Origin: a virus
Lineage: Duplodnaviria > Caudoviricetes
Length of the DNA: 64,000 nucleotides
Virus record (IMG/VR): IMGVR_UViG_3300020190_000054
Location: 633 to 64,632 of that record
Direction: 5' to 3' (one strand)
The notes under the pieces are model-generated. The model made no database searches, was not told the origin of the DNA, and saw only the letters and a list, made by a program, of their open reading frames with translations. Made by a program: the position numbers and the translations under genes. Below, piece after piece: positions 1-64,000 of this stretch; within the stretch, counting starts at the first letter, position 1; every line of letters begins with the position of its first letter.

Positions 1-182
1 TTGCCTCCATCTACACCCCAATAGAAACGTGTATCACAAACCGGCGGGTCAGGGCTTACTGTGATGCCCAGATGACGCAATTGATCGTGGGTAGCTTCCA
101 GGAGCCATTTACCAGGGTATGTGATTTCGTTAATGGTGAATGACTCGGTTGGGTCAAGTACCTGCCCGTTTTTTACAAACAT
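1..182 (-). CDS. N-terminal part of a putative tail-fibre assembly/associated protein, truncated by the window edge
   Basis: Manual translation from ATG at 180-182: MFVKNGQVLDPTESFTINEITYPGKWLLEATHDQLRHLGITVSPDPPVCDTRFYWGVDGG; follows the LamG/SPRY gene. Confidence 0.65.
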   Translation of the reverse strand, partial: MFVKNGQVLDPTESFTINEITYPGKWLLEATHDQLRHLGITVSPDPPVCDTRFYWGVDGG

Positions 183-219
183 GTTTCTACCTTTTTTTCT
201 ATTTTAAATCGTGGGTTAT

Positions 220-2712
220 TTACCTTGCACGTGCGTATTTAAACGGGTTTTCAGCGAAGGCTGCGTAGATGTAAGTGTTACTACTGGCGTTATAGTCGCC
301 ATAGTTAATTCGGAGTTTGAATCCGTTAGAGAGAATATCAAAAGGATCGTTTGTGCTTTCGGCGATGGTTAAGTTGGCCCAAAGTCTTTTTTCGGTTGGG
401 TTATAGGGATCTCTGGATGTATCGCGGATTATCCAGCTCCATCCTCCAGCATTAGAGGAGTTTTTAATTAATAGCCACCTTGGTCTAAATCCTGTATAAA
501 TAAACACGCCATCCGTGCTGCCGTTACCGATGTAACTACCAAATGCAGAGTACCCAGCCACTGGGGCGAAGCAGTAGGCGATCATTGAGTCCCCAGATGC
601 GTTCGGCGTGAATACTGAAGCTGTTGGTGCGGCTACAACAGCATCTGCTTTTACATCTGTTGTATTCAAGCGCAAATAATCATATGAACCGTCTATAACC
701 GTTGTGCCCACAAGCCAGTCAGAAGTTGTATCACGTTTCTTTTCAATAATCAGTTTTGGTGCAACGCCAAGACCATGACCAACTGTGCCTGAAGGATTAG
801 AATCGTAACTAACAATTGAGAATCCTGCACTTGCGTTTGCCCGAACAGTAGAAGCAATAGTTCCGTCGCTATTTGTGGAATTAGCTGACGCTGAATTCCA
901 GGCCCAAGCAACGTAAGTGCTTGTGTTTAGATTGACATAATTACCACTATCTGTATTATCACCAAGGCTAAATCCGTCTGCATTAAACGAAGTTAATTGT
1001 TTGGTATATGTAACTTCTGCTGCTGTATTGTTTGTTGACAGTATTTTTGTGTTTCCTCTTACGGCATCCATTACTGCGTTAAAGTAACCAGATGTGCTGC
1101 TCCGGTTTTGGATCCACACTAAATCAGGTGAAAAATTTAATCCGGTAATATCTCTTGCACTTGCATTACCTGTATATAGTGCTATATCAAATTGAGTATT
1201 GCCTTTAACAATAGTAGGTTCTGGAAGGTTGGTGTCAACTAAAGCTTTAAACCCACTAGGCGCTGTGTATGCGAAGGGACGTTGACCAAAGTTGCAAGTA
1301 ATTGTTACGCCTGTTGAATAATGATATGTGGCTGGAACCATTGGGTTTGTTAGACCAGTCGCACTAGGATTTGATCCTGTTGCCGGATTTCCAGACGCAA
1401 ACCAAGTCCCATTTTTTCCAAACCAAATTCTGTTGTTATCAGCGTCAAATGCAACCATTAAAACGTCGCCAGAAGAAAGCGCGGTTCCGTAGGAACTAGA
1501 AGAGGCGTTTTGGCGCAATGTTGCGGCATCCATCCAACGCACTGTATCTGCTAATTCCCCTGGGACAGACGTGCTGGCAACACGCATAACACCAATGCCA
1601 CCGTTATTGCCGCCTACATTGCCGCCTCCGGTAAAAGTGTATTCCGCATACCATTTACCAGACGAAAGAGCAAAAGTAGAAGTCCAGCCACTATCACTGT
1701 TTGTAACAGTTTTATTTGAAACAAGGTTTCCGTCAGTAGATGCAAGTGTTCCAGTTCCATAAGACTGAAGTGGATTTAATGTGCAGTAATTCCCCCTTAC
1801 TTCTCCACCAACACCAGTATCAGTGCCATAAGAGGTAGGTGTATCTACCAGGGAATCATTACCGGCACCTGCTGTGACACTGAAATTATTAGGAGTCCAA
1901 TCGTTACTACCAACACGGTCTTTACCAAGCGTGGTGGAAGTAGTTCCAGAGTTATCAGAGAAATCTAAATAGAAACCATTGGTACCATAAGTACCTATGT
2001 AATTAATAGGAGTCCACAAGCCAGTGGTTTGATCCGTTGCTCCAAACGAAGAAGGTGTTAATGCCTGGCCGTCAACAAAGTGTGTTTCTGCAAGGTAGCC
2101 ATTTAAATGATAAAAAGCTGACGGAGAGTATCGTCCAATTGTATGCGCAGCTGCTTGATTTACACCTAAATCTGCATTTTGAGATGGATTTGTTCTTGTG
2201 CTAAATGCTGTAACTTGAGAGCCATTAACGTATAACCTTACTCTATTATCTGCAGTTGCTTGTGTTGTGTCTACTGTTAGTACTAAATGATACCAGGCAT
2301 TAGTATCTTTAAATACTTGTGATGTGACTAACCAAGTTGACGTGTATCCAACAATAGTTAGTGTTTCTGTGGGTGAAAAGTATACAGAAAATGCCCCAGC
2401 ATCGGTGCTAGCAGAATAAACGTCAAAAAGCATTTGTGATCCCACGCCAAGCTCAGATCTTTTTAACCATCCACTCCATGTCCAAGTTTTCCTATTGCCC
2501 GCACCACTTGGCGTCCTGCTTAAATACGCACTATCTGCTGAGTTAAATCTCAGACTTCTTGAGATTGTTACAGGTTCCGCTGGAGGAGTGGGCCACAGGT
2601 TATCTTTTTCTAAAGCAAACTGACTCCGCATGTTCCACATGCCGGAACGTACGGAGGAACTCCATGTAGTAGGAGTTGTGCCGAGATAACCACCTTCCCG
2701 CTTCTTACCCAT
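220..2712 (-). CDS. LamG/concanavalin-like and SPRY-domain virion (tail-fibre-associated) protein
   Basis: 830 aa; SLRFN..SAYLSRT, WTWSGWLKR and AWYHLVL (LamG-like); SSGKWYAE and GDVLMVAFDAD..IWFGKNGTW (SPRY-like); C-terminal GFSIVSY/HGLGVAP/GFRPRWLLIK repeats. Confidence 0.8.
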   Translation of the reverse strand: MGKKREGGYLGTTPTTWSSSVRSGMWNMRSQFALEKDNLWPTPPAEPVTISRSLRFNSADSAYLSRTPSGAGNRKTWTWSGWLKRSELGVGSQMLFDVYSASTDAGAFSVYFSPTETLTIVGYTSTWLVTSQVFKDTNAWYHLVLTVDTTQATADNRVRLYVNGSQVTAFSTRTNPSQNADLGVNQAAAHTIGRYSPSAFYHLNGYLAETHFVDGQALTPSSFGATDQTTGLWTPINYIGTYGTNGFYLDFSDNSGTTSTTLGKDRVGSNDWTPNNFSVTAGAGNDSLVDTPTSYGTDTGVGGEVRGNYCTLNPLQSYGTGTLASTDGNLVSNKTVTNSDSGWTSTFALSSGKWYAEYTFTGGGNVGGNNGGIGVMRVASTSVPGELADTVRWMDAATLRQNASSSSYGTALSSGDVLMVAFDADNNRIWFGKNGTWFASGNPATGSNPSATGLTNPMVPATYHYSTGVTITCNFGQRPFAYTAPSGFKALVDTNLPEPTIVKGNTQFDIALYTGNASARDITGLNFSPDLVWIQNRSSTSGYFNAVMDAVRGNTKILSTNNTAAEVTYTKQLTSFNADGFSLGDNTDSGNYVNLNTSTYVAWAWNSASANSTNSDGTIASTVRANASAGFSIVSYDSNPSGTVGHGLGVAPKLIIEKKRDTTSDWLVGTTVIDGSYDYLRLNTTDVKADAVVAAPTASVFTPNASGDSMIAYCFAPVAGYSAFGSYIGNGSTDGVFIYTGFRPRWLLIKNSSNAGGWSWIIRDTSRDPYNPTEKRLWANLTIAESTNDPFDILSNGFKLRINYGDYNASSNTYIYAAFAENPFKYARAR

Positions 2713-2746
2713 CGGAGACTCTTTCTATATTTATTTAGTCTATCAA

Positions 2747-3136
2747 TTAAGGCTGAATATCAAGCGCTGAAACGGTAAAAACAACACCAGAAGCAACCGA
2801 GGAACGTGCCCTTAATTTACTGCCGTAAGGAACGTTGGCTTTATTGACGATAAATTCCAGGGAGGAGTTGGCGGGTACCACAATGGTTTTACCCATTAAG
2901 AAACTCCCGGACTCAGTATCAACTGTACCCGTGGCAGTGCTAGTAGAGCCGGTCAGCGTGGTGTAAAGGCTTACGTTTACATCACCGGTGCTGGTGTTAG
3001 AAGCAAGCGCCGACAGCACAATGGAAACACCACTGGAGTTCGTTAAGGCACCGTCTTGGCCACTGGTGGGGTTATAAACATCAGCGATACCAGTGGTTGT
3101 TAACTGGGTACCTTTGAACTTAAAATACTCGGCCAT
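2747..3136 (-). CDS. small beta-rich virion protein of the tail-fibre cluster
   Basis: 129 aa ORF with IVVPANSSLE motif; genomic context. Confidence 0.55.
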   Translation of the reverse strand: MAEYFKFKGTQLTTTGIADVYNPTSGQDGALTNSSGVSIVLSALASNTSTGDVNVSLYTTLTGSTSTATGTVDTESGSFLMGKTIVVPANSSLEFIVNKANVPYGSKLRARSSVASGVVFTVSALDIQP

Positions 3137-3174
3137 TGCTAAGACTCTTTTCTACTGATTATAAGATCAAGAAA

Positions 3175-3774
3175 TTAACCAGCAAGGGCAATTACAAGCC
3201 CTAGGCTAACTCCTCCAGCGGTTGCTGCAGTTGTTTGCGTGGTGCCATCAGGGAACTTAAAGCCACCTGAGGTTGACTGAACAATACCTGACGTAACCAC
3301 ACCAGAGGCAAAGTTACCGCTGTTAAACAGGCTTAAGTTACCCCTGGTTGTAGCACCAGAGATTTGAGTAGTGAATACACCGGAAACAAAGTTGGCAGTC
3401 GTACCAGTTGTCGTTGTTCCCGTAAGAGTTGTGAAGTTCCCACCAAGGGCAGAAATATTAGTGAAGTTACCAGTATTACCAGTGACGGTGGCACCGGAAA
3501 TTTGAGTGGTAAATACTCCGGAAACAAAATTGGCAGTCGTACCGGTAACAGTAGTACCAGTAAGCGTTGTAAAGCTGCCTCCAATGCCTGCAACATTGGT
3601 GAAGTTACCAGTATTACCAGTTACTGTTGCGCCACTTACTTGGGAGGTAAATACGCCTGATGCTCCGGAAATCTGAGTAAAGCCATTTTGAACGGCTTGT
3701 GTAAAATCAAAAGTAGTATCACCGCTACCCGGATCGTAAATAAGGGTATTAACTTTTAAAGTGCCGTATGCCAT
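3175..3774 (-). CDS. short tail-fibre-like repeat protein
   Basis: 199 aa, G/T-rich; about 46-aa repeat GVFT.QISGATVTGNTGNFT; GFKFPDGTTQTTAA fibre motif. Confidence 0.7.
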   Translation of the reverse strand: MAYGTLKVNTLIYDPGSGDTTFDFTQAVQNGFTQISGASGVFTSQVSGATVTGNTGNFTNVAGIGGSFTTLTGTTVTGTTANFVSGVFTTQISGATVTGNTGNFTNISALGGNFTTLTGTTTTGTTANFVSGVFTTQISGATTRGNLSLFNSGNFASGVVTSGIVQSTSGGFKFPDGTTQTTAATAGGVSLGLVIALAG

Positions 3775-3794
3775 TGCGGTCTTTTCTTTTTATT

Positions 3795-6428
3795 TTAATT
3801 CAAGATTCTCCAGACACTTCCGGAGGGTATTGTAACCGTAAAGCCGGATGCCACAGATGCTGTTTCAATAGAAGCAGCGTTGTAACCACTGGTAATAGTA
3901 TAGTTCTGGTCAATGATTAATTTACTTTCTAATACTGGTTTATCAATAACAATTCCACTACTGGTGCTGATAGCCCAAACTGTGCTTCCATTGCCAAGAG
4001 TTGTCAGTACGTAGCCTGAAAGCCCAACACTGTTTGGGAAAGAAAATTGACCAAAAGGTCGAACATCCCCTGCACCAGAAACAAACGTTGTTCCACCAGC
4101 AATAAAAGTAGAGCCAGAAACACGGCTGAACTGACCAGATGTAACAGTTAAGGTGTCACCAGTAATTAAGGCGCCGGAAAGTTGGGAGGTAAATACTCCG
4201 CTGATCCCAGTAATTTGAGTGAATTGGCCATTAATTCCGGTGATCGTAGTCCCCTGGATCGTATTACCGGTAATAGTTGTGCCTGAGATTTGGCTTGTGA
4301 ATACACCACTAATTCCAGTAATAGTTGTGTATTGACCGGTGTCTCCGGTAATTACGGCACCAGATAATTGACTCGTGAAAACACCAGAGCTGAAGTTGGC
4401 GTTTGTACCGGTAACGGTTGCGCCTGTGACGGTGGTGAATCCAGCGGTATTACCCGTTAATGTTCCAAATTGACCTGCATTTCCGGTAATTGTGGTACCA
4501 GAAATTTGTCCGGTGAAGACTCCACTAATGCCTGTGATTTGCGTAAATTGACCATTGATTCCAGTGAATGTGGTTCCCTGGATCGTATTGCCGGTAATCG
4601 TTGCACCGGAAATCTGGTTTGTGAATACACCGCTGGCAAAGTTAGCGTTGGTACCAGTGACAGTTGCACCGGTGACTGTTGTGAATCCAGCAGTATTACC
4701 AGTAAGAGTATTAAATTGCCCTGCATCGCCTGTGATTACAGCTCCGGAAATATTAGTGGTTCCAACTAAGTAAGTTCCAGTAATATTTGTGGCTTGGATG
4801 TTTGTACCGGTAATTGTGGTACCACTTAAAGTTCCAGTGACATTGACACCAGAACTAAAAAATCCAGATCCTTGAACAACTAAATCACCGGTAACAGTTA
4901 GTGTTCCGGAAACCGTTTGTGAATACGCAGTTAAATTTTGAAATGTACCGGAGGTGAAATGAGCAATATTACCGGTAACCGTTGCACCAGAAATTTGAGT
5001 GGTGAAAACACCCGAAGAAAAGTTTGCAGTAGTACCAGTGATTGTGGCGCCGGTCAGCGTAGTGAAACCACCGCCTATTCCGGTAATACTTGTGAATTGA
5101 CCGTTGGTACCGGTAATTGTTGTTCCGGTAATAGTCGTAAAGCCCGCTGTATTACCAGTCAGTGTGGTGAATTGGCCAAGATTACCGGTGACCGTGGCAC
5201 CAGACAAAGTATTTGTAAAGGTTCCGCTACTGAAGTTAGCGTTAGTGCCGGTGACTGTGGCCCCTGTAAGCGTTGTAAACCCACCGCCAATACCAGTGAT
5301 GGACGTAAACTGACCCGTTGTACCAGTAATGGTTACACCAGAAATACTGCCAGAGTTTACTGTTAAGCCTGAGGCAATTGTTGCTGTTTGACCAACGGTG
5401 AGTGTTCCGCTAGTAAGAATATTGCCAGTGACGGTAATGTTTTGTTTGACAACACCGGTTTCAAACGTTGCCGTAATAGCATTTAATGTTGTGAAATTTC
5501 CAGTATTTCCAGTGATTGTGGCGCCGGAGATCTGTGAGTTAAAAACTCCGCTATTACCTGTAAGAGTTGTAAAATTAGCAGTGTTTCCGGTAATCGAAGC
5601 ACCGGAAATTTGACTTGTGAAAACACCTGATCCGCCAGTGATTGTGGTGAATTGTGCGTTAGTGCCAGTAACTGTTACGCCACTGACTGTTCCACTGATA
5701 TTGACACCAGAACTAAAGAAGCCAGAGCCCAGTACACGCAGATTTCCGGTAACCGCAAGGTCTCCGCTAATGTTCTGAGAAGCAACGTTTAACGTTTGGA
5801 ACGTACCACTGGTGGCATTGATGTTATTGCCAGTGATTGTTGCGCCAGAAATCTGAGTGGTGAATACGCCACTGCTTGCATTGACCGTCGTACCTGTAAT
5901 GGTTACGCCGCTGACGGTATTAGCAGTAACAATGTTTGAAAAATTACCGGTCAGTGTATTGACCGTCGTACCGGTAATTGTTGTACCAGAGAGCTGTGAT
6001 GTGAATACACCACTGCTAGCGTTAACAACATTTCCGGTAACGGTAGTGAATTGACCGGAGGTACCAGCAACAAGATTTCCTTGGATCGTATTACCGGTAA
6101 TTGTGTTGCCGGTCAGCGTTCCCGTAATACTCGCGCCGTTTTGTACGACTAAGCTGGCGAGGGTTGTGGTCCCAGTGACCGTAATGCTATTTAGTGTTGT
6201 GCTTCCAGAGACAGTAATGTTGTTGGCAAAAATTACCGCACCGCTAACGGTACCGCCTGTAAGAGGTAAATAATAAAGATCTAAATATGCACGAACGCCG
6301 GAAACAGTTAGTTTTTTATTTTTAATTGTGGGGTCGACTTCTGCGACCTGTACAACGGTAAATAGGTCACCGTCCGCCAGATTGATCCCGGCGATTTCCT
6401 GTAGATCAGAGATCCTACGGTTTGCCAC
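3795..6428 (-). CDS. long tail-fibre-like protein with G/T/S/N-rich repeats (probable beta-helix)
   Basis: 877 aa; N-terminal RRISDL...DLF..V attachment-type motif; many SGVFTSQISGATITG repeats; C-terminal NYTITSGYNA...VTIPSGSVWRIL. Confidence 0.8.
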   Translation of the reverse strand: MANRRISDLQEIAGINLADGDLFTVVQVAEVDPTIKNKKLTVSGVRAYLDLYYLPLTGGTVSGAVIFANNITVSGSTTLNSITVTGTTTLASLVVQNGASITGTLTGNTITGNTIQGNLVAGTSGQFTTVTGNVVNASSGVFTSQLSGTTITGTTVNTLTGNFSNIVTANTVSGVTITGTTVNASSGVFTTQISGATITGNNINATSGTFQTLNVASQNISGDLAVTGNLRVLGSGFFSSGVNISGTVSGVTVTGTNAQFTTITGGSGVFTSQISGASITGNTANFTTLTGNSGVFNSQISGATITGNTGNFTTLNAITATFETGVVKQNITVTGNILTSGTLTVGQTATIASGLTVNSGSISGVTITGTTGQFTSITGIGGGFTTLTGATVTGTNANFSSGTFTNTLSGATVTGNLGQFTTLTGNTAGFTTITGTTITGTNGQFTSITGIGGGFTTLTGATITGTTANFSSGVFTTQISGATVTGNIAHFTSGTFQNLTAYSQTVSGTLTVTGDLVVQGSGFFSSGVNVTGTLSGTTITGTNIQATNITGTYLVGTTNISGAVITGDAGQFNTLTGNTAGFTTVTGATVTGTNANFASGVFTNQISGATITGNTIQGTTFTGINGQFTQITGISGVFTGQISGTTITGNAGQFGTLTGNTAGFTTVTGATVTGTNANFSSGVFTSQLSGAVITGDTGQYTTITGISGVFTSQISGTTITGNTIQGTTITGINGQFTQITGISGVFTSQLSGALITGDTLTVTSGQFSRVSGSTFIAGGTTFVSGAGDVRPFGQFSFPNSVGLSGYVLTTLGNGSTVWAISTSSGIVIDKPVLESKLIIDQNYTITSGYNAASIETASVASGFTVTIPSGSVWRILN

Positions 6429-6478
6429 CTATTAAATCACATAGTCTCGTTATATGAATTATACTTTCACCAACTCCG

Positions 6479-6829
6479 TTATTTGAGCTTGATTTCAATG
6501 CGCGGAAGCGTGTTCATCAAAAAGGTTCCGGCCATTTGAACACCAAAGACAACCCCACAGGAAACGACCAGTACAAGCAAAAGCTCTGCCACCGTCAAAT
6601 TTCGACGCACATAAACGACTTGTTGCTGCGGCGGAACAAATGAAGGCACCGGAGGTTGCGATGCAAAAGCTTGTTGAATAGCTAACTCACGCGCTTTGGC
6701 CTTCATTTCTTCCAGCTGTTCAGGCGTGATGTTTCCAGGGATACTCACCGATCCTTGAACAGAAGCAAAAGGAGGAAGCTGGCTGTTGGGGATTTGTTCA
6801 GACATTGGAAAGGCAAAATCTTTTCCCAC
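6479..6829 (-). CDS. hypothetical membrane protein (true start may be about 6806)
   Basis: C-terminal hydrophobic helix LLLVLVVSCGVVFGV. Confidence 0.6.
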   Translation of the reverse strand: MGKDFAFPMSEQIPNSQLPPFASVQGSVSIPGNITPEQLEEMKAKARELAIQQAFASQPPVPSFVPPQQQVVYVRRNLTVAELLLVLVVSCGVVFGVQMAGTFLMNTLPRIEIKLK

Positions 6830-6860
6830 ACACTAGCATTTAAACAAATCTTGTGGTGTT

Positions 6861-7289
6861 ATGACCTACGGCATCAGGAAAGGACTTGAAGACATTGCGT
6901 TTGAGCTGAAAGGAATCAGGGCTGCTCTCAGCGCAATGTGGAGAGTTCGCTACGAATATGACGAAACGGACGTATTGCATCCAGAGGTTTACGCAGATGA
7001 GTTTATCTCAACAGAAGAGTGCGCTCGTAGGCTTGGCGTCTCAGATCAAACGATTCGCAACTGGATTTCCATTGGGAGAAAAGATAAGAAAAACGGCTGG
7101 AAAGAAGGTTTGCATTACGTCAACATCTCCCCAGATGGCCACAAGAAAGCAGTCATTCGAATTCCCTGGAACGAACTGGTGCGTTCAGTAGTTAAGAACC
7201 GTAAAACTACCTTCCAAGATTTTACGGAAGGCTCTCGGCCTATTTACCAGAAAGCTGCAGCGAAGAAAGATGTTGATAACAAGATTTGA
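6861..7289 (+). CDS. excisionase/MerR-like HTH DNA-binding protein
   Basis: FISTEECARRLGVSDQTIRNWI...WKEGLHY. Confidence 0.7.
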   Translation: MTYGIRKGLEDIAFELKGIRAALSAMWRVRYEYDETDVLHPEVYADEFISTEECARRLGVSDQTIRNWISIGRKDKKNGWKEGLHYVNISPDGHKKAVIRIPWNELVRSVVKNRKTTFQDFTEGSRPIYQKAAAKKDVDNKI

Positions 7290-7782
7290 CAATTTTTCAA
7301 TAGATGCGGTCACTGTTGAGAACTGTTCTCAATTACTGCCCAACTCTTTGTATCTGCAGTTGGTGGATTTTCTTCCGCCCAGCGGCTCATTTGACGATGG
7401 CTGCCTCCAAAGATATTTGGAAAACCTTAAAAAGTACGAAGAAGAAGACGCCAATTCCGGAATGACTTTGGCAAATAGATTGCGGCTGGCATTCAAAGAT
7501 ATGCAACCTGACACAATCTGTGGTAAGTTTCCCCAAGCAGAACTGCCGCTTAAAAGACGGTTGCGCTGTGTAGCAGAGTATCTCATCCGTTCTGGTGAGT
7601 TTGATAAGCTGCGCGATGACAATGGCAAGCTAATGAAAAAACGTGGAGTTTTAGGAAAGCTTGTCGTTATTTACAAACCGCTCCCGAAACTTTTAGAATC
7701 GCTTCAAAAGCAAGAGTTGATTAAAAATGAATCGAAGGGAAAAGCTGCTTCTTCAACTGTTGGGCAAGGATCTAGAGGATGA
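7270..7782 (+). CDS. hypothetical protein (possible winged helix)
   Basis: 170 aa ORF overlapping its neighbours in an operon-like arrangement. Confidence 0.6.
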   Translation: MLITRFDNFSIDAVTVENCSQLLPNSLYLQLVDFLPPSGSFDDGCLQRYLENLKKYEEEDANSGMTLANRLRLAFKDMQPDTICGKFPQAELPLKRRLRCVAEYLIRSGEFDKLRDDNGKLMKKRGVLGKLVVIYKPLPKLLESLQKQELIKNESKGKAASSTVGQGSRG

Positions 7783-8116
7783 AACTAAAGCAAAAATGCT
7801 GGAAACCACAGTTGCTCTTATCTTGGGCGACATGGGTAGCATGTATACAAAATTCTGGGAAGCCGAAGGACCGGGAATCTTGTGCTTCCAGCCAGCAAAT
7901 AAAGAAAGGCAGGTTTTTTTCCTGACACTTAAAGAGTTGCACTCGGCACAAGAACAGTGCGAACGAGAGAATGATGGAGATATGGCAGAAACTTTTCGAC
8001 GCATTCTTCAGGCTGCCCAAAAAATTAACCCACAAGAAAAAGCTGGTTACATCATTAATGATGAAGAGGGCATTCGCTATTTGGAAATAGACTATAACGT
8101 CGTTGCAGGTGACTGA
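7727..8116 (+). CDS. hypothetical protein
   Basis: 129 aa; TGATG coupling to the next gene. Confidence 0.6.
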   Translation: MNRREKLLLQLLGKDLEDETKAKMLETTVALILGDMGSMYTKFWEAEGPGILCFQPANKERQVFFLTLKELHSAQEQCERENDGDMAETFRRILQAAQKINPQEKAGYIINDEEGIRYLEIDYNVVAGD

Positions 8117-8700
8117 TGGGCGGTAAATTTCGTCAAAAAGTTGAAGATCTTGAGCTTATTACAAGCTTCGATTTAATTGGGGCTGCTCATGAACTACTGG
8201 GCAATATTGACTTAGATCCAGCCAGTTCAAAAGTTGCCAACTCCTATGTGCAAGCTGACAATTTTTTTACGCCTCAAGACGACGGGTTGAATAGCCAGCT
8301 TTGGTTTGGCAAAGTTTATTTGTTTCCTCCAAGTGGATCTTACTTTTGGGAAGAAAAGAATCAAAGATGGAAAATGACACGAGCAAGTTCAGTGTCTTTG
8401 ATCTCGGGGCATGCCTTGTGGTTTAGAAAACTTTACAAAGCCTGGATGAATGGAGAAGTTGAGCAAGGTCTTTATTTTAGTAACTGTCCAGACATGGTCA
8501 GATACGATCAAACAATCTTTGATTTCCCCATGTGTTTTCTCAGGACTGCTCCTGTTTTGATAAAAAACACCAGTGAAGGTATTGGGAGACATCGAACGTC
8601 TACCAGTTTTCTAGTTTATTTGCAACCGAAAGATCGCTCAGGTGAGGCAACTCAGAAATTCATTGACATTTATTCAGATAGGGGACGAGTACTCGCTTGA
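8116..8700 (+). CDS. phage DNA N6-adenine methyltransferase-like protein with a variant catalytic motif
   Basis: IDLDPASS, FFT..DDGL..W.GKVYLFPP (NPPY expected). Confidence 0.65.
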   Translation: MGGKFRQKVEDLELITSFDLIGAAHELLGNIDLDPASSKVANSYVQADNFFTPQDDGLNSQLWFGKVYLFPPSGSYFWEEKNQRWKMTRASSVSLISGHALWFRKLYKAWMNGEVEQGLYFSNCPDMVRYDQTIFDFPMCFLRTAPVLIKNTSEGIGRHRTSTSFLVYLQPKDRSGEATQKFIDIYSDRGRVLA

Positions 8701-8733
8701 GTTCGGTATACTGAAAAACGAATTGAAGGTCTT

Positions 8734-9321
8734 ATGAGCGTTCTTGCAGATTGGGAAATTAAATACCTGGCCGAAAAAGAGGGGATGATTAGTCCGTTCC
8801 AGGATCATCTCGTCAGCGAAGAAAACGGACAACGCATTTTGAGCTATGGGCTTAGCTCTTATGGCTACGACATTCGCCTGTCAACAAAGCAGTGTTTAAT
8901 TTTCGGTCGTACCCAGTCTGGCGATTGCGATCCTAAAGAATTTAATAAAGATATTCTTCATCCAGCCGAGTTACTGGAAGATGAAAAAGGTCAGTATTTC
9001 TTGTTGCCTCCTTTTGGTTACTGCCTAGGGGTTGCAGAAGAACATCTCAAACTTCCCAGGGACATAACTGTCGTCGCAGTTGGTAAATCAACCTATGCAC
9101 GTTCTGGAATTTTGGTAAACATTACTCCAGCAGAAGCAGGATGGAAGGGTCATCTTACTTTGGAAATCAGTAATTGCACTGGACTTTTTAATCGCATCTA
9201 TGCCAACGAAGGTATTACGCAACTGCTATTCCATCGTGGTAGTTCGTGTGAAACCAGTTACCAAGATCGAAAAGGCAAGTACCAAAACCAAACTCACAAA
9301 GTTGTGCTCGCCAAGGTATGA
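8734..9321 (+). CDS. dcd: dCTP deaminase
   Basis: SYGLSSYGYDIRL, GKSTYARSG, TPAEAGWKGHLTLEISN, YANEGITQLLF, KGKYQNQ. Confidence 0.95.
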   Translation: MSVLADWEIKYLAEKEGMISPFQDHLVSEENGQRILSYGLSSYGYDIRLSTKQCLIFGRTQSGDCDPKEFNKDILHPAELLEDEKGQYFLLPPFGYCLGVAEEHLKLPRDITVVAVGKSTYARSGILVNITPAEAGWKGHLTLEISNCTGLFNRIYANEGITQLLFHRGSSCETSYQDRKGKYQNQTHKVVLAKV

Positions 9322-9518
9322 ACCCAACTACATGCTTAGATATTCTTGAGATTCTTTACGACGACGTTATCTGTTTAGAAGACGATACCCTGGCAACAAA
9401 ACTTGCTAGGTTTCGATCTGAAGAAGTGCAATGGGTTTTAAATATGATTAAACCCAGGCTTGAAGAATTAAGAGATAGTTTAGAACTAGAAGAAATGAAT
9501 CAACTTACGTTCGATTAA
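9318..9518 (+). CDS. small acidic hypothetical protein
   Basis: 66 aa; ATGA overlap with the dcd stop. Confidence 0.5.
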   Translation: MNPTTCLDILEILYDDVICLEDDTLATKLARFRSEEVQWVLNMIKPRLEELRDSLELEEMNQLTFD

Positions 9519-9904
9519 TAATTGTAGGGACGGCCAAAGCTTGGTTGGGGTTTATTGGCATAGTTAGTGCTGCCCGCAGTGCCAATTGTATCTCCCATAC
9601 TTGGCAACGTTGTTCCGTCGATCACGGCTTCGCTGCGCGGTGTTTTGCCACGAATCATCGGCTCGTCAATCCCAGCCTTTTGACGAAACTTGCCCGCACT
9701 TTTTGCGGCACGGAAATATTTAGCAACCCGATCTTGCTGGCGGGCATTTTCAGTATCTGCCCTGGAAGCAGTAAGTTTTTCTTCTGTATCTAAACGGCGT
9801 AAATCCGTGTCATACGCTTGTTCCGGATTGAGGTCCGAAAGTTCTGCTCCAGACGTTCCAGAGTCTTTCTGGGGATCGTAAGTAGGATCGAAGAAGTTAA
9901 GCAT
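9515..9904 (-). CDS. hypothetical protein
   Basis: 129 aa with a TAAAAT -10-like box just upstream. Confidence 0.55.
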   Translation of the reverse strand: MLNFFDPTYDPQKDSGTSGAELSDLNPEQAYDTDLRRLDTEEKLTASRADTENARQQDRVAKYFRAAKSAGKFRQKAGIDEPMIRGKTPRSEAVIDGTTLPSMGDTIGTAGSTNYANKPQPSFGRPYNY

Positions 9905-9940
9905 GATAGTATTTTAAAAGAGGTAATTCCGGCTTATAAG

Positions 9941-10288
9941 ATGATGCACGGAGACGCAACAGGTTTCTTAGATAGCTTCGTAAAAGACGAAGTGTTGTGT
10001 CGTTGTTTGTCTGAAGAAGATTTTGGACAACCTCTCGCTACGGCAAAAAGTGATGTACCATTACAGGACATGTACAACCGTGGTTTAGTCGCATGTCAGG
10101 ACGGAAGGGAGAGGACAAATTTGTCGATCGAGGGGGGACGGCCCGGAATGACGGGTTACATTCCGTCGATGGAGCAGGGACTTCAGATGGGAGCAGCACC
10201 CAAGCCCAAAGCATTGGTGATGGAGCTGGAAGAGCCGACCGAGGAGATGCGCGAGATGTCACGAAAGCGCCGTGGTTTAACCCGGTAG
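9941..10288 (+). CDS. hypothetical protein
   Basis: ORF track starts at 9818; ATG at 9941 chosen because it avoids overlap with the divergent gene. Confidence 0.5.
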   Translation: MMHGDATGFLDSFVKDEVLCRCLSEEDFGQPLATAKSDVPLQDMYNRGLVACQDGRERTNLSIEGGRPGMTGYIPSMEQGLQMGAAPKPKALVMELEEPTEEMREMSRKRRGLTR

Positions 10289-10623
10289 ATTCTTACAGTA
10301 CGTCTGTAAATACTGTTCTTCCAGGATTGTTGTCTAATGATTGCGTGGATGGTGTGTGCCCAGTTCCCTGGGCCGTAGTTCCAACGCGACCGGAAATTAA
10401 AGAAGATGTAGTCAATCATCCCAGTCACTACACCGATGGTGGGATCGAATGTATTGAAGCAATTGAAGCTCAATTAACTCTTGAAGAGTATCGCGGTTAC
10501 CTCAAGGGCAACATTGCAAAATATGTATGGCGTGAGCGTCACAAAGGAGGAAGTGAGTCCCTCAAGAAAGCCCAGTGGTACTTAACACGTCTTGTTGAGC
10601 TAGGCGACGTTCAGAAGGGCTGA
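10093..10623 (+). CDS. DUF3310 (SaV-like) protein; start uncertain
   Basis: VNHPSHYT.GGIECIEAI...GYLKGN..KYVWR..HKGG..SLKKAQWYL. Confidence 0.85.
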   Translation: MSGRKGEDKFVDRGGTARNDGLHSVDGAGTSDGSSTQAQSIGDGAGRADRGDARDVTKAPWFNPVDSYSTSVNTVLPGLLSNDCVDGVCPVPWAVVPTRPEIKEDVVNHPSHYTDGGIECIEAIEAQLTLEEYRGYLKGNIAKYVWRERHKGGSESLKKAQWYLTRLVELGDVQKG

Positions 10624-10913
10624 AGCTCGTCTTCATCATCGTCATCGTCATAGACCATACAGGCCTGGGCTAGTTCAGCTAGTTCCAGGTCCGTTGGAAT
10701 ATCAAAATCAAGTTCAATGTGTTCTCCGGCCATTATTTCTTTTACCGCTTGCCACTCCATTAACCGCTGGTAGTAAAGGTTCAGGAGTGCGCTATGGAGT
10801 TGATCCCATGTCATTTCTTGCGCAGCAAGCTCAGCCTTACGCATGGAAAATTGAAGCTCTAATGGAAGTTCAAATTCGCGTGGTTCGACTGACCTCTCCA
10901 TTGCGTTCTTCAT
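10611..10913 (-). CDS. nblA: NblA-like phycobilisome degradation adaptor
   Basis: ELPLELQFSMRK...QEMTWDQLHSALLNLYYQRL matches the NblA pattern L.LEQ.F..R....V..M...Q....L..LY.Q. Confidence 0.7.
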   Translation of the reverse strand: MKNAMERSVEPREFELPLELQFSMRKAELAAQEMTWDQLHSALLNLYYQRLMEWQAVKEIMAGEHIELDFDIPTDLELAELAQACMVYDDDDDEDELQPF

Positions 10914-10937
10914 GATTCTTTTGAAAGTATTCTAAGA

Positions 10938-11600
10938 CTAGCTTGCAAATATAGCGTCAAGGTCTTCTTCGGTGAATGGGTGCCAGGGGTTTTGCTTAAT
11001 GTTGAATTCATTTGCAAATTCCGCCAGGAGATAGGGGTTGGTTACTTCTTCTAGTTTGCGGATTGCACGGACCTGGTGAGGTGCGGCACTGTAGTTTCGG
11101 AATGCAGTAAGAAGAATTTCAGTAGACGCCCAGGGACTGGCATTTACTTCTCGCAAGAACAAATCAACTTCTTCTCTCCGTCGTTCCAGCAAGCCACCAA
11201 TGACTTTGTGTTCTTGGTCAAAGATCCAATGACTGATCTCATCTGTGGCAGCACCCCAGTCTTCTTGGTCGATGAAGTCGACGATGGCGCTGTAAAGAAA
11301 GGGTTCCCATCCAACAGAATGAACAAAAGAAATCAAAGCCTGTCGCATGGAGTCGTCCATATGGACATTTAACTCTTTCAACTGTTTATCAATTAGTTTG
11401 ATTTCGTGAAACAGATATTCCAGGGCTTTTTCTTTGGTGCAGCAATGGCCTTGGCGCACAGCAGAACCATCGGGATAAAATTGAGTTCCATAACCAAATG
11501 TGTATGGGTCTTTGCCGGTTTGTTGATCCGGGTACGCTTTTTCGTTAAAACCTTCGTATTTACGAATAATTTTTATGGCGTCGCCAAAGTAGCTACCCAT
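10938..11600 (-). CDS. endolysin, GH24 phage lysozyme
   Basis: IRKYEGF..KAYPD...YTFGYGT, QALISFVHSVG, GGLLERRREE. Confidence 0.9.
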   Translation of the reverse strand: MGSYFGDAIKIIRKYEGFNEKAYPDQQTGKDPYTFGYGTQFYPDGSAVRQGHCCTKEKALEYLFHEIKLIDKQLKELNVHMDDSMRQALISFVHSVGWEPFLYSAIVDFIDQEDWGAATDEISHWIFDQEHKVIGGLLERRREEVDLFLREVNASPWASTEILLTAFRNYSAAPHQVRAIRKLEEVTNPYLLAEFANEFNIKQNPWHPFTEEDLDAIFAS

Positions 11601-11646
11601 GGATTTAGATCAATTAAATCCATGATACACAAATAATAATTAAGTG

Positions 11647-11772
11647 TTAGCCCTTTCCCTGGCCACGGGATTTTTTACGTCCGTGATTTGGCTTGGAATG
11701 TTGACCGTCACCTTGTTTGGTGCGCTTTGGCTTCGATTCTTTTTTTAAAGAAGTAGTTTTTGCTTTTCCCAT
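11647..11772 (-). CDS. 41-aa highly basic peptide (not in the ORF track)
   Basis: Manual translation MGKAKTTSLKKESKPKRTKQGDGQHSKPNHGRKKSRGQGKG; fills the gap between genes. Confidence 0.6.
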   Translation of the reverse strand: MGKAKTTSLKKESKPKRTKQGDGQHSKPNHGRKKSRGQGKG

Positions 11773-11777
11773 TTAAG

Positions 11778-12083
11778 TCACCATTTAACTTTATCTGCCC
11801 AGTAAGCAGCCGACATCCTGCCTTTTGCAATGTTTTTTGCATGACGTGCTTTAAAGCTGGCACGTTTTTGTTTCATGCGTTCAGATTCACCAGCTTTGGG
11901 TTTACCAGCGGTCTCTGCTCCTTGCTCACCAAACCTAATGATTTTTTCCTTCCCTCCTTCACACGCTTTGACAATGTGACTTTTCTTAGGATGCCCTGAA
12001 GTTTTTTGAGGTTTATTGCATGCCATTTCACTCTTCTTATACCGATGAGCGGCACTAGCTGCTTTTTTCGCCTTCTCAGACAT
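11778..12083 (-). CDS. basic conserved phage protein
   Basis: KKSHIV...KIIRFG.QG...RASFKARH...SAAYWADKVKW motif. Confidence 0.75.
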   Translation of the reverse strand: MSEKAKKAASAAHRYKKSEMACNKPQKTSGHPKKSHIVKACEGGKEKIIRFGEQGAETAGKPKAGESERMKQKRASFKARHAKNIAKGRMSAAYWADKVKW

Positions 12084-14823
12084 TTAAACCTTTAAACAAC
12101 GAAGTAAATTCACCCAGGATTTGAGATCCGGTTTTGGATTTGTAATCCGAATCATCATCTTCTAATCCTAACTTAAAGTAATTATCCACAGTACCTGCTT
12201 TTTCTTCTTTATCAAAAGTATCTTTATCTTCCCCAAAGAAACTTTCAATCGTACCGAGGGATGCAAAGGGATCACTTAAATCAAGCCCAGAAGTTTTCAG
12301 TGCGGTATCTCTTCCAGACTTAGTAAGCAATACCTGTTCGCCACGATCTAAGTCTGGGAAAAAGTTTGTGTAAAACTCATCTTCAGTTCCTTGATACCCA
12401 GAAGATTGAAATACTCTATAAAGTTCGGTCTGGGGTTTGGCCATTTCATCTTTATAATCTTCTGGCCTTTCAATGTAAGTAACACCAAGCACTTCTTGAG
12501 TAGGGCGTTGGCGTTTCTCATTTAAGTATTTAATTTCTTCTCGAATTTGTTGAGCAGAACCAGTGCGCAACGTTTCGATTACATACTGCTTTAACTCTTC
12601 AATATCTCCTTTAAATTCAGATAAACCATAACGTTCTAAAATCTCTTGCCAAGTATTTTTATCAGTAGGATCCAAGCCACGCAGCATCTCATCCGCAAAT
12701 TCTTCTGGGGTTAAAAACTGCCCAAAAACCGACCCTTGCTTTAACGCTTCCTCTTTTAATGCCGGTAGTATTTGACTGTAAATATAATCGCTGACTTTGC
12801 TTGCATTAAGAATGTCATCAGCTGGGTCATAACCACGTCCTTGTCCTTTTACCTGGAAGTGAACACGAGCAAATTGATCTTTATCGTTAACATCAATGCC
12901 AAAACGATAAGCTTGCTGAGCCCAGTACGGATCACCGTTCTTTGCTGCTTCCCAATCAGCTTCCACGGTTGACTTTTGAGTAGCGTAATCAGCTTCTCTT
13001 GCTTTGTTTCCAGTGGGATTAAAGTAAAAATCAGCATCAAAATATCGACCAGGCGTGGACTTTAGCTGGTCAATATATTGTTTTGACCTAATATCTGCCA
13101 CTAATTTGGCAGCATTCATAATGTCTTGCGTCTGAAAAGGATTTTGTTCTTCTTGTCGAATATCAAGATACTCAACAAATTCATCCATGGAACGAGATGT
13201 GTCAAAACGAGGAATCAAATACTTATCAATAAACTCTCTTGCAAATTCGGCTTCTACTTTGATTTGTTGTTGTGCTTCTCCATCGGACAAGCCAAGCTCA
13301 ATAGCTTCGTCATACTTAGTTTTTAACTCATTATCAAACCATTGTTGCCAGTTGTAAGAAACATTGTTACGTACACCGCTAATTCCCTGGAGCTGTTTAA
13401 GCAAGGATTCTTCTGCTTTTCCTGCCGAAGTAAAGGAAAGCAGACCACCAACTCCTGAATCCCCCAGGATTGAATTAGATAGTTCTTTATTGATGTCGTA
13501 GATTTCAGAAAAACCACCAAAGCCCTGGAAGATTGCCAACTCTTGTTCTCTTGCTTTGGCTTTCTTCATTTCGCTAATGGTATCTTTTAAAACATTCTGT
13601 GCCAGGGCACCAAACTTTTTGACATCAACTTGGGCTTTTTCTCCTACTGCTTCGTTGATGGCGTCTTCTAATTCTGTAATTCCATAACCAGCATTAGCGT
13701 TGTAATTTAAACGAATTTGTTGATCCTCTGGACGATCAGACAAACGGAATAACGCTGCAAAATCATCAGCTTTTGTTACATCTAAATAATTCTTTTTCGC
13801 CAGAGAATCCCAGTACGGATCATCGCGCTTAGCTTTTTCCCACTCAGCGGCAACTTCCGGAATGTTTAACAAACGTTGCGTTTGTGTATCTGTGTCAATA
13901 CCTAACTGCAGGGTACGTGCCGCTTGAAGGTCTGCATCCGTGGGGGTTTCTTCAATGTATTTGTTAGCTGCTGTCGTTATTTCAGCAGCGTTACCGCGCC
14001 TTCCTGCTGCTTTACCTGTGTTTGTGTAATGTTGTAGGTAATATCCATTTTCGCCATACCTCTGGGTAATATCAATATCGTCATTGGCGACTGCAGCTTG
14101 CCAGGATTGGGAAACTTCGGGATTTTGGTTTTTGTAGTACGAAGGATCAAACTCACCATATGGCGGTTTAGCCCCAAGAGATGCATCCCATACTTGTAAT
14201 TTTTCAGTCGAGTAAAAAGACTTGTAATAGTCTTCCAGGGTTTTCTTTAGTCTTGAGTCAATGTTCTGTATGTTACGAATTGTTTCCCGACGGTTAACAT
14301 AATCACCGCCCTGCGTGTTGTTTGCCGTTCCAACCGTTGTATCATATGCAGAGTTTTTTGCTGCATTTGCCTGGTTGGTACTGGTATTTGTAGCATTTAA
14401 CTGCGAATTAGATTGATTGGTCGCTGCATTGATCTTATTTGCATTGCGATTTTGCTCGTTTAATTGAATATTGGTGTTGTTATATCGACTTCTTGTTTCG
14501 TAATCTGTGTAAGATTCTTGTTCCCAGTAACCTTGCTGAATTGGAACACTTTCAGTCCTTGTTACAGGAACCGCTGTCATTTGGGAACGACCCTGTGAAT
14601 CGTATGTAGTTCTATATTCGTAAGTCGTGTATGTCCGCGTTTCCCAAACTGTTCGATATTTATAAACAGACCTGTATTTTGTTACCGGAACTCGATAGTA
14701 GTCAATCTCCGGGTAATCTGTTTTTAAATTCGTAGGAAAGTTAGTCGGATAATCAGTTTTATAATCTGTTTTTTCGTAACTTAAGTTCCATTTACGAGCA
14801 GCTGGATCATACGAAAGTCCCAT
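12076..14823 (-). CDS. large putative virion structural protein
   Basis: 915 aa; repeated FD..YY..N/W..AK.DDPYW/H(Y/F)...G...GR units. Confidence 0.65.
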   Translation of the reverse strand: MGLSYDPAARKWNLSYEKTDYKTDYPTNFPTNLKTDYPEIDYYRVPVTKYRSVYKYRTVWETRTYTTYEYRTTYDSQGRSQMTAVPVTRTESVPIQQGYWEQESYTDYETRSRYNNTNIQLNEQNRNANKINAATNQSNSQLNATNTSTNQANAAKNSAYDTTVGTANNTQGGDYVNRRETIRNIQNIDSRLKKTLEDYYKSFYSTEKLQVWDASLGAKPPYGEFDPSYYKNQNPEVSQSWQAAVANDDIDITQRYGENGYYLQHYTNTGKAAGRRGNAAEITTAANKYIEETPTDADLQAARTLQLGIDTDTQTQRLLNIPEVAAEWEKAKRDDPYWDSLAKKNYLDVTKADDFAALFRLSDRPEDQQIRLNYNANAGYGITELEDAINEAVGEKAQVDVKKFGALAQNVLKDTISEMKKAKAREQELAIFQGFGGFSEIYDINKELSNSILGDSGVGGLLSFTSAGKAEESLLKQLQGISGVRNNVSYNWQQWFDNELKTKYDEAIELGLSDGEAQQQIKVEAEFAREFIDKYLIPRFDTSRSMDEFVEYLDIRQEEQNPFQTQDIMNAAKLVADIRSKQYIDQLKSTPGRYFDADFYFNPTGNKAREADYATQKSTVEADWEAAKNGDPYWAQQAYRFGIDVNDKDQFARVHFQVKGQGRGYDPADDILNASKVSDYIYSQILPALKEEALKQGSVFGQFLTPEEFADEMLRGLDPTDKNTWQEILERYGLSEFKGDIEELKQYVIETLRTGSAQQIREEIKYLNEKRQRPTQEVLGVTYIERPEDYKDEMAKPQTELYRVFQSSGYQGTEDEFYTNFFPDLDRGEQVLLTKSGRDTALKTSGLDLSDPFASLGTIESFFGEDKDTFDKEEKAGTVDNYFKLGLEDDDSDYKSKTGSQILGEFTSLFKGLNV

Positions 14824-14824
14824 G

Positions 14825-15187
14825 TCACACCGCCAAGGTCAAGCTGCTGTCGTAATGTAAAAAAATGTCGATTACATCTTGCGACATCCAAGCTTTAATT
14901 CTATCCAGCCTAGCTTCGCTAAAGAATTCTTGATTTTGATACCACTGTTCCATGGGTGTACTGGACTTGGACGCATTGCAACGTCGACAGCATGGAATTA
15001 AATTATATCGATTGCTGGAACCAGAACGAAAACGGGGTATGATGTGATCCAAGCTTGTTGCATCTGCATCACAATATCCACACTTATGTTCCCAGTCTTT
15101 GTAAATCTCCTCTCTAAAACGTTTTTTAGCAAGTTTGGGGGTTATCTCAACGAGTAAAGCAAGTGGTTCATGCTCGCTCGCAAACAT
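14825..15187 (-). CDS. HNH endonuclease (zinc-finger HNH)
   Basis: CGYC...SLDHIIPR..SG...NLIPCCRRCNASK. Confidence 0.9.
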   Translation of the reverse strand: MFASEHEPLALLVEITPKLAKKRFREEIYKDWEHKCGYCDADATSLDHIIPRFRSGSSNRYNLIPCCRRCNASKSSTPMEQWYQNQEFFSEARLDRIKAWMSQDVIDIFLHYDSSLTLAV

Positions 15188-15323
15188 ACTTTTCAGTAGT
15201 CGTTACCTTATTCTAAGTTTGATCATCCGTATAGAACTGTTACAAAACCATTAAAGCTTTCTTAAAAACCATGTCGTTTTTTTCATAATCGGTAAGGTGT
15301 TTTTGTACGCGTTTCTTTGCGCC

Positions 15324-15548
15324 ATGACCAAAGTCCGAGGTTGGGTTCCTGTCAGCAGAGCTGTTGAGCTGCTCGGTATTGACCGCAAGACTCTCTTTAA
15401 GCTCCGCGACAACGGCACCTTGAAACTGGGGCCGCACTTCGCAGCTTTTCCTGAGACCCGTTCCCGTGATAGCTATCGGTGGAATACCGAAAACATCAGG
15501 AAGCATCTGCGGAAACAAGCTCCGGAATTGCTGACTGTTTCAAATTAA
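15324..15548 (+). CDS. excisionase-like HTH protein
   Basis: WVPVSRAVELLGIDRKTLFKLRD..LK.G.H(F)...YRWN. Confidence 0.6.
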   Translation: MTKVRGWVPVSRAVELLGIDRKTLFKLRDNGTLKLGPHFAAFPETRSRDSYRWNTENIRKHLRKQAPELLTVSN

Positions 15549-15957
15549 TTTGCTTATAGAATTTTTTGCGAAATTGATAACTAAGAACCAGATCAGTAAT
15601 GTTGTACGACACCTGACCTGACGCAATAGTTTTATAGATCAAAAAGCAAAGTTCTTCCCAACAGCTTTCCACATTGGAAGGCTGTTTTTCTTTAAGTTGA
15701 AATAAAAGAACCCATTGTGGATGCAATGGGCGAAGAGGTCTTTTTTTATTTTTAATTGATATTGTGTTATCAACATTCCAACGGAAACCTTTTAGTTCTT
15801 CTGGCTTAACACCAAAGGTTGCCATCATGCCATAAAACCAACTTATCTTTCGACCGTTGCGGAATGAAAGACTATGGAAAAAATCATCCACTATCCGCTG
15901 GTCAAGCGGCGGAGGCTGAAAAGGAATCATGGCGTGTACTGCGGCGGTAGAACCCAA
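15496..15957 (-). CDS. truncated/degenerate tyrosine-integrase-like protein
   Basis: WFYGMMATFGVKPEEL (cf. box I A.YGLRP.E) and RPLHPQWV..F.L; no HxxR or catalytic Tyr region; only about 150 aa. Confidence 0.5.
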   Translation of the reverse strand: MGSTAAVHAMIPFQPPPLDQRIVDDFFHSLSFRNGRKISWFYGMMATFGVKPEELKGFRWNVDNTISIKNKKRPLRPLHPQWVLLFQLKEKQPSNVESCWEELCFLIYKTIASGQVSYNITDLVLSYQFRKKFYKQINLKQSAIPELVSADAS

Positions 15958-16057
15958 CCGTATGCATGGTACCTAACAGAGCGTCAGCTCTAAAGCAATT
16001 CTTAATGAGTCCCGTGGGACTTAGTATAAGTATACATTATGCATTAAGCAATATTAC

Positions 16058-16285
16058 TTAGTCAGGTCCTATGCCACTTGCATATGCAGCCCAGGCTAAA
16101 CCAATTGCACTCATGGTAGACGTTTCACCAGATACGTAAGGAAGGTGTACAACATCACCCACATGATAAACAGTGGGAACACCGCTGTAAGATACTTTAC
16201 TATTGCCATAAATACGGCCATCTAATTGGTCAGAAGAATAAATAAAATTAGTGTCAACAACGTCACCAAAAATTGGTCCGCTCAT
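16058..16285 (-). CDS. small putative structural protein
   Basis: 75 aa; overlaps the stop of the upstream gene. Confidence 0.5.
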   Translation of the reverse strand: MSGPIFGDVVDTNFIYSSDQLDGRIYGNSKVSYSGVPTVYHVGDVVHLPYVSGETSTMSAIGLAWAAYASGIGPD

Positions 16286-17835
16286 AATCCTGGTCTTTGA
16301 TTAAGTGCCGGAGTATAGAAATCTCCATTTTTATCAATCATTTTAAAACCTGCCATGCGCACAAATGTCGATGGTACGTTAAATAATTTTTGCATCATCG
16401 GCATCATCATTGGTGCTTGGCAATTGTAAGGAGGCACATCCATTCTTGCCAGCGACATTCTTTGTAAATCAGCTGCCCTTGCTTCTGTTTGGTCTTTTTC
16501 TGTATCTTCTACCAGCTTTTGTTCCCATGCTGTCATGCTCTCAATGCCAACAGGAAAATCAGAAGGCTCGGGAGGAAACACACCTTCTTCATACTTCATG
16601 GCATAAATATGTTTGCAATAGCGAATTTCATCAAGCAACGGAGTCCATGTATCTGTAATCGCAGTAATTACATTTCCTGTAGCAGCATAATCATTGTAAG
16701 TAGGCATGCCTTCCGACCTTGATCCAGGTAATGAAGGATTGCTGGTGCTTCTTAAATACATTGAACCAAAATCTCGAAAAACGCCTGGATTATCTCTATT
16801 TGCACCAGGGACTGTAGATGAGCTTGGCGTAACAGTTGGAGGAACATTAAATTGAGGTGCCGGAGAAATAATTTTCATTTCCCTATTTTCTTGCGCAGAA
16901 GTCATCGCAGAGTTATCCACTACTCCACGCTTAGTCATGATTTCATATCGACCGGGCTTTAATACTGCAATATTCGTACGGGGAAATGCACGTTTATTCG
17001 TATCGCTTAACGTTTTCATATATTGATAATCACGCCGAGTAAAGTCTTGACAAGAACAACAGTACCTTGTTCCGGTCATCAAAAACCTACCAACATTCGG
17101 TGGTCTGCTTGCAGGAGTAATTAGTTGCCGATCAGGTGTTGCTTCAACCGAACCTTCTTTGCGTAATTTAAGAATGCCTGTAAATGGATCCGTATCAACT
17201 AAAACAGCTTGTACATAACCATATCTTTTTTGTGTTGTAGGATCAATCGTGTCCCTGGTTATAGGAACACCATTTGCAGTAATAATACGATCTTCTAAAA
17301 TTTCGCCATTAATTGCTTTTAGTCCACCAGGTACTCCTGGGATCGCAACATAAAGGGGAGGTGGAAGCGGATTTGTAGTGCTCCAGGATCCTGCTAATTG
17401 TATATACCAATATGTATCATCTTCTGTGATTGAAGCAATAGAAGTCTTAACTCCTGTGCTGTCTTCAACGTTATCAAAACGCAAGCTGCCAGCAACTCGG
17501 ATACCAGCCCAATGCATTCCAAATTCTTTGTTCTTAGTGGGAAAGCCTTTAAAAATACCTGGAATTAAAGGCGGATTCCCTGTATTGGACGGCGTTCCAG
17601 AAGGTACTGGAATTGTGTATTGAAATGGATATTCGTAAGAATTGTCATAAAAACAAGCCGTGGCAATTTCATAGCCACGCCTCCAGCGAGTCCAAGCAGA
17701 TTCTCTATTTACAGCATATAAAGAATCTGGAACAGAACCTTTGGAGAATTCTGTTGTAATTGGTTTTACCGGTCTAGGGTCAAACGTTTTTACTTTTCCA
17801 AAGGTTCCGAAAGAGCTTCCACTCTTTTTTGCCAT
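16282..17835 (-). CDS. hypothetical protein with a split SWIM-like zinc-finger motif
   Basis: 517 aa; YCCSCQDF and YCKHIYA far apart in the sequence. Confidence 0.65.
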   Translation of the reverse strand: MAKKSGSSFGTFGKVKTFDPRPVKPITTEFSKGSVPDSLYAVNRESAWTRWRRGYEIATACFYDNSYEYPFQYTIPVPSGTPSNTGNPPLIPGIFKGFPTKNKEFGMHWAGIRVAGSLRFDNVEDSTGVKTSIASITEDDTYWYIQLAGSWSTTNPLPPPLYVAIPGVPGGLKAINGEILEDRIITANGVPITRDTIDPTTQKRYGYVQAVLVDTDPFTGILKLRKEGSVEATPDRQLITPASRPPNVGRFLMTGTRYCCSCQDFTRRDYQYMKTLSDTNKRAFPRTNIAVLKPGRYEIMTKRGVVDNSAMTSAQENREMKIISPAPQFNVPPTVTPSSSTVPGANRDNPGVFRDFGSMYLRSTSNPSLPGSRSEGMPTYNDYAATGNVITAITDTWTPLLDEIRYCKHIYAMKYEEGVFPPEPSDFPVGIESMTAWEQKLVEDTEKDQTEARAADLQRMSLARMDVPPYNCQAPMMMPMMQKLFNVPSTFVRMAGFKMIDKNGDFYTPALNQRPGL

Positions 17836-17838
17836 GAC

Positions 17839-18618
17839 TTAGAAGAATCCGCCTTGAGCACTAATGTGAGCACCTGGAGTATAACCAGAGATATTGGGAC
17901 CGTCAGGGAAAACGCCAACGTAAATACGGTCGCCGCGTTCTAAATAAACACCTTTATTCCGAAGAGGAGAACCGTTACCAAGTCCAGTAGTGTTACCAGC
18001 GGAAACCACAGGAACGGCAAGTTCAGGCATTACATCAGTACAGTCAACACGCTGTGTATTGGCTGGGACTTGTTTAATAAATAAAACTTTGTAATCACCT
18101 GACGCGGGAATCGGGGTCGTTGTACCACGGGTGTGGTAGAACACAAAAGTTACTTCTGGTTGATAACCATAGTTAACACCGTTGTAATTAAACCCGGAAG
18201 AAGTACCACCTGAATAAAGAAGATTGGTATTAACACCTGTAAGTGTTGTAGCTCCGGTATAAGTGTAATAACCAAAACCATTTGAGGCGGCACTAGTTAA
18301 GACGCCAGTTTCAAAAACAAGAACAACTTGCCCACTTACCAACGAGACAACAGCGCCTGAGGTAGCAGCACTTACAACGTAATCAGCATCGCGGTAATAA
18401 TCGTTTCTAACAATTTCAATTGAGTCAACAACACCGCCATTATTGTTGTCTTCGCTAAGGGCAGCATCCATGTCCACCAAAATAGATGGAGCTTGGCCGC
18501 CTTGAACAAACACAGTATTTGAAGAAGCGCTGCCAACGGTTTGAGTCGTGACACGCACCGAATCAAACAGCGGCCTATCAATAAAAAGGGGTTGCTTGTT
18601 CGTGCTAGTACTTGACAT
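17839..18618 (-). CDS. putative tail/virion structural protein
   Basis: 259 aa, G/S/T/V beta-rich composition. Confidence 0.6.
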   Translation of the reverse strand: MSSTSTNKQPLFIDRPLFDSVRVTTQTVGSASSNTVFVQGGQAPSILVDMDAALSEDNNNGGVVDSIEIVRNDYYRDADYVVSAATSGAVVSLVSGQVVLVFETGVLTSAASNGFGYYTYTGATTLTGVNTNLLYSGGTSSGFNYNGVNYGYQPEVTFVFYHTRGTTTPIPASGDYKVLFIKQVPANTQRVDCTDVMPELAVPVVSAGNTTGLGNGSPLRNKGVYLERGDRIYVGVFPDGPNISGYTPGAHISAQGGFF

Positions 18619-18698
18619 TCACTTTCTCCTGCTTAGCTTTTGCGCAGCACCGCTTAGGGTTATAGCTTTTATTTTAGTAGACAATACTTCTATTTGCT

Positions 18699-18959
18699 TC
18701 AGGTCATGAAATCTTGAAAGCTGCCAAAAGGAGTCTCTGGCAAAGGCATGGAAAGCCTGGCCATGATCTCTGGATCATTTTGCATTGCTAAAAATCTTTG
18801 AAAATATTGACCTTCGTCAGTACCTGGTTGAAATTTAAATTTCTTTTTTGCCATGTATGCTGTTTTTAATTGAGGATACGCACCGTAATCCTCTAAACCA
18901 GCAGAATAAACTTCCCCTGGAAGATAAGAAGAATCTACATAATCAGAAAATTTGGCCAT
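18699..18959 (-). CDS. hypothetical protein
   Basis: 86 aa; TAATG coupling. Confidence 0.55.
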   Translation of the reverse strand: MAKFSDYVDSSYLPGEVYSAGLEDYGAYPQLKTAYMAKKKFKFQPGTDEGQYFQRFLAMQNDPEIMARLSMPLPETPFGSFQDFMT

Positions 18960-19717
18960 TACGCTTCTTCTCCCACGAAAAATTTTAAGAAATCTTGAGG
19001 TGTTGGTAAGTTCATCCCTGTGTCCAAAGATAATAAATTACCAACTGCTGGTGCACTCATCAACGAACTCCGTTGTTGACGAAGAAAAGGAATCGCGCCC
19101 ATAACTTTTTGGAGTAAGCCGGAACCTAATAAATCACCACGTTGAACTTGTTGCGCGGTAACTGATGGTTGTGCCTCCACAGCGGCAAGAGAATCAGATC
19201 CCTGGGGCGCACGTGCTTTTCCTTGTTCAAAAAACTTTTGAATCTGAGAAGAAGATTTAACGGGTTGTCCGTAATAGCTTTTACCAGACATAGTGGGGAA
19301 AGAAGCCCACTCAGGAGAAAGAGCTGCCTGAATCTGCGGAGTTAATGTGCCCGCCTTACTAATTGCCGCTAATCCGCCCAAGGGCATAAGACGTTCCCGT
19401 ACTTTTGCAAGCATGGCAATGTCTTGAGATTGAGGACCAAAATCCTTTAGCCCCAAACGTTTTTGAACAGCTGCATAAGTTCCGGGCATAAATTGATACG
19501 CACCAGCAGCCGCACTGGAATAACCGCCAGGAGAACTGATTACACGATCTGGATGGCGCGAAAAGTCCTTAAAACGACCGCCGCCAAACATGACATTGTA
19601 ACCAGGGCCACCACCAAGGATTGTTCCTTCTGCACCAGCGATAGCTTGTTTTAAGCCAGAGAATGCGCCGGGATTTTGCCTGGCCCACTGCTCTAATAAC
19701 TGACGCTCCTTGGACAT
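18959..19717 (-). CDS. lambda-R-type lytic transglycosylase (GH104), probably virion-associated
   Basis: IAGAEGT, YNVMFGG, DFSRHP, SAAAGAYQFMPGT, DFGPQSQD, EWASFP, YGQP; low-complexity C-terminal tail. Confidence 0.9.
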   Translation of the reverse strand: MSKERQLLEQWARQNPGAFSGLKQAIAGAEGTILGGGPGYNVMFGGGRFKDFSRHPDRVISSPGGYSSAAAGAYQFMPGTYAAVQKRLGLKDFGPQSQDIAMLAKVRERLMPLGGLAAISKAGTLTPQIQAALSPEWASFPTMSGKSYYGQPVKSSSQIQKFFEQGKARAPQGSDSLAAVEAQPSVTAQQVQRGDLLGSGLLQKVMGAIPFLRQQRSSLMSAPAVGNLLSLDTGMNLPTPQDFLKFFVGEEA

Positions 19718-19950
19718 TGGTGCTTCCGGTTCAATCTCCTACCCAATTTGATTCTGCCTTAAGACCGGGGATGAATACTGCTTGGAGTGCCAAAACAAGA
19801 CTCAGTTTGGCAGTAAGTCGACGGACAAAATTACGGCAGAGAATCATTTGGTTAATGCAACAACACTGGCCTCCGTAGATCAAAGATCTGTTATCCAGCT
19901 GGTGGACTTACGCACAAAGTACTGCCAAGTAAATTTAGTTTACCAGGAAG

Positions 19951-21057
19951 TTATTTTAAACCCCGTTCAAACATGCCTTTCGTGCGAGCAGCTTCTTGCA
20001 TGTTCATAAAACCACTTAAAAACTTAAGAGGATTGGCATAGGCTTCCATGGAGTTGGGTTGGAAGTCACTAAATTTTTCAGAAATACCAACTTGACTCGG
20101 AGCTTGAAAATTAATTCCGGTCAAAGGAGTTTCGAGCTGATAAGGATTAACACCTTGAGCACTTAATGCTTGAAGTCCGGTATTAAATTTGTCTGTAAAC
20201 TCCATATTGCCAGCAGCTTTTTGCAATCCCGCAAAAGGAGTTTGTGCAGTGAATGCACTTACCGCTTCTTCGTAACCAATCTGACCAGGTTTTAATTTCT
20301 GTGCAAGTTGAGGATTGGTTGTCGCCCAGATTTGCAAACCAATCTTTTCTTTTTCTTCTGGACTACCAGCGGCATTATACGCTTTGGTTAAGTCTGCGAC
20401 TTGGTATTTTTTAGCCAGAGGATCTTGAGCTGCCATTTGAGCAACCCTTTGCTTTTCGGCTTCGTATGTACGGTCAGAAGGAGCGGCAGTCATGTTATTT
20501 AAAATAGAAGGTGGAGGAAGGTCTGGGGCAGGAGGGGGTGTTGAATCAACAGGCAAAGTCCAACGTTTTTGTTGCAATCCTGGAACGTCACGACCGGTAA
20601 CATCTCCCCTGGAAGAAGCACCGGTAGCAGCTGCTGCAGATGTATTTGGAATAAAAGGTGCTGCTAAAAAACCAAGTGGTGATGCGAACTCCAATACTCC
20701 ACCAAGACCTTTTTTCTCTTGTTCGCGAGCAAAGTTCATTAAAGGACGTTCAATTGGATCAGGTACAATTGAACTTACAAAACGATCAAGAGCGTTTCCT
20801 GGAGCTGCCGGAGACTGTTGATTAAGTGCTTGCCTGACTGCCTCGGTCGACCCAACAGCCGTTAATGCTCCGGCTGCTTGCATGGGCCTGGTTCTAGCAA
20901 TAATATTCAATCTTGCCGGAAGACTTCCTGCAACAACTGCTTTTCTTACTTGAGGGCCAGCGGCGCGGGAAGCTCGAATTAAATCACGAGTTATGAAATC
21001 ATCGACCACTCCGACTGCACGGCGCCCTTGATTAAACAAAAAAGAAAGTGGGTTCAT
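19951..21057 (-). CDS. putative internal virion protein
   Basis: 368 aa, A/Q/P-rich, between two muralytic genes. Confidence 0.55.
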   Translation of the reverse strand: MNPLSFLFNQGRRAVGVVDDFITRDLIRASRAAGPQVRKAVVAGSLPARLNIIARTRPMQAAGALTAVGSTEAVRQALNQQSPAAPGNALDRFVSSIVPDPIERPLMNFAREQEKKGLGGVLEFASPLGFLAAPFIPNTSAAAATGASSRGDVTGRDVPGLQQKRWTLPVDSTPPPAPDLPPPSILNNMTAAPSDRTYEAEKQRVAQMAAQDPLAKKYQVADLTKAYNAAGSPEEKEKIGLQIWATTNPQLAQKLKPGQIGYEEAVSAFTAQTPFAGLQKAAGNMEFTDKFNTGLQALSAQGVNPYQLETPLTGINFQAPSQVGISEKFSDFQPNSMEAYANPLKFLSGFMNMQEAARTKGMFERGLK

Positions 21058-21518
21058 TACCGCCAGCTCACTTGAAGATAAAGACGAGAACCCACTGCAG
21101 TGTCAGCAGGACCAGGTAAAGATTGAATAAATTCCGCACCTGAGCGCTCATAACGATAACGAGCCTGGAAAGGATCTTTGTAGTTAGGAACGTAAAGAAT
21201 ATTGGCAAGACGATTTGTTTCGTAAAGATAAATTTCGTCCCATACTTTTAACGCTTCTTTGGCATTGCTGGAGCGGATCGTACGATCTACGTCACCTGCA
21301 ATACTTTCAAGACGCGTAGAAGGAGAAGTCGCAACTTCTGTTTTCTTTTCAGCAGTATCACAACGACCGATTTGAATAGTAATCTTGTCGTAAAAGTATG
21401 AATCCGGAATGGTATTCATACTTTCTTCAAGACGAGCATAGTCACCTGCGGGCACTGAAACAGTGAAATACCCCAGGTGATACCTGACTCTACTTTTGTC
21501 AAAGTCAGATAACTGCAC
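21057..21518 (-). CDS. putative head-completion/adaptor protein
   Basis: 153 aa, helical (KSRVRYHLGY), downstream of the capsid cluster. Confidence 0.5.
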   Translation of the reverse strand: MQLSDFDKSRVRYHLGYFTVSVPAGDYARLEESMNTIPDSYFYDKITIQIGRCDTAEKKTEVATSPSTRLESIAGDVDRTIRSSNAKEALKVWDEIYLYETNRLANILYVPNYKDPFQARYRYERSGAEFIQSLPGPADTAVGSRLYLQVSWR

Positions 21519-21558
21519 TTTGTTCTCTCGGTATGTTTTTAATTATAAAACTAAGTAA

Positions 21559-22272
21559 TCAGGCAAATTGATTCATAACACTTGGATCTAAAACCATGCC
21601 TTCATACGGATTGCTTGCCATTAATTGATCAAAAACAGAAAGCCGACGTTGAGTAGCTTGTTGCAAGGCCCGTGACAATAAAGAATCTCTCAAAGAACGT
21701 TCTGCATCTTGTTTGAATAAATCTTTGAGTAATGTAGCAATGGCACCTTCATTGTCACGTTCGCCAGTACCTTCTGGTGCAGGTAGTGCAGGAGCTGCTG
21801 GAACTTCCATGGAACCAACTGCTTGTTCTTTTGGTAATTGAGAAAGATGTAACGTATCAAGACGGTACCGACCACTTGGATCTAACAAGCTGCTCATGTT
21901 GCCTGCTGCCCCAGCATTGGCCATGGGTGTGACTTTACCACCTCCCTTAAACGCAAGTTGGGTGCCAGCAGGAAGTCCATAATCTTCGCCCTCATGCATT
22001 CTTTGGCCTCCAAGGACTGGATGCTCGCGCATGCCATGGGGGCTAGTCATTGGAGCATTTTTATTTAATACGAACTGACCACCGGACTGTCCGTATAACT
22101 GCTGCCAATTTTTTTGACCTGGTAATTGAAAATAAATATTTTGCCCAAGATCACTCCTTGCCCATGACAAAGGAATTCTTTTTTTCTGCTGAGTGTCATA
22201 AACACGAAAATCAACATGGGCGCCAGTAGATCTGCCAGTACTACCAACTACACCAATGGGAATCCAGGCCAT
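21559..22272 (-). CDS. M23-family peptidase, circularly permuted
   Basis: N-terminal IGVVGSTGRSTGAHVDFRV precedes TSPHGMREHP...HEGEDY...GN...LHLS. Confidence 0.8.
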   Translation of the reverse strand: MAWIPIGVVGSTGRSTGAHVDFRVYDTQQKKRIPLSWARSDLGQNIYFQLPGQKNWQQLYGQSGGQFVLNKNAPMTSPHGMREHPVLGGQRMHEGEDYGLPAGTQLAFKGGGKVTPMANAGAAGNMSSLLDPSGRYRLDTLHLSQLPKEQAVGSMEVPAAPALPAPEGTGERDNEGAIATLLKDLFKQDAERSLRDSLLSRALQQATQRRLSVFDQLMASNPYEGMVLDPSVMNQFA

Positions 22273-22297
22273 GTCTTTTTCTTTTTATTTTAAAACT

Positions 22298-22324
22298 AAA
22301 AAACCCCCGGTTTCCCAGGGGCTT
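22298..22324 (-). terminator. intrinsic terminator ending the capsid operon
   Basis: Minus strand CCCCCTGG-GAAA-CCGGGGG followed by a T-run. Confidence 0.75.
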
Positions 22325-22340
22325 TAGCAGAGAGATGAAA

Positions 22341-22766
22341 TCAGACTCGAATTAGATTGTCTGCAAGAATTGCATCCCAATCAACTCGTTTAATCTGTTT
22401 TAACTGCTCAAGATTATTAAAACGTTCACCCGATAAGGACATCTGAAGGTCTTTAATGTCTCGAGCAGTTTTGAGGCCAATACCTTTGATATGATCAGCA
22501 ATCATTTGAGCAGTGGCACTGTTGATATTCAAACGAGTATCAGGAGGAAAAGAACGAGGTTCTTCTTTCGAAGCCTTGTCCTTTACCTGTAGCGCCTTTA
22601 CTTTTTTGGTTGCTTCTTCATCAGGAACAAGCTCGGTTTTGTAGGCGGTGTAGACACGCTCGTCCTGGTCTTGAACCATGAACCATTCGCCGTCATCCCA
22701 CTCGCCTACAATTTTTACCCGAGCACCTGTCTTTTTGTGTTGATAAAGAAGCGCTTGATTGGACAT
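22341..22766 (-). CDS. helix-hairpin-helix (ComEA-like) DNA-binding protein
   Basis: LNINSAT...IKGIGLKTARDI...RFNNLEQLKQIK. Confidence 0.75.
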   Translation of the reverse strand: MSNQALLYQHKKTGARVKIVGEWDDGEWFMVQDQDERVYTAYKTELVPDEEATKKVKALQVKDKASKEEPRSFPPDTRLNINSATAQMIADHIKGIGLKTARDIKDLQMSLSGERFNNLEQLKQIKRVDWDAILADNLIRV

Positions 22767-22801
22767 AGGACCAGGTTTTATCTGGTCCTAGTTTAACTCA
22801 A

Positions 22802-23608
22802 TCAGCTGACAGTGCGACCAAGAAGGTAACCGTCGATGTCTTCGTAACCAGGAGCCACATCAGGCTGGATGTAGCACACTTCCGTAACCAGGTAACCGGT
22901 ACGGCCAGCAGCTGAATCAGCGTTAGAGATGTACACACCACCGGAGACGGAGGTAGCAGTAGTCGACTCGCGAGCAAACACCTTGAAGGTGGTGGCGGAA
23001 TCAACTTTCTTATAGATGCCGGAAGCATCCACACCAGCAGCGCCGGTAGCAGTCAGGAACGGGGTCGAACCATAAGCAGCCGAACCACCAGCGAAGTAAA
23101 TCTTGGTGGCAGCATCACCAGAGGTGGTGGAAGTCAGGTTGGCCTGAGCAATGGGTTCGCCAGCGCCGGTTTCGGCAACAGGGCCACTGGAATCACGGCA
23201 GAAGGTGATGACGTTACCGGTGGAAGCATACACACCCGAAGCGGCACGGCCATCGCCCCAGCCCGAAGCAACGCTCAGGGTGGCACGATAAACGAACGCA
23301 GGGAGGGCAGAGCTACCAGAGATCACCATGCCGGTGATGTCGGGGCGGGTGTCGTCCTGGCGGTAAGGCGAAGGAACGATCACGTTCATGGTTTGACCCT
23401 TGGCGGCAGCATCGCCAGAAGCCCAGGTCACAGGAACGTAACCACGCTGCTGAAAATAGCGATAACCAGGGACAGCAAGGACGGAAGTAGGGCCGCCCTT
23501 GGAACCATCATTGCTACCGCTGTCGTCGGTATCAATGTTTTTATACCAGCCATTCAGGGGTTCAGCCCAGTTGCCGGGATAAATTTTCTTAGCAGACAAA
23601 TAAGTCAT
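22802..23608 (-). CDS. abundant virion protein (head decoration or tail)
   Basis: 268 aa directly downstream of the MCP with the same strong codon bias. Confidence 0.65.
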   Translation of the reverse strand: MTYLSAKKIYPGNWAEPLNGWYKNIDTDDSGSNDGSKGGPTSVLAVPGYRYFQQRGYVPVTWASGDAAAKGQTMNVIVPSPYRQDDTRPDITGMVISGSSALPAFVYRATLSVASGWGDGRAASGVYASTGNVITFCRDSSGPVAETGAGEPIAQANLTSTTSGDAATKIYFAGGSAAYGSTPFLTATGAAGVDASGIYKKVDSATTFKVFARESTTATSVSGGVYISNADSAAGRTGYLVTEVCYIQPDVAPGYEDIDGYLLGRTVS

Positions 23609-23640
23609 TTATTTTTCCTTTGTTGTGTTTATGTTATTTA

Positions 23641-25625
23641 TCAGACGCTACCGTCATCAGACACAAAGCTGTAGGCGGTGGTCACGAAGTCCTTGTTCAG
23701 GATCTCGAAGCCAGCGTACAGTTGCCAGATGAGGATGATGAAACGGCTGAAGTCGTCGTTGTTGTTGATCAGCACCTGAGCGTTCGGACCGCCGATACCA
23801 ACGCCAATGGCTTGAGGACCGAAGAAGAAACCTTGGGCAACTTCTTGGTTGGCATAAGGGGCAGCGCCGGTGAAAGAAGCCGAAACGTTCTTGGTCGGGA
23901 AGTTGGTCGACTCGAAGAACTTAACGCCTTCAAACTGAACACCAGTCGGCATGACGGGTTCACCAGCCAGGAAATAAGCCTGACCAGCTTGGGGACCCAT
24001 GTAGAAGCTGGCGTTGTTAGGCATCATGGGGTTGCCCATGTACATGCCTTGGCCAGGATTGCCAGCGTAACGAGCAATTTCACGGAAGTCGGGATCACGA
24101 CGCAGGTGCATCATGAAGGTGGGATCGCAGATGCAACGATACAGACCATCAGCGAAGGTAGGAACGTTACGCTTGCGCAGATCCTTGACAACAGTCAGAA
24201 GGTCGGTACGCACCGAGAACTGCTGCACATCAGCGGTGTACTCAGCGGAGCTGTAAGTAACTTGGCTGGAAGAGTTCTTGGCTTTGTTACCAGGGAAGTA
24301 GTAACCACCTTGGGTGCTGGAAGCTTGACCATTGGCATCAGCTTTGGCCAGTTCGTCAATGAAGACGCGGTCACGCCAACGGCGATAGTCATCAAGCAGC
24401 GTCAGGCTACCGATCGACTGGTGGAACATATTCAGGTTGCCGGTGTCCAGCAGCAGACGCTGGGCGGTAACCAGGGTTTCACGAGCAATCTTGAAGGTGC
24501 TGGGCTGGGTCGGATCGCCCGGATCAGCAGGGCCGGTGTACTCTTTCAGCACAACAAGCACCTTCTCTTTGGTGATGTTGCGGCTGTTAGCGGTACCGAT
24601 GGTTTGGTCAGCCACGCGCTCACGGCTGTCCTTGGTACCAGGAGTACCCCAGAACTTATAGCGGTCGAGCTGAACGGTTTGACCAGGCTGACGAGTGAAG
24701 TCGTGAACAACCACGGGCTCCACAGCCATCTCGGCAATATATGCAGGGTGCGGACGATAGAGTTCCGCGCCTAAAATCTTTGGAAAATCGTTCTCCTGGT
24801 CCCTAATTTCTTAGAGGGGTGGACTATCTCTTCATCCCTGTGGGATGCCGGACGCTAAATCTGGTATTACGTAACAAGATCGTGTTACCCCCAGTAGTCT
24901 CTGCACCTTCCAATCACGGGCTTGATTGGCTTGGCTCAGGATTACCCTCGTCTTTACGTTAGGGCTTCCCTGAATTCATCCGGTTTGCACTCATCAATTA
25001 CTCGATGAGGTGACAACGTTGAGCGTTCAGTTGAGGTATGATTTGGAAACCTGTTCATAAACAACATGGATCCAAAATTAGTTCCTGGATTTGGTAACCT
25101 TTACTTAACAGAAAGAGGAGAAGCTTTTGAAAAACAACTTGATGAAAACAACCAAGAATATTTTCAAAAAATTGCAATTAGCTCAACCAGTACTTATGAC
25201 CGTATTTCTGTTCTTGTAAATGGAAGAAGAAAGAGGTTTCATCTTCACGTCTTGATGGCTATTGCTTTTTTAGGGTTAGATCTTCGTTCACATGGAACAA
25301 ATAATTTTTCCCTTCAAGTAGATCACAAGGACAACAACAAAAGAAATAACTGCGTCGATAACCTTGAAATCGTAACCAAACAAGAAAATCTTACAAGAGC
25401 TTGGGAAACCGGTTGTTACAAGAACAATGGTTTTGCTAGTAAAGGCAGACCGAAAAAAACTTTAAGAAAATTTTCTTCGGAAGACGTGAAGCAAATTAAA
25501 ACTTTAAAAGAAGCAGGACTTTCTTATCGAAAGATTGCGGAAAAGTTTAACTGCAATCACGGTGCTATTTACCAAATCCTAAAAGGAAATACCTACCAGG
25601 ATCTGAACTAGCTATCAATAAACAC
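23641..25625 (-). CDS. major capsid protein, spliced: join(25614..25625, 23641..24792), 387 aa
   Basis: GGAGG SD at 25636-25640; GTG TTT ATT GAT exon joins in frame to AAC GAT TTT CCA, giving MFID-NDFPKILGAELYRPHP...; body has G.TVQ..RY, L.EY, HP-like DPTF..LRRD, G...GVKFFES and D.F.R....W, typical of N4-gp56-like capsids. Confidence 0.85.
24793..25613 (-). mobile_element. group I self-splicing intron (821 nt) in the major capsid gene
   Basis: Conserved core on minus strand: P AAUUCAGGGAA, Q AAUCCUGAGC, R GUGCAGAGACUA, S AAGAGAUAGUCC; P3 CCGGAUG/CGUCCGG; P7 GACUA/UAGUC; exon ends in U and intron ends in G; P1 UGAU^AGC/GUUGUCA; P10 CGUU/AACG. Confidence 0.93.
25066..25611 (+). CDS. intron-encoded HNH homing endonuclease with C-terminal HTH, antisense to the intron
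   Basis: HVLMAIAFLG...QVDHKDNNKRNNCVDNLEIVT..EN, then GLSYRKIAEKFNCNHGAIYQI; AT-rich relative to flanks; TATGAT at 25037-25042. Confidence 0.92.
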   Translation: MDPKLVPGFGNLYLTERGEAFEKQLDENNQEYFQKIAISSTSTYDRISVLVNGRRKRFHLHVLMAIAFLGLDLRSHGTNNFSLQVDHKDNNKRNNCVDNLEIVTKQENLTRAWETGCYKNNGFASKGRPKKTLRKFSSEDVKQIKTLKEAGLSYRKIAEKFNCNHGAIYQILKGNTYQDLN

Positions 25626-25720
25626 CTTGGTTTATCCTCCAGTGTTAATTTTGTTATCGGGTGAGAAGACTTGGCTTTTGCCTCATCTACTACAAATTGT
25701 AGCAGTCAGTAATTTATTTA

Positions 25721-26260
25721 TTACGTGTACTGCATGGTAGGTGCTTTATAACGAGCACCCATCGAATTACTGGAGCCATAAGACTCCGGATCAACTACAG
25801 CTTGCTGGAATCCAGGGAGACCCATGGCACCAGGAATAGCGCCAAGGGCTACACCGCCAAGACCGGCAGCAGCAGCAGAAGCAGGAACTAAACCAAGAGC
25901 CACGTTCCTACCTAGCACACGCGTAGTTGCCGCAGTTGCTTCAGGAATAGAACCTGCGCCACCTGCTACATCAGCTAGCTCCAACAGAGCTTTCTGACGT
26001 AAACCGCCTTCACGCATCTTTGTTGCTTGTTCAAAAAGGAAGTCCTGTTGTTCTTGGCCCAAATTTTGGATACCTTTTACCATTTGAGGAGCGTACTTCC
26101 CGGCTAGAGCACGTGCCCCAAGTAAACCAGCTGCACCACCAAGACCACCGGCCGCAGCAGCAAGTGCCGCAGAACCGGGATCCTCTCCTTGAGAAAGGGC
26201 GTACCCACCCGTGGCTAAGCCAGCAGCAATAGGTACGCCATAAGCTAAGCGCTTACGCAT
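25721..26260 (-). CDS. Gly/Ala-rich (glycine-zipper-like) putative virion or membrane protein
   Basis: 179 aa with GxxxG repeats. Confidence 0.6.
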   Translation of the reverse strand: MRKRLAYGVPIAAGLATGGYALSQGEDPGSAALAAAAGGLGGAAGLLGARALAGKYAPQMVKGIQNLGQEQQDFLFEQATKMREGGLRQKALLELADVAGGAGSIPEATAATTRVLGRNVALGLVPASAAAAGLGGVALGAIPGAMGLPGFQQAVVDPESYGSSNSMGARYKAPTMQYT

Positions 26261-26264
26261 CGCC

Positions 26265-27230
26265 TTACTCCATCACAAACAGTTTGTTTGCCAGCGTTTG
26301 AGGCTGAGCTTGGTTCATGAGCCGCCAGGCGTTCTGGGGATCACGAGCCATTTGCTCGCTGAAATTAGCCCAGAAGTTTTCAGGTTGCTGAGGAGCATCA
26401 GCAGCCGGAGGGGCAGGGAACTGATTCATGGCAGTAGGTTGCACAGCTTCGGTGCGATAACCAGGACGCTCAAGTTCCACTTCGTTTTCGTACACGGGGT
26501 ACGGACCTTCAGGACCAAAGAACTTCAGGGTGTAATCACTGAGAACGTCAGGATTAGTCAGGATTTCGTTGTACGCCAGGTTCTCTTGATGCTCATTAAC
26601 AGCAAACTGGGCGTAACCCTGAATGGTATCAGCGGCGCGGTTTCCCCACGCGACGGCGCTGTCCAGCATTGCCTCCAGATTCAGGGCGTAGTTGTTCAGA
26701 AGGGCGGGTGCCTCGATTCCGAACGCGTCCATTACTTGGCGGCTGTCCTGGCTCATTCCCAACTGGTCCGCGAGCGCCACCAAGGAGGGAGCTGACGAGG
26801 TTTGGGAAGAGTTGGGCGATAAGGCCGGGTTGGCTTGCCAGGTCTGCGGAGCCGATTGTTGCGTAACTTGGGCGCTGGCTTGTTGGCCGTAGTTCGCCGG
26901 GGAATACTGAGTCGTCGGCTGCGAGGGTTGACCCTGGAACGGGGATTGGACTGGTGCGCTCAGCAGATTCACCACCTTGTTGAACGCCGATTCCCACGGA
27001 TTCGAGATAGTTTCCGAGGTCGTCGGGGATTGGGGGGCGTACTGAGTAGGGGCTGATTGGTAATTGGGGGCCGCCTGCGGCACCGCTTGGGGGTAACTGG
27101 TACCCACCTGATACGGCACCGGAGCCGGGGAGGCTGCCTGTTGCGGAGCTGCCACCACGTAGCTGCTCGGAGCGACGGCTGCGGGTGCTGGGCTCGTCTG
27201 TGGGATCGATTGGACGGTAGCGTCCTGCAT
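26265..27230 (-). CDS. putative head scaffolding protein
   Basis: AAGGAG SD upstream; P/Q/A/S-rich N-half and helical acidic C-half; lies between portal and MCP. Confidence 0.7.
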   Translation of the reverse strand: MQDATVQSIPQTSPAPAAVAPSSYVVAAPQQAASPAPVPYQVGTSYPQAVPQAAPNYQSAPTQYAPQSPTTSETISNPWESAFNKVVNLLSAPVQSPFQGQPSQPTTQYSPANYGQQASAQVTQQSAPQTWQANPALSPNSSQTSSAPSLVALADQLGMSQDSRQVMDAFGIEAPALLNNYALNLEAMLDSAVAWGNRAADTIQGYAQFAVNEHQENLAYNEILTNPDVLSDYTLKFFGPEGPYPVYENEVELERPGYRTEAVQPTAMNQFPAPPAADAPQQPENFWANFSEQMARDPQNAWRLMNQAQPQTLANKLFVME

Positions 27231-28977
27231 AACTCATCTCCTTTTGTAAGGCCTCTAATGTTCGATACAGATATGGGGTTAAATCCAGTCTTGGATCCGC
27301 AGCCATCGGAAGATCCGGTGATTGCGGGTGAGGAGTCTGCATCATGCCCCCCACTAAACGAGCGAAAGAAGAATATGCATTCTGCAATTCGCCCACCATC
27401 CTGAACGGGAACCCAGATAACATCTCGGCCCGCTCCTCATCCGTCTTGGACGGGAAGAGGTATTTCAGTGCCTCAATGCTATCAACACCTAATTCCTGAA
27501 GGTTGCGCACCACAATGGAGTTGTTCAGGATGTCCTGTGTTGAATCCTCGTATACGGGACCCAACCAACGCCATTGAACAGTAATGTCACCATCGGGAAT
27601 TAGCCCCAGCACCCCTGGAGGAATCTGCTGGGTTTTAACGCATGCCATCATTAATTGCTTTACTTGATCTTCAAAAGCAGTCAACGCATCTGCATAAAGC
27701 GCCAACTCGTTTTCATCAGCATTTTCGTCCGGCTCAACAGGTTTTTCAAGACCTGCTGCAGCTGCCAATGTGGTGCGGAAAATCTGCTCTTCTTGATAAA
27801 TAATTAATTCAAGACAGCGACAAATGCCATACGTATACACAGCATTTGCTTTTTTCTTTGATGTTGCCGAAACACGTCCAAATAAGGACTTGTACTCTGT
27901 TGCCGTTACACCAGCGGAAATAGACAGTTCATCAACACCGCCCAATGCCGTACGAATTTCTTCGCGGTATTGACGAGCAAATGAATTTTGATCACCAGTA
28001 ATAGCATCTGGAACAATGTAACCAACTCGATCGTTTGGTTCCAGGTTTGCAATGACTCGTGGAACACGGATTTGACCGTCAATGCCACGAGCTAAAGGAT
28101 CAGATTTAAACCGAGACTGGCTTAAGCTGCCCATCCCAGTAAAGCCTGAATTAGCTGCAATGGAAGGGCGTTGAACAACGGTGTCACCACCAGCTTCCAT
28201 CAGGTCAGTCTTAGGCCTGGAAGAAAGAAGAGTAGGATTACCAAAGAACTGAACGTTCTTACGCATGGTGCGAACCATTTCGTCATGCGTAACAATGTGA
28301 TTGGCGAGTGCATCAAACTCACCAAATCCTTCAGTTGAAAAGCCTTTGGGGTTATTAAAGATTTCAACACAAGGGATAAACCCTAATGTGTTACGAAATG
28401 TTTTTGTTTTACCAGGGGTTGCATAGCTGGGTTGATCGAATGAAATTTCACCTTCCGCATGCGTTTCTTCAATCGTTTTTCTTTTGATCGAAAGTTTGAT
28501 ATAACGTCGCGCACCTTGATTAATCGTGGCTGGACCTGTCAATTTGGTTGCCGCAATATCTTGATCAAACCCAATACCACGACGAACTTTATAGCTGTAG
28601 ATAATTACGACTTCGTCCAGTTCTCCATCGATGTTGTAATACGTCCGATACTCATGTTTGCGGAAGTAATACATTCTGTAATTACTGTCCGTGGGACGGA
28701 TATAAAAAAGTCCTTGTCCGTCACAAAGAAAATAATCCCAGACTGAATCTAAGCGTGTATCAATTTGATTGTACTTAAGAACGCGAGTGACAAAGTCCTT
28801 GCGTTGATTCCCAAAATTATCTTGCGCTGGAAAAAACTCAACCCCTTGGCGAATGCCAAAAAGTTTCATTTGTGCTAAATGAGACGCAATGACCCCAGTA
28901 TCGACCATTGCGCTACCGTCTCGTTCCAGGTAGGCGTCAATGATTTCTTTTAAGCGAGATTTTGCGTCAGCAGCCAT
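26629..28977 (-). CDS. portal protein, with a possible long C-terminal extension overlapping the scaffold gene
   Basis: About 580-aa core with NTLGFIPCVEIFN, G.GEF, TATEYKSL and I.VQW...P; located between terminase and scaffold. Confidence 0.8.
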   Translation of the reverse strand: MAADAKSRLKEIIDAYLERDGSAMVDTGVIASHLAQMKLFGIRQGVEFFPAQDNFGNQRKDFVTRVLKYNQIDTRLDSVWDYFLCDGQGLFYIRPTDSNYRMYYFRKHEYRTYYNIDGELDEVVIIYSYKVRRGIGFDQDIAATKLTGPATINQGARRYIKLSIKRKTIEETHAEGEISFDQPSYATPGKTKTFRNTLGFIPCVEIFNNPKGFSTEGFGEFDALANHIVTHDEMVRTMRKNVQFFGNPTLLSSRPKTDLMEAGGDTVVQRPSIAANSGFTGMGSLSQSRFKSDPLARGIDGQIRVPRVIANLEPNDRVGYIVPDAITGDQNSFARQYREEIRTALGGVDELSISAGVTATEYKSLFGRVSATSKKKANAVYTYGICRCLELIIYQEEQIFRTTLAAAAGLEKPVEPDENADENELALYADALTAFEDQVKQLMMACVKTQQIPPGVLGLIPDGDITVQWRWLGPVYEDSTQDILNNSIVVRNLQELGVDSIEALKYLFPSKTDEERAEMLSGFPFRMVGELQNAYSSFARLVGGMMQTPHPQSPDLPMAADPRLDLTPYLYRTLEALQKEMSYAGRYRPIDPTDEPSTRSRRSEQLRGGSSATGSLPGSGAVSGGYQLPPSGAAGGPQLPISPYSVRPPIPDDLGNYLESVGIGVQQGGESAERTSPIPVPGSTLAADDSVFPGELRPTSQRPSYATIGSADLASQPGLIAQLFPNLVSSLLGGARGPVGNEPGQPPSNGRVRNRGTRPSEQLRPESGGNAGQRRRVGKPRR

Positions 28978-29013
28978 TAACTATTACGGGTCCAGGGTCA
29001 CTCTAGGTTTATT

Positions 29014-29196
29014 TTACTCTTCTTCTACTTCATAACCAGCAGGGTCATTGACTTTTGTCAAGATGACTCCATTGCTTTTTATATCCCAATTCAGTACATC
29101 GCCTTCTTGCCAGCCCAGCTCTTCCATCAGTTCATCGGGAAACGTAAGAAAAAGCTCTCCGTTGTCGTCTTCTTCTACTTCAAGGATGTAGCTCAT
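29014..29196 (-). CDS. AbrB/MazE-like small DNA-binding protein
   Basis: GELFLTFPDELMEELGWQEGDVLNW. Confidence 0.75.
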   Translation of the reverse strand: MSYILEVEEDDNGELFLTFPDELMEELGWQEGDVLNWDIKSNGVILTKVNDPAGYEVEEE

Positions 29197-29486
29197 TTGG
29201 TCAAAAGCTTTTCCATAAGCTTATCAAGTTTAATGTTGATTTGTTTAAAGTGGTCTTGCATTTCTTGAATTTCTCTTAAAAAGTCAACTTTTAACACATA
29301 TTCCAGAGGGAGGCGGTTCACTTGGTGTTCCACTGAATTAACACGGTTTTCCTGGAGGTCAATAATTCTATTTAAATCCCGAATTTTTTCGTAAAATCTA
29401 TTCAAAATTTTATTTGCTGTCCATACGCCGCCCGTGACCGACGAAGCAATGACGGTAGCAAGCAGCGCTAAATACTCTGGACCCAT
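29193..29486 (-). CDS. membrane-anchored coiled-coil protein
   Basis: N-terminal hydrophobic helix, then LPLEYVLKVDF...IKLDKL. Confidence 0.65.
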   Translation of the reverse strand: MGPEYLALLATVIASSVTGGVWTANKILNRFYEKIRDLNRIIDLQENRVNSVEHQVNRLPLEYVLKVDFLREIQEMQDHFKQINIKLDKLMEKLLTK

Positions 29487-29517
29487 GTCTGTAAAACTTT
29501 TTTTTCAATTCTAAGAT

Positions 29518-31044
29518 CTAGAAATCAAGTTGAAGTTGTCCTTTTCTAGCAAGACCGGTCACCAACCAAACAAGCGCATCTACACAGTCGTCGTGACTGC
29601 TTACGCCAAAGTTTGTAAGCTCTTCAAACATATTGGTGAAGTTGCGGTAACGATTAAAAACAATCTTGCGGTCTTCAAACATACCAATAATCCCACGGAA
29701 TCGAGCTAATTTATCCGCTCGGAATCCCTTAACGGGATGCCAAATTAAATTGTACAAACCCTCATTACTTAAGCAAATACGTTTAAAGTCTGCTTCCAGA
29801 GATGCCTGATACTGTACAGCTTCACTCCAAATATCGCACGTCGAATAAGTCGGAAAATAGTTACCGTTTTCGTCCTTACCTACCACAGACCAATCATTAA
29901 GCAATTCTTTAAGGGCATCCAATTTTTCAAGATTACCCATGACACGAATACGGCGGTAATCAATAATATGAATGCGATCTCCAATACGACCGCCAAGAAC
30001 CATTACGGTGTAATCATTCTTTTCTCTGACTCCAGCAGATAAGTCAACCCCAATACCAAGTGCATCAAATTCTGTAGAAATTTCGGCTTTAACGATTAAT
30101 TCTGGTGCAAGAGACAATTCATTTTGTCGAATAATTTGATTCATGTACTGGAACGAAAAAGCAATAGGTGCTTGTCGTTTCTTTTCTTTTAGATACTCCA
30201 GAGACCACATCTCTGGCCAATACGACAATTCATCTCCTGTTTTGGGATCAGTCAGAATTGCAGAAAGAACAATTTGCGACCAATTGTTTTGATCGTTAAA
30301 TGTTGTGGCATGAATGTCATCATGCCGGAAACGTGTACCAAGACAGACTGCGCGACCACCTTCGAACATCGTTGGTGCAATCACAGCATTCCAGTTATCC
30401 TGCATCATCTTTCTGATGTCAGGATTTGAAATGTCAGCAGCTGATTTGATAGGGTCATCAATGATTACCAAGTGAGAACGCTTGGATGTCACTGAACCTT
30501 TAAGGCCTGCCGCACAAAGAGTAAATTGTTCATCACCTGTTACGTCAATGCCAGCAAATTTATGATCGATTGACCAATATTCATTGCTGGTGACGTTTTT
30601 TAAAAGACGTACAGAGGGAAAAACTTCTTGATACCGTTTGCTTTCAATAATTCGTTTAATAGTTGCTGATTTAGAACGCGCAATATCAACCGTGTAAGAC
30701 AAGTAAAGAATCTGTAACGGAAGCTTAGCTTGAGTGTGAATACCAATAGCCCATGCAGTAAATAAACCAAGGACTGTTGATTTAGCCGAACCCCTGGGGC
30801 CAAGAAGATCTACGTTTGGACCAGCAATTTTAATAAGGCACGAACTATCTTGATCTGTTACAAAGTGATGATGCCATTCTTTGTGATGCCGAGCAGGGGG
30901 TTTGTCTGCGACGTACTCACAAAAATAACCAAAGTCTTCGCGAGCCTTCTTAAGATCAGTTTCGTTTTTAGGAACTTTGATCTGGTGATTACGCGCAGCC
31001 GCTTTTGCGTTGCGCCGATACGCGAGATGAACGTAAGAAGGCAC
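29518..31044 (-). CDS. terL: terminase large subunit
   Basis: Walker A PRGSAKST, Walker B VIIDDP, motif III LGTRF, nuclease GVDLS and HDDCVDA. Confidence 0.95.
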   Translation of the reverse strand: MPSYVHLAYRRNAKAAARNHQIKVPKNETDLKKAREDFGYFCEYVADKPPARHHKEWHHHFVTDQDSSCLIKIAGPNVDLLGPRGSAKSTVLGLFTAWAIGIHTQAKLPLQILYLSYTVDIARSKSATIKRIIESKRYQEVFPSVRLLKNVTSNEYWSIDHKFAGIDVTGDEQFTLCAAGLKGSVTSKRSHLVIIDDPIKSAADISNPDIRKMMQDNWNAVIAPTMFEGGRAVCLGTRFRHDDIHATTFNDQNNWSQIVLSAILTDPKTGDELSYWPEMWSLEYLKEKKRQAPIAFSFQYMNQIIRQNELSLAPELIVKAEISTEFDALGIGVDLSAGVREKNDYTVMVLGGRIGDRIHIIDYRRIRVMGNLEKLDALKELLNDWSVVGKDENGNYFPTYSTCDIWSEAVQYQASLEADFKRICLSNEGLYNLIWHPVKGFRADKLARFRGIIGMFEDRKIVFNRYRNFTNMFEELTNFGVSSHDDCVDALVWLVTGLARKGQLQLDF

Positions 31045-31071
31045 AGAACTAAATCAGAGTATTGCTAAATA

Positions 31072-32442
31072 CTAACCGAATACGGCTTGCTGTCTGAACG
31101 GATCTTCTGATTGAGCTTGGCGACGATACTCTTTAGACGCCGCACTGGCTGCCTTTGCTTTCTGTGGATCGTACTCAGATTGAAATGCACCCTGTGCTTT
31201 TTGTTCTTCTGAAGTTTTTGCTGCAGTAGCAATTGCAGTTTCGAACTGTTGATCTTCTGGAGCGGTGGACAAACCAGGACCCGTTTGAGGAGATCTATCA
31301 AATGGATTTTGAATCATATAGCCTTCACCTGGTTTAAATTTTGATCCAGGTGTAATAAGGGGCATGATATTACTTGGATGGTACGAACCAGGAGGCCTAT
31401 CCATGCCCCTTGGGCCAAGGTTTGAAGAAGGTGCCTGAGCAATCAGCTCACCTCTTGGGCCTTTGGAAGAAGACCAATCAACTGCTTCACCTTTTGCTTG
31501 ATCTAACAACTTGTTTTCAAATTCTTCAATTTTTTCTTCTGATTGCATATTCGCTTGTTCTTTTTCCCACAAGATAGAATACGCATTTTGCACTTTCTCG
31601 GAAGCACGTCTTTGACGATAATCTTCTCGTCCAACATTTTCTAAACCGTATTGTTGAACTTCGTAATCTTCAGGAGTTGCTGCACGATCAAAGTAAGAAT
31701 AATTTCCTTCTACCAGGGGTATTTCAAACCCCATTTCAACTAACTGTTGTCTGTAAGCTGCACGAGATGGAGCATCTGCCGTACTTTTATATTTAGCATT
31801 TTCTAAAGGAGTTTTGTAAAGCTGTTCAAATAAAGCAGTTCGTTGTTGTGAAGCAGCATTATATCGATCCATATAAGTGGACATATCTCCACCCGTAGGA
31901 TATGGCGCCAACCTGTCTGCGGCTTCTGCATAACGTTTATACAATTTACTGCCTAAGCTATATCCTAAATTTTCTCGCGAAAAGTAACCTCCGTATTCTC
32001 CATACGCAGGAGAATAATAAACATTTGGAGTGATGTAATTAGTTGCCGGAACTTCTGCGTAATAACCTTCTGCTGTTTTTTGTAATGCTGGCGATGGTTT
32101 TTGATTTGCTTTAACTTGCTCCAGGGCTTGTTTATAAACCCTTTCGGCTCTTTGTTCTGGAGTCTCTTTAGGCGCTTTAGGTTTTGGAGGTGGTTCAACA
32201 ACCGATCTTTGAACTAAGTCGGGAGAAACAGAAGCCAGAGTTCCGCTGCTGCGTTGCAAATCATATGTTTGCGTAGCAAGAGCTTTTTGAGGATCTCCTC
32301 CAGCGCTTGCTAAAGGTACATAAGCACCCCTGGGCAAAAAAGGATTCGCACCTGGTTTTGCATTGGGATTATTCCTATACCACTCGGCAGGTCTTATGCC
32401 ATACGTTTTGTGAATCCAGTTATATAAATTTTCGTTAACCAT
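31072..32442 (-). CDS. hypothetical protein
   Basis: 456 aa ORF. Confidence 0.65.
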   Translation of the reverse strand: MVNENLYNWIHKTYGIRPAEWYRNNPNAKPGANPFLPRGAYVPLASAGGDPQKALATQTYDLQRSSGTLASVSPDLVQRSVVEPPPKPKAPKETPEQRAERVYKQALEQVKANQKPSPALQKTAEGYYAEVPATNYITPNVYYSPAYGEYGGYFSRENLGYSLGSKLYKRYAEAADRLAPYPTGGDMSTYMDRYNAASQQRTALFEQLYKTPLENAKYKSTADAPSRAAYRQQLVEMGFEIPLVEGNYSYFDRAATPEDYEVQQYGLENVGREDYRQRRASEKVQNAYSILWEKEQANMQSEEKIEEFENKLLDQAKGEAVDWSSSKGPRGELIAQAPSSNLGPRGMDRPPGSYHPSNIMPLITPGSKFKPGEGYMIQNPFDRSPQTGPGLSTAPEDQQFETAIATAAKTSEEQKAQGAFQSEYDPQKAKAASAASKEYRRQAQSEDPFRQQAVFG

Positions 32443-32451
32443 TGTTCTGTT

Positions 32452-32607
32452 TTACTTCTTTTTGTTTTTTTGCTCTTGATATTTACGAGCTTTATCTAAT
32501 GCAGCTTTGCGTTTTTCTTTATCGGACATTTCAGTCCCATCTTCTTTTTTAGCTTCTTTCTTCTTGAAATGCTCAAGAAGTTGAGGCGGCATCTTACCCT
32601 TAGCCAT
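32452..32607 (-). CDS. 51-aa lysine-rich peptide (not in the ORF track)
   Basis: Manual translation MAKGKMPPQLLEHFKKKEAKKEDGTEMSDKEKRKAALDKARKYQEQKNKKK; TGATG coupling to the upstream gene. Confidence 0.65.
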   Translation of the reverse strand: MAKGKMPPQLLEHFKKKEAKKEDGTEMSDKEKRKAALDKARKYQEQKNKKK

Positions 32608-32945
32608 CAGCGCTGAACCATTTGACGAATGCGATCAACCATCGCCTGGTAATCCGGCGTACCTTGCTCGGGCATGCGACGTGCACGACCAGGACCAAAC
32701 ACAATGCCTGGACTTAATTGAACGGGGCCTGGATTTTGGAATCCAGCGCGAGTGGCAGGAGAAGGAAAAGGAGCAACAGGCGCTTCACCTTTAGCTGCTT
32801 GTGCGAACACTGCTTCAGCTCCTTCAGGACTTTCTTGCTGCTGCACTTCTTGTGCGCGTTGGCCAATAGCAGCACGACGCTGACGAATACCTTCAGCTGC
32901 TAAAGCTCGCTCATTAGGCCCCATGCCACGAGTTTCTGCACCCAT
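32607..32945 (-). CDS. hypothetical protein
   Basis: 112 aa ORF. Confidence 0.6.
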   Translation of the reverse strand: MGAETRGMGPNERALAAEGIRQRRAAIGQRAQEVQQQESPEGAEAVFAQAAKGEAPVAPFPSPATRAGFQNPGPVQLSPGIVFGPGRARRMPEQGTPDYQAMVDRIRQMVQR

Positions 32946-32981
32946 TTCTATTAAGAATTCTTTATAAGTATCTTAGCTTAA

Positions 32982-33599
32982 TTATTCTTCAAGTTGCATT
33001 CGAGCCCATACGCTCATCGATGCTTCCTGCAAGGGACCCTCAATCGGATCATCTTTAAAAATAAACATTAACTCACGAATAGCTCTATCTGCTCCAGCCA
33101 TCAGCAAGCCTTTTCGATCCTTGGAAGAAGTAAACGACTCTACTTGAGCAATAGTCCCCCGGAGTTCTTTTTCCATTGCCGCAATACGTGCTACACCCGC
33201 ATCACGTTTAACACCAAAATTTTCAATGTCTTCACGGAGTTTGCGAATATCTTCCTGCATCTCACCAATCTCCATAAGGAGTGTTTTACGGTGATCAGGC
33301 TTTTTGTAATGCTGTTTAATCCAAGATTCACACGAAACAATGCTCCCCTGGTAACCAAGGAAGCGAGCATATAGATAGCTTTCAATTACCGAATAATTAT
33401 CGGATGCAAAAGCACAGAAAGCTTCTTGGGTTGAACTATCGAGATTATCGACCCACTGGTCAAATAGCTCAATATCGATAAGCTCGTTGGGCCTGCGCGT
33501 AATCTCGTGCTTCGTCTTGTTGGCGGAACTCTTGCTGTTGCTCAGCGGAAGTTCGCTGTTCGGTTGCACCTTTACCGATGGTTTCACGCTCTTGCTCAC
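32982..33599 (-). CDS. helical protein, candidate terminase small subunit (true start probably near 33480)
   Basis: Coiled-coil C-half; position upstream of terL; function is inference only. Confidence 0.45.
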   Translation of the reverse strand: MSKSVKPSVKVQPNSELPLSNSKSSANKTKHEITRRPNELIDIELFDQWVDNLDSSTQEAFCAFASDNYSVIESYLYARFLGYQGSIVSCESWIKQHYKKPDHRKTLLMEIGEMQEDIRKLREDIENFGVKRDAGVARIAAMEKELRGTIAQVESFTSSKDRKGLLMAGADRAIRELMFIFKDDPIEGPLQEASMSVWARMQLEE

Positions 33600-33717
33600 C
33601 AGCAGTCTCCATTTTCTTTTTGGAAAATTCGTAAGCCACGCCAGCCGCTTGACGATATTTGTCTAGGTCAAACCAATCGTCAACGTCTACTTGTCCAACA
33701 GGAACGGAACTGGTCAT
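33469..33717 (-). CDS. small putative internal virion protein
   Basis: 82 aa, Q/E/A-rich. Confidence 0.65.
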   Translation of the reverse strand: MTSSVPVGQVDVDDWFDLDKYRQAAGVAYEFSKKKMETAGEQERETIGKGATEQRTSAEQQQEFRQQDEARDYAQAQRAYRY

Positions 33718-33742
33718 GGCTTATAAATCTTACAAGAAAAAA

Positions 33743-33919
33743 TCAGAAGTTGCTCATCATTTGAGCAAGGCCAGTAGCAAAGATGTCACGACGACTTTCC
33801 AGGGACTTTTGCCGTTGTTGACGACCCTTGGAGGCTTCAAGACGCTCAAGCAGCTGCTCAAACTTATTGATATCAAAGTAATCTTCTGCCGTGGATTGGC
33901 CGACCGGGGTGGAAGTCAT
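33743..33919 (-). CDS. 58-aa protein with an N-terminus similar to 33469-33717 (not in the ORF track)
   Basis: Manual translation MTSTPVGQSTAEDYFDINKFEQLLERLEASKGRQQRQKSLESRRDIFATGLAQMMSNF. Confidence 0.65.
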   Translation of the reverse strand: MTSTPVGQSTAEDYFDINKFEQLLERLEASKGRQQRQKSLESRRDIFATGLAQMMSNF

Positions 33920-33961
33920 TGGTGTTTAACTCACTGAAATAATTATATCAAGCAATATTTA

Positions 33962-34849
33962 TCAGAAACTAAAGGAGCCGACCAGTGTCTGATAAATATT
34001 GCCTTGAGATTGTACTTTGGCGAGTTCTTTGGACCCTTCATTTTTTAACTTTTGGGTTTCTTTGTCAATCTCGCCTTGTAAGTTTGTCAAGCCAGCACTA
34101 TACAAATACTGCCGGGTGTCGCGAACATTTTGTAATTGCTGTTCAATTTCTGCTGGAGTACCAGTGAATTGATCACCAAACTCAGGAGTTGCAATTTTAG
34201 TCCGTCCAGCAATATCTCCTGAATACGCAGGAAGAAGTGTCTTATCAAATTTAAAAGTGCGCTTACCAGTACGATCACCAGCTTCGTCGGTAGTTTGCTT
34301 ACCGAACATAGTGTCGTAATAGTTATCTAAATAACTTTGATTAAATTTCTTTTGATATTCAGCACTCTTGGTAAGAGAACTCTTGAGATCTTCAACGTTG
34401 GAATAATATCCCTGGTTAAAGCGCTCCAGGGCTTTTGTTTGTTCTTCTTCTGTAGCTTGACGACCAAGAAGTTCTTCATACGCAGCAGACACACCAGTCT
34501 TTCTACGTTGAGGAAGAAGCTCTTGCGTATAAATATTCGTTAAACGAGAAATGTCCTCTTCTGGAGGAGTAATGTCATATCGTGACGCATAATCACGAAG
34601 TTGAGAAGTAACATCACCGTACCCTACAAGACCTTGACGCAGTTGTGATTCAAGACCACGAACAAGACCTGAGTAACCAGCGGCACCAGAAGCTTTCCGC
34701 GCTTCTTCTTTTGCCTTTGCCTCTGCACGTTCCTGTGCCGCACGTGATTCAGCAGCAGCTTCTTTCTGTTGTTGATATTGAAGAAACTTCTCAAAACTAT
34801 CATCCTTAGGGATGGGAGTTGGAGTGTAATTAACAGAAGTACCGCCCAT
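33962..34849 (-). CDS. putative internal virion/ejection protein
   Basis: 295 aa, helical; MGG start. Confidence 0.6.
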   Translation of the reverse strand: MGGTSVNYTPTPIPKDDSFEKFLQYQQQKEAAAESRAAQERAEAKAKEEARKASGAAGYSGLVRGLESQLRQGLVGYGDVTSQLRDYASRYDITPPEEDISRLTNIYTQELLPQRRKTGVSAAYEELLGRQATEEEQTKALERFNQGYYSNVEDLKSSLTKSAEYQKKFNQSYLDNYYDTMFGKQTTDEAGDRTGKRTFKFDKTLLPAYSGDIAGRTKIATPEFGDQFTGTPAEIEQQLQNVRDTRQYLYSAGLTNLQGEIDKETQKLKNEGSKELAKVQSQGNIYQTLVGSFSF

Positions 34850-34851
34850 GG

Positions 34852-35439
34852 TTAAATATTAGTGAAACGACGACTAAAAGCAGTAGGACCAAACATTCCC
34901 TCCATTTTGGCGGCTTCTTGAAAACCTGTACGTTTCATATTAAGCAAATTTTCAAACAACGCAGCCTCTTTGGATTCAGGAGAGATACGGGCAAGTCTTT
35001 CACGACGAGACCGTTCGGACATCAAAGCAGTTTCTTGTGGGGCAAGTTCACTAAAAGCAGTTTGAAGCGCACGGCGTTGACGAGCTTCTTCTATATCAGA
35101 TCCAGTGGTGGCTTGGAAAAGAGGCCCCCACATTCCCATGCCCATCTGGGCTTTGGCAGTATCTCGACCAATCTGAACGTCGGAAAGGCGTTTTGCATCA
35201 GCAGCTGCAAACTGAGCTTGTGCTGCGCTTGCGGCACTTTGCGCTCCCATGATTCCGCCAAAAAGACTGGAACCAATTCCGAATACACCTAGGCCAAGAG
35301 TTAATGGATCCATGCCGCTTTTTAACAGATTCCCACTATTGAAACTATTTGATTCTCCACCGCCAAAACTAAAGCGAACGTCTTTTAACCGAGGATCGGC
35401 TTGTAGTTGTCCTTCTCCAGTTCCGTAGTATGCGGCCAT
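34852..35439 (-). CDS. putative ejection (pilot-like) protein
   Basis: MDPLTLGLG..GIGSSLFGG..GAQSAASAAQAQ, typical of podovirus internal virion proteins. Confidence 0.6.
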   Translation of the reverse strand: MAAYYGTGEGQLQADPRLKDVRFSFGGGESNSFNSGNLLKSGMDPLTLGLGVFGIGSSLFGGIMGAQSAASAAQAQFAAADAKRLSDVQIGRDTAKAQMGMGMWGPLFQATTGSDIEEARQRRALQTAFSELAPQETALMSERSRRERLARISPESKEAALFENLLNMKRTGFQEAAKMEGMFGPTAFSRRFTNI

Positions 35440-35448
35440 GAATTCATT

Positions 35449-35910
35449 TTAACCTGTATAGCTTCCGTAATATTTAGTCGGTTGAAAATTATATCCAGGT
35501 GTTTGGATATTCATGCCATATTGCTGTGGCTGTGCGTAAATATTGGCTACGTTTCCAGCAGCTGCAAGTTGAAGAGCAGCTTGCGCACCAAATGCGTTTG
35601 CAATTGATTGAGGAATGGTTTTAAACAAGGCACCATATTTAGCGCCTTCACGCATACTTTCTAAACCAATTTTTTGTGCCCGTTCTGCCCGACGACCTTC
35701 AAACTCTTCAAAACGTTGCAGTTCTTCTTGAGTAGGTAATGCTGTTTGGCTACGACCAATATTTGAAAACACATCACCCAAGGCTTGTGTTTCAATTAGA
35801 TTTTTTAAAGTTCCTGCACGTTCTTTCTCAGGAAGCAAGCCAAGCATTTGCTGAACCTGCGGAGGCAGCCCAGGGATTTTTTGTTGGAAAGAACCGGCAA
35901 GTTCTGGCAT
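35449..35910 (-). CDS. putative internal virion protein
   Basis: 153 aa, Q/A/G-rich. Confidence 0.55.
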   Translation of the reverse strand: MPELAGSFQQKIPGLPPQVQQMLGLLPEKERAGTLKNLIETQALGDVFSNIGRSQTALPTQEELQRFEEFEGRRAERAQKIGLESMREGAKYGALFKTIPQSIANAFGAQAALQLAAAGNVANIYAQPQQYGMNIQTPGYNFQPTKYYGSYTG

Positions 35911-35923
35911 TTTATTTCTCCAA

Positions 35924-36862
35924 TCAGAAGCTAATGCTGGGGGCTTGCATTACGGCGCCAGCGTAGGGACTTTGGCTAATGGCTGTACGGAATGTTGCAC
36001 CACGCTCTTGCTGACCTTCGCGAGCCAACGCACCCATGGTGGCTTGACGCCCAAGAGTCTGATAAGCAGACGTTTGAGAAGCAAGTAAAGCCTGCTGATT
36101 AACAAGTTGACTACGCTGCAAACGCTCAATAAGAGGAAGTTGAGCTTTCTGCATTTGAAGCTCTTGTTGCATTTGGAATTGCAACATCTCTTTATCAAGA
36201 GCAAGCCCCGCTTGACCCATGCGAGTTGCTTGCTGAACAGCGTAATCTAAATCACGACGCCGAGTCTGTTCTTCTGCAGCAGCAGGAGTAACAGGAATTT
36301 CACCAAACGGAGTAGGAATTGAGATTGCCGGACCCGTAGGACGCTCGCCAGCAGTCGTTGCCTGTGGAGTGGGTTGTCCTTGAGGAGTAACACCACGCAC
36401 CTGTTGAACGCCAGCGGCAGCAGCTTGTTGGACACCACCACCAACGAGAGCAGGCACCGCAAACCGAAGACCCATCCCCAGTGCTTTAGCTGGACCAGGG
36501 CCTGCAATTAAACCTTGAGTTGCTGCCGTCACAAGCGGGTTAGCAACTGCACCAGCGGTAAGACCAATCGGAGCAGAAATTGCAGCACTTAACGGATCAC
36601 CGCCCATGGCAGTACCAAGTGCACCAAAAAGAGCACCTGATTTGCCGCCACCAGCACCGCGATACTGTCCGGCTTGATTAACAAACATGCCGCCAGGTTG
36701 CGTAGGAAGTTCCAGCAGCTCCTGCACTGCAGCTTGCTGAGCTTGCTGACCCCTGGCACCCATTAATTCACCAAGGCGGCGTTGGTAGTAACGAGAACGT
36801 GCCCCCAGCATTGTCGTGGGGTCATCCAGGGGATTCAACCTGGGGCTGGGACCTTCAGCCAT
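35924..36862 (-). CDS. putative internal virion protein
   Basis: 312 aa, A/G/Q-rich with hydrophobic glycine-zipper segments. Confidence 0.6.
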   Translation of the reverse strand: MAEGPSPRLNPLDDPTTMLGARSRYYQRRLGELMGARGQQAQQAAVQELLELPTQPGGMFVNQAGQYRGAGGGKSGALFGALGTAMGGDPLSAAISAPIGLTAGAVANPLVTAATQGLIAGPGPAKALGMGLRFAVPALVGGGVQQAAAAGVQQVRGVTPQGQPTPQATTAGERPTGPAISIPTPFGEIPVTPAAAEEQTRRRDLDYAVQQATRMGQAGLALDKEMLQFQMQQELQMQKAQLPLIERLQRSQLVNQQALLASQTSAYQTLGRQATMGALAREGQQERGATFRTAISQSPYAGAVMQAPSISF

Positions 36863-36882
36863 ATCTGAGTATATCTATATGT

Positions 36883-37830
36883 TTAAATTTTACCAGTGGT
36901 TGTACTTTGATATTGATTAGTTGTTGGAAGTTTTGGACGATTTGCTGCAGCAATTGCTTCATTAGTTACATTGCCACCTGCAATTCCTGCCAAAGAACCA
37001 GCTAAACCACCAACCATTGCACGTACTGCTTTTTGACGTGGCGTTCCAGGGGCACGAGCAGCAAGATTTGCAGCAACAGTGCCACCAGCAAAACCACCAA
37101 CCATTGGAACATTGACAGGGAAACCAAGCATGCGCAACTCAGGTTTGCCCTCCAAGTTTTCCATTGTTCCTTTAACAATGCCAAGGCCCAACAAACCTTT
37201 TTCTTGGTAAAGAAAATTCATGTAGTTACCATAACGCTCAGGAGTAAGCGACGGAATTTCTTGTTTTGCCGTAGCGTACTTAAGTGGATCGCCAGTGCGA
37301 CCAAGAAAAAACCGTTCAAATAACTCTTGAGCTGGTTGGCCAGTTTGGCGCCGATCTTCTGCACCCTTAGGTGAGTAAGTCTGTGCGTACCCTTTAGGAC
37401 GAAATTGTTCTTCAGGATTCGTAATATCATAAGTACCTGCAGCCGCAATAGCTGGTGCAGCAACCCCAAGTGCTACAGCAGCCCTAGCAGTAGGAGAAGA
37501 AAGAACATTTTTATTTACACCAACTTCTACTCCACGTTGGGCAATTGCAAGTGGGTGATTCCAACGCCACCAATACGTACGAGTACCATCGTTGGCAACA
37601 TCAATCAAAGCCCTGGATGTATATGCGCCAAGAAATTGGGCCGGTGTTTGCCGAGCACTAATGCCTTGCGCTTTAAGTTCTTTTTTAAATCCTGGACCTA
37701 AAACACTTTGCCCATAACCAACTCCTTGTTCTTTTGCTTTTGCAAGCATACGAACTTGAATATCATCAGCAGTTCTAAAACCCTGAAGATAATTTTGAGC
37801 AAGCTGTTGAGCTTGTTGAAAAATATTCAT
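36883..37830 (-). CDS. putative internal virion protein
   Basis: 315 aa with C-terminal glycine-zipper helices. Confidence 0.6.
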   Translation of the reverse strand: MNIFQQAQQLAQNYLQGFRTADDIQVRMLAKAKEQGVGYGQSVLGPGFKKELKAQGISARQTPAQFLGAYTSRALIDVANDGTRTYWWRWNHPLAIAQRGVEVGVNKNVLSSPTARAAVALGVAAPAIAAAGTYDITNPEEQFRPKGYAQTYSPKGAEDRRQTGQPAQELFERFFLGRTGDPLKYATAKQEIPSLTPERYGNYMNFLYQEKGLLGLGIVKGTMENLEGKPELRMLGFPVNVPMVGGFAGGTVAANLAARAPGTPRQKAVRAMVGGLAGSLAGIAGGNVTNEAIAAANRPKLPTTNQYQSTTTGKI

Positions 37831-38384
37831 GACTGTCTCATTGCTTGCAGCACTTCAGGTGGAAGTGTTACCCCAGGATAATGAAGCGTTTGTTCCACGC
37901 CTTGCATTTGAAATTGCGTACCAGGAGCCAGCGCTTGTTTCTGAAGGTTATTGATTTGCTGACGTTGAACTGCTTGTTGATAAATTTGTTGCTCTTGTGA
38001 AATATTCGTAGGTTCTACAATTTGAGCATTTTGATACAACGCACCTTGAGTTGCTAAATCTACCAAAGGCATTGAGGCAAGAGATGCACCCAGGTTAATT
38101 GCTTGTTCTGGCCCAGAAGGTTGATACGCAAGTTCCTTGGTAATTGTTTTACCAGCTGGTGTTTTAATTGTTGCAGTACCAGCAGGAGTGCCTGGAAATG
38201 TTTTACGCGCTAATCCAACAAGTGGATAGTTAAGCAAAAAATCTCCAGCCGCATATGCTGCACCAGCAACAGGACCGCCCGTTAATGTGCCAACGGCAAA
38301 GTTAAGAGCTGCGCCGGGCAGCGCTGCTTTAGCTGCCTGACGTGACGTTTGACTTGCTAATAATTGACCCAGTCCCGCGAGCAT
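37827..38384 (-). CDS. putative internal virion protein
   Basis: 185 aa, A/G/Q-rich. Confidence 0.55.
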   Translation of the reverse strand: MLAGLGQLLASQTSRQAAKAALPGAALNFAVGTLTGGPVAGAAYAAGDFLLNYPLVGLARKTFPGTPAGTATIKTPAGKTITKELAYQPSGPEQAINLGASLASMPLVDLATQGALYQNAQIVEPTNISQEQQIYQQAVQRQQINNLQKQALAPGTQFQMQGVEQTLHYPGVTLPPEVLQAMRQS

Positions 38385-38414
38385 ATCTTGTTTTATTTTT
38401 TATTTTACGGCAAG

Positions 38415-39059
38415 TCAGTCAATCGTTTTACCAGGGGGAACATTTGATTCTTTACTTTCATCAGCAACAGTAATTTCTCCTTCTCTTTCATCTTGCTCGC
38501 GTTGAACTAAATCTTTACGCTCTAAGAGTTGAGACACAGAAAGATTGTTTTCACTTTCGTTTTCAGCACGTTGTTCCGCAATAGACATTAAGTATCCATT
38601 CGGATCAGGGTTCTTTAACCGAGGCATTGGATTTTTAGCTATTTTGCCAGGGTTAATGGTGGGGCTAATGCGATAAGCTTCCACCCAGGCAGGATTAAAG
38701 TCTGGTTGGCTTTGTGGGCGCTGGGAAGTCCTTGCTCTTCCTTCTTCAAAGTCATAATCTTCAGGACGATTAAACCGACCTAGTCCCTCAAATAACTGAT
38801 AACTTTCATTTACAGCTTTGTTGTTATCAAAAAAGGGAGAATTAGGAATAAAGTTGAGATCTGGATTTAACTGACGTTTACGCGTCATCATCCGCTTGAC
38901 GAGATCTACTTCGTCAAAACGAGATGGATTCCAAGGATATTGACCTGTAGTTGGCTTTGAACGAAAAATATCATCAAAGTCAAGCTTGCGAGAAACTTGA
39001 CCTTTACTGTTAAATGGGTTGGTTATATATCGACCAAGATCTAGGCGTTGGTCTCTCAT
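38415..39059 (-). CDS. hypothetical protein
   Basis: 214 aa ORF; TAATG coupling. Confidence 0.6.
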   Translation of the reverse strand: MRDQRLDLGRYITNPFNSKGQVSRKLDFDDIFRSKPTTGQYPWNPSRFDEVDLVKRMMTRKRQLNPDLNFIPNSPFFDNNKAVNESYQLFEGLGRFNRPEDYDFEEGRARTSQRPQSQPDFNPAWVEAYRISPTINPGKIAKNPMPRLKNPDPNGYLMSIAEQRAENESENNLSVSQLLERKDLVQREQDEREGEITVADESKESNVPPGKTID

Positions 39060-39274
39060 TAGCCTTTAGACTTTTTCTTTTTCAATCCTACCAACGTTTT
39101 ACGAAGCCGCGCTTGCTTCACGGTTTTTTCATCGTATTTGCTTGGGTTTGCAAGAACATTTTCCTGCAGTTGAGCAGTTGTAATACCTTTCTTTTTGGCT
39201 TTAGCAGTAAAGGCGCCTTCTTTTATTTCCGCACCTTGAATCCACTTTTTATCTTTCTTTTTTTCTTCAGCCAT
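39059..39274 (-). CDS. small basic phage protein
   Basis: KWIQGA..KEGAFT.KAKK...TVKQARL..TL motif. Confidence 0.7.
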   Translation of the reverse strand: MAEEKKKDKKWIQGAEIKEGAFTAKAKKKGITTAQLQENVLANPSKYDEKTVKQARLRKTLVGLKKKKSKG

Positions 39275-39276
39275 GA

Positions 39277-41196
39277 TTAAATGTTCCGTCCAAGTTGACG
39301 ACGCAAGAAATCTTGCGGATCACGTCCTTCGATTCTAGCTCTACGCAATACTTCACTTACTGCAATACTTTCTTTAGCAACTTGACGACGATCAAGTTCT
39401 CTTTGAATTGCAGCAGCACCTGACTTGGTAGATTGCCCCAAGGCTCTAGTTAAACCTTCTGTTGTTACACCCGAGTATGGTGTTGCTTCTTGTTTTGCAA
39501 TCCACTTGGGAACGTCGGTTGGTTTACGTGTTGCAGCAGCCGAATATTGTCCCGTTACTTTGCTCATAGCACCAGGTACATAGCCAGCCTCTTGTCCATA
39601 AATACCCATACCAGCAGAACCACCAGGGATTTCAGGCAGTGGTGCTCGATTTAAAATACTGTATTTAATTTCTTGTTTTGATTGTTGCGTTGTCGGCAAG
39701 TCCGGTGGCATTGCACCAGTGACTCTTAAAGCGCCTGGAATATCTTGTCCCGTTTCCATGGGAACACCTGGGACTAAGGGGTCGCCAGTACCAAAGAGTT
39801 GACGTTCTTCAACTTTAGGTAAAACTTCTTGCAAACTAGGCGATGCACCACGAATAGCGGTACCAACAGCCGTCGACTCAATCTGTGCTTCAGGCCCAAT
39901 GTTTACAAGGGTCGTTTCAGAAGGTCGCCCGGTTAAACCAGGGATGCGTTCTGATTCCGGCACTTCTTGAATACTGGCTGCTTCCACTGCTTTACGCACT
40001 GTGGTTGGAAGAGAGATGTTCTGACGAAACTCTTCAGTGCCAGGCTGTAATCCCGCTTTAGATGCCCAACCTTCTGCCAATGCACGTTCAAAGCGAGTAG
40101 TACCAGGGCGCAAACCGCGCTCAACTAACTCTTGACGCCGTTGCATCATTTCAGTTTTGGCAATATCCGCTAATTCTTGCGATGACAGTGAACGTGCTTG
40201 CTCAATTTGATCAACCGGAAGACCATCTGGAAGTTGAGACGCAACTTGATTAATAGGACCATCGTCCACATAACCAATCATCTGTGATGGCTCTGCTTCT
40301 GCCATCATGCGTTGCCGTTCTGCTTCAACAAAATCTTCTAAGAAACTAATCTCACCAAGATCATTGTCTTCATTTTGTTGAAGACTGTGCATAACCCGAC
40401 CAGTTTGTTGATCTTCTGCAGATTCAACAGCATTAAATTTTTGATCAGCAATTAATGGTTGTTGAATTTTTTGTGAATCAGTCAATGTTTCTGCTGGTGC
40501 TAATGACCCAGTAGATTCAAGATATGCACGAGGATTAAACCCTTCAGCGCCAGAAGAACGAATTTCAGTTAAAACATCATCAACTTGACGTTCAATACCT
40601 TGAACTTGTGCAGCTTGCCGCCGCATTTCTTGTTGAGTAGCGCGACCGGTTTCCAAACGCTTTGCTTGTTCATACTCTGGTGCGTACTTTTGAATAATGT
40701 CGTACGCAACATCGGAACCCAAAAGGTTTTGCGGTACAACTGAAACGTTGACTGGAGTTACGGCTTGAGTTTTAGGGGTATAAGGTAAATCCCAAGGACT
40801 TGGTGCAGCTTGTTGAGAAACAGATGGTTGAACAACAGGTTCTTTAGAGGGAGGAGGAGTTGTTTCTTGTACAACACGACGAACTGGTGACACTTCAGCC
40901 CCCATTTCCGCCAAGTCAACCTGACGAACACCAGCAGTTGCGGACTTTGCGGGACCACGGAGTAAACGACGACCGGCAATGGTGGCTCCTACGCCTCCAG
41001 CAAGAGCTAAACCTACGCCAATGCCGACTGATAGTGGATCAAACCCCTTTGATTCTTGCGATTCAGGTGCTTTGAGCTGATTACGACGGAATTCCAGTAC
41101 TTCTGGCGCCATCTGAGCCCTTTCTTCTGGCGATTCGGGGACAGGAACCCCGGTTGCGCGACTATATGCGTAAAAATCAGCCGGAGAAATGGCCAT
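39277..41196 (-). CDS. large low-complexity protein with an N-terminal membrane segment
   Basis: 639 aa; VGIGVGLALAGGVGATIAG segment; E/Q/P-rich. Confidence 0.65.
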   Translation of the reverse strand: MAISPADFYAYSRATGVPVPESPEERAQMAPEVLEFRRNQLKAPESQESKGFDPLSVGIGVGLALAGGVGATIAGRRLLRGPAKSATAGVRQVDLAEMGAEVSPVRRVVQETTPPPSKEPVVQPSVSQQAAPSPWDLPYTPKTQAVTPVNVSVVPQNLLGSDVAYDIIQKYAPEYEQAKRLETGRATQQEMRRQAAQVQGIERQVDDVLTEIRSSGAEGFNPRAYLESTGSLAPAETLTDSQKIQQPLIADQKFNAVESAEDQQTGRVMHSLQQNEDNDLGEISFLEDFVEAERQRMMAEAEPSQMIGYVDDGPINQVASQLPDGLPVDQIEQARSLSSQELADIAKTEMMQRRQELVERGLRPGTTRFERALAEGWASKAGLQPGTEEFRQNISLPTTVRKAVEAASIQEVPESERIPGLTGRPSETTLVNIGPEAQIESTAVGTAIRGASPSLQEVLPKVEERQLFGTGDPLVPGVPMETGQDIPGALRVTGAMPPDLPTTQQSKQEIKYSILNRAPLPEIPGGSAGMGIYGQEAGYVPGAMSKVTGQYSAAATRKPTDVPKWIAKQEATPYSGVTTEGLTRALGQSTKSGAAAIQRELDRRQVAKESIAVSEVLRRARIEGRDPQDFLRRQLGRNI

Positions 41197-41299
41197 TTGC
41201 AGTTATTACGGGTACTTTTGACCTGTTGTCATTCTATTGTTGACAAATCTTAAGTGTGCCGCCGTTATAGTAAGAGAAATGTGGTTGTAAGTTCCAGGG

Positions 41300-41512
41300 A
41301 TGGACGCTGGTACTAGGCAAAAACGGGTTGAAGCCCTTGAAAAAATCAAAGACCGTGCCGTAAACATGGCAAAAGAAGGAAGAGATTCCTTTGAGGTACG
41401 AGATTTTGTTACTAAAGCCAAAAAAGAATTGGCATATGAGCTTCCAGATGAGGAAGCTTTTACAAAAGCTATGAATGCAACGTTGGCTTATAAACGCAAA
41501 AGCAACAAATAA
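41300..41512 (+). CDS. small helical hypothetical protein
   Basis: 70 aa followed by a terminator. Confidence 0.6.
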   Translation: MDAGTRQKRVEALEKIKDRAVNMAKEGRDSFEVRDFVTKAKKELAYELPDEEAFTKAMNATLAYKRKSNK

Positions 41513-41537
41513 GTAAAAAACAACATAAATTTTAATC

Positions 41538-41563
41538 GCGGAGTTTAACCACTCCGCTTTTTT
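41538..41563 (+). terminator. intrinsic terminator
   Basis: GCGGAG-N8-CTCCGC followed by TTTTTT. Confidence 0.75.
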
Positions 41564-41740
41564 GGCTGGTTTTTTGGGCTAATTAGGGAAAATAATTACA
41601 AAAATTGTTTTTATTTTAAAGACTGGCCCGTATATCTACCAGGTTGGGGTGATAGTTACTTTACTCTTCTCCACCCGCCCGTCCGAATGTGAATGTGGAG
41701 AGAAAAAAAAGAAAGGGCGGGGGTATGTGAAATGTAGGAG

Positions 41741-41863
41741 CCTGACTACGTTTAGTGAAGGTTACCTGACTACGTTGTGAGGATTCTGAAGGAAGCCTGA
41801 CTACGTTGGATGGTTACTGTAGGTTACCTGACTACGTTTAGAGGAAGGATACCTGACTACGTT
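41741..41863. repeat. five direct repeats of CCTGACTACGTT (iteron-like)
   Basis: Copies start at 41741, 41765, 41796, 41827 and 41852. Confidence 0.92.
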
Positions 41864-42058
41864 TAGAGGAATGAGAGATTCTATCGCGAAGGACGAAGGA
41901 AGTCAGGCGAGTTTACATTAATCTTTCCAATTCACAAGGTTAAGTATTAACTACGTTTCACACCGAGCGGGCTACGACCCGCTCTTATCTGTCTACGTTA
42001 TGCGTCACTGCGCATATACACATAGCGATTGGTTACATATCTGATCAATTGCTTCGTT

Positions 42059-42076
42059 TGATACGAATTCGTATCA
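42059..42076. repeat. perfect 18-bp palindrome TGATACGAATTCGTATCA
   Basis: Read directly from the sequence. Confidence 0.85.
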
Positions 42077-42354
42077 CCATTTCGCTCTAATACGGTACAA
42101 AATCAATGCTTAGCGCTCCGCTCCGCTGGAAGTGCGTTATAGAACGGTGTAGAAATTGGGGGTTGACACGCCCTAATTTTCGTCTGTTCATTGATATTAC
42201 TTGGCTTTCACTTCGCCAGAGGTGATGTAAGCCCAATGTGCACTAGGGCTTAGGCCCTCTCGCAGGGTTAGAAGCCCTGAACTTCCACAGGTTTAGGCCT
42301 GCCAACTAACTTCTGCCCTTTGCGGAGATAGGCACCGCACTATTGGAGTAGACC

Positions 42355-42522
42355 ATGTCGGTTTACGTTGTTATCCTCTGTGATCTGTACCAGGATCACT
42401 TCAATATACGGAACATCTTGGGTTTATTTGCTAGCCGTGAAGCGGCTGACAAGTATGTTCAATCCCAAGAACTTGAGGAAGGTGAACGGTTTCTTGTTTA
42501 TAAGGAATACGTTCGAAACTGA
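42355..42522 (+). CDS. 55-aa first gene of the early arm (not in the ORF track)
   Basis: GGAG SD; MSVYVVILCDLYQDHFNIRNILGLFASREAADKYVQSQELEEGERFLVYKEYVRN. Confidence 0.6.
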   Translation: MSVYVVILCDLYQDHFNIRNILGLFASREAADKYVQSQELEEGERFLVYKEYVRN

Positions 42523-42543
42523 TCCGTCAAAGCGGGAGGACAG

Positions 42544-42885
42544 GTGCAAACCCTGTCCCAGTTATTGCGTAGGTACACACGTACTACTGCGCATCCTGCC
42601 CGTAAGGGCAGGCACTCAACTCACTGCATTATCCTTATGTTTATCTATCAACCCAACCAGTATTCCGACGATCGTGTCGTATGGTATGGCGGTGAATCGA
42701 CTCAGCTCCATTACGAGAAGGAATGTGTTGATGACAACGGCTGTCCTGAATGGAGAGGTGTTGCAGTACGTCCTTTTGGTAATGGGCTTCCCAGTGGCAT
42801 GTCAGAAATGCATGCTGAGCTAGTTGATTACTACTGCTATTGCAACACGATGAAGTATGAAAAGAAGTTAGCTATGGCTGACTGA
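42544..42885 (+). CDS. hypothetical early protein
   Basis: GGAGG SD before GTG. Confidence 0.55.
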   Translation: MQTLSQLLRRYTRTTAHPARKGRHSTHCIILMFIYQPNQYSDDRVVWYGGESTQLHYEKECVDDNGCPEWRGVAVRPFGNGLPSGMSEMHAELVDYYCYCNTMKYEKKLAMAD

Positions 42886-42983
42886 TACTTGATTCCTGCA
42901 CCTACCCATTACTTTTAACAAGAGGTGATGGGTTTCTGCAGGCTTCACACCTGCACAACTCAACTCAACCCAACAGAAGTCCC

Positions 42984-43226
42984 ATGACTCCTAAAGCTGT
43001 TGAACGTCTTCTCACTCAAGAAGCTCGTCTTCTTGCACGTCGAGATACTCCTTTCATTGACCAAGAAATTGAGAGTCAGCGTCAAGCTGCTCTTGATGTC
43101 TTTTATCAGTGGCAAGATGGCTTGGTACAGTTCCAGGACATTGTTCCTTTTTGCGTGGTGCTCGAACGTAAAGTTCGTCTGAACCATGATCTTATTAGAT
43201 GGGAACTTAACCATCTGATGGATTGA
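42984..43226 (+). CDS. hypothetical early protein
   Basis: 80 aa, flanked by structured intergenic elements. Confidence 0.6.
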   Translation: MTPKAVERLLTQEARLLARRDTPFIDQEIESQRQAALDVFYQWQDGLVQFQDIVPFCVVLERKVRLNHDLIRWELNHLMD

Positions 43227-43318
43227 TTTCTGCATTTAACCCTTCCCATCCATTGTGATGGGTGGGTTTACTGCAGAGTTCAACTCTGCTTGTTTACTTA
43301 CTTAATTCAACTCAACTT

Positions 43319-43717
43319 ATGGCTTACGCTGACCTCCAAACAATTTCACTTGTTGGTCGCATCGCTGATCTCACCGTCATTAAGACGGAAGATGAGCGTA
43401 ACTGCCTCATTGTCACCCTGTATCACCGCATCTCACCAGATGCACTAATCACTGTTAAGTTCCTTAACTCCAACGGATTGCTCACTGCTTACACCAATGA
43501 CAACTTGGTTGTAGGACAAGAACTTACCGTCGTTGGTAAAATTCAAGCCATTCGTTCTTTCTACATGAAAGACGATGAACTTACTCCGCTCAAGCAACCA
43601 GAGTTCCAACTGAAAGTCATCGACTATGCTTTTGGTTCCAAGCCTCAACCAAAGGCCGAACCCAAAGCTACCAAGAAGACCAAAGCTCAGCCTACGCTTG
43701 AGCCAGTGGAACTCTAA
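43319..43717 (+). CDS. single-OB-fold SSB-like protein
   Basis: ISLVGRIAD...LVVGQELTVVGKI; basic/proline-rich tail. Confidence 0.55.
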   Translation: MAYADLQTISLVGRIADLTVIKTEDERNCLIVTLYHRISPDALITVKFLNSNGLLTAYTNDNLVVGQELTVVGKIQAIRSFYMKDDELTPLKQPEFQLKVIDYAFGSKPQPKAEPKATKKTKAQPTLEPVEL

Positions 43718-43798
43718 TTGACGGTTACACTAAGGGACTTCGGTCCCTTTCTGTAGCCCTCGATGGCTACACCACTTATTACACATTCACTTCACAAC

Positions 43799-43990
43799 AT
43801 GAAACAAGTTATTAAACTACGTCCCAACAGTTATGTCCACCTTGATTCCTATGGCGAAGCTAAGGATTCATTTATTGCCAACATGCTGATTACTCTTGTT
43901 GTTGTCGGTATTGCTGCAATGACAGGAGCCGCTGCTGTTGGCGTGGACATTACTAACATTCAACCTATTACTATTCAACAATCCAAATGA
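43799..43990 (+). CDS. small membrane protein
   Basis: Hydrophobic LITLVVVGIAAMTGAAAVG. Confidence 0.5.
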   Translation: MKQVIKLRPNSYVHLDSYGEAKDSFIANMLITLVVVGIAAMTGAAAVGVDITNIQPITIQQSK

Positions 43991-44337
43991 CTACTGCCCT
44001 TGCATCTCGTTTAGAAACTCTTGCTAATCGCATCAATCAACTCTTTGTTGCATTGTGTGAGAACTATGCCAAGAGCAATGCCGGTAGTAAGTATTACCAT
44101 CCGGATCAACTTAGTTTTGAAATCGTTTCAGGAACTAAGTACCACAAAATTGTCATGCACCACCAGGGCAGTCGATCTGTCCATGCGTTTGTCCACAAAC
44201 AATCTGGTGCTGTCTACAAACCTGCTAGCTGGAAATCACCAGCTAAACACGTGCGTTACAACTTGCTTGATGACGCATCGTTCGAGGATTGCCTCAAGCG
44301 TGCTGACTGGGCAGGTGGGTATTTATACCTACCGTAA
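43987..44337 (+). CDS. conserved phage hypothetical protein
   Basis: KYHKIV...SVHAFV...G.VYKPASWKSPAKHVRYNL...WAGGYLY. Confidence 0.75.
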   Translation: MTTALASRLETLANRINQLFVALCENYAKSNAGSKYYHPDQLSFEIVSGTKYHKIVMHHQGSRSVHAFVHKQSGAVYKPASWKSPAKHVRYNLLDDASFEDCLKRADWAGGYLYLP

Positions 44338-44396
44338 GCCCCAGCTTTGCACACTAGCAAATCCTCGCTATCCTATCAACGTTCCCAACTCATACC

Positions 44397-44831
44397 ATGG
44401 AACTTCTATCCCAGCTTGACGTTCAGAACCCTGATCACGTCAGCGTTATTACCCGGTCTGGTCGTGTCATTATCTCCGTTCGTAAGAATGGATCTGATGT
44501 GACTGTCGGTTTTCCCGTCAACACATCAATCTTTGACACTACCCCCAGACCCCCGCTGGCACAATCAGCGCCAGCACCTAAACCTATTAGAGACGAACTA
44601 CGTCAGAAACGTATTGAATCAGCTGCCGCTCGTATGAGTAAAGCTGCTCGTTTTAATACCAAACTCACATTGCAATCAGCACGTCAAATTAAAGACATGC
44701 TGGTAGACAAAGAGATTATGGCTAAGTTCAGGTCTAGGCACCAAGCTCATTTGCAAATTGCACAAGCCTATGGTGTGAGCGTTCATGCCATTAGGGCAAT
44801 TGACAAAGGTACGGCTTGGAAATCTGCCTGA
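44397..44831 (+). CDS. C-terminal HTH protein
   Basis: NTKLT...I...QIAQAYGVS..AIRAI.KG.AW. Confidence 0.65.
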   Translation: MELLSQLDVQNPDHVSVITRSGRVIISVRKNGSDVTVGFPVNTSIFDTTPRPPLAQSAPAPKPIRDELRQKRIESAAARMSKAARFNTKLTLQSARQIKDMLVDKEIMAKFRSRHQAHLQIAQAYGVSVHAIRAIDKGTAWKSA

Positions 44832-44839
44832 CTTATGCC

Positions 44840-44935
44840 ACGTCTTGGGCAGGCGAAGCGTAATGTTTAATCAATGGACTCACTTGGATTTATCCCAGTG
44901 GGTCCTACACACCTTCGGTGACGTTAAACTGCCTA
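44840..44935 (+). ncRNA. expanded copy of the dispersed pseudoknot element, with a 67-nt structured insert
   Basis: ACGTC/GACGT and TGGGCAG/CTGCCTA joined by a TAAA linker. Confidence 0.55.
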
Positions 44936-44963
44936 TTCTTTTTGGCTACACAGCATTCAACTC

Positions 44964-45116
44964 ATGGATCTTAATCAATTCGAAAATGACATTCCATCTG
45001 ATGCACTTGATGCATTAGCTGATCTTGCTTATGAGCAACGTCAAGCAATGATGGAAGAACTCATTACTCAACCATCTACAACTCATGAAACCATCCTCTA
45101 CTCCCCAACAACATGA
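44964..45116 (+). CDS. 50-aa acidic peptide (not in the ORF track)
   Basis: MDLNQFENDIPSDALDALADLAYEQRQAMMEELITQPSTTHETILYSPTT, preceded by a CAACTC leader. Confidence 0.5.
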   Translation: MDLNQFENDIPSDALDALADLAYEQRQAMMEELITQPSTTHETILYSPTT

Positions 45117-45185
45117 CATAGTTTTGGTATTGATATTCATTATCATTACCAGCGTTCAGCTCTTCATTCAATTCATTGCAGAACT

Positions 45186-45542
45186 ATGGCATTTCATCCA
45201 GTTACCCAAGAAATCGCAGAAGCTTTCGGCTATGAACCCATGTCCGAAGCTGAGCGTAATCAACAATTCCAGCTCACTCCAAACTACGACTCCATTCAAG
45301 ACGGAGTCCCAAAAGCTGGAAGTATCTATCTCAACAAATGCGGAGTCTATCGCTATTACTGGATCCCAGAAGGTGACAACTACACCGACGAAGAGAAAGG
45401 TGACCTCCAAGGCTGGTACGATATCCCGCTCAACGAAGACATCGAAGACTGGTGTTTCGATTCCTGCGCTTTCACGCCAGCGGAAGATGAAGTCGAACCT
45501 GACCACCCAGACAGCTGGCTTAGGCTTCTCGGTTTGATTTAA
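45186..45542 (+). CDS. acidic hypothetical protein
   Basis: 118 aa; C.TP..DEVEPDHPDSWL.LLGLI C-terminus. Confidence 0.65.
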   Translation: MAFHPVTQEIAEAFGYEPMSEAERNQQFQLTPNYDSIQDGVPKAGSIYLNKCGVYRYYWIPEGDNYTDEEKGDLQGWYDIPLNEDIEDWCFDSCAFTPAEDEVEPDHPDSWLRLLGLI

Positions 45543-45636
45543 GTATTGTTTGCCTACAAGAAACTGTCAATACTGCCCACAGCCTGGATCATTAAAGATC
45601 CGGTTGACTCTTCCAAATTCCAACGCACTTCCGACA

Positions 45637-45915
45637 ATGCAAAAGTATTTAAATGAGTATTTCGCAGTTTGCGAAGTCTTAGCTGATCTCAAAGCTATTA
45701 TCCAACGTGAAAATGAACGCCATGAAATGGATCAACACCTTGTTCCATCCATGCGTGATCTAATTGAAAACGAAATTATTCCTTTGCTTGAAAATGAGAT
45801 TGATGCAGATCCAACTCCTCAATATCTCTACGACGACACCGGTGGTGAACCTCCGATGACTGCAGCGGAAATACATCACGTTGCCTGGGTGCAACACCAG
45901 GCTTTGCACTCGTGA
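45637..45915 (+). CDS. hypothetical protein
   Basis: DPTP...GGEPPMTAAE.H..AW C-terminus. Confidence 0.6.
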   Translation: MQKYLNEYFAVCEVLADLKAIIQRENERHEMDQHLVPSMRDLIENEIIPLLENEIDADPTPQYLYDDTGGEPPMTAAEIHHVAWVQHQALHS

Positions 45916-46092
45916 TTTTATCTACCGCAAAGTTAAGAAACCATTAAGAAGTAAGGGCTGGTTCGCATTAGAACCTAAGTCTGGTGCGGCCAGACGCCCT
46001 TTGCTTCATCATTATTCCGGTTGGGCCTGAACCAAGCGGAATCCCCTTAAACAATCCACTGGCCAGTGGGTCCCTGCAGGAGACTCACTCAT

Positions 46093-46108
46093 TGTAACCA
46101 CAGTTACA
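46093..46108. promoter_or_regulatory. putative NtcA-binding site TGTAAC-N4-GTTACA
   Basis: Intergenic GTA-N8-TAC with extended palindrome. Confidence 0.45.
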
Positions 46109-46167
46109 GGTCCATGGCCAGGGGTTGACACATCTGGTAAACTTACAATTCATCACACCATCAACTT

Positions 46168-46386
46168 ATGTCACAGCTCAACGACGCACCCAAGCCCCGC
46201 ATCCCTGATGCAATGGATTTCCAACGGCTGCAAGCAATGCAGATCGTTGCCAAGATGAAGGAATCAGCTGACAAATACGGTGTTGGATTCGTTGGTGGAT
46301 TTGTATCTGCCAACGGTGAAAAATTCATGATGTCCAACATGTCAGATGAAGACACTTTAATGCTCTTGCCTGAAGATCTCCAATGA
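46168..46386 (+). CDS. hypothetical protein
   Basis: 72 aa ORF. Confidence 0.6.
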   Translation: MSQLNDAPKPRIPDAMDFQRLQAMQIVAKMKESADKYGVGFVGGFVSANGEKFMMSNMSDEDTLMLLPEDLQ

Positions 46387-46628
46387 AAGAAGTTATTTAC
46401 TACAAAATCATTTCAATTGATGGACGTGATCACACAATTAGTTGTTGTGATTATTCAGAGTCCATTAATGAATTAATTAAAGACAACATTCTTGAAGACA
46501 ATGATTCAGAAATTGTTGATCACATTTTTCAAGAGGAATGTACGTGACTAACAATCAGTCCGAACTAATTGATGCACTTATTGGAGATTTTAACTTTGAA
46601 CGTGTGTTAACTGAATCATGTACTTGGG

Positions 46629-46838
46629 ATGACTGACAAATCACCAATTAATTTTGATAGGACAATCCACGGCTTCAATATTACGGAACATGGCATTAAG
46701 TCTTATACAAAATCATTCAAGCTTGGACCGTTTCAGTTAACACTGAACGCCCGTAAGTCTGGTGTCCTTGGGTCGGTATCGATCCCTGGTACTGGCTTGT
46801 CCAAGCGAAACATCAACCTATTCAATTTCAACTCATGA
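46629..46838 (+). CDS. DUF4236-like small protein
   Basis: KSFKLGPFQLTLN...SVSIPGTGLS. Confidence 0.6.
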   Translation: MTDKSPINFDRTIHGFNITEHGIKSYTKSFKLGPFQLTLNARKSGVLGSVSIPGTGLSKRNINLFNFNS

Positions 46839-47050
46839 ATCCAACTGAACTCACACAACTTATTTGCATGATGGAAACACGGGGCGGTTCTTTTGTAGCC
46901 GCCATCGGTGCAGCCTTGCGTTATGCAGATCCTGTCAATCGGCAACGATTGCTTGATGCATTTCCAGATCTTGTAGAAAAGTATGGCCCCAACGGCATGT
47001 TTGCTGTTGCTCGTGCCATGGCAGAAGACCTTATCTCAAACAAATCATGA
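46835..47050 (+). CDS. hypothetical protein
   Basis: GGSFV.AIG.A...AD..N...L..AFP motif. Confidence 0.65.
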   Translation: MNPTELTQLICMMETRGGSFVAAIGAALRYADPVNRQRLLDAFPDLVEKYGPNGMFAVARAMAEDLISNKS

Positions 47051-47304
47051 CCGTCCTTGCAATCGAAGACACTTCTATTGATGGATCCCATGTCACAGTT
47101 ACAGCTGTTGTGGATGAGATGCGTCTCATCTACCGTGCAACTCAGTTTGAACCTGAGGAATATGCTCCTGCATTATGCAGCGCAAGCTTTGAGCTGGATC
47201 CAGAGGAACAAATTCCTGTTGATGAAGATGGCTTCTGTAGTTATCTTGATCAACGAGATTTGCTCTGGCAACTGGTCGACACTTCCGACTGGGATCTAGA
47301 TTGA
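47047..47304 (+). CDS. acidic hypothetical protein
   Basis: 85 aa; ATGA overlap. Confidence 0.6.
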   Translation: MTVLAIEDTSIDGSHVTVTAVVDEMRLIYRATQFEPEEYAPALCSASFELDPEEQIPVDEDGFCSYLDQRDLLWQLVDTSDWDLD

Positions 47305-47309
47305 TTCAC

Positions 47310-47336
47310 TGTCCTGAGCATGACATTAAACTGCTC
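47310..47336 (+). ncRNA. H-type pseudoknot element
   Basis: TGTC-CT-GAGCA-T-GACA-TTAAAC-TGCTC. Confidence 0.7.
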
Positions 47337-47365
47337 AACACTACGAACTCAACTCTGAACTCACC

Positions 47366-49114
47366 ATGCAATTCCGACTCCCAGAACAACTGCAAACTGA
47401 GTTGCTTGCGTATGATCCCAAGCTTAAAGCTCTAGCTCGCAGTCAAAATCCTAAGAAACAAACCAAGAAAGCAACGCATCCACTTGGTAATCCAAATGAT
47501 TTGATTCCAGATGATGTTGTTCGTGCATCGCTGCTTCAAGATGCAATCGATAATATCAACGGTAATCCTGCCGCAGGTAGGTTTCAAATCTTTACCAAAG
47601 TGGTAGATGTTGCTACACCCGAAGCACGTACCGTTACTGTTGCCATTCTTTACTACTATGAGCAATGCTGGTATGCAGCATGGCTTCCGCCCAAGGGTAA
47701 AGAAAATGAGTATCTCTACGGTTATGCATATGCATATAAAGATACTGCAACAGCATTGAAAATGGTATCACGCTCACTAAATGAAGAAAGACATGAAAAC
47801 CTAACAGTTGAAAAGCAATATGGACGCAGCAAATTTTTTGTGCGTCAAGCTGTTATTACAATTGAAGATGTGCGTAAATCTAAATATGATCAATCGGTAA
47901 GACGTTGGAATATTCCAGGTGTTACTTCGTATTATCGAAAATCGCAAGATATGTACAGAGCAATTACTGGATTCGAAGACGCATTGCGTAACAAAATTCC
48001 TACCTGGTCTGATTCCAGGGGGATCTTTGATCGTGTTCGTTGCACTGGAATCGGTAACCTTCTGATTGAAGAAGCAACACCCAATGTAGTTGCTGATCTT
48101 GAATCGTGGTTGCCTTCATATGAATCGTTGATGCAGATCATTGATTCAGATCCAGGGGAGTATCCATATCGTTTGGTAGAGTATCGTTCGTTTGCATCTA
48201 TTAAGCACATTATTAATACACCGTATTTCCGTAGGTGGATTCAACAACAATGTGATTTATCCATTGCTACATTCAATAATCCAGCCACAGAATATGCGGC
48301 AGATGTCAAGCGTCCGTGGTTGACAATCAAAGCATATCTCGGTGCTATCAATAGTATCTACGCAATCTGGCCTAATTGTCCCATTGATTACTATCAAAAT
48401 AATATTGACGTATTGCTCGGTGTTACTTTCCGTTTGAATCAAAACGAAAAGACATTTGAATGGCTACGTCAACATATGCCAATTGCATCATTTATCGGCA
48501 TCTTGTCTAAGTTTTACCAAGAACAATTGCAAGAGGCTAAAAAAGATAATCGTTTGCACCACCGCCGTAGCTTGTATTATAGCGAACGTTTGGGAAGAAA
48601 CGTATTTAGCTTCTCTGATCTCAGTGATGCACTATCAATGCTGACTCAGGTTCTATCCCATGGAGATCTTGAACCACCTAAGCGTTGGCGCATCGCTGAG
48701 TTCCATGATTATGTACAAGGTGAAGCCTGGAAGATCAAGAATCCAAATGAAGGTCTGCCCCAAGACTTGTTCCCGCAACCAGTCAAGGTGCAACTTGATG
48801 GTGAAACTTGGTTATTCTTCCAGCCATATGACACACACCAGCTGTCAAGCTGGGGTCAAGCTGTTCGTAATTGCATTGGTTCTGCTACGCATTATGCGGA
48901 AGACTGCAAGAAGAAGAAACACTTTATTGTTCTGTGCATGATTGACGGTAAGCCTCAGTTCACCATTCAACTCACCGTTGATATGGGTATGATGTCCGTC
49001 AAGCAAATTGCTGGCATTGCCAACAAGAGTCTCACGCAAGAACAGAAAGATCAATACACTCAAGCATTTGGCTTGGCCTTGCAATCTCGTAACGCTCAGC
49101 TAGTATCTGCGTAG
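47366..49114 (+). CDS. PcfJ-like domain protein
   Basis: 582 aa; C-terminal FHDYV...QLSSWGQAVRNCIGS..Y...C...FTIQL...VKQI.G..N. Confidence 0.7.
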   Translation: MQFRLPEQLQTELLAYDPKLKALARSQNPKKQTKKATHPLGNPNDLIPDDVVRASLLQDAIDNINGNPAAGRFQIFTKVVDVATPEARTVTVAILYYYEQCWYAAWLPPKGKENEYLYGYAYAYKDTATALKMVSRSLNEERHENLTVEKQYGRSKFFVRQAVITIEDVRKSKYDQSVRRWNIPGVTSYYRKSQDMYRAITGFEDALRNKIPTWSDSRGIFDRVRCTGIGNLLIEEATPNVVADLESWLPSYESLMQIIDSDPGEYPYRLVEYRSFASIKHIINTPYFRRWIQQQCDLSIATFNNPATEYAADVKRPWLTIKAYLGAINSIYAIWPNCPIDYYQNNIDVLLGVTFRLNQNEKTFEWLRQHMPIASFIGILSKFYQEQLQEAKKDNRLHHRRSLYYSERLGRNVFSFSDLSDALSMLTQVLSHGDLEPPKRWRIAEFHDYVQGEAWKIKNPNEGLPQDLFPQPVKVQLDGETWLFFQPYDTHQLSSWGQAVRNCIGSATHYAEDCKKKKHFIVLCMIDGKPQFTIQLTVDMGMMSVKQIAGIANKSLTQEQKDQYTQAFGLALQSRNAQLVSA

Positions 49115-49166
49115 TTTCCACGGCTTGCCGGTCTTAGTCTCGTACTAAGGCCGGTACCTCGTACTT

Positions 49167-49382
49167 ATGGAATACACTGACGATCAACTCCTTGCCATGG
49201 CACTTGGCAATATCGGTGATTTCATCCATGACAATTCACCACACTATGTGTTGATCGAAGAAGATTTTCGCAACGATGAGGACTACGACACTTGGGATTA
49301 TGGCACTGAGCCATTGCCCCAAGATCACACTTGGCGTCATACATCTATTGATGTTTGTGTAAGTCCAAGTGCGCCTGAGTAG
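49167..49382 (+). CDS. small acidic hypothetical protein overlapping the tRNA 5' end
   Basis: 71 aa ORF. Confidence 0.5.
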   Translation: MEYTDDQLLAMALGNIGDFIHDNSPHYVLIEEDFRNDEDYDTWDYGTEPLPQDHTWRHTSIDVCVSPSAPE

Positions 49383-49448
49383 CCCAGCGGAAGAGGCAAA
49401 CGACTTAAAATCGTTCCAGCGTGGGTTCGAATCCCACCTCAGGTACCA
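49373..49448 (+). tRNA. trnL: tRNA-Leu(UAA), intron-less, short variable loop, encoded CCA
   Basis: Acceptor GCCTGAG/CTCAGGT-A-CCA; anticodon arm AACGA-CT-TAA-AA-TCGTT; T arm GTGGG-TTCGAAT-CCCAC. Confidence 0.92.
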
Positions 49449-49475
49449 ACACACTTCATTTCATTTGGTTTTATC

Positions 49476-49706
49476 ATGCACATTCCTTTGTATAAAGACC
49501 CGTTTGAACCTGGTCGTAATTCTTTACTAACCAGAGAACAAAGAATTTATTTGTACAGACAACGCAAATCTGGAACAACGTTAAAACAGTTATCAATAGA
49601 ATTAAATATTACAAAAGAACGTATACGACAAATTTATTTTAAAACAAATAGAATTATTGATTCTATTAAAGTAATTAATAAAGAGAAGTATCAAACAATG
49701 GTTTAA
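49476..49706 (+). CDS. sigma-70 region-4-like HTH protein
   Basis: LTREQRI...G.TLKQLSIELNITKERIRQI. Confidence 0.7.
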   Translation: MHIPLYKDPFEPGRNSLLTREQRIYLYRQRKSGTTLKQLSIELNITKERIRQIYFKTNRIIDSIKVINKEKYQTMV

Positions 49707-49764
49707 TTTCTGGGCGTCCACATGGTGTAAGCCCCAGTTTAGTTCAATTCAATTCATTACAACA

Positions 49765-50127
49765 ATGGAATTCCTTTCTGCTTTTCGTCATTTCATCCCT
49801 GAGTTCCACGCTTACTCTGATGACGAGCAGCGTTACAACCTTGGAGCAACCTGGACAGCGGCTGACGGTCTTAAGGACTATCACAACTTCGAACTACGGT
49901 ACGTACGTAACTCAGAGCGTCTTGCTCTCCAGGGTGATCCCCAGCCTGATGGCAGCTGGAAGTATGTGGAACCTTGCGGACGTATTCACACTATGTCCGC
50001 AGAACGAGCCAAAGCTTTCATGGAGCAGACTCATCATCATGCCACCATCATGTGCGGGATGCTTGATCGCCTGAAAGATGCTGGTCTCATGGAACCGGTC
50101 ATTGACACGAACGCACAACCTGCCTAA
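49765..50127 (+). CDS. hypothetical protein
   Basis: 120 aa ORF with an A/C-rich leader. Confidence 0.65.
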   Translation: MEFLSAFRHFIPEFHAYSDDEQRYNLGATWTAADGLKDYHNFELRYVRNSERLALQGDPQPDGSWKYVEPCGRIHTMSAERAKAFMEQTHHHATIMCGMLDRLKDAGLMEPVIDTNAQPA

Positions 50128-50141
50128 TGTGTAGACGCACT

Positions 50142-50169
50142 TCCCCCCGTCCCCATCGGGGGGATTTTT
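50142..50169 (+). terminator. intrinsic terminator
   Basis: TCCCCCCG...CGGGGGGA followed by TTTTT. Confidence 0.7.
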
Positions 50170-50178
50170 AATTGCATT

Positions 50179-50502
50179 ATGGAAACCAACTCAAACCCAA
50201 ACAAAGGTATTGACCTTAACCTTGTCGATCAAGTTGTAGCTCACATCCCAGCTTGGACTTGGACTGTAGTCAAAAAACAACTGGTTGACGCACTGGTTAA
50301 TGCAATGCCTACCACGGTGCTTGAGAAATTGACAGGAGATCCAACCGACGATGATCGTGCATTGGAAATCCTGGATGATTATTACAAAACAAATGACATG
50401 AATCAAGAACTAATCATTGATGCGTTCAAAATCTTGGGTGAAGAGCACACTGTTTATTTGCTTGATGCTTTGCAGCTTGACAAGATCAAAGCGCCACAAT
50501 GA
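50179..50502 (+). CDS. hypothetical protein
   Basis: 107 aa ORF. Confidence 0.6.
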   Translation: METNSNPNKGIDLNLVDQVVAHIPAWTWTVVKKQLVDALVNAMPTTVLEKLTGDPTDDDRALEILDDYYKTNDMNQELIIDAFKILGEEHTVYLLDALQLDKIKAPQ

Positions 50503-50831
50503 AATGCCGCAATTGCAACAGTAAAAACACACGTGTCATTTGCACAGATCAATTTGATGTAGTAACTAAACGTTACTGCCGGTGTCTTGATTGCAACACT
50601 AGCTTTCGCACTGTCGAACGCTACGAAGTTGCTAAGCCTATACCGTTGAATCCAGCTCCCAACATTGGAGTAGACAACCCAAACTCAAGGCTTACCACCA
50701 GGGAAATCCTAATGATCAGACACTTACATCAAAAAGGATTAAGCAATGGTCAACTAGCAATTCGTTTTAATCAATGCCGTAGTACCATCAGTCGTGTTGT
50801 CAACTACAAAACTTACACAAACATTAAGTAA
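50499..50831 (+). CDS. NrdR-type zinc ribbon fused to an HTH
   Basis: MKCRNC...TRV...RYCRCLDC..SFRTVE, then NSRLT...GLSNGQLAIRFNQCRSTISRVV. Confidence 0.7.
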   Translation: MKCRNCNSKNTRVICTDQFDVVTKRYCRCLDCNTSFRTVERYEVAKPIPLNPAPNIGVDNPNSRLTTREILMIRHLHQKGLSNGQLAIRFNQCRSTISRVVNYKTYTNIK

Positions 50832-50836
50832 TTTAC

Positions 50837-51136
50837 ATGACTACTAAAGAACAACCTAAATTCAACATTGGTGATCGCGTAGCCGAGAAACCAAAGCCAC
50901 GTGCAATTTTGACGAATAAACCTGAGGTCAGGGAAAAGATTAAACCTTTTACCACTCAAAGGTATGGCACTGTACTTGATACGGTATATAAGCCGGTTTC
51001 CAATGGAAAGCGGGTTCCATACGTAAAGATTATGTGGGATTATTCCAGCTCTCCATCAGTTCATTCACAGAATAGAATCTGTCTTCAACAAGATTTGGCT
51101 GAGGAAATGGACAACTACTTCACTGCAACTTCATGA
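50837..51136 (+). CDS. SH3/KOW-like small protein
   Basis: KFNIGDRV...YGTV...VKIMWD. Confidence 0.55.
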   Translation: MTTKEQPKFNIGDRVAEKPKPRAILTNKPEVREKIKPFTTQRYGTVLDTVYKPVSNGKRVPYVKIMWDYSSSPSVHSQNRICLQQDLAEEMDNYFTATS

Positions 51137-51137
51137 C

Positions 51138-51770
51138 ATGACTGTTGAACTCACTTGGGCAACACCAAACGCCGAAGCACTCATCGTTGAAATGGCACGT
51201 GTCTCGGCACCAGAGAACCAAAGTAACTTGGATACAGCTCCAAGGTTATTGAAGTATCTTATTCGCAATCACCATTGGTCTCCATTTGAAATGGGAAACA
51301 TGTGCGTAAAGATACACACGGAACGTGACATCTCTGCACAAATACTTAGGCATCGATCATTTAGTTTTCAAGAATACAGTACGCGCTATGCAGAAGCGCA
51401 GGCTTACACTATGCCTCAATACCGTAGGCAAGACTTTGCTAATCGCCAAAATTCAATCGATGATTTATCTCCAAGTATGCTTGATGAATTAACTCGATTA
51501 ACGGACCAAGCGTTAACAAATGTTGATTCAATTTATAGACGCATGCTTAGTCTTGGTGTTGCGAAAGAAACAGCAAGGCGCATACTTCCACTTTGTACAA
51601 AAACAACTTTGTATATGAATGGAACTTTACGTAGCTGGATTCATTATCTTCAGCTGCGTACCCATGAATCAACCCAACTTGAACACAGGCTTATTGCAAA
51701 ACAAATCCAGGCTATTTTTATGGAACAATTCTCAGTAATAGCTGAGGCTGCCTTTGAAACTCACAACTGA
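51138..51770 (+). CDS. thyX: FAD-dependent thymidylate synthase
   Basis: HWSPFEM, QILRHRSFSFQEYSTRY, GVAKETARRILP, GTLRSWIHY..LR....Q.EHR. Confidence 0.97.
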   Translation: MTVELTWATPNAEALIVEMARVSAPENQSNLDTAPRLLKYLIRNHHWSPFEMGNMCVKIHTERDISAQILRHRSFSFQEYSTRYAEAQAYTMPQYRRQDFANRQNSIDDLSPSMLDELTRLTDQALTNVDSIYRRMLSLGVAKETARRILPLCTKTTLYMNGTLRSWIHYLQLRTHESTQLEHRLIAKQIQAIFMEQFSVIAEAAFETHN

Positions 51771-52092
51771 TTACGACATGATGACTTCTGAACTTCGTCG
51801 ACTTAACTACAAAAGGAGAGAGTCTCAGCTCCTGGAAGAACTCGAATGCTTTCATCCAGTGATTGAAAAAGTATCACGTGCCATAAGCGACTGGCAATCA
51901 GAGCGTGATTGGTATTTTCAAACGGATCGTGCCTTCAGGACGTTAGATGCTGTGGCAACTGAATTGAATAAGGAAGGGCATCGTGAAGCAGCAAGTTACT
52001 TGTTGCGCATCATCGGTAGTCACATACCCAAACCTCGCTCTGCTGACAGCAAGCCTGAAGAACCTCAACGTCTTAGCCAACTGTACTTCTGA
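51754..52092 (+). CDS. hypothetical protein
   Basis: 112 aa ORF. Confidence 0.5.
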   Translation: MKLTTDYDMMTSELRRLNYKRRESQLLEELECFHPVIEKVSRAISDWQSERDWYFQTDRAFRTLDAVATELNKEGHREAASYLLRIIGSHIPKPRSADSKPEEPQRLSQLYF

Positions 52093-52352
52093 TGGACATC
52101 AAAGAAACCACTGTTATCAAAGAAGAATTCAGCATCGATGAAGACAAGTACATCGCAGAGATTACTCTTAATCTCAACGGTGAATCTTCTTGGATTGAAT
52201 ACAGAGAGTACGAAAAGGATGGTGTTGGTTCTGCCATGTCAAGTGAAGTGACCATCCCATCGATGCACTTAATGGAAGAACTTGGTAAACGCCTATTGCG
52301 TTATGCAAACCTCTATCGATTCAACAAAGCAACAGACGAAGAACTTACTTAA
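52092..52352 (+). CDS. acidic hypothetical protein
   Basis: 86 aa; TGATG coupling. Confidence 0.55.
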   Translation: MDIKETTVIKEEFSIDEDKYIAEITLNLNGESSWIEYREYEKDGVGSAMSSEVTIPSMHLMEELGKRLLRYANLYRFNKATDEELT

Positions 52353-52500
52353 GTTGACCACCAGTTACATATGGCATGTAATGGTGACCACGATAAGTAA
52401 GACCAAGCCAAGGACGATGAGCTAAATTCCACCAGGCTCGTTGTTTCTTGGCTTCTTCTTCTTTGTAATACTTGCAACCTCTGTAAGTAAGCTGTGTCAT
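52345..52500 (-). CDS. DUF4278-like 51-aa peptide (not in the ORF track)
   Basis: Manual translation MTQLTYRGCKYYKEEEAKKQRAWWNLAHRPWLGLTYRGHHYMPYVTGGQLK; duplicated LTYRG..Y motif. Confidence 0.75.
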   Translation of the reverse strand: MTQLTYRGCKYYKEEEAKKQRAWWNLAHRPWLGLTYRGHHYMPYVTGGQLK

Positions 52501-52624
52501 GACTAAAAACAAGCGGTGGGTTGTTTACCTAAAACCTTTTGATTGTTCGCAGTTTCTTTTGAAGTGCGGACAATCTTTTTCTTTTTGTCAATCAAATAAA
52601 CAATGAAGCCTTTATGCATGATTC

Positions 52625-52639
52625 TGTATCTATTGCTAC
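52625..52639. promoter_or_regulatory. putative NtcA-binding site TGTATC-N4-GCTAC
   Basis: GTA-N8-TAC at 52626-52639 between divergent genes; TATGAT 24 nt downstream on the plus strand. Confidence 0.45.
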
Positions 52640-52703
52640 GGAAAGTATATGACGATTCATGTATATGATGTCGTTCATCCAGATACAAACTTATAAAATT
52701 TTT

Positions 52704-52730
52704 TGTCCTAAGCATGACATTAAACTGTTA
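52704..52730 (+). ncRNA. H-type pseudoknot element
   Basis: TGTC-CT-AAGCA-T-GACA-TTAAAC-TGTT. Confidence 0.6.
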
Positions 52731-52792
52731 GGTGCATATAAGTTTTACTTATGTGTGGCCGTACATTCTTCAACTCAACCCAAGTCAACACA

Positions 52793-53572
52793 ATGAAACT
52801 TCTCAAGTTCTCCACGGGTAATGCCAAGCTTGGTAAGCGTCTCATCTTTAATCTCCCAGCGGGCTATGCATGCCCTAACGCAGGCGTATGCAAGACCATG
52901 GCTGATAGAACTACAGGTGAAATCAGAGACCTGCCACAGCTCAATGGAACGCAAGCAGATGAATTCCGCTGCTTTGCTGCAATGGCAGAGACCAGGCCAA
53001 ACGTACGTGATTCCAGGTGGCACAACTGGGACTTACTGCGTGAAGCCATGTATGAATCCAGTGATCAACTTAAAGCACTGACTTCTATCATCGAACTATC
53101 GCTCATGGTTCAGCCAAAGCTGGACCTATGTCGCATTCACGAGTCAGGCGACTTCTGGACTGAGCAGTACCTACGTGCATGGCTCAACGTTGCACGTAAC
53201 AATACCGACATCAAGTTTTACGCCTACACCAAGTCTCTTGGTATGTGGCTCAGTTGTCAGTCCGAAATCCCATCCAACGTCTATCTCACCGCATCACACG
53301 GTGGTACTCTCGATTACTTAATCTCCAAACATAAAGAAATCTTTAAGAGAGTAGCCTACGTTGTGTACACGGAAGAACAAGCAGAGGCACTGGGACTCGA
53401 GGTGGATCACGATGACTCACATTGTTTCGGCACTAAGCCATTCGCACTATTGGTACATGGCTCCCAGCGGGCAGGATCCGATGCCAGTAAAGCAATATCT
53501 CAACGTAAGTCCCAGGGGAAATTTGTTGGTTACAACAAAGCCAAACAACAACATTACTTAGTGCTTGCATGA
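52793..53572 (+). CDS. Gp88-like (radical-SAM-like fold) phage protein
   Basis: GNAKL...FNLPAGYACP..GVC...CFA...RIHESGDF...FYAYTK. Confidence 0.75.
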   Translation: MKLLKFSTGNAKLGKRLIFNLPAGYACPNAGVCKTMADRTTGEIRDLPQLNGTQADEFRCFAAMAETRPNVRDSRWHNWDLLREAMYESSDQLKALTSIIELSLMVQPKLDLCRIHESGDFWTEQYLRAWLNVARNNTDIKFYAYTKSLGMWLSCQSEIPSNVYLTASHGGTLDYLISKHKEIFKRVAYVVYTEEQAEALGLEVDHDDSHCFGTKPFALLVHGSQRAGSDASKAISQRKSQGKFVGYNKAKQQHYLVLA

Positions 53573-53669
53573 TTTAAAAAATCCATTACCATCTGTAAGT
53601 TCTTTTTGCTCCCCCTGACCCCCACCGGGGACCACCAGGGGGTACTCTCTTTATTAAAGAAACTTACTT

Positions 53670-53903
53670 ATGTCTTACATTATTGCCACTTGGAAAGGTA
53701 CCACTCCTTACGGAGTAAGGGCCGATAGAGACTCCAATTCATTTCAACTTATTCCGCTAGTATCAGACGTAGCCCTGAGCCAGGTGTACTCCTCGCCATA
53801 CCAATCAGGAGCACAGTCAATACTTAAGTGGATCAAAGAAAATGACACAGTTCTCTCCGGTGAAGAATTCGAAGTTTGCGATGAAGGACGTTTCCGGAAG
53901 TGA
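53670..53903 (+). CDS. hypothetical protein
   Basis: 77 aa ORF. Confidence 0.5.
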   Translation: MSYIIATWKGTTPYGVRADRDSNSFQLIPLVSDVALSQVYSSPYQSGAQSILKWIKENDTVLSGEEFEVCDEGRFRK

Positions 53904-55707
53904 GCGGTGGTACGTTGTTGATATTGAAACAGATAACCTTTACGACAAAGTTACAAAAATATATTGTATTGTTCTCCACGATGTCCAAGGAGAACAGACT
54001 TTTACTTATGGGCCTGATCGTATTGCTGACGGTCTTGAGCATATGGCTAACGCTCATGTGCTCATTGGTCACAACATCATCTTTTACGATCTGCCGGTTA
54101 TAAGAAAACTTTATCCTTTTTATACATTTAAAGCAGCTCGACTTATCGACACACTCATTTGCACTCGACTTATCTGGCCTAAGGAAGTTCTTTATGATCT
54201 CGACACAGAACAATATACGGAGGTTCCAAAGAATCTCTGTGGTTCAGCCTCGCTTAAAGCATGGGGCTACCGATTGGCAGACAATAAAATTGAATTTAAA
54301 GACTTCACGAAATTCTCTAACGAAATGTTGGAGTACTGCGTCCAGGACGTTAATGTCACCACTCAACTCTTTAGGCTTGTTCAAAAGCAAAACTATAGAG
54401 AGTCGGCATTACGGCTTGAACATGATTTTGCCATCTCCATTAATGAACAAATTAGAACAGGTTTTCCTTTTGATGTTGATGCATGCCTTGATCTTGTGGA
54501 TGTGCTTAGAACAAGACAAACGGAACTCGAAAGCAATTTAAAAGAAATCTTTCCGCCTATTAAACATGAAGAAGTATTTATTCCCAAAGTAAATAACGCT
54601 AAACGTGGTTATGTCAAAGGCGAACCATTCACTAAAGTCTTGTACCAAGAATTTAATCCTGGCTCTCGTGAACAAATTGTTGAAAGACTTAAAAACAAAT
54701 ACGGGTGGTCCCCTGCAAAAACTACGGATAAAGGCAATCCGGTGCTTAATGACGATGTACTGGAAGCACTTCCATACCCCGAAGCAAAACCACTTGCGGA
54801 ATACATGCTTGTCAAGAAACGTCTTGGGCAAATAGCTGATGGATCCAACGCATGGTTAAAGCTTGTCAACAATGACACCGGTTGTATTCACGGTGATGTA
54901 ATTACTAACGGCTGCATTACGGGTCGTTGTGCGCACCGTAATCCCAACATGGGTCAGGTACCTGCAAGTTATTCGCCATATGGAAAAGAATGCCGATCAT
55001 TATTCCATACGCCCCAGGGATGGGCATTGATTGGTGTTGATGCCAAAGCGTTGGAACTCAGATGCCTTGCTGGTTATTTGGCACATTGGGATAGTGGTGA
55101 ATACGCACGTATTGTTACTGATGAATCAATTGACATTCATGTTTATAACCAAGAGCGATTTGGTGTAGCTACCAGGGATATCAGTAAGCGTTTACTCTAT
55201 GGGCTTCTATATGGGTGTGGTGCATTGAAGGCTGGCACTATTATTGATCCGAATGAAAAAGATGAAATTGTTCTGCGTCGTATGGGAGGTAACGCAATTA
55301 ATTCATTCATGAATAGTGTGCCTGCTTTGCGTCAGCTTAAACAAAAGATTGAATCAACTATTCAAGAACGTAATTACTTGCGTGGGCTTGATGGCCGTGC
55401 ACTTTTTTGTAGATCTGAATTCAAAGGATTAAATGTTTTATTGCAATCATCTGGTGCATTAATTATGAAACAAGTTGTTATTGAACTTCACAAAACTATG
55501 TATGAAGAAGGGTATGTCTACGGCATGGACTGGCAGCAAAATGCCATGATCCATGACGAACTTCAATTGTCTTGTCCGTCTCACATGATTGACACTTTGA
55601 AACAAGAAGCGCTTGATTCATTTCCAAAAGCTCAGCAATTCTTTGGATTTCAATGTCTTATTGAGGGTGATGCCCATGTAGGATCCTGCTGGGCTGAGAC
55701 GCATTAG
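53842..55707 (+). CDS. family A DNA polymerase, T7 gp5-like (3'-5' exonuclease plus polymerase)
   Basis: ExoI DIETD, ExoII GHNIIFYD, ExoIII YCVQDV; TGRCAH..PNMGQVP; motif A DAKALELR; motif B RDISKRLLYGLLYG; motif C IHDE. Confidence 0.97.
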   Translation: MTQFSPVKNSKFAMKDVSGSERWYVVDIETDNLYDKVTKIYCIVLHDVQGEQTFTYGPDRIADGLEHMANAHVLIGHNIIFYDLPVIRKLYPFYTFKAARLIDTLICTRLIWPKEVLYDLDTEQYTEVPKNLCGSASLKAWGYRLADNKIEFKDFTKFSNEMLEYCVQDVNVTTQLFRLVQKQNYRESALRLEHDFAISINEQIRTGFPFDVDACLDLVDVLRTRQTELESNLKEIFPPIKHEEVFIPKVNNAKRGYVKGEPFTKVLYQEFNPGSREQIVERLKNKYGWSPAKTTDKGNPVLNDDVLEALPYPEAKPLAEYMLVKKRLGQIADGSNAWLKLVNNDTGCIHGDVITNGCITGRCAHRNPNMGQVPASYSPYGKECRSLFHTPQGWALIGVDAKALELRCLAGYLAHWDSGEYARIVTDESIDIHVYNQERFGVATRDISKRLLYGLLYGCGALKAGTIIDPNEKDEIVLRRMGGNAINSFMNSVPALRQLKQKIESTIQERNYLRGLDGRALFCRSEFKGLNVLLQSSGALIMKQVVIELHKTMYEEGYVYGMDWQQNAMIHDELQLSCPSHMIDTLKQEALDSFPKAQQFFGFQCLIEGDAHVGSCWAETH

Positions 55708-55942
55708 CTAATGACAAATCAACTAACTCCTGAACAAATCGATGCATTTCTAGATTTGCCATGTCAGTTAAAAAACCCGGATTGTTTGAACGTATTCAAA
55801 TGTCAGCTGGCAAGATGCCATTATGGAACTGGGCAGACAATGTAACTGTCGGACTGGCAGCGCTTGTCGTCTTGGTTGCCGTTGTGGCTGTGCTGCTAGT
55901 AACTTGTAAGGTTTAGTTACTAGTTCATTTGTTTTGTTACTT

Positions 55943-55969
55943 CGTCCCAGGTATGACGTTAAACTGCCT
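55943..55969 (+). ncRNA. H-type pseudoknot element
   Basis: CGTC-CC-AGGTA-T-GACG-TTAAAC-TGCCT. Confidence 0.7.
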
Positions 55970-55989
55970 TCTACTACTCTTTTGTATCT

Positions 55990-56802
55990 ATGAACTTTGT
56001 AAGCATTTGCGCACAAACAACTGAGGAGCCTCGCGAGGTTTACGTCAGTGCCACATCTACTGCAATTCGTTGCAATGTTTTGTTGCCTCCAGTAGGGAAC
56101 AAAGCACCTACTCCAATTGAACTTAACGTTTATGGAAAAAACTCAGAGCGGTTTGCTCGTACAACGAAGCACTCCAAGGTCTTCATTCATGGCGCAAAAT
56201 TACGCTTTGACCTTGACTCCAGAACGTATTCATTGCATGGAGGAGTTATCGCTACGGTTGATGAAACGTTCCCTATCTTTAACACAGTCATCCTCAGTGG
56301 CCGTTGCGTTAAAGACATCTATCGCGATGACGAACGCGCTTTCAAAACAACCACTGATGGATTGATGGTCTGCAATCAAACCTTATCAGTAAGTACTGGT
56401 AAGAACCAAGCAGATCTGTTTAACTTTTATGCAATTAATACAAGTCAAGACAAGTTAAACAATGCGGAACTACTTGTTAATTTCACGCGTAAAGGTGTTG
56501 GCCTCACGATTAATGGCCGTTTGGTTACTGATGAATGGAATGATTCTCAAACCAAAGAACGCAAGCATGCTACCAAGATCCAATTGGTAAGTATGACCCT
56601 GGCTCCCAAGGCTTCGCTGCCTAATAAAGATGGTGAAGGTCGGGAGATTAAACCGCAGACAACAGTTAACGGTGCAGGGAAAGTTGCTTCGCTTTGGGGC
56701 GGAAAAACATTGGATGACAATCCTTGGGATCAGACGAGCGGGCTACCGGATTTGCCTGGTCAGTACGGTGCTGCACCTGATCTTGACAACGAACCTTTCT
56801 AA
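55990..56802 (+). CDS. ssb: single-stranded DNA-binding protein with tandem OB folds
   Basis: Two OB-like units (MNFVSICAQ..., FNTVILSGR...KG..LTINGRLVTDEW); acidic tail ending DLDNEPF. Confidence 0.8.
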   Translation: MNFVSICAQTTEEPREVYVSATSTAIRCNVLLPPVGNKAPTPIELNVYGKNSERFARTTKHSKVFIHGAKLRFDLDSRTYSLHGGVIATVDETFPIFNTVILSGRCVKDIYRDDERAFKTTTDGLMVCNQTLSVSTGKNQADLFNFYAINTSQDKLNNAELLVNFTRKGVGLTINGRLVTDEWNDSQTKERKHATKIQLVSMTLAPKASLPNKDGEGREIKPQTTVNGAGKVASLWGGKTLDDNPWDQTSGLPDLPGQYGAAPDLDNEPF

Positions 56803-56815
56803 TTAACTACTCACC

Positions 56816-57079
56816 ATGACTTCTGAATCACTAATTGAATTCCAACGGGGAATTGACTTTGAGGAATTAACGCTTCAAGATTGTATTGCTATTAATTTTT
56901 ATTTGGATAACGTTGTAGAACTTTGTGTTAAAGGAGAAACAAATGCAGATCAAGTAAGAAATAACTTAGATCTATTAGCCAAATCTGCATATTCTATTGC
57001 AGATGTTTTTTGTCAAATGCGTAAAAGAATACGAGAATCAATTGAAGAAACAAATGAAGAAGAAAGCGAGGTTGCGTAA
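56816..57079 (+). CDS. acidic hypothetical protein
   Basis: 87 aa; AYSIAD...MR motif. Confidence 0.55.
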   Translation: MTSESLIEFQRGIDFEELTLQDCIAINFYLDNVVELCVKGETNADQVRNNLDLLAKSAYSIADVFCQMRKRIRESIEETNEEESEVA

Positions 57080-57312
57080 TGGATAATTCAAAACTTGTGT
57101 TTAGTTACACTGATGAAGATTCAAAGATTACTTATGAATCGATGGGTGTAACAACAGATGAAGTAATGCATCACGTTGTTTGTTTTCTGTTGTCTATGGG
57201 TTACGCACGGGAGAGTATTCACTCAGCCATGCAAGAAATCGTAGAGGAACATGAAGACTATTTACGAAATGAGCCTAACTATAAACTTGAATTGCCGCCA
57301 GACGTAGTCTGA
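57079..57312 (+). CDS. acidic hypothetical protein
   Basis: 77 aa; FLLSMGY motif. Confidence 0.55.
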   Translation: MDNSKLVFSYTDEDSKITYESMGVTTDEVMHHVVCFLLSMGYARESIHSAMQEIVEEHEDYLRNEPNYKLELPPDVV

Positions 57313-57316
57313 AGGC

Positions 57317-57344
57317 ACGTCCTGGGATGACGTTAAAAGCATCC
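57317..57344 (+). ncRNA. variant pseudoknot element
   Basis: ACGTC-CTG-GGAT-GACGT-TAAAAGC-ATCC. Confidence 0.55.
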
Positions 57345-58436
57345 ATTCATCACAACGAAATCACCATGAGTGAACCTACGATTGCTGAATTAGTTGATTC
57401 CACTACTAACTACTTGAAACCTACTAAGACTATGACTGTGAAGAAAACTTTTGCCCTTGCCACCCGTGGCCTGGATTCTTTCAAACTTTTCCAAGATAAG
57501 CAATTCGTCTCCGGCTACCAAAACCTCGTCACCATCCAACCCCTTAACAAATCGAAGACACGAGGTTGGTTCGTGCGGAAGTCAGATCTGGACACTTGTG
57601 GATGGAACGCCACTGAAAGTGACTTTGCTAAAGGTTCAGTCATTTGGGACTACAAGCAAACTTTCGGTATGGCTCCCAATACTTCAGTGGAAGAAGGGCT
57701 CAATTTTGTTGAGCCTCGAATTCAAATCCTTCTGCGTTCCCCGCTTATGGTAGAAGAAGCTAAAGGAATGAGGCAGACAATTGGTACCTTTGATAATCCA
57801 GAGGTTAAAGAACTTTGGGAAGCTGACAAGATTGCAGCTGATCTTGAAAAAAGTAAGGGTAAAATGCATGATCGTAAGTACAGTGTACGTACAAAATACT
57901 TGGTGTACGTTCTGACCCAGGACAATAAGCGAGCCCATAAGATCCCAATGGTTCTTACCTTAAAAGGATTGAATGGTACTGATATTTCCGAAAAGGTTCG
58001 GATGTATGAAAAAGAAATGTCCAAGTGTTTAAGCAAAGCTTTGGATTCAGAAATTCCTCTTGCATTCAATGAAAAGTTCTACGCCACTACCGTATTTGCT
58101 CCGGTACTTGCCAATGAGATGCGTGGCGCCAACAACGTTGAGATCTGCGCAATTGAATCTTTTGACATCCCTGATTACAGCTCACAAGATGAAGCGATTG
58201 CTTCCTTGAATCGCCTCAGCATTCCCGATGAAGATCGTGAATCTACCTGGAAATTCCAGGATATGTTTGCGGACTACATCAATCAACATGCACGGCAAGA
58301 TGCTGAAAAGCTAGGTGGTGCTTATGGAATCAAAGAGGGCGTTGAGATTCTGCCTGTTACGCGCACCATGGAAACTGAAGTCAAGGCTTTGCCTGGTCGT
58401 GATGCAGTAACAGGAGAAGACGACTCACTCCTTTGA
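57327..58436 (+). CDS. conserved cyanobacterial-type protein (DUF5895-like); true start probably 57366 or 57432
   Basis: PRIQILLRSPL, TKYLVYVL..DNK..H.IP..LTLKG, F.P. Confidence 0.6.
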   Translation: MTLKASIHHNEITMSEPTIAELVDSTTNYLKPTKTMTVKKTFALATRGLDSFKLFQDKQFVSGYQNLVTIQPLNKSKTRGWFVRKSDLDTCGWNATESDFAKGSVIWDYKQTFGMAPNTSVEEGLNFVEPRIQILLRSPLMVEEAKGMRQTIGTFDNPEVKELWEADKIAADLEKSKGKMHDRKYSVRTKYLVYVLTQDNKRAHKIPMVLTLKGLNGTDISEKVRMYEKEMSKCLSKALDSEIPLAFNEKFYATTVFAPVLANEMRGANNVEICAIESFDIPDYSSQDEAIASLNRLSIPDEDRESTWKFQDMFADYINQHARQDAEKLGGAYGIKEGVEILPVTRTMETEVKALPGRDAVTGEDDSLL

Positions 58437-58688
58437 TTTGATTGGGGGGTTAGCCAGATCGTCTTCATTAATGGAAACGTTATTGAAGATAAACATGTCT
58501 TGGACTAATCCCCTTATTACTCCTTGTCTGTTAGTAGCGATCTGCGCAAGCATGGTCGCTATTTCTTTTAAAGTACTAACTGAATTACATTCATCAATCG
58601 TACGTTTGACTGTTTCATGCCAGAACTTATCGTTAAGCGAAGGTTCTATTTGAAACCTAGTCAACGGTACATACTTAATTTCTTCCAT
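58425..58688 (-). CDS. second NblA-like protein
   Basis: EPSLNDKFW...KRTIDEC...TLKEIA..L......Q..IR.L resembles picocyanobacterial/cyanophage NblA; lone minus-strand gene with a TAAAAT box. Confidence 0.5.
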   Translation of the reverse strand: MEEIKYVPLTRFQIEPSLNDKFWHETVKRTIDECNSVSTLKEIATMLAQIATNRQGVIRGLVQDMFIFNNVSINEDDLANPPIKSKE

Positions 58689-58768
58689 TGTTTGTATTCA
58701 GTTGTACTTAATTTTACTTCCATAGTAAACAACAATTTTTTTCTTTTAAATGTATTAAGAATTACACC

Positions 58769-58972
58769 ATGAAATCAGAATACAAAGCTGCATTAAAAGC
58801 AGCGGCTCCTCTTGGCTTGGTTGGTGCAGGGGTTCTTGCTTTAATAGGCAATCCTGCTGCCTGGGCGGTGCTTGCTTACAGCACGTATCGACTTGGTAAA
58901 AACGCGTACCAAGAAGAACAACTTCGTGGTAGGCTGCGCCAGTCAGGAAAAGACTACGACCTTTTCATCTGA
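58769..58972 (+). CDS. small membrane protein
   Basis: Hydrophobic segment LGLVGAGVLALIG. Confidence 0.5.
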   Translation: MKSEYKAALKAAAPLGLVGAGVLALIGNPAAWAVLAYSTYRLGKNAYQEEQLRGRLRQSGKDYDLFI

Positions 58973-58997
58973 CTTTTATTACTATTTCAACTTAACC

Positions 58998-59951
58998 ATG
59001 ACAACAACTTTAACTGAATTAAATGAAGCTCAAAAACTTATTTACACACGTTCAAGCATCGCTCGGGCATTCCCTGAGTTCGATGATACGAATGTCGCCC
59101 GAATCTATCTACATCAAGATTCTTGCCGTGTGGCTTATCGCGACGGTGCTGAGGTTGATTATCCACGTCAACAAATAAAAAATTCTTATCAAGACTTTAC
59201 TACCAGGCTTAAAAATTTCTTTTCGTATTTGGGACCTAACTATCGTGGGCCCAGCATCTGGCACCACAATGCCTACATCATGTTTAAAGGATGGTCTTAT
59301 GCACACTCGTTGGGGCATCGTTCGTTTAATGCGCAGCTTCAAGCTCAGTGGGCTGATAAGTTTATTCATTTATCAGACCAAGCTAAACTTCGTGCACTAT
59401 TGCAATCTGATCAAACTGATCTGGGATATTTGGTTGCCCCTGATGGTTTCCAAATTATTGAGCAGGCTCGCCTTGGCAGCTGCGCAGATGGCGAGGAAGA
59501 CTCAGATTCGGCCTCGCAAAAAACTGCGTCATTACCATCGTGTACTTGCGGCTCATTTCAACGACAACTAAACAATTTGTCTGAACTTCAACAAGAAATT
59601 CCTGGGTACCAGCCATCTTGTATCCACTTGACTTGGTTTAAAAAGTACAGGGAATTGCTTTGTCGTCGTACTGAAATCAGAAACGCATGCCCTGCGTATG
59701 CTCCTGATAAATGCGTGGCTTGGTGGTATGCGCCACCATCTGAGGCAACCGGTCATGGTCGATTCCTTTTGCTTCATACCAAGCATGGGGCGCAGGCTCC
59801 GATTACTCATTGGCGAACTTACAAACCAAACGACATCTTTACAGAAGATGATGCTTGGTCTTTGTTTGACAACATGATGGAAGCAGGCTATGTTCCTTTC
59901 CCAGGAACTTCATTGCCTCAACTTAAAGCCGCAACCAACAAAGATGGATGA
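58998..59951 (+). CDS. SWIM-like zinc-finger protein
   Basis: SCTCGSF...SCIHL. Confidence 0.65.
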   Translation: MTTTLTELNEAQKLIYTRSSIARAFPEFDDTNVARIYLHQDSCRVAYRDGAEVDYPRQQIKNSYQDFTTRLKNFFSYLGPNYRGPSIWHHNAYIMFKGWSYAHSLGHRSFNAQLQAQWADKFIHLSDQAKLRALLQSDQTDLGYLVAPDGFQIIEQARLGSCADGEEDSDSASQKTASLPSCTCGSFQRQLNNLSELQQEIPGYQPSCIHLTWFKKYRELLCRRTEIRNACPAYAPDKCVAWWYAPPSEATGHGRFLLLHTKHGAQAPITHWRTYKPNDIFTEDDAWSLFDNMMEAGYVPFPGTSLPQLKAATNKDG

Positions 59952-60246
59952 ACGCGTCCAACGTCTATTAGAGTCAGGAATGGCCGAACCATTTCCCACA
60001 ACCAACACCACCCTTAAACGCACTCACAAAACTATGGATCAAACAAGCGACGGTCGTTATCGTTACGATGTCTATATCGATGAAGATGTACATTGGATTC
60101 TTGTTGAACTTGGCGCTCGTAGCAAGATGCACCAGGAGGATTATGTTGAGCAAATCTTGACTGAATATGCTTGCCTTGCATTAGAAAGGCGATCCACTAC
60201 AACGGAGGCTGACCATGACGAGCTGGGTGAACAAACTAAAGATTGA
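59944..60246 (+). CDS. hypothetical protein (possible ribbon-helix-helix)
   Basis: VYIDEDVH..LVELGAR......YVEQIL. Confidence 0.45.
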   Translation: MDERVQRLLESGMAEPFPTTNTTLKRTHKTMDQTSDGRYRYDVYIDEDVHWILVELGARSKMHQEDYVEQILTEYACLALERRSTTTEADHDELGEQTKD

Positions 60247-60412
60247 CGTTGTCGATGAAGAAGATGGGTCTTGTACTATTCACATCGAATGGGACGAAAC
60301 AGATCCGGACTTAACCCTATGGACTAGCTGGGGCAAAGACGGGCAAAAATCTTTTGTTCTTGAAGCTTTACAAAATGCCATTGACAATGCGCTTTCCAAT
60401 CATGACTCTTGA
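60215..60412 (+). CDS. hypothetical protein
   Basis: EEDGS.TI.IEWDE.DP motif. Confidence 0.55.
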   Translation: MTSWVNKLKIDVVDEEDGSCTIHIEWDETDPDLTLWTSWGKDGQKSFVLEALQNAIDNALSNHDS

Positions 60413-60806
60413 AACTTACGGACTTCAGTTTGATGCGTACAAAGAGCTCTTCTTGTCTGAAGCAGCTCACTTACTTTATTTGTACTACGAGTTTGAAATG
60501 ATGAGCAATGAGCAATCTCAACATCTGTATGGATGGTCAAAGCTATGTGAAAAAACAAGGTACGATTTATTTTCCGATGCCATATATTCAACCAATGATA
60601 GAGCCCGTGCAAAACAAAAGAAAGAAAACCCAGAAACGGTCAAGGACGATTATGAGTTTATGTCTCTTGGCACAAAAGAAATAAAGGAGGAGATCCAGGC
60701 GATCAATGCCAAGATCGAAGCCTTGGTCGATTACGTTGGCAATCTAACTAACGTAATTAAAGCTGGGCTTACGGACTTGGCTGACACCCCCGAGGGTGGG
60801 GCTTGA
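60402..60806 (+). CDS. hypothetical protein
   Basis: ORF in the operon with a C-terminal coiled coil. Confidence 0.55.
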   Translation: MTLETYGLQFDAYKELFLSEAAHLLYLYYEFEMMSNEQSQHLYGWSKLCEKTRYDLFSDAIYSTNDRARAKQKKENPETVKDDYEFMSLGTKEIKEEIQAINAKIEALVDYVGNLTNVIKAGLTDLADTPEGGA

Positions 60807-60828
60807 CACGCACTATAGACTAGACACG

Positions 60829-60855
60829 CGTCCTGGTCACGACGGTAAACTGACC
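60829..60855 (+). ncRNA. H-type pseudoknot element
   Basis: CGTC-CT-GGTCA-C-GACG-GTAAAC-TGACC. Confidence 0.7.
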
Positions 60856-60876
60856 GCAACTCAATCCAACACCATT

Positions 60877-60990
60877 ATGTTCGAAGCCATTTTTTCTTCT
60901 GTTTTTCCCTTGCTTAAAGATCTTCTCTGGACAGCAGCCGCAGCGCTGCTGGCCTACACACTCAACAAACTTCAACTTCAATTCAATTGA
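60877..60990 (+). CDS. 37-aa hydrophobic peptide
   Basis: MFEAIFSSVFPLLKDLLWTAAAALLAYTLNKLQLQFN after an A/C-rich leader. Confidence 0.45.
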   Translation: MFEAIFSSVFPLLKDLLWTAAAALLAYTLNKLQLQFN

Positions 60991-61001
60991 TTCATTGAAC
61001 C

Positions 61002-61703
61002 ATGACTCAAATTACACACACTAAACTCAAAGAGTTAAATGTCATCCAGCTTTACGAGCACTATGGTGCCTTGGAAAGGTCTCTTCCTTTACTCACTCCT
61101 GAGTCTCAAGAGCTGGCAAAGGCTGAATTGGAGGCTTGTGTTTCCTTACGGTCTGAAAAAATTGATCGTATCTACTATGCAATGGCGTCCCATGAAGACG
61201 CGGTAGAGCGTATTAAAAAAGAAAAGGTTCTTATTTTCCAGGCGCAAAAACATCATGAGTCTCAAGTTGATAGCCTAAAGGGGCTACTTAATTACCTAAA
61301 GCGTTCTTTGCCTGCAGACACTACTAAAATCACAGGCAAGAACTACCAATTTACCTTGGTAAAGAAAAAAGACTTGACTGTTGAAGTCAAATCAAGCGTG
61401 GACGATTGGTCCTCAGAAGAACAACAAAGTTTTTGTATTCAAGAAGAAGTCACCACAACCAAGCAAATTGTGGTACGTTCTATGTCAGGGGATGTTCTTG
61501 AAGAAAGAACTGAGCCCACCACAAAAACAACCGTACTTCCGAACCTTGATGCAATACGCCACGCCCACCAAACAGGTAAAGCACTTCCAACTGGAGTCAA
61601 AGTCTTTCAAGAATATGGCATACGTTCAAAACGAATCTACAGCAAGTCTTCAGTGGAACTGGAAGCATCCGAGTATCCAGGACAATTTCTTCCTGAAGAT
61701 TGA
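61002..61703 (+). CDS. Gp157-like coiled-coil protein
   Basis: EKIDRI....I.KEK.......SLK..L...KITG..Y....K, C-terminal I......GK..P.GV. Confidence 0.7.
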   Translation: MTQITHTKLKELNVIQLYEHYGALERSLPLLTPESQELAKAELEACVSLRSEKIDRIYYAMASHEDAVERIKKEKVLIFQAQKHHESQVDSLKGLLNYLKRSLPADTTKITGKNYQFTLVKKKDLTVEVKSSVDDWSSEEQQSFCIQEEVTTTKQIVVRSMSGDVLEERTEPTTKTTVLPNLDAIRHAHQTGKALPTGVKVFQEYGIRSKRIYSKSSVELEASEYPGQFLPED

Positions 61704-61956
61704 TGCACCAACATGTGCAGAAGACGCATCAATCAAAATGAGTTGTCATCAACATGCCGTCAAAGACTTTGAACTTCAAATTGAAATGAATGAGTTAGAG
61801 ATGAGCATGCTTAAAGATGGAGACGATGTGCTTCCGTACAACGAGTCCAAGATGGAGGAATTAGAACAAAAAAAACTAAAGCTGCTTTTGGGTAAGAGGT
61901 TTCACCAAAACGCCATGAATGCCTATTGGTATTACTTGGAACGGTCTGGTAAATAA
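61381..61956 (+). CDS. hypothetical protein (true start probably about 61650-61740)
   Basis: Helical C-terminal part of about 90 aa; the upstream part overlaps the Gp157-like gene. Confidence 0.5.
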   Translation: MKSNQAWTIGPQKNNKVFVFKKKSPQPSKLWYVLCQGMFLKKELSPPQKQPYFRTLMQYATPTKQVKHFQLESKSFKNMAYVQNESTASLQWNWKHPSIQDNFFLKIDAPTCAEDASIKMSCHQHAVKDFELQIEMNELEMSMLKDGDDVLPYNESKMEELEQKKLKLLLGKRFHQNAMNAYWYYLERSGK

Positions 61957-61992
61957 ACCAAACTACAATAAAAGTAACTAAGCACAAGTCCC

Positions 61993-62250
61993 ATGACAGA
62001 AGATAACCTTACCCAATTAATGGCAGGTTTCACCTGTGATGGGACTCCTCTTTCTGCTTTGATTGGATCCAAGCTGGAATGGGGTGTAACCGTCTTAACG
62101 GCAGCAATGTTGGCCAATGAAAACTTGGCTTCTCAAATGACAGCAGAAGAAATGGTTGATGGCGCAATCAATTATTACAATGTAATTCAAGAACGGCTTG
62201 GGTTTTACCAGCAGCATCAAGCTCATTCTTTAGAGCGACTGCTGCAATAA
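61993..62250 (+). CDS. hypothetical protein
   Basis: 85 aa ORF. Confidence 0.6.
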   Translation: MTEDNLTQLMAGFTCDGTPLSALIGSKLEWGVTVLTAAMLANENLASQMTAEEMVDGAINYYNVIQERLGFYQQHQAHSLERLLQ

Positions 62251-62289
62251 TAAAAACCTGGTACACTAACAAGGTTTTTATTTCCATCA

Positions 62290-62487
62290 ATGGAAGCACC
62301 ACCTGTTGCAAAGCTCACACTTAATTTCCAAGTTGAATTGGAACTTGAATACGATTCGTTTAGAGGCCGCACTGCCGAGCAACTAGCCGAAGGTGTCCAA
62401 GACGAGCTAGACGATTTACTATTTGATGCAGCTCCTAATGTTGTGGCTGTATTTACAACCCTTACTTCAATTGATTCCAATGAGTGA
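62290..62487 (+). CDS. acidic hypothetical protein
   Basis: 65 aa ORF. Confidence 0.55.
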   Translation: MEAPPVAKLTLNFQVELELEYDSFRGRTAEQLAEGVQDELDDLLFDAAPNVVAVFTTLTSIDSNE

Positions 62488-62761
62488 TCGCTTTGACTAC
62501 CAGCAGATCTTGAATAGCTGGAGCGTGACCAAGGAGCAGCAAAAAGCTGACTTTATGGAACACATGTACAACTGCTCTGGCAGGCAGTATCCCCACCATC
62601 CTATGCACGGTCTTTACACGGGTTTGTGGCAAGACTTCTGCATTAAAGAAGCTGGGCCAGTAATGAGGGATCGGTATTTTGAAATGCTTGAGGCTGTTCG
62701 TCTTTATGAAGAAAAGCAACTTCAACAAGTAAATCCGAATGAAGTGACAATCGCTGCTTGA
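62423..62761 (+). CDS. hypothetical protein (start probably 62480)
   Basis: MY..SGR...HPMHGLYTGLWQ motif. Confidence 0.6.
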   Translation: MMQLLMLWLYLQPLLQLIPMSDRFDYQQILNSWSVTKEQQKADFMEHMYNCSGRQYPHHPMHGLYTGLWQDFCIKEAGPVMRDRYFEMLEAVRLYEEKQLQQVNPNEVTIAA

Positions 62762-62787
62762 TTCTTCCGTAAAATCCACTATGCTTT

Positions 62788-62821
62788 GGGGGTAAGCCAC
62801 AACGTGGCATGCCCCTTTTTT
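62788..62821 (+). terminator. intrinsic terminator
   Basis: GGGGT..GCCAC-AAC-GTGGC..GCCCC followed by TTTTTT. Confidence 0.6.
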
Positions 62822-62825
62822 ATTT

Positions 62826-63245
62826 ATGTCAAATCAAAAAGAACCTCAAGACACTATCAAAGAATGGCAAGAGTGGTACCGAAATCATCGTGTTGTAGCA
62901 GAAATGGATGAGCCTTTAGTTTCCAAGGAATCCAGAGAAAACTTACACGATACCAGTAATGCAATAAGTGAAATGCCAAATTGGCGTGAATTCTTTAAAG
63001 AAATATTAAATGAAACTGAAGAAAAAGAACCAACGCCTCGTGTAAGTAACAGTGTTTATGTCAACAAAGCTATTGAACATTTTGCAGATACAATTGCAGA
63101 GTTTCAAAACGAAATGACCGGAGAAGAATTATATGTTTGTTTTGTAGAAGCTGCGCGAGAAAACTTAGCTTATGCAACGGCTGAGTACGATCGCGCCAAA
63201 GACCTTTTTGATCTTGCCAACAACAAAAAACATGTCAAGTACTAA
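62826..63245 (+). CDS. acidic hypothetical protein
   Basis: 139 aa ORF. Confidence 0.6.
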   Translation: MSNQKEPQDTIKEWQEWYRNHRVVAEMDEPLVSKESRENLHDTSNAISEMPNWREFFKEILNETEEKEPTPRVSNSVYVNKAIEHFADTIAEFQNEMTGEELYVCFVEAARENLAYATAEYDRAKDLFDLANNKKHVKY

Positions 63246-63311
63246 GACGTATCCAACGTGGATCTGCGAAGAAATTACCAAGTGATAAACTAAAACTATC
63301 GCTGTAAAAGT

Positions 63312-63863
63312 ATGTATACCCCCGGTCCTCAACTGGTACAAGAGCTGCAAACCCCTCCCCTTCAAGCGGTGCCTCAGGCACAAGAGAAGCCCAAAGCCCC
63401 TGCTAAATCAAAGAATGGTGATGTCGGGGCCTTCATTCAACAGTGCATCTCCCTCGCCTCCTATATCAAGGAACTTCAGACACAAGCCCATCTCATTCAC
63501 CTGAACTACGAGGGGTCTAACTTCCTCGGGGTGCATGGGTTCCTTAAAGACCAATACGAGGCTCATCAGGATCAGTTTGATAAGTTGGGGGAATTCATTC
63601 GGTCGATGGATTATCTTCTTCCAATGTGCGCCAAGGGATTAGCCGATGCTGGGCCTGGAATTCAGCATGTTACCAGCTACAAGGGAAATGATCAGCTCGC
63701 TGTGTACTATAAAAACTTAGAAGAATTTGGAATGAAGACCAAAAAACTGGAGCCTATTGCTGCCAAAGTTGGTGCTATTGATATTCAAAATTACATGGCA
63801 GAGTTGTGTGGTGAAGCGTTTAAAGCAGCATGGATGATTAAAGCCTCTCTTAGGAATGGGTAA
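63312..63863 (+). CDS. dps: Dps/ferritin-like protein
   Basis: H..HLNYEG.NF..VH..L..QY......D..GE.IR; C-terminal K.AWMIKA. Confidence 0.85.
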   Translation: MYTPGPQLVQELQTPPLQAVPQAQEKPKAPAKSKNGDVGAFIQQCISLASYIKELQTQAHLIHLNYEGSNFLGVHGFLKDQYEAHQDQFDKLGEFIRSMDYLLPMCAKGLADAGPGIQHVTSYKGNDQLAVYYKNLEEFGMKTKKLEPIAAKVGAIDIQNYMAELCGEAFKAAWMIKASLRNG

Positions 63864-64000
63864 TGGGAGAATTGTTTCAACAATTTTTAAACCGCGCAAA
63901 GCGTGGTTATGGTCAGATAGATAAAAATGTTTTTGGTGGTTTGCTGCCAGGGGGCGCAGCTACTCCTATTGGAGCCGCGTTTCAAGGTGTTACTTTTCCA

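Follow-up and report, generated by a model that had tools for sequence, protein, structure and literature searches.

Small H-type pseudoknots with a coremin-like core in the intergenic leaders of a cyanophage

Pseudoknots of the early and replication region

The window, by which is meant the whole 64,000-nucleotide stretch of DNA analysed, belongs to a cyanophage with relatives of the Synechococcus phage S-EIV1 type. It carries six small RNA pseudoknots on the + strand, five compact and one expanded, each within an intergenic leader, and these divide the genes of its early and replication region into six blocks of ~1.3–5 kb. All six sites named in the initial annotation are present as described there, with compact copies starting at 47310, 52704, 55943, and 60829; the fifth start, given as 57317, is corrected to 57318. 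The copies, with stems S1 and S2 and loops L1 to L3, and one example of the leaders behind them, are:

44841..44934, + strand: expanded copy (pattern reading and fold), with S1 CGTC (44841–44844), L1 TT, S2 5' GGGCA (44847–44851), a 68-nt insert with its own hairpins in the L2 position (44852–44919), and a 3' part (44920–44934) of S1 3' GACG (44920–44923), L3 TTAAAC (44924–44929), and S2 3' TGCCT (44930–44934)
47310..47336, + strand: compact copy TGTC-CT-GAGCA-T-GACA-TTAAAC-TGCTC (covariance model, 47.7 bits)
47337..47365, + strand: G-poor, CA-rich leader without a Shine-Dalgarno sequence, from pseudoknot to start codon
52704..52730, + strand: compact copy TGTC-CT-AAGCA-T-GACA-TTAAAC-TGTTA (covariance model, 39.2 bits)
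55943..55969, + strand: compact copy CGTC-CC-AGGTA-T-GACG-TTAAAC-TGCCT (covariance model, 41.6 bits)
57318..57344, + strand: variant copy CGTC-CTG-GGAT-GACG-TTAAAAGC-ATCC (covariance model, 20 bits, E 0.005)
60829..60855, + strand: compact copy CGTC-CT-GGTCA-C-GACG-GTAAAC-TGACC (covariance model, 37.4 bits)

The 47310 copy begins 5 nt after a stop codon (47302–47304) and ends 29 nt before the ATG (47366) of the PcfJ-like gene (47366–49114); leaders of the same type as the one behind it also lie behind the other copies. At 55943, the stop of ORF 55761–55916 is 26 nt before the element and the ATG of the SSB gene (55990–56802) is 20 nt after it, while the 57318 variant, whose loop is 7 nt, L3 8 nt, and S2 4 bp long, and which is also found at the orthologous site in relatives, has a stop (57310–57312) 5 nt before it and the ATG (57366) of a DUF5895-like gene 21 nt after it. 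The 60829 copy lies 22 nt behind the stop of ORF 60354–60806 and 22 nt ahead of an ATG (60878) that opens a conserved 37-aa ORF, downstream of which is the Gp157-like gene (61002–61703). The 52704 copy, with four of five S2 pairs, is in a 400-nt intergenic region, where a conserved hairpin (~52735–52755) is followed by the Gp88-like gene; there is an in-frame ATG at 52751, yet the N-termini of relatives indicate a start at 52794. The expanded copy has the stop of ORF 44397–44831 9 nt upstream and an ATG (44964) 29 nt downstream. Its fold (z -3.5) is predicted to have an S2 lengthened to 7 bp and a hairpin in the insert, and in the minimum-energy fold a nested alternative helix is in competition with S1; it is the least certain of the six.

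There are seven matches to GACRKTAAA in the window, against 2.54 ± 1.53 expected, and six of these are the pseudoknot sites; the seventh (22452, minus strand) is within a coding sequence and does not carry the motif. The 21-nt pattern has four exact matches, and seven with up to two mismatches against 1.29 expected, a number reached in none of 100 shuffles. A covariance model scan of the whole window, with filters off and a listing threshold of E ≤ 10, returned 15 matches. Those at E ≤ 0.005 number five and correspond to the five compact copies, every one of them on the + strand. Only part of the expanded copy is matched (E 0.95), and the remaining nine matches (E 2.7–9.8) are noise.

Structure and distribution of the element

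That the element is an H-type pseudoknot selected for structure, on the sense strand, is strongly supported. The best explanation is a 27-nt fold with S1 N-GUC/GAC-N, L1 C-Y, a 1-nt L2, and L3 UUAAAC, in which S2 consists of four to five variable Watson-Crick pairs closing on an invariant A-U. Both stems vary in the window as had been claimed: S1 is NGTC/GACN throughout, with T-A in two copies and C-G in four, and S2 pairs as GAGCA/TGCTC, AGCA/TGTT, AGGTA/TGCCT, GGAT/ATCC, and GGTCA/TGACC, and as GGGCA/TGCCT in the expanded copy.

In an alignment of 26 fixed-length copies from the window, S-EIV1, and nine related viral contigs, selected by a pattern that ignored S2, 95.7% of S2 cells are paired and five pairs are changed on both sides. 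This pairing was matched by none of 500 shuffles, and slid registers gave 19–52%. For 117 distinct copies from bacterial genomes the paired share is 90.7%, again equalled in 0 of 500 shuffles, and all five S2 pairs form in 72 of 96 distinct viral 27-mers, against 24% with swapped partners. Within S2, G-U is commoner than A-C (12 versus 2, and 60 versus 20). The model has 47 matches in 11 related sources, every one on the strand of the genes. The proposal that structure is what is selected is borne out by strong S2 covariation, for which copies were not chosen, in the relatives and in the pattern-selected viral and bacterial copies, the gene-strand result applying to the relatives only. The S1 pairs, otherwise invariant, are swapped rarely (GGAC/GUCC in L012, CUC/GAG in a Vibrio phage), and the unpaired C8, A14, and UUAAAC vary little or not at all.

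An upstream ORF is present for 36 of 40 S-EIV1-like copies, and the gap between its stop codon and the element is 5 nt in 22, 6 nt in two, and 7 nt in three, but never less than 5 nt. The leaders behind the 40 copies contain 5.2% G, compared with 20.7% in the region; 29 are 19–25 nt long and one has an SD-like 4-mer. A stop codon 5 nt away and never closer, with ~20 nt to a start codon lacking a Shine-Dalgarno sequence, suggests that the element has to keep its fold between ribosomes. The start codon is 7 to 134 nt away in other phage groups and has an ordinary Shine-Dalgarno sequence. In Omnitrophota, Planctomycetota, and Desulfobacterota, there is a conserved ORF of 16–18 codons that ends inside the motif, at it, or a few bases short of it, and the motif precedes Rrf2 and other genes.

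The same loop and spacer sequences recur in phages, in bacteria from seven or more phyla, and in RNA viruses of eukaryotes, and the downstream genes (PcfJ-like, Gp88-like, SSB, DUF5895, scaffold proteins, RtcB, tRNAs, Rrf2) are mutually unrelated. Outside the window, scaffold genes account for six of the ten downstream ORFs tested, tRNA genes are directly preceded by the element at three of four loci scanned, and the element is often directly behind a terminator. Placement ahead of early and replication genes, as initially annotated, thus holds in the window but is not specific, since scaffold and capsid genes, tRNAs, and cellular genes are preceded elsewhere.

The invariant core of the phage element, N-GUC-C ... 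GAC-N-UUAAAC-U, is the core of coremin, an Xrn1-resistant RNA (xrRNA_C) of beny-, cucumo-, and many other eukaryotic RNA viruses, those of plants and fungi among them, in which hairpin 1 is described as the same N-GUC/GAC-N (Dilweg, Gultyaev, Olsthoorn 2019; Dilweg, Peer, Olsthoorn 2023). On this sequence likeness, the window element would be a prokaryotic-virus variant of coremin, in the form of a Watson-Crick pseudoknot with an eight-nucleotide loop and the second hairpin missing.

Possible roles in mRNA decay and translation

The element may be a fold-dependent roadblock that shields downstream cistrons from 5'-end-dependent decay, a reading with perhaps an even chance of being correct. A role against 5'-3' exonucleases gains real, though indirect, support from the core shared with coremin. 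Each copy would be transcribed within a + strand mRNA and then fold as the 27-nt pseudoknot. Needing no protein and working in one direction, the fold would be a mechanical obstacle where a cistron or a group of cistrons begins. Decay would set in once the RNA is cut endonucleolytically upstream or loses its 5' pyrophosphate, and would proceed by RNase J in hosts that possess it, cyanobacteria among them, or possibly by 5'-tethered RNase E elsewhere; it would halt just upstream of S1, leaving the downstream genes with a defined, stable 5' end. The packing, 5 nt from the upstream stop and ~20 nt to the next start, appears as tight as ribosomes permit, so that the element could remain folded while flanking ribosomes terminate and initiate. 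Purified bacterial RNase J1 is stopped by a flaviviral xrRNA. RNase J is above the cut-off in three of five host genomes examined, both misses being small MAGs; variants of the element occur in Vibrio phages, and a degenerate form in E. coli phages, hosts from which RNase J is to our knowledge absent.

Against the roadblock, five of the six window copies are not followed by the second hairpin, which both types of coremin are reported to require strictly if they are to resist Xrn1, and the second loop base of window copies is Y and not the G that coremin requires. The last loop base of the 60829 copy is C, which in the published assays abolished resistance of the tested coremin hexaloop, and Xrn1 is reported not to be stopped by ordinary frameshifting pseudoknots of similar size. 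A copy immediately 5' of a tRNA gene would have little benefit from exonuclease protection, and the tight start-codon spacing also fits a translational role.

The main rival, a less likely possibility, is that the same fold acts on ribosomes and not on nucleases. It could keep post-termination ribosomes from sliding into the next cistron, uncoupling neighbours, or could mark where, on the 5' side, a single-stranded landing pad for Shine-Dalgarno-independent initiation begins; in the cellular leaders, a ribosome on the tiny upstream ORF would melt the fold or not. The exact 5-nt gap in 22 of 36 S-EIV1-like copies, their short, G-poor leaders, and the 16–18-codon ORFs would all fit, as would reports that coremin blocks scanning ribosomes and stimulates -1 frameshifting, that its Watson-Crick form affects ribosomes in these ways without the second hairpin, and that the Watson-Crick variants derive from frameshifting-positive candidates picked by expression in E. 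coli. The variable start distances and ordinary Shine-Dalgarno sequences of other phage groups argue against this, as do the three copies immediately 5' of tRNA genes, and the spacing can equally be read as the minimum room for the fold to survive adjacent ribosomes. Blocking nucleases and acting on ribosomes are not exclusive.

It is unlikely that the element is a protein recognition site, whether for a phage regulator or SSB in the manner of T4 gene 32 autoregulation, or for a host endonuclease reading the fold as a processing mark. The conservation of unpaired C8, A14, and UUAAAC would suit such a site, one window copy precedes the ssb gene, and in T4 gene 32 mRNA an unstructured leader follows the pseudoknot, as it does behind window copies. 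However, phages, bacteria of at least seven phyla, and eukaryotic RNA viruses, in which the same loops and spacers recur, have no common phage-encoded protein; the coremin fold is reported to work in vitro without a cofactor protein, and the conserved bases are those described as required for that protein-free activity. The same recurrence makes improbable both the phage regulator or SSB site and the type III toxin decoy put forward in the initial annotation.

An element acting as DNA, such as a host or phage RNA polymerase promoter, a single-stranded replication structure, or an N4-type hairpin promoter, is very doubtful. The copies are co-oriented upstream of genes, sometimes right behind terminators where a new start is needed, the ATGACR part is like a -35 hexamer, and there is enrichment of T at -13, A at -12, and T at -8. 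A sigma-70 scan, however, found no consistent promoter at the copies and 22 sites against 39 expected in the region, and the T at -8, with R at -7 and -6, is that of the upstream stop codons. Covariation with many G-U pairs favours a folded single strand of sense polarity, and the same core works as RNA in RNA viruses. A small-molecule sensor in the form of a riboswitch as small as preQ1-I is just as hard to credit, and so is a decoy of type III toxin endoribonucleases or a mimic of their antitoxins: the compact H-type fold, A-rich L3, and invariant unpaired bases are as in the smallest riboswitches, and ToxN-type cleavage sites have a similar A-rich motif, but an Rfam scan on 69 nt matched no family even at E ≤ 10 (STAXI, pistol, preQ1, and ToxI included), the downstream genes are mutually unrelated, no expression platform is seen, and the copies are dispersed whereas type III antitoxins are tandem.

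Comparison with known RNAs

The STAXI motif (RF01728) resembles the element in being a small pseudoknot found close to ssb and further DNA-handling genes of mobile elements. Beyond this the likeness to STAXI suggested initially does not hold, as there was no sequence or model match, even in the 69-nt scan, and STAXI is a tandem array of two to three units with UUCG tetraloops in Enterobacteriales. Structures that govern the stability or translation of a message from its 5' edge also include the 5' mRNA stabilisers known in Gram-positive bacteria and the pseudoknot in the T4 gene 32 leader, but they have other sequences and folds and rely on a bound ribosome or gp32; we know of none with a conserved coremin-like core. 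The luteoviral -1 frameshifting pseudoknots (BWYV, PLRV), a comparison already made by the coremin authors, resemble the window copies in their similar size, H-type fold, short L1, and A-rich L3 along stem 1. They are within coding sequence after a slippery site, and are described in the coremin work as not Xrn1-resistant, whereas the window copies are intergenic and follow stop codons rather than slippery heptamers.

The minimal coremin element is given in the published work as GUCCGAAGACGUUAAACUAC plus a hairpin, and its Xrn1 resistance is reported to depend on hairpin 1, on AAACU within the spacer, and on a loop that follows the rule YGAD or YGNNAD. As far as those papers describe coremin, it shares with the phage element, besides hairpin 1 and the A-rich spacer, the first loop base C, the penultimate loop base A, the spacer UUAAAC-U, tolerance of loops of 4, 6, 7, and 8 nt, and intergenic copies that are often repeated. 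The window loops differ in having 8 nt (7 nt in the 57318 copy) and Y as second base; the enlarged loop pairs canonically with the bases behind the spacer, at the place taken in coremin by a second, separate hairpin. A covarying stem 2 of 4–5 Watson-Crick pairs replaces the CUAC spacer end, and the second hairpin is not obligatory. The hosts are bacteria, without Xrn1, and because the genomes are DNA the phage element would act in mRNA leaders and not in the 3' UTR of a viral genome.

Canonical tetraloop (CGAA) and hexaloop (CGNNAU) forms of coremin are abundant in viral contigs, at least some of them from tailed phages. With the loop left free, the tetraloop-spaced pattern has at least 120 matches; among those listed, 81 carry a CGAA loop and 17 a CAAA loop, with AC as the following dinucleotide in 83. 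The hexaloop-spaced pattern has at least 121, of which at least 71 fit YGNNAD. One canonical copy in a tailed phage has a terminator upstream and scaffold, major head, and adaptor genes downstream, and a hexaloop copy in a relative (L014:9955) is CGUC-CGAAAU-GACG-UUAAACUAC, its loop and spacer matching a construct reported as resistant when tested in the BNYVV context. A literature search turned up no description of a coremin-type element from phages or bacteria, in which this type of element is common and very widely spread.

Another close counterpart is Watson-Crick coremin (xrRNA_WCC), which has canonical loop-spacer pairing and is reported to be Xrn1-resistant in vitro; it is described from two hits of a screen and a single natural occurrence, in Sanxia picorna-like virus 5 (Dilweg et al. 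2023, RNA Biol). On the coremin scaffold both form a canonical, antiparallel stem 2 between loop and spacer, and both have a short L1, and the register is common, the A14-U26 pair of the phage element being the 7-19 pair there. In Watson-Crick coremin, as published, stem 2 has 3 bp (6-20, 7-19, 8-18) in a 4-nt loop and hairpin 2 is still needed against Xrn1, whereas the phage stem 2 extends 4–5 bp outward from the 7-19 equivalent, leaves the 8-18 equivalent (U15, C25) unpaired, and has no hairpin 2. Against the single natural example described by the authors of Watson-Crick coremin, there are at least hundreds here.

Copies of the pseudoknot in the window

The window takes in nearly all of the 64.6-kb IMG/VR virus record, and its sole close named relative is Synechococcus phage S-EIV1, which is 80% identical over one gene and syntenic across the entire replication region. 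In S-EIV1 there are copies of the element, a 27-nt H-type pseudoknot, at orthologous places (before the PcfJ-like, Gp88-like, SSB and DUF5895 genes) and at others. The six sites listed for the window in the initial annotation all read as written there.

Features of the window
44-62 kb (+): replication region, with small ORFs, PcfJ-like gene, tRNA, thymidylate synthase, Gp88-like gene, family A DNA polymerase, SSB, DUF5895 gene and Gp157-like gene
44841-44934 (+): expanded copy
47310 (+): compact copy
52704 (+): compact copy
~52735-52755 (+): conserved hairpin CATATAAGT-TTT-ACTTATGTG, between the 52704 copy and the Gp88-like gene
55943 (+): compact copy
57318-57344 (+): compact copy, sub-variant of the DUF5895 gene
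60829 (+): compact copy
49373-49445 (+): tRNA gene (RF00005, 58.8 bits) within the replication block, between the PcfJ-like gene and small ORFs
24800-25043 (-): full-length group I intron match (RF00028, 94.2 bits, E 5.6e-23), in a part of the genome with long minus-strand ORFs
42159-42174 and 60803-60813: TTGACACGC, a word found at each end of the early region; the occurrence at 42159 is part of a terminator-like hairpin, and the word could serve as a promoter -35 element or other shared signal

The compact copies are laid out as N-GTC, C-Y, four or five variable bases ending in A, one base, GAC-N, TTAAAC and the complement of the variable bases. The word GACRKTAAA occurs seven times in the window, where 2.5 are expected, and six of these are the pseudoknot sites; a 21-nt pattern has four exact matches. 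When a covariance model was run over the whole window without filters, the five compact copies were returned at E <= 0.005, all on the plus strand, with nothing else credible. A minus-strand GACATTAAA at 22452 was rejected as a further copy, being coding sequence.

Hairpin 1, a paired GUC/GAC of 3-4 bp, is present in all six copies. The first base of loop 1 is C in 6/6 and the second is U or C, never G; in the five compact copies the penultimate base is A and the last is U in four and C in one (60829). The spacer is UUAAAC-U in four of the six, GUAAAC-U at 60829 and UUAAAAGC at 57318. The last of these belongs to a stable sub-variant at the DUF5895 gene that is common to all relatives (orthologous sites L006:11043, L007, L008 and L009:11040, L010:11084) and has a 7-nt loop, an L3 extended to 8 nt (TTAAAAGC or TTAAACTC) and a shifted stem 2 that leaves no L2 base. 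In the expanded copy the 5' layout is exactly kept (CGTC-TT-GGGCA), as is the 3' half (GACG-TTAAAC-TGCCT), and a 68-nt self-folding insert takes the place of the single base in the compact copies. Its fold beats shuffles (z -3.5), and in the nested minimum-energy structure an internal AGCGU pairs with ACGUU, in competition with stem 1.

The Rfam search suggested in the initial annotation gave no family match to the element at any threshold tried. There was no relevant match to Rfam 15 in the whole window at gathering score, nor at E <= 10 on 44000-61500 (17.5 kb) or on 69 nt and 121 nt around the copies, where only unrelated chance matches appeared (snoZ242, 7.6 bits; mir-2229, 14.5 bits). There is thus no covariance-model match to preQ1-I, pistol, ToxI or any other Rfam 15 family. 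The suggested likeness to STAXI (RF01728) fell away as well, since there is no model match, UUCG loops are absent, and the copies are scattered instead of lying in tandem. A self-cleaving ribozyme, suggested by the hammerhead-like GUC and by the pistol-like hairpin followed by UUAAA, was dropped for want of a model match and a conserved second domain. A sigma-70 promoter and terminator scan of 41100-61000 gave no consistent site at the copies, and the upstream TAGAYTGA was rejected as a -10 box because its T-R-R at -8 to -6 is the upstream stop codon.

Covariation and distribution

Nine related viral contigs were retrieved through the SSB protein, so that their choice did not depend on the motif. 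From these, the window and S-EIV1, 26 distinct fixed-length copies were chosen by a pattern that is silent on stem 2 and on the outer pair of stem 1. Even so, 95.7% of cells are paired and five pairs change on both sides, which was reached by none of 500 shuffles, while registers slid by 1-3 columns have just 19-52% of cells paired. The structure of the element is under selection, as the initial annotation had proposed. The GUC/GAC is invariant in 26/26 copies and the outer stem 1 pair covaries (C-G 14, U-A 8, A-U 2, G-C 1, U-G 1); in one copy from a relative, GGAC/GTCC replaces NGTC/GACN. Among stem 2 cells G-U outnumbers A-C by 12 to 2, as would be expected of a folded sense strand and not of a duplex or the strand opposite. 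A covariance model built from the 26 copies finds 47 sites in 267 kb, all of them on the gene strand.

Beyond these relatives, the pattern GTCCT-N6-GAC-N-TTAAAC matched at least 115 stretches in viral contigs. The matches listed comprise 96 distinct 27-mers, with all five stem 2 pairs in 72 and four in 15; with partners swapped, 24% reach five. A slightly tighter pattern gave at least 125 matches in at least 120 stretches of bacterial and archaeal species genomes, and among the 125 listed all four free pairs form in 87, three in 26 and two or fewer in 12. In the 117 distinct bacterial copies listed, 90.7% of cells are paired, which none of 500 shuffles matched, and in 13 of the copies an A at position 27 faces C. 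Just 71 of the 117 form the outer stem 1 pair, so that stem 1 is essentially the three pairs GUC/GAC. The canonical pairing of loop to 3' strand is strongly supported by covariation in the related, bacterial and viral sets alike.

The first 80 titles, of at least 120, include about 32 Bacillota, 13 Desulfobacterota or other 'delta' groups, 10 Omnitrophota, 5 Planctomycetota, 4 Patescibacteria, 2 Chloroflexota and 1 cyanobacterium. A few Bacteroidota and Proteobacteria are among the 80 titles, several of them chance matches, and no Actinomycetota are among them. Copies also occur in isolated phages, including the cyanomyoviruses S-H35, S-RIM4 and S-CRM01, Nostoc phage NMeng1, thermophilic phage D6E, Streptococcus prophages and Bacillus phage Edson; a BLAST search of isolated phages with one 33-nt copy brought up only near-identical copies and is not a census. 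In Vibrio phage D456 (L251:1496-1528) there is a CUC/GAG swap in the otherwise invariant part of stem 1. In Escherichia phage flopper (L250:1498-1530) the copy is located in 1.2 kb of sequence that has no annotated genes; its stem 2 is perfect and AUAAAC is present, and its stem 1 is degenerate, with only two possible pairs.

Gene context

In the S-EIV1 group (S-EIV1-like phages), 36 of 40 distinct copies have an upstream ORF ending nearby, which never overlaps the element. The gap from stop codon to element is 5 nt in 22 of the 36, 6 nt in 2, 7 nt in 3 and 11-41 nt in 9, and is never below 5. The next ATG comes after a leader of 19-25 nt in 29/40 and of 27-29 nt in 7, that of the 52704 copy being measured to the in-frame ATG at 52751, although the N-termini of relatives point to 52794. 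These leaders have 5.2% G, against 20.7% in the region, and an SD-like word in 1/40. When a first stem pair lies 5 nt past the A-site codon it is at the mouth of the ribosomal mRNA channel, and an initiating 30S subunit needs roughly 20 nt 5' of the start codon. The 5-nt gap, the leader of about 20 nt and these footprints together suggest that the element occupies the smallest space in which it can stay folded.

Other settings are found elsewhere. In low-G+C phage contigs, the ORF after the element encodes a head scaffolding protein in six of ten tested, and RtcB and endolysin also occur; the start codon is 7 to 134 nt away, with ordinary Shine-Dalgarno sequences. Several copies lie a few bases 3' of an intrinsic terminator. 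In three of four loci scanned, a tRNA gene directly follows on the same strand, an arrangement that recalls the coremin RNAs upstream of the tRNA-like ends of plant viruses.

Element 0-14 nt upstream of a tRNA gene
L023:1811-1916, same strand: tRNA-Asn, with an endolysin gene after the element and tRNA
L019:11828-11931, same strand: tRNA-Asn
L225:2625-2739, same strand: tRNA-Gln

The element stands ahead of early and replication genes in the window, as given in the initial annotation, and elsewhere also ahead of scaffold, RtcB, endolysin and tRNA genes. Given these contexts outside the window, it is bound neither to early genes nor to a single gene family, nor to starts of translation.

A second conserved hairpin is seen between the element and the Shine-Dalgarno sequence in the scaffolding-gene leaders of six contigs (L058, L081, L075, L130, L146, L244). 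Its stem covaries (TTCG/CGAA, ATCCG/CGGAT, TTTG/CAAA) around a loop GTTC-N3-5-GAGT and is followed by GGG; the L058 hairpin has no Rfam match.

In Omnitrophota, Planctomycetota, Desulfobacterota and one gammaproteobacterial MAG, a conserved ORF of 16-18 codons (M-K-R-F-M-I-P-R-V-A-H-C-K-E-G-C) precedes the element.

Contigs with the micro-ORF and element
L131, L147, L150, L160, L166, L168, L173, L178, L182, L135 and others

The variation falls at the third codon position, which suggests that the ORF is coding, and it stops at or inside the pseudoknot or just a few bases short of it. Among the genes downstream are those of Rrf2-type regulators (MKLITRDTDYALRAL...), a hybrid-cluster-protein-like gene and ferredoxin-like genes. 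Going by its sequence, this looks like a cellular control unit of leader peptide and pseudoknot.

Possible function and comparison with coremin RNAs

A full-text search with the conserved 10-mer of the element led to the literature on coremin (xrRNA_C), the Xrn1-resistant RNA of eukaryotic RNA viruses. Papers drawn on in the analysis are PMC2864571, PMC10520033, PMC6546385, PMC10321173 and PMC5760640. As described in its literature, coremin is a GUC/GAC hairpin with a CGAA loop, followed by the conserved spacer UUAAACUAC, of which A16-A20 are essential, and by a second hairpin of any sequence. Base pairing of hairpin 1 (3-4 bp, G-U-C/G-A-C) is required (PMC6546385), and Xrn1 resistance is reported to depend strictly on the second hairpin, which begins right where the spacer ends and has 4 bp or more. 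The loop 1 rule, YGAD (4 nt) or YGNNAD (6 nt), comes from 4- and 6-nt loops with one 8-nt loop tested, and 7- and 8-nt loops can work. Xrn1 is stalled at the nucleotide that precedes hairpin 1, and no protein cofactor is needed for this. The structure was unsolved as of the 2023 papers, with a non-canonical loop-spacer pseudoknot suspected.

The link with the phage element appears, from the sequences, to go beyond likeness. The relative L014 carries CGUC-CGAAAU-GACG-UUAAACUAC before its SSB gene, the hexaloop form found resistant when tested in the BNYVV context. When viral contigs were scanned with tetraloop and hexaloop spacing and the loop left free, the 120 tetraloop matches listed had CGAA in 81 and CAAA in 17, with AC as the next two bases in 83, and at least 71 of the 121 hexaloop matches listed fitted YGNNAD (CGAAAU 21, CGCAAU 18, others), so that natural copies obey rules derived from mutagenesis. 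The contigs matched include some of 20-200 kb as well as short ones that may be RNA viruses. Among the canonical tetraloop copies in viral contigs, 27/38 have a hairpin after them, against 14/38 shuffled. In contig L366 the canonical form lies directly after a terminator and ahead of scaffold, major head and adaptor genes. At L366:1256-1325, between this tetraloop copy and the scaffold gene, a span of 70 nt holds two occurrences each of ACGGGAGACACC and AAAACTGAAA.

The reading favoured in this analysis is that the element would be a fold-dependent roadblock to 5'-end-dependent decay, protecting downstream cistrons. It is favoured because the defining activity of the shared core is exonuclease stalling without protein, because purified bacterial RNase J1 is halted by at least one xrRNA class apart from coremin, and because the RNase J of a cyanobacterium has been the subject of a study (PMC12464536). 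The placement, before highly expressed or separately regulated genes and after terminators and stop codons, also fits. As far as is known, cyanobacteria in general possess the enzyme. Among five host genomes, TIGR00649 (RNase J) is above cut-off in three, both misses being MAGs of 1.2-1.3 Mb. Set against a roadblock are the variants in phages of Vibrio and E. coli, hosts that to our knowledge have no RNase J. Two coremin loop rules are also broken in the window copies, the second hairpin that Xrn1 resistance is reported to need is missing, and frameshifting pseudoknots of similar size do not resist Xrn1. We hypothesize that the part of the second hairpin may be taken by the five-pair stem 2, for which the enlarged loop would supply the complementary strand.

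The main rival to a roadblock is a role directed at the ribosome. Coremin is described as blocking scanning ribosomes and driving frameshifting, and the frameshifting-positive candidates of a published screen were chosen by expression in E. coli. The tightly fixed spacings of the S-EIV1 group, and the ending of the micro-ORF so close to the element in cellular leaders, would also favour it. The two roles may coexist.

While coremin itself is known, its occurrence in phages and bacteria, and a class with a long stem 2 and no hairpin 2, are unreported in the open literature searched, although the coremin supplementary tables may list more. Fold-based exoribonuclease-resistant RNAs are known from eukaryotic RNA viruses, and none were found for bacteria or phages in that literature. 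We put forward tentatively, with somewhat less than even confidence, that coremin-type RNA is a mechanical roadblock across domains and not peculiar to the RNA viruses of eukaryotes, and that tailed phages and cellular leaders (Bacillota, Desulfobacterota, Omnitrophota, Planctomycetota, others) have it in very many copies. It would then be the first exoribonuclease-resistant (RNase J-resistant) RNA of natural origin in prokaryotes, setting stable 5' ends and insulating cistrons from decay and ribosomes. The coremin pseudoknot architecture would be revealed by the hundreds of natural compensatory changes in the 8-nt-loop class, the long stem 2 replacing the second hairpin. If RNase J or 5'-end-dependent RNase E were blocked, this would explain how single cistrons in long phage transcripts have a stability of their own, candidates being scaffold and capsid genes and the replication genes in the window. 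A true roadblock would also be a portable 27-nt stabiliser for bacterial synthetic biology. A core common to phages, bacteria and the RNA viruses of plants, fungi and insects may go back to shared ancestry, to transfer or to convergence upon an optimal fold of very small size.

The phage element and coremin are the same in the hairpin, in the first and penultimate loop bases and in UUAAAC-U. The second hairpin is absent after five of the six window copies, whose leaders are G-poor and unable to form one of at least 4 bp directly after the spacer. Only the 52704 copy has a hairpin after it, starting 4-5 nt past stem 2 and conserved in the closest relative (L006 ~6462-6482), and this is a possible counterpart of coremin hairpin 2. 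The positions of coremin A20-C21 are occupied in the phage element by stem 2 bases (G-C/U and so on), and its invariant A14-U26 pair falls on the proposed 7-19 pair of coremin. The natural covariation would fix the register of the coremin loop-spacer pairing, and hints at the job of the second hairpin. The Watson-Crick coremins (xrRNA_WCC) derived from a screen have a canonical three-pair loop-spacer helix (6-20, 7-19, 8-18), with one natural example found. The phage element shares the 7-19 pair and the equivalent of 6-20, whereas the equivalent of 8-18 (U15, C25) is unpaired and three further pairs are added.
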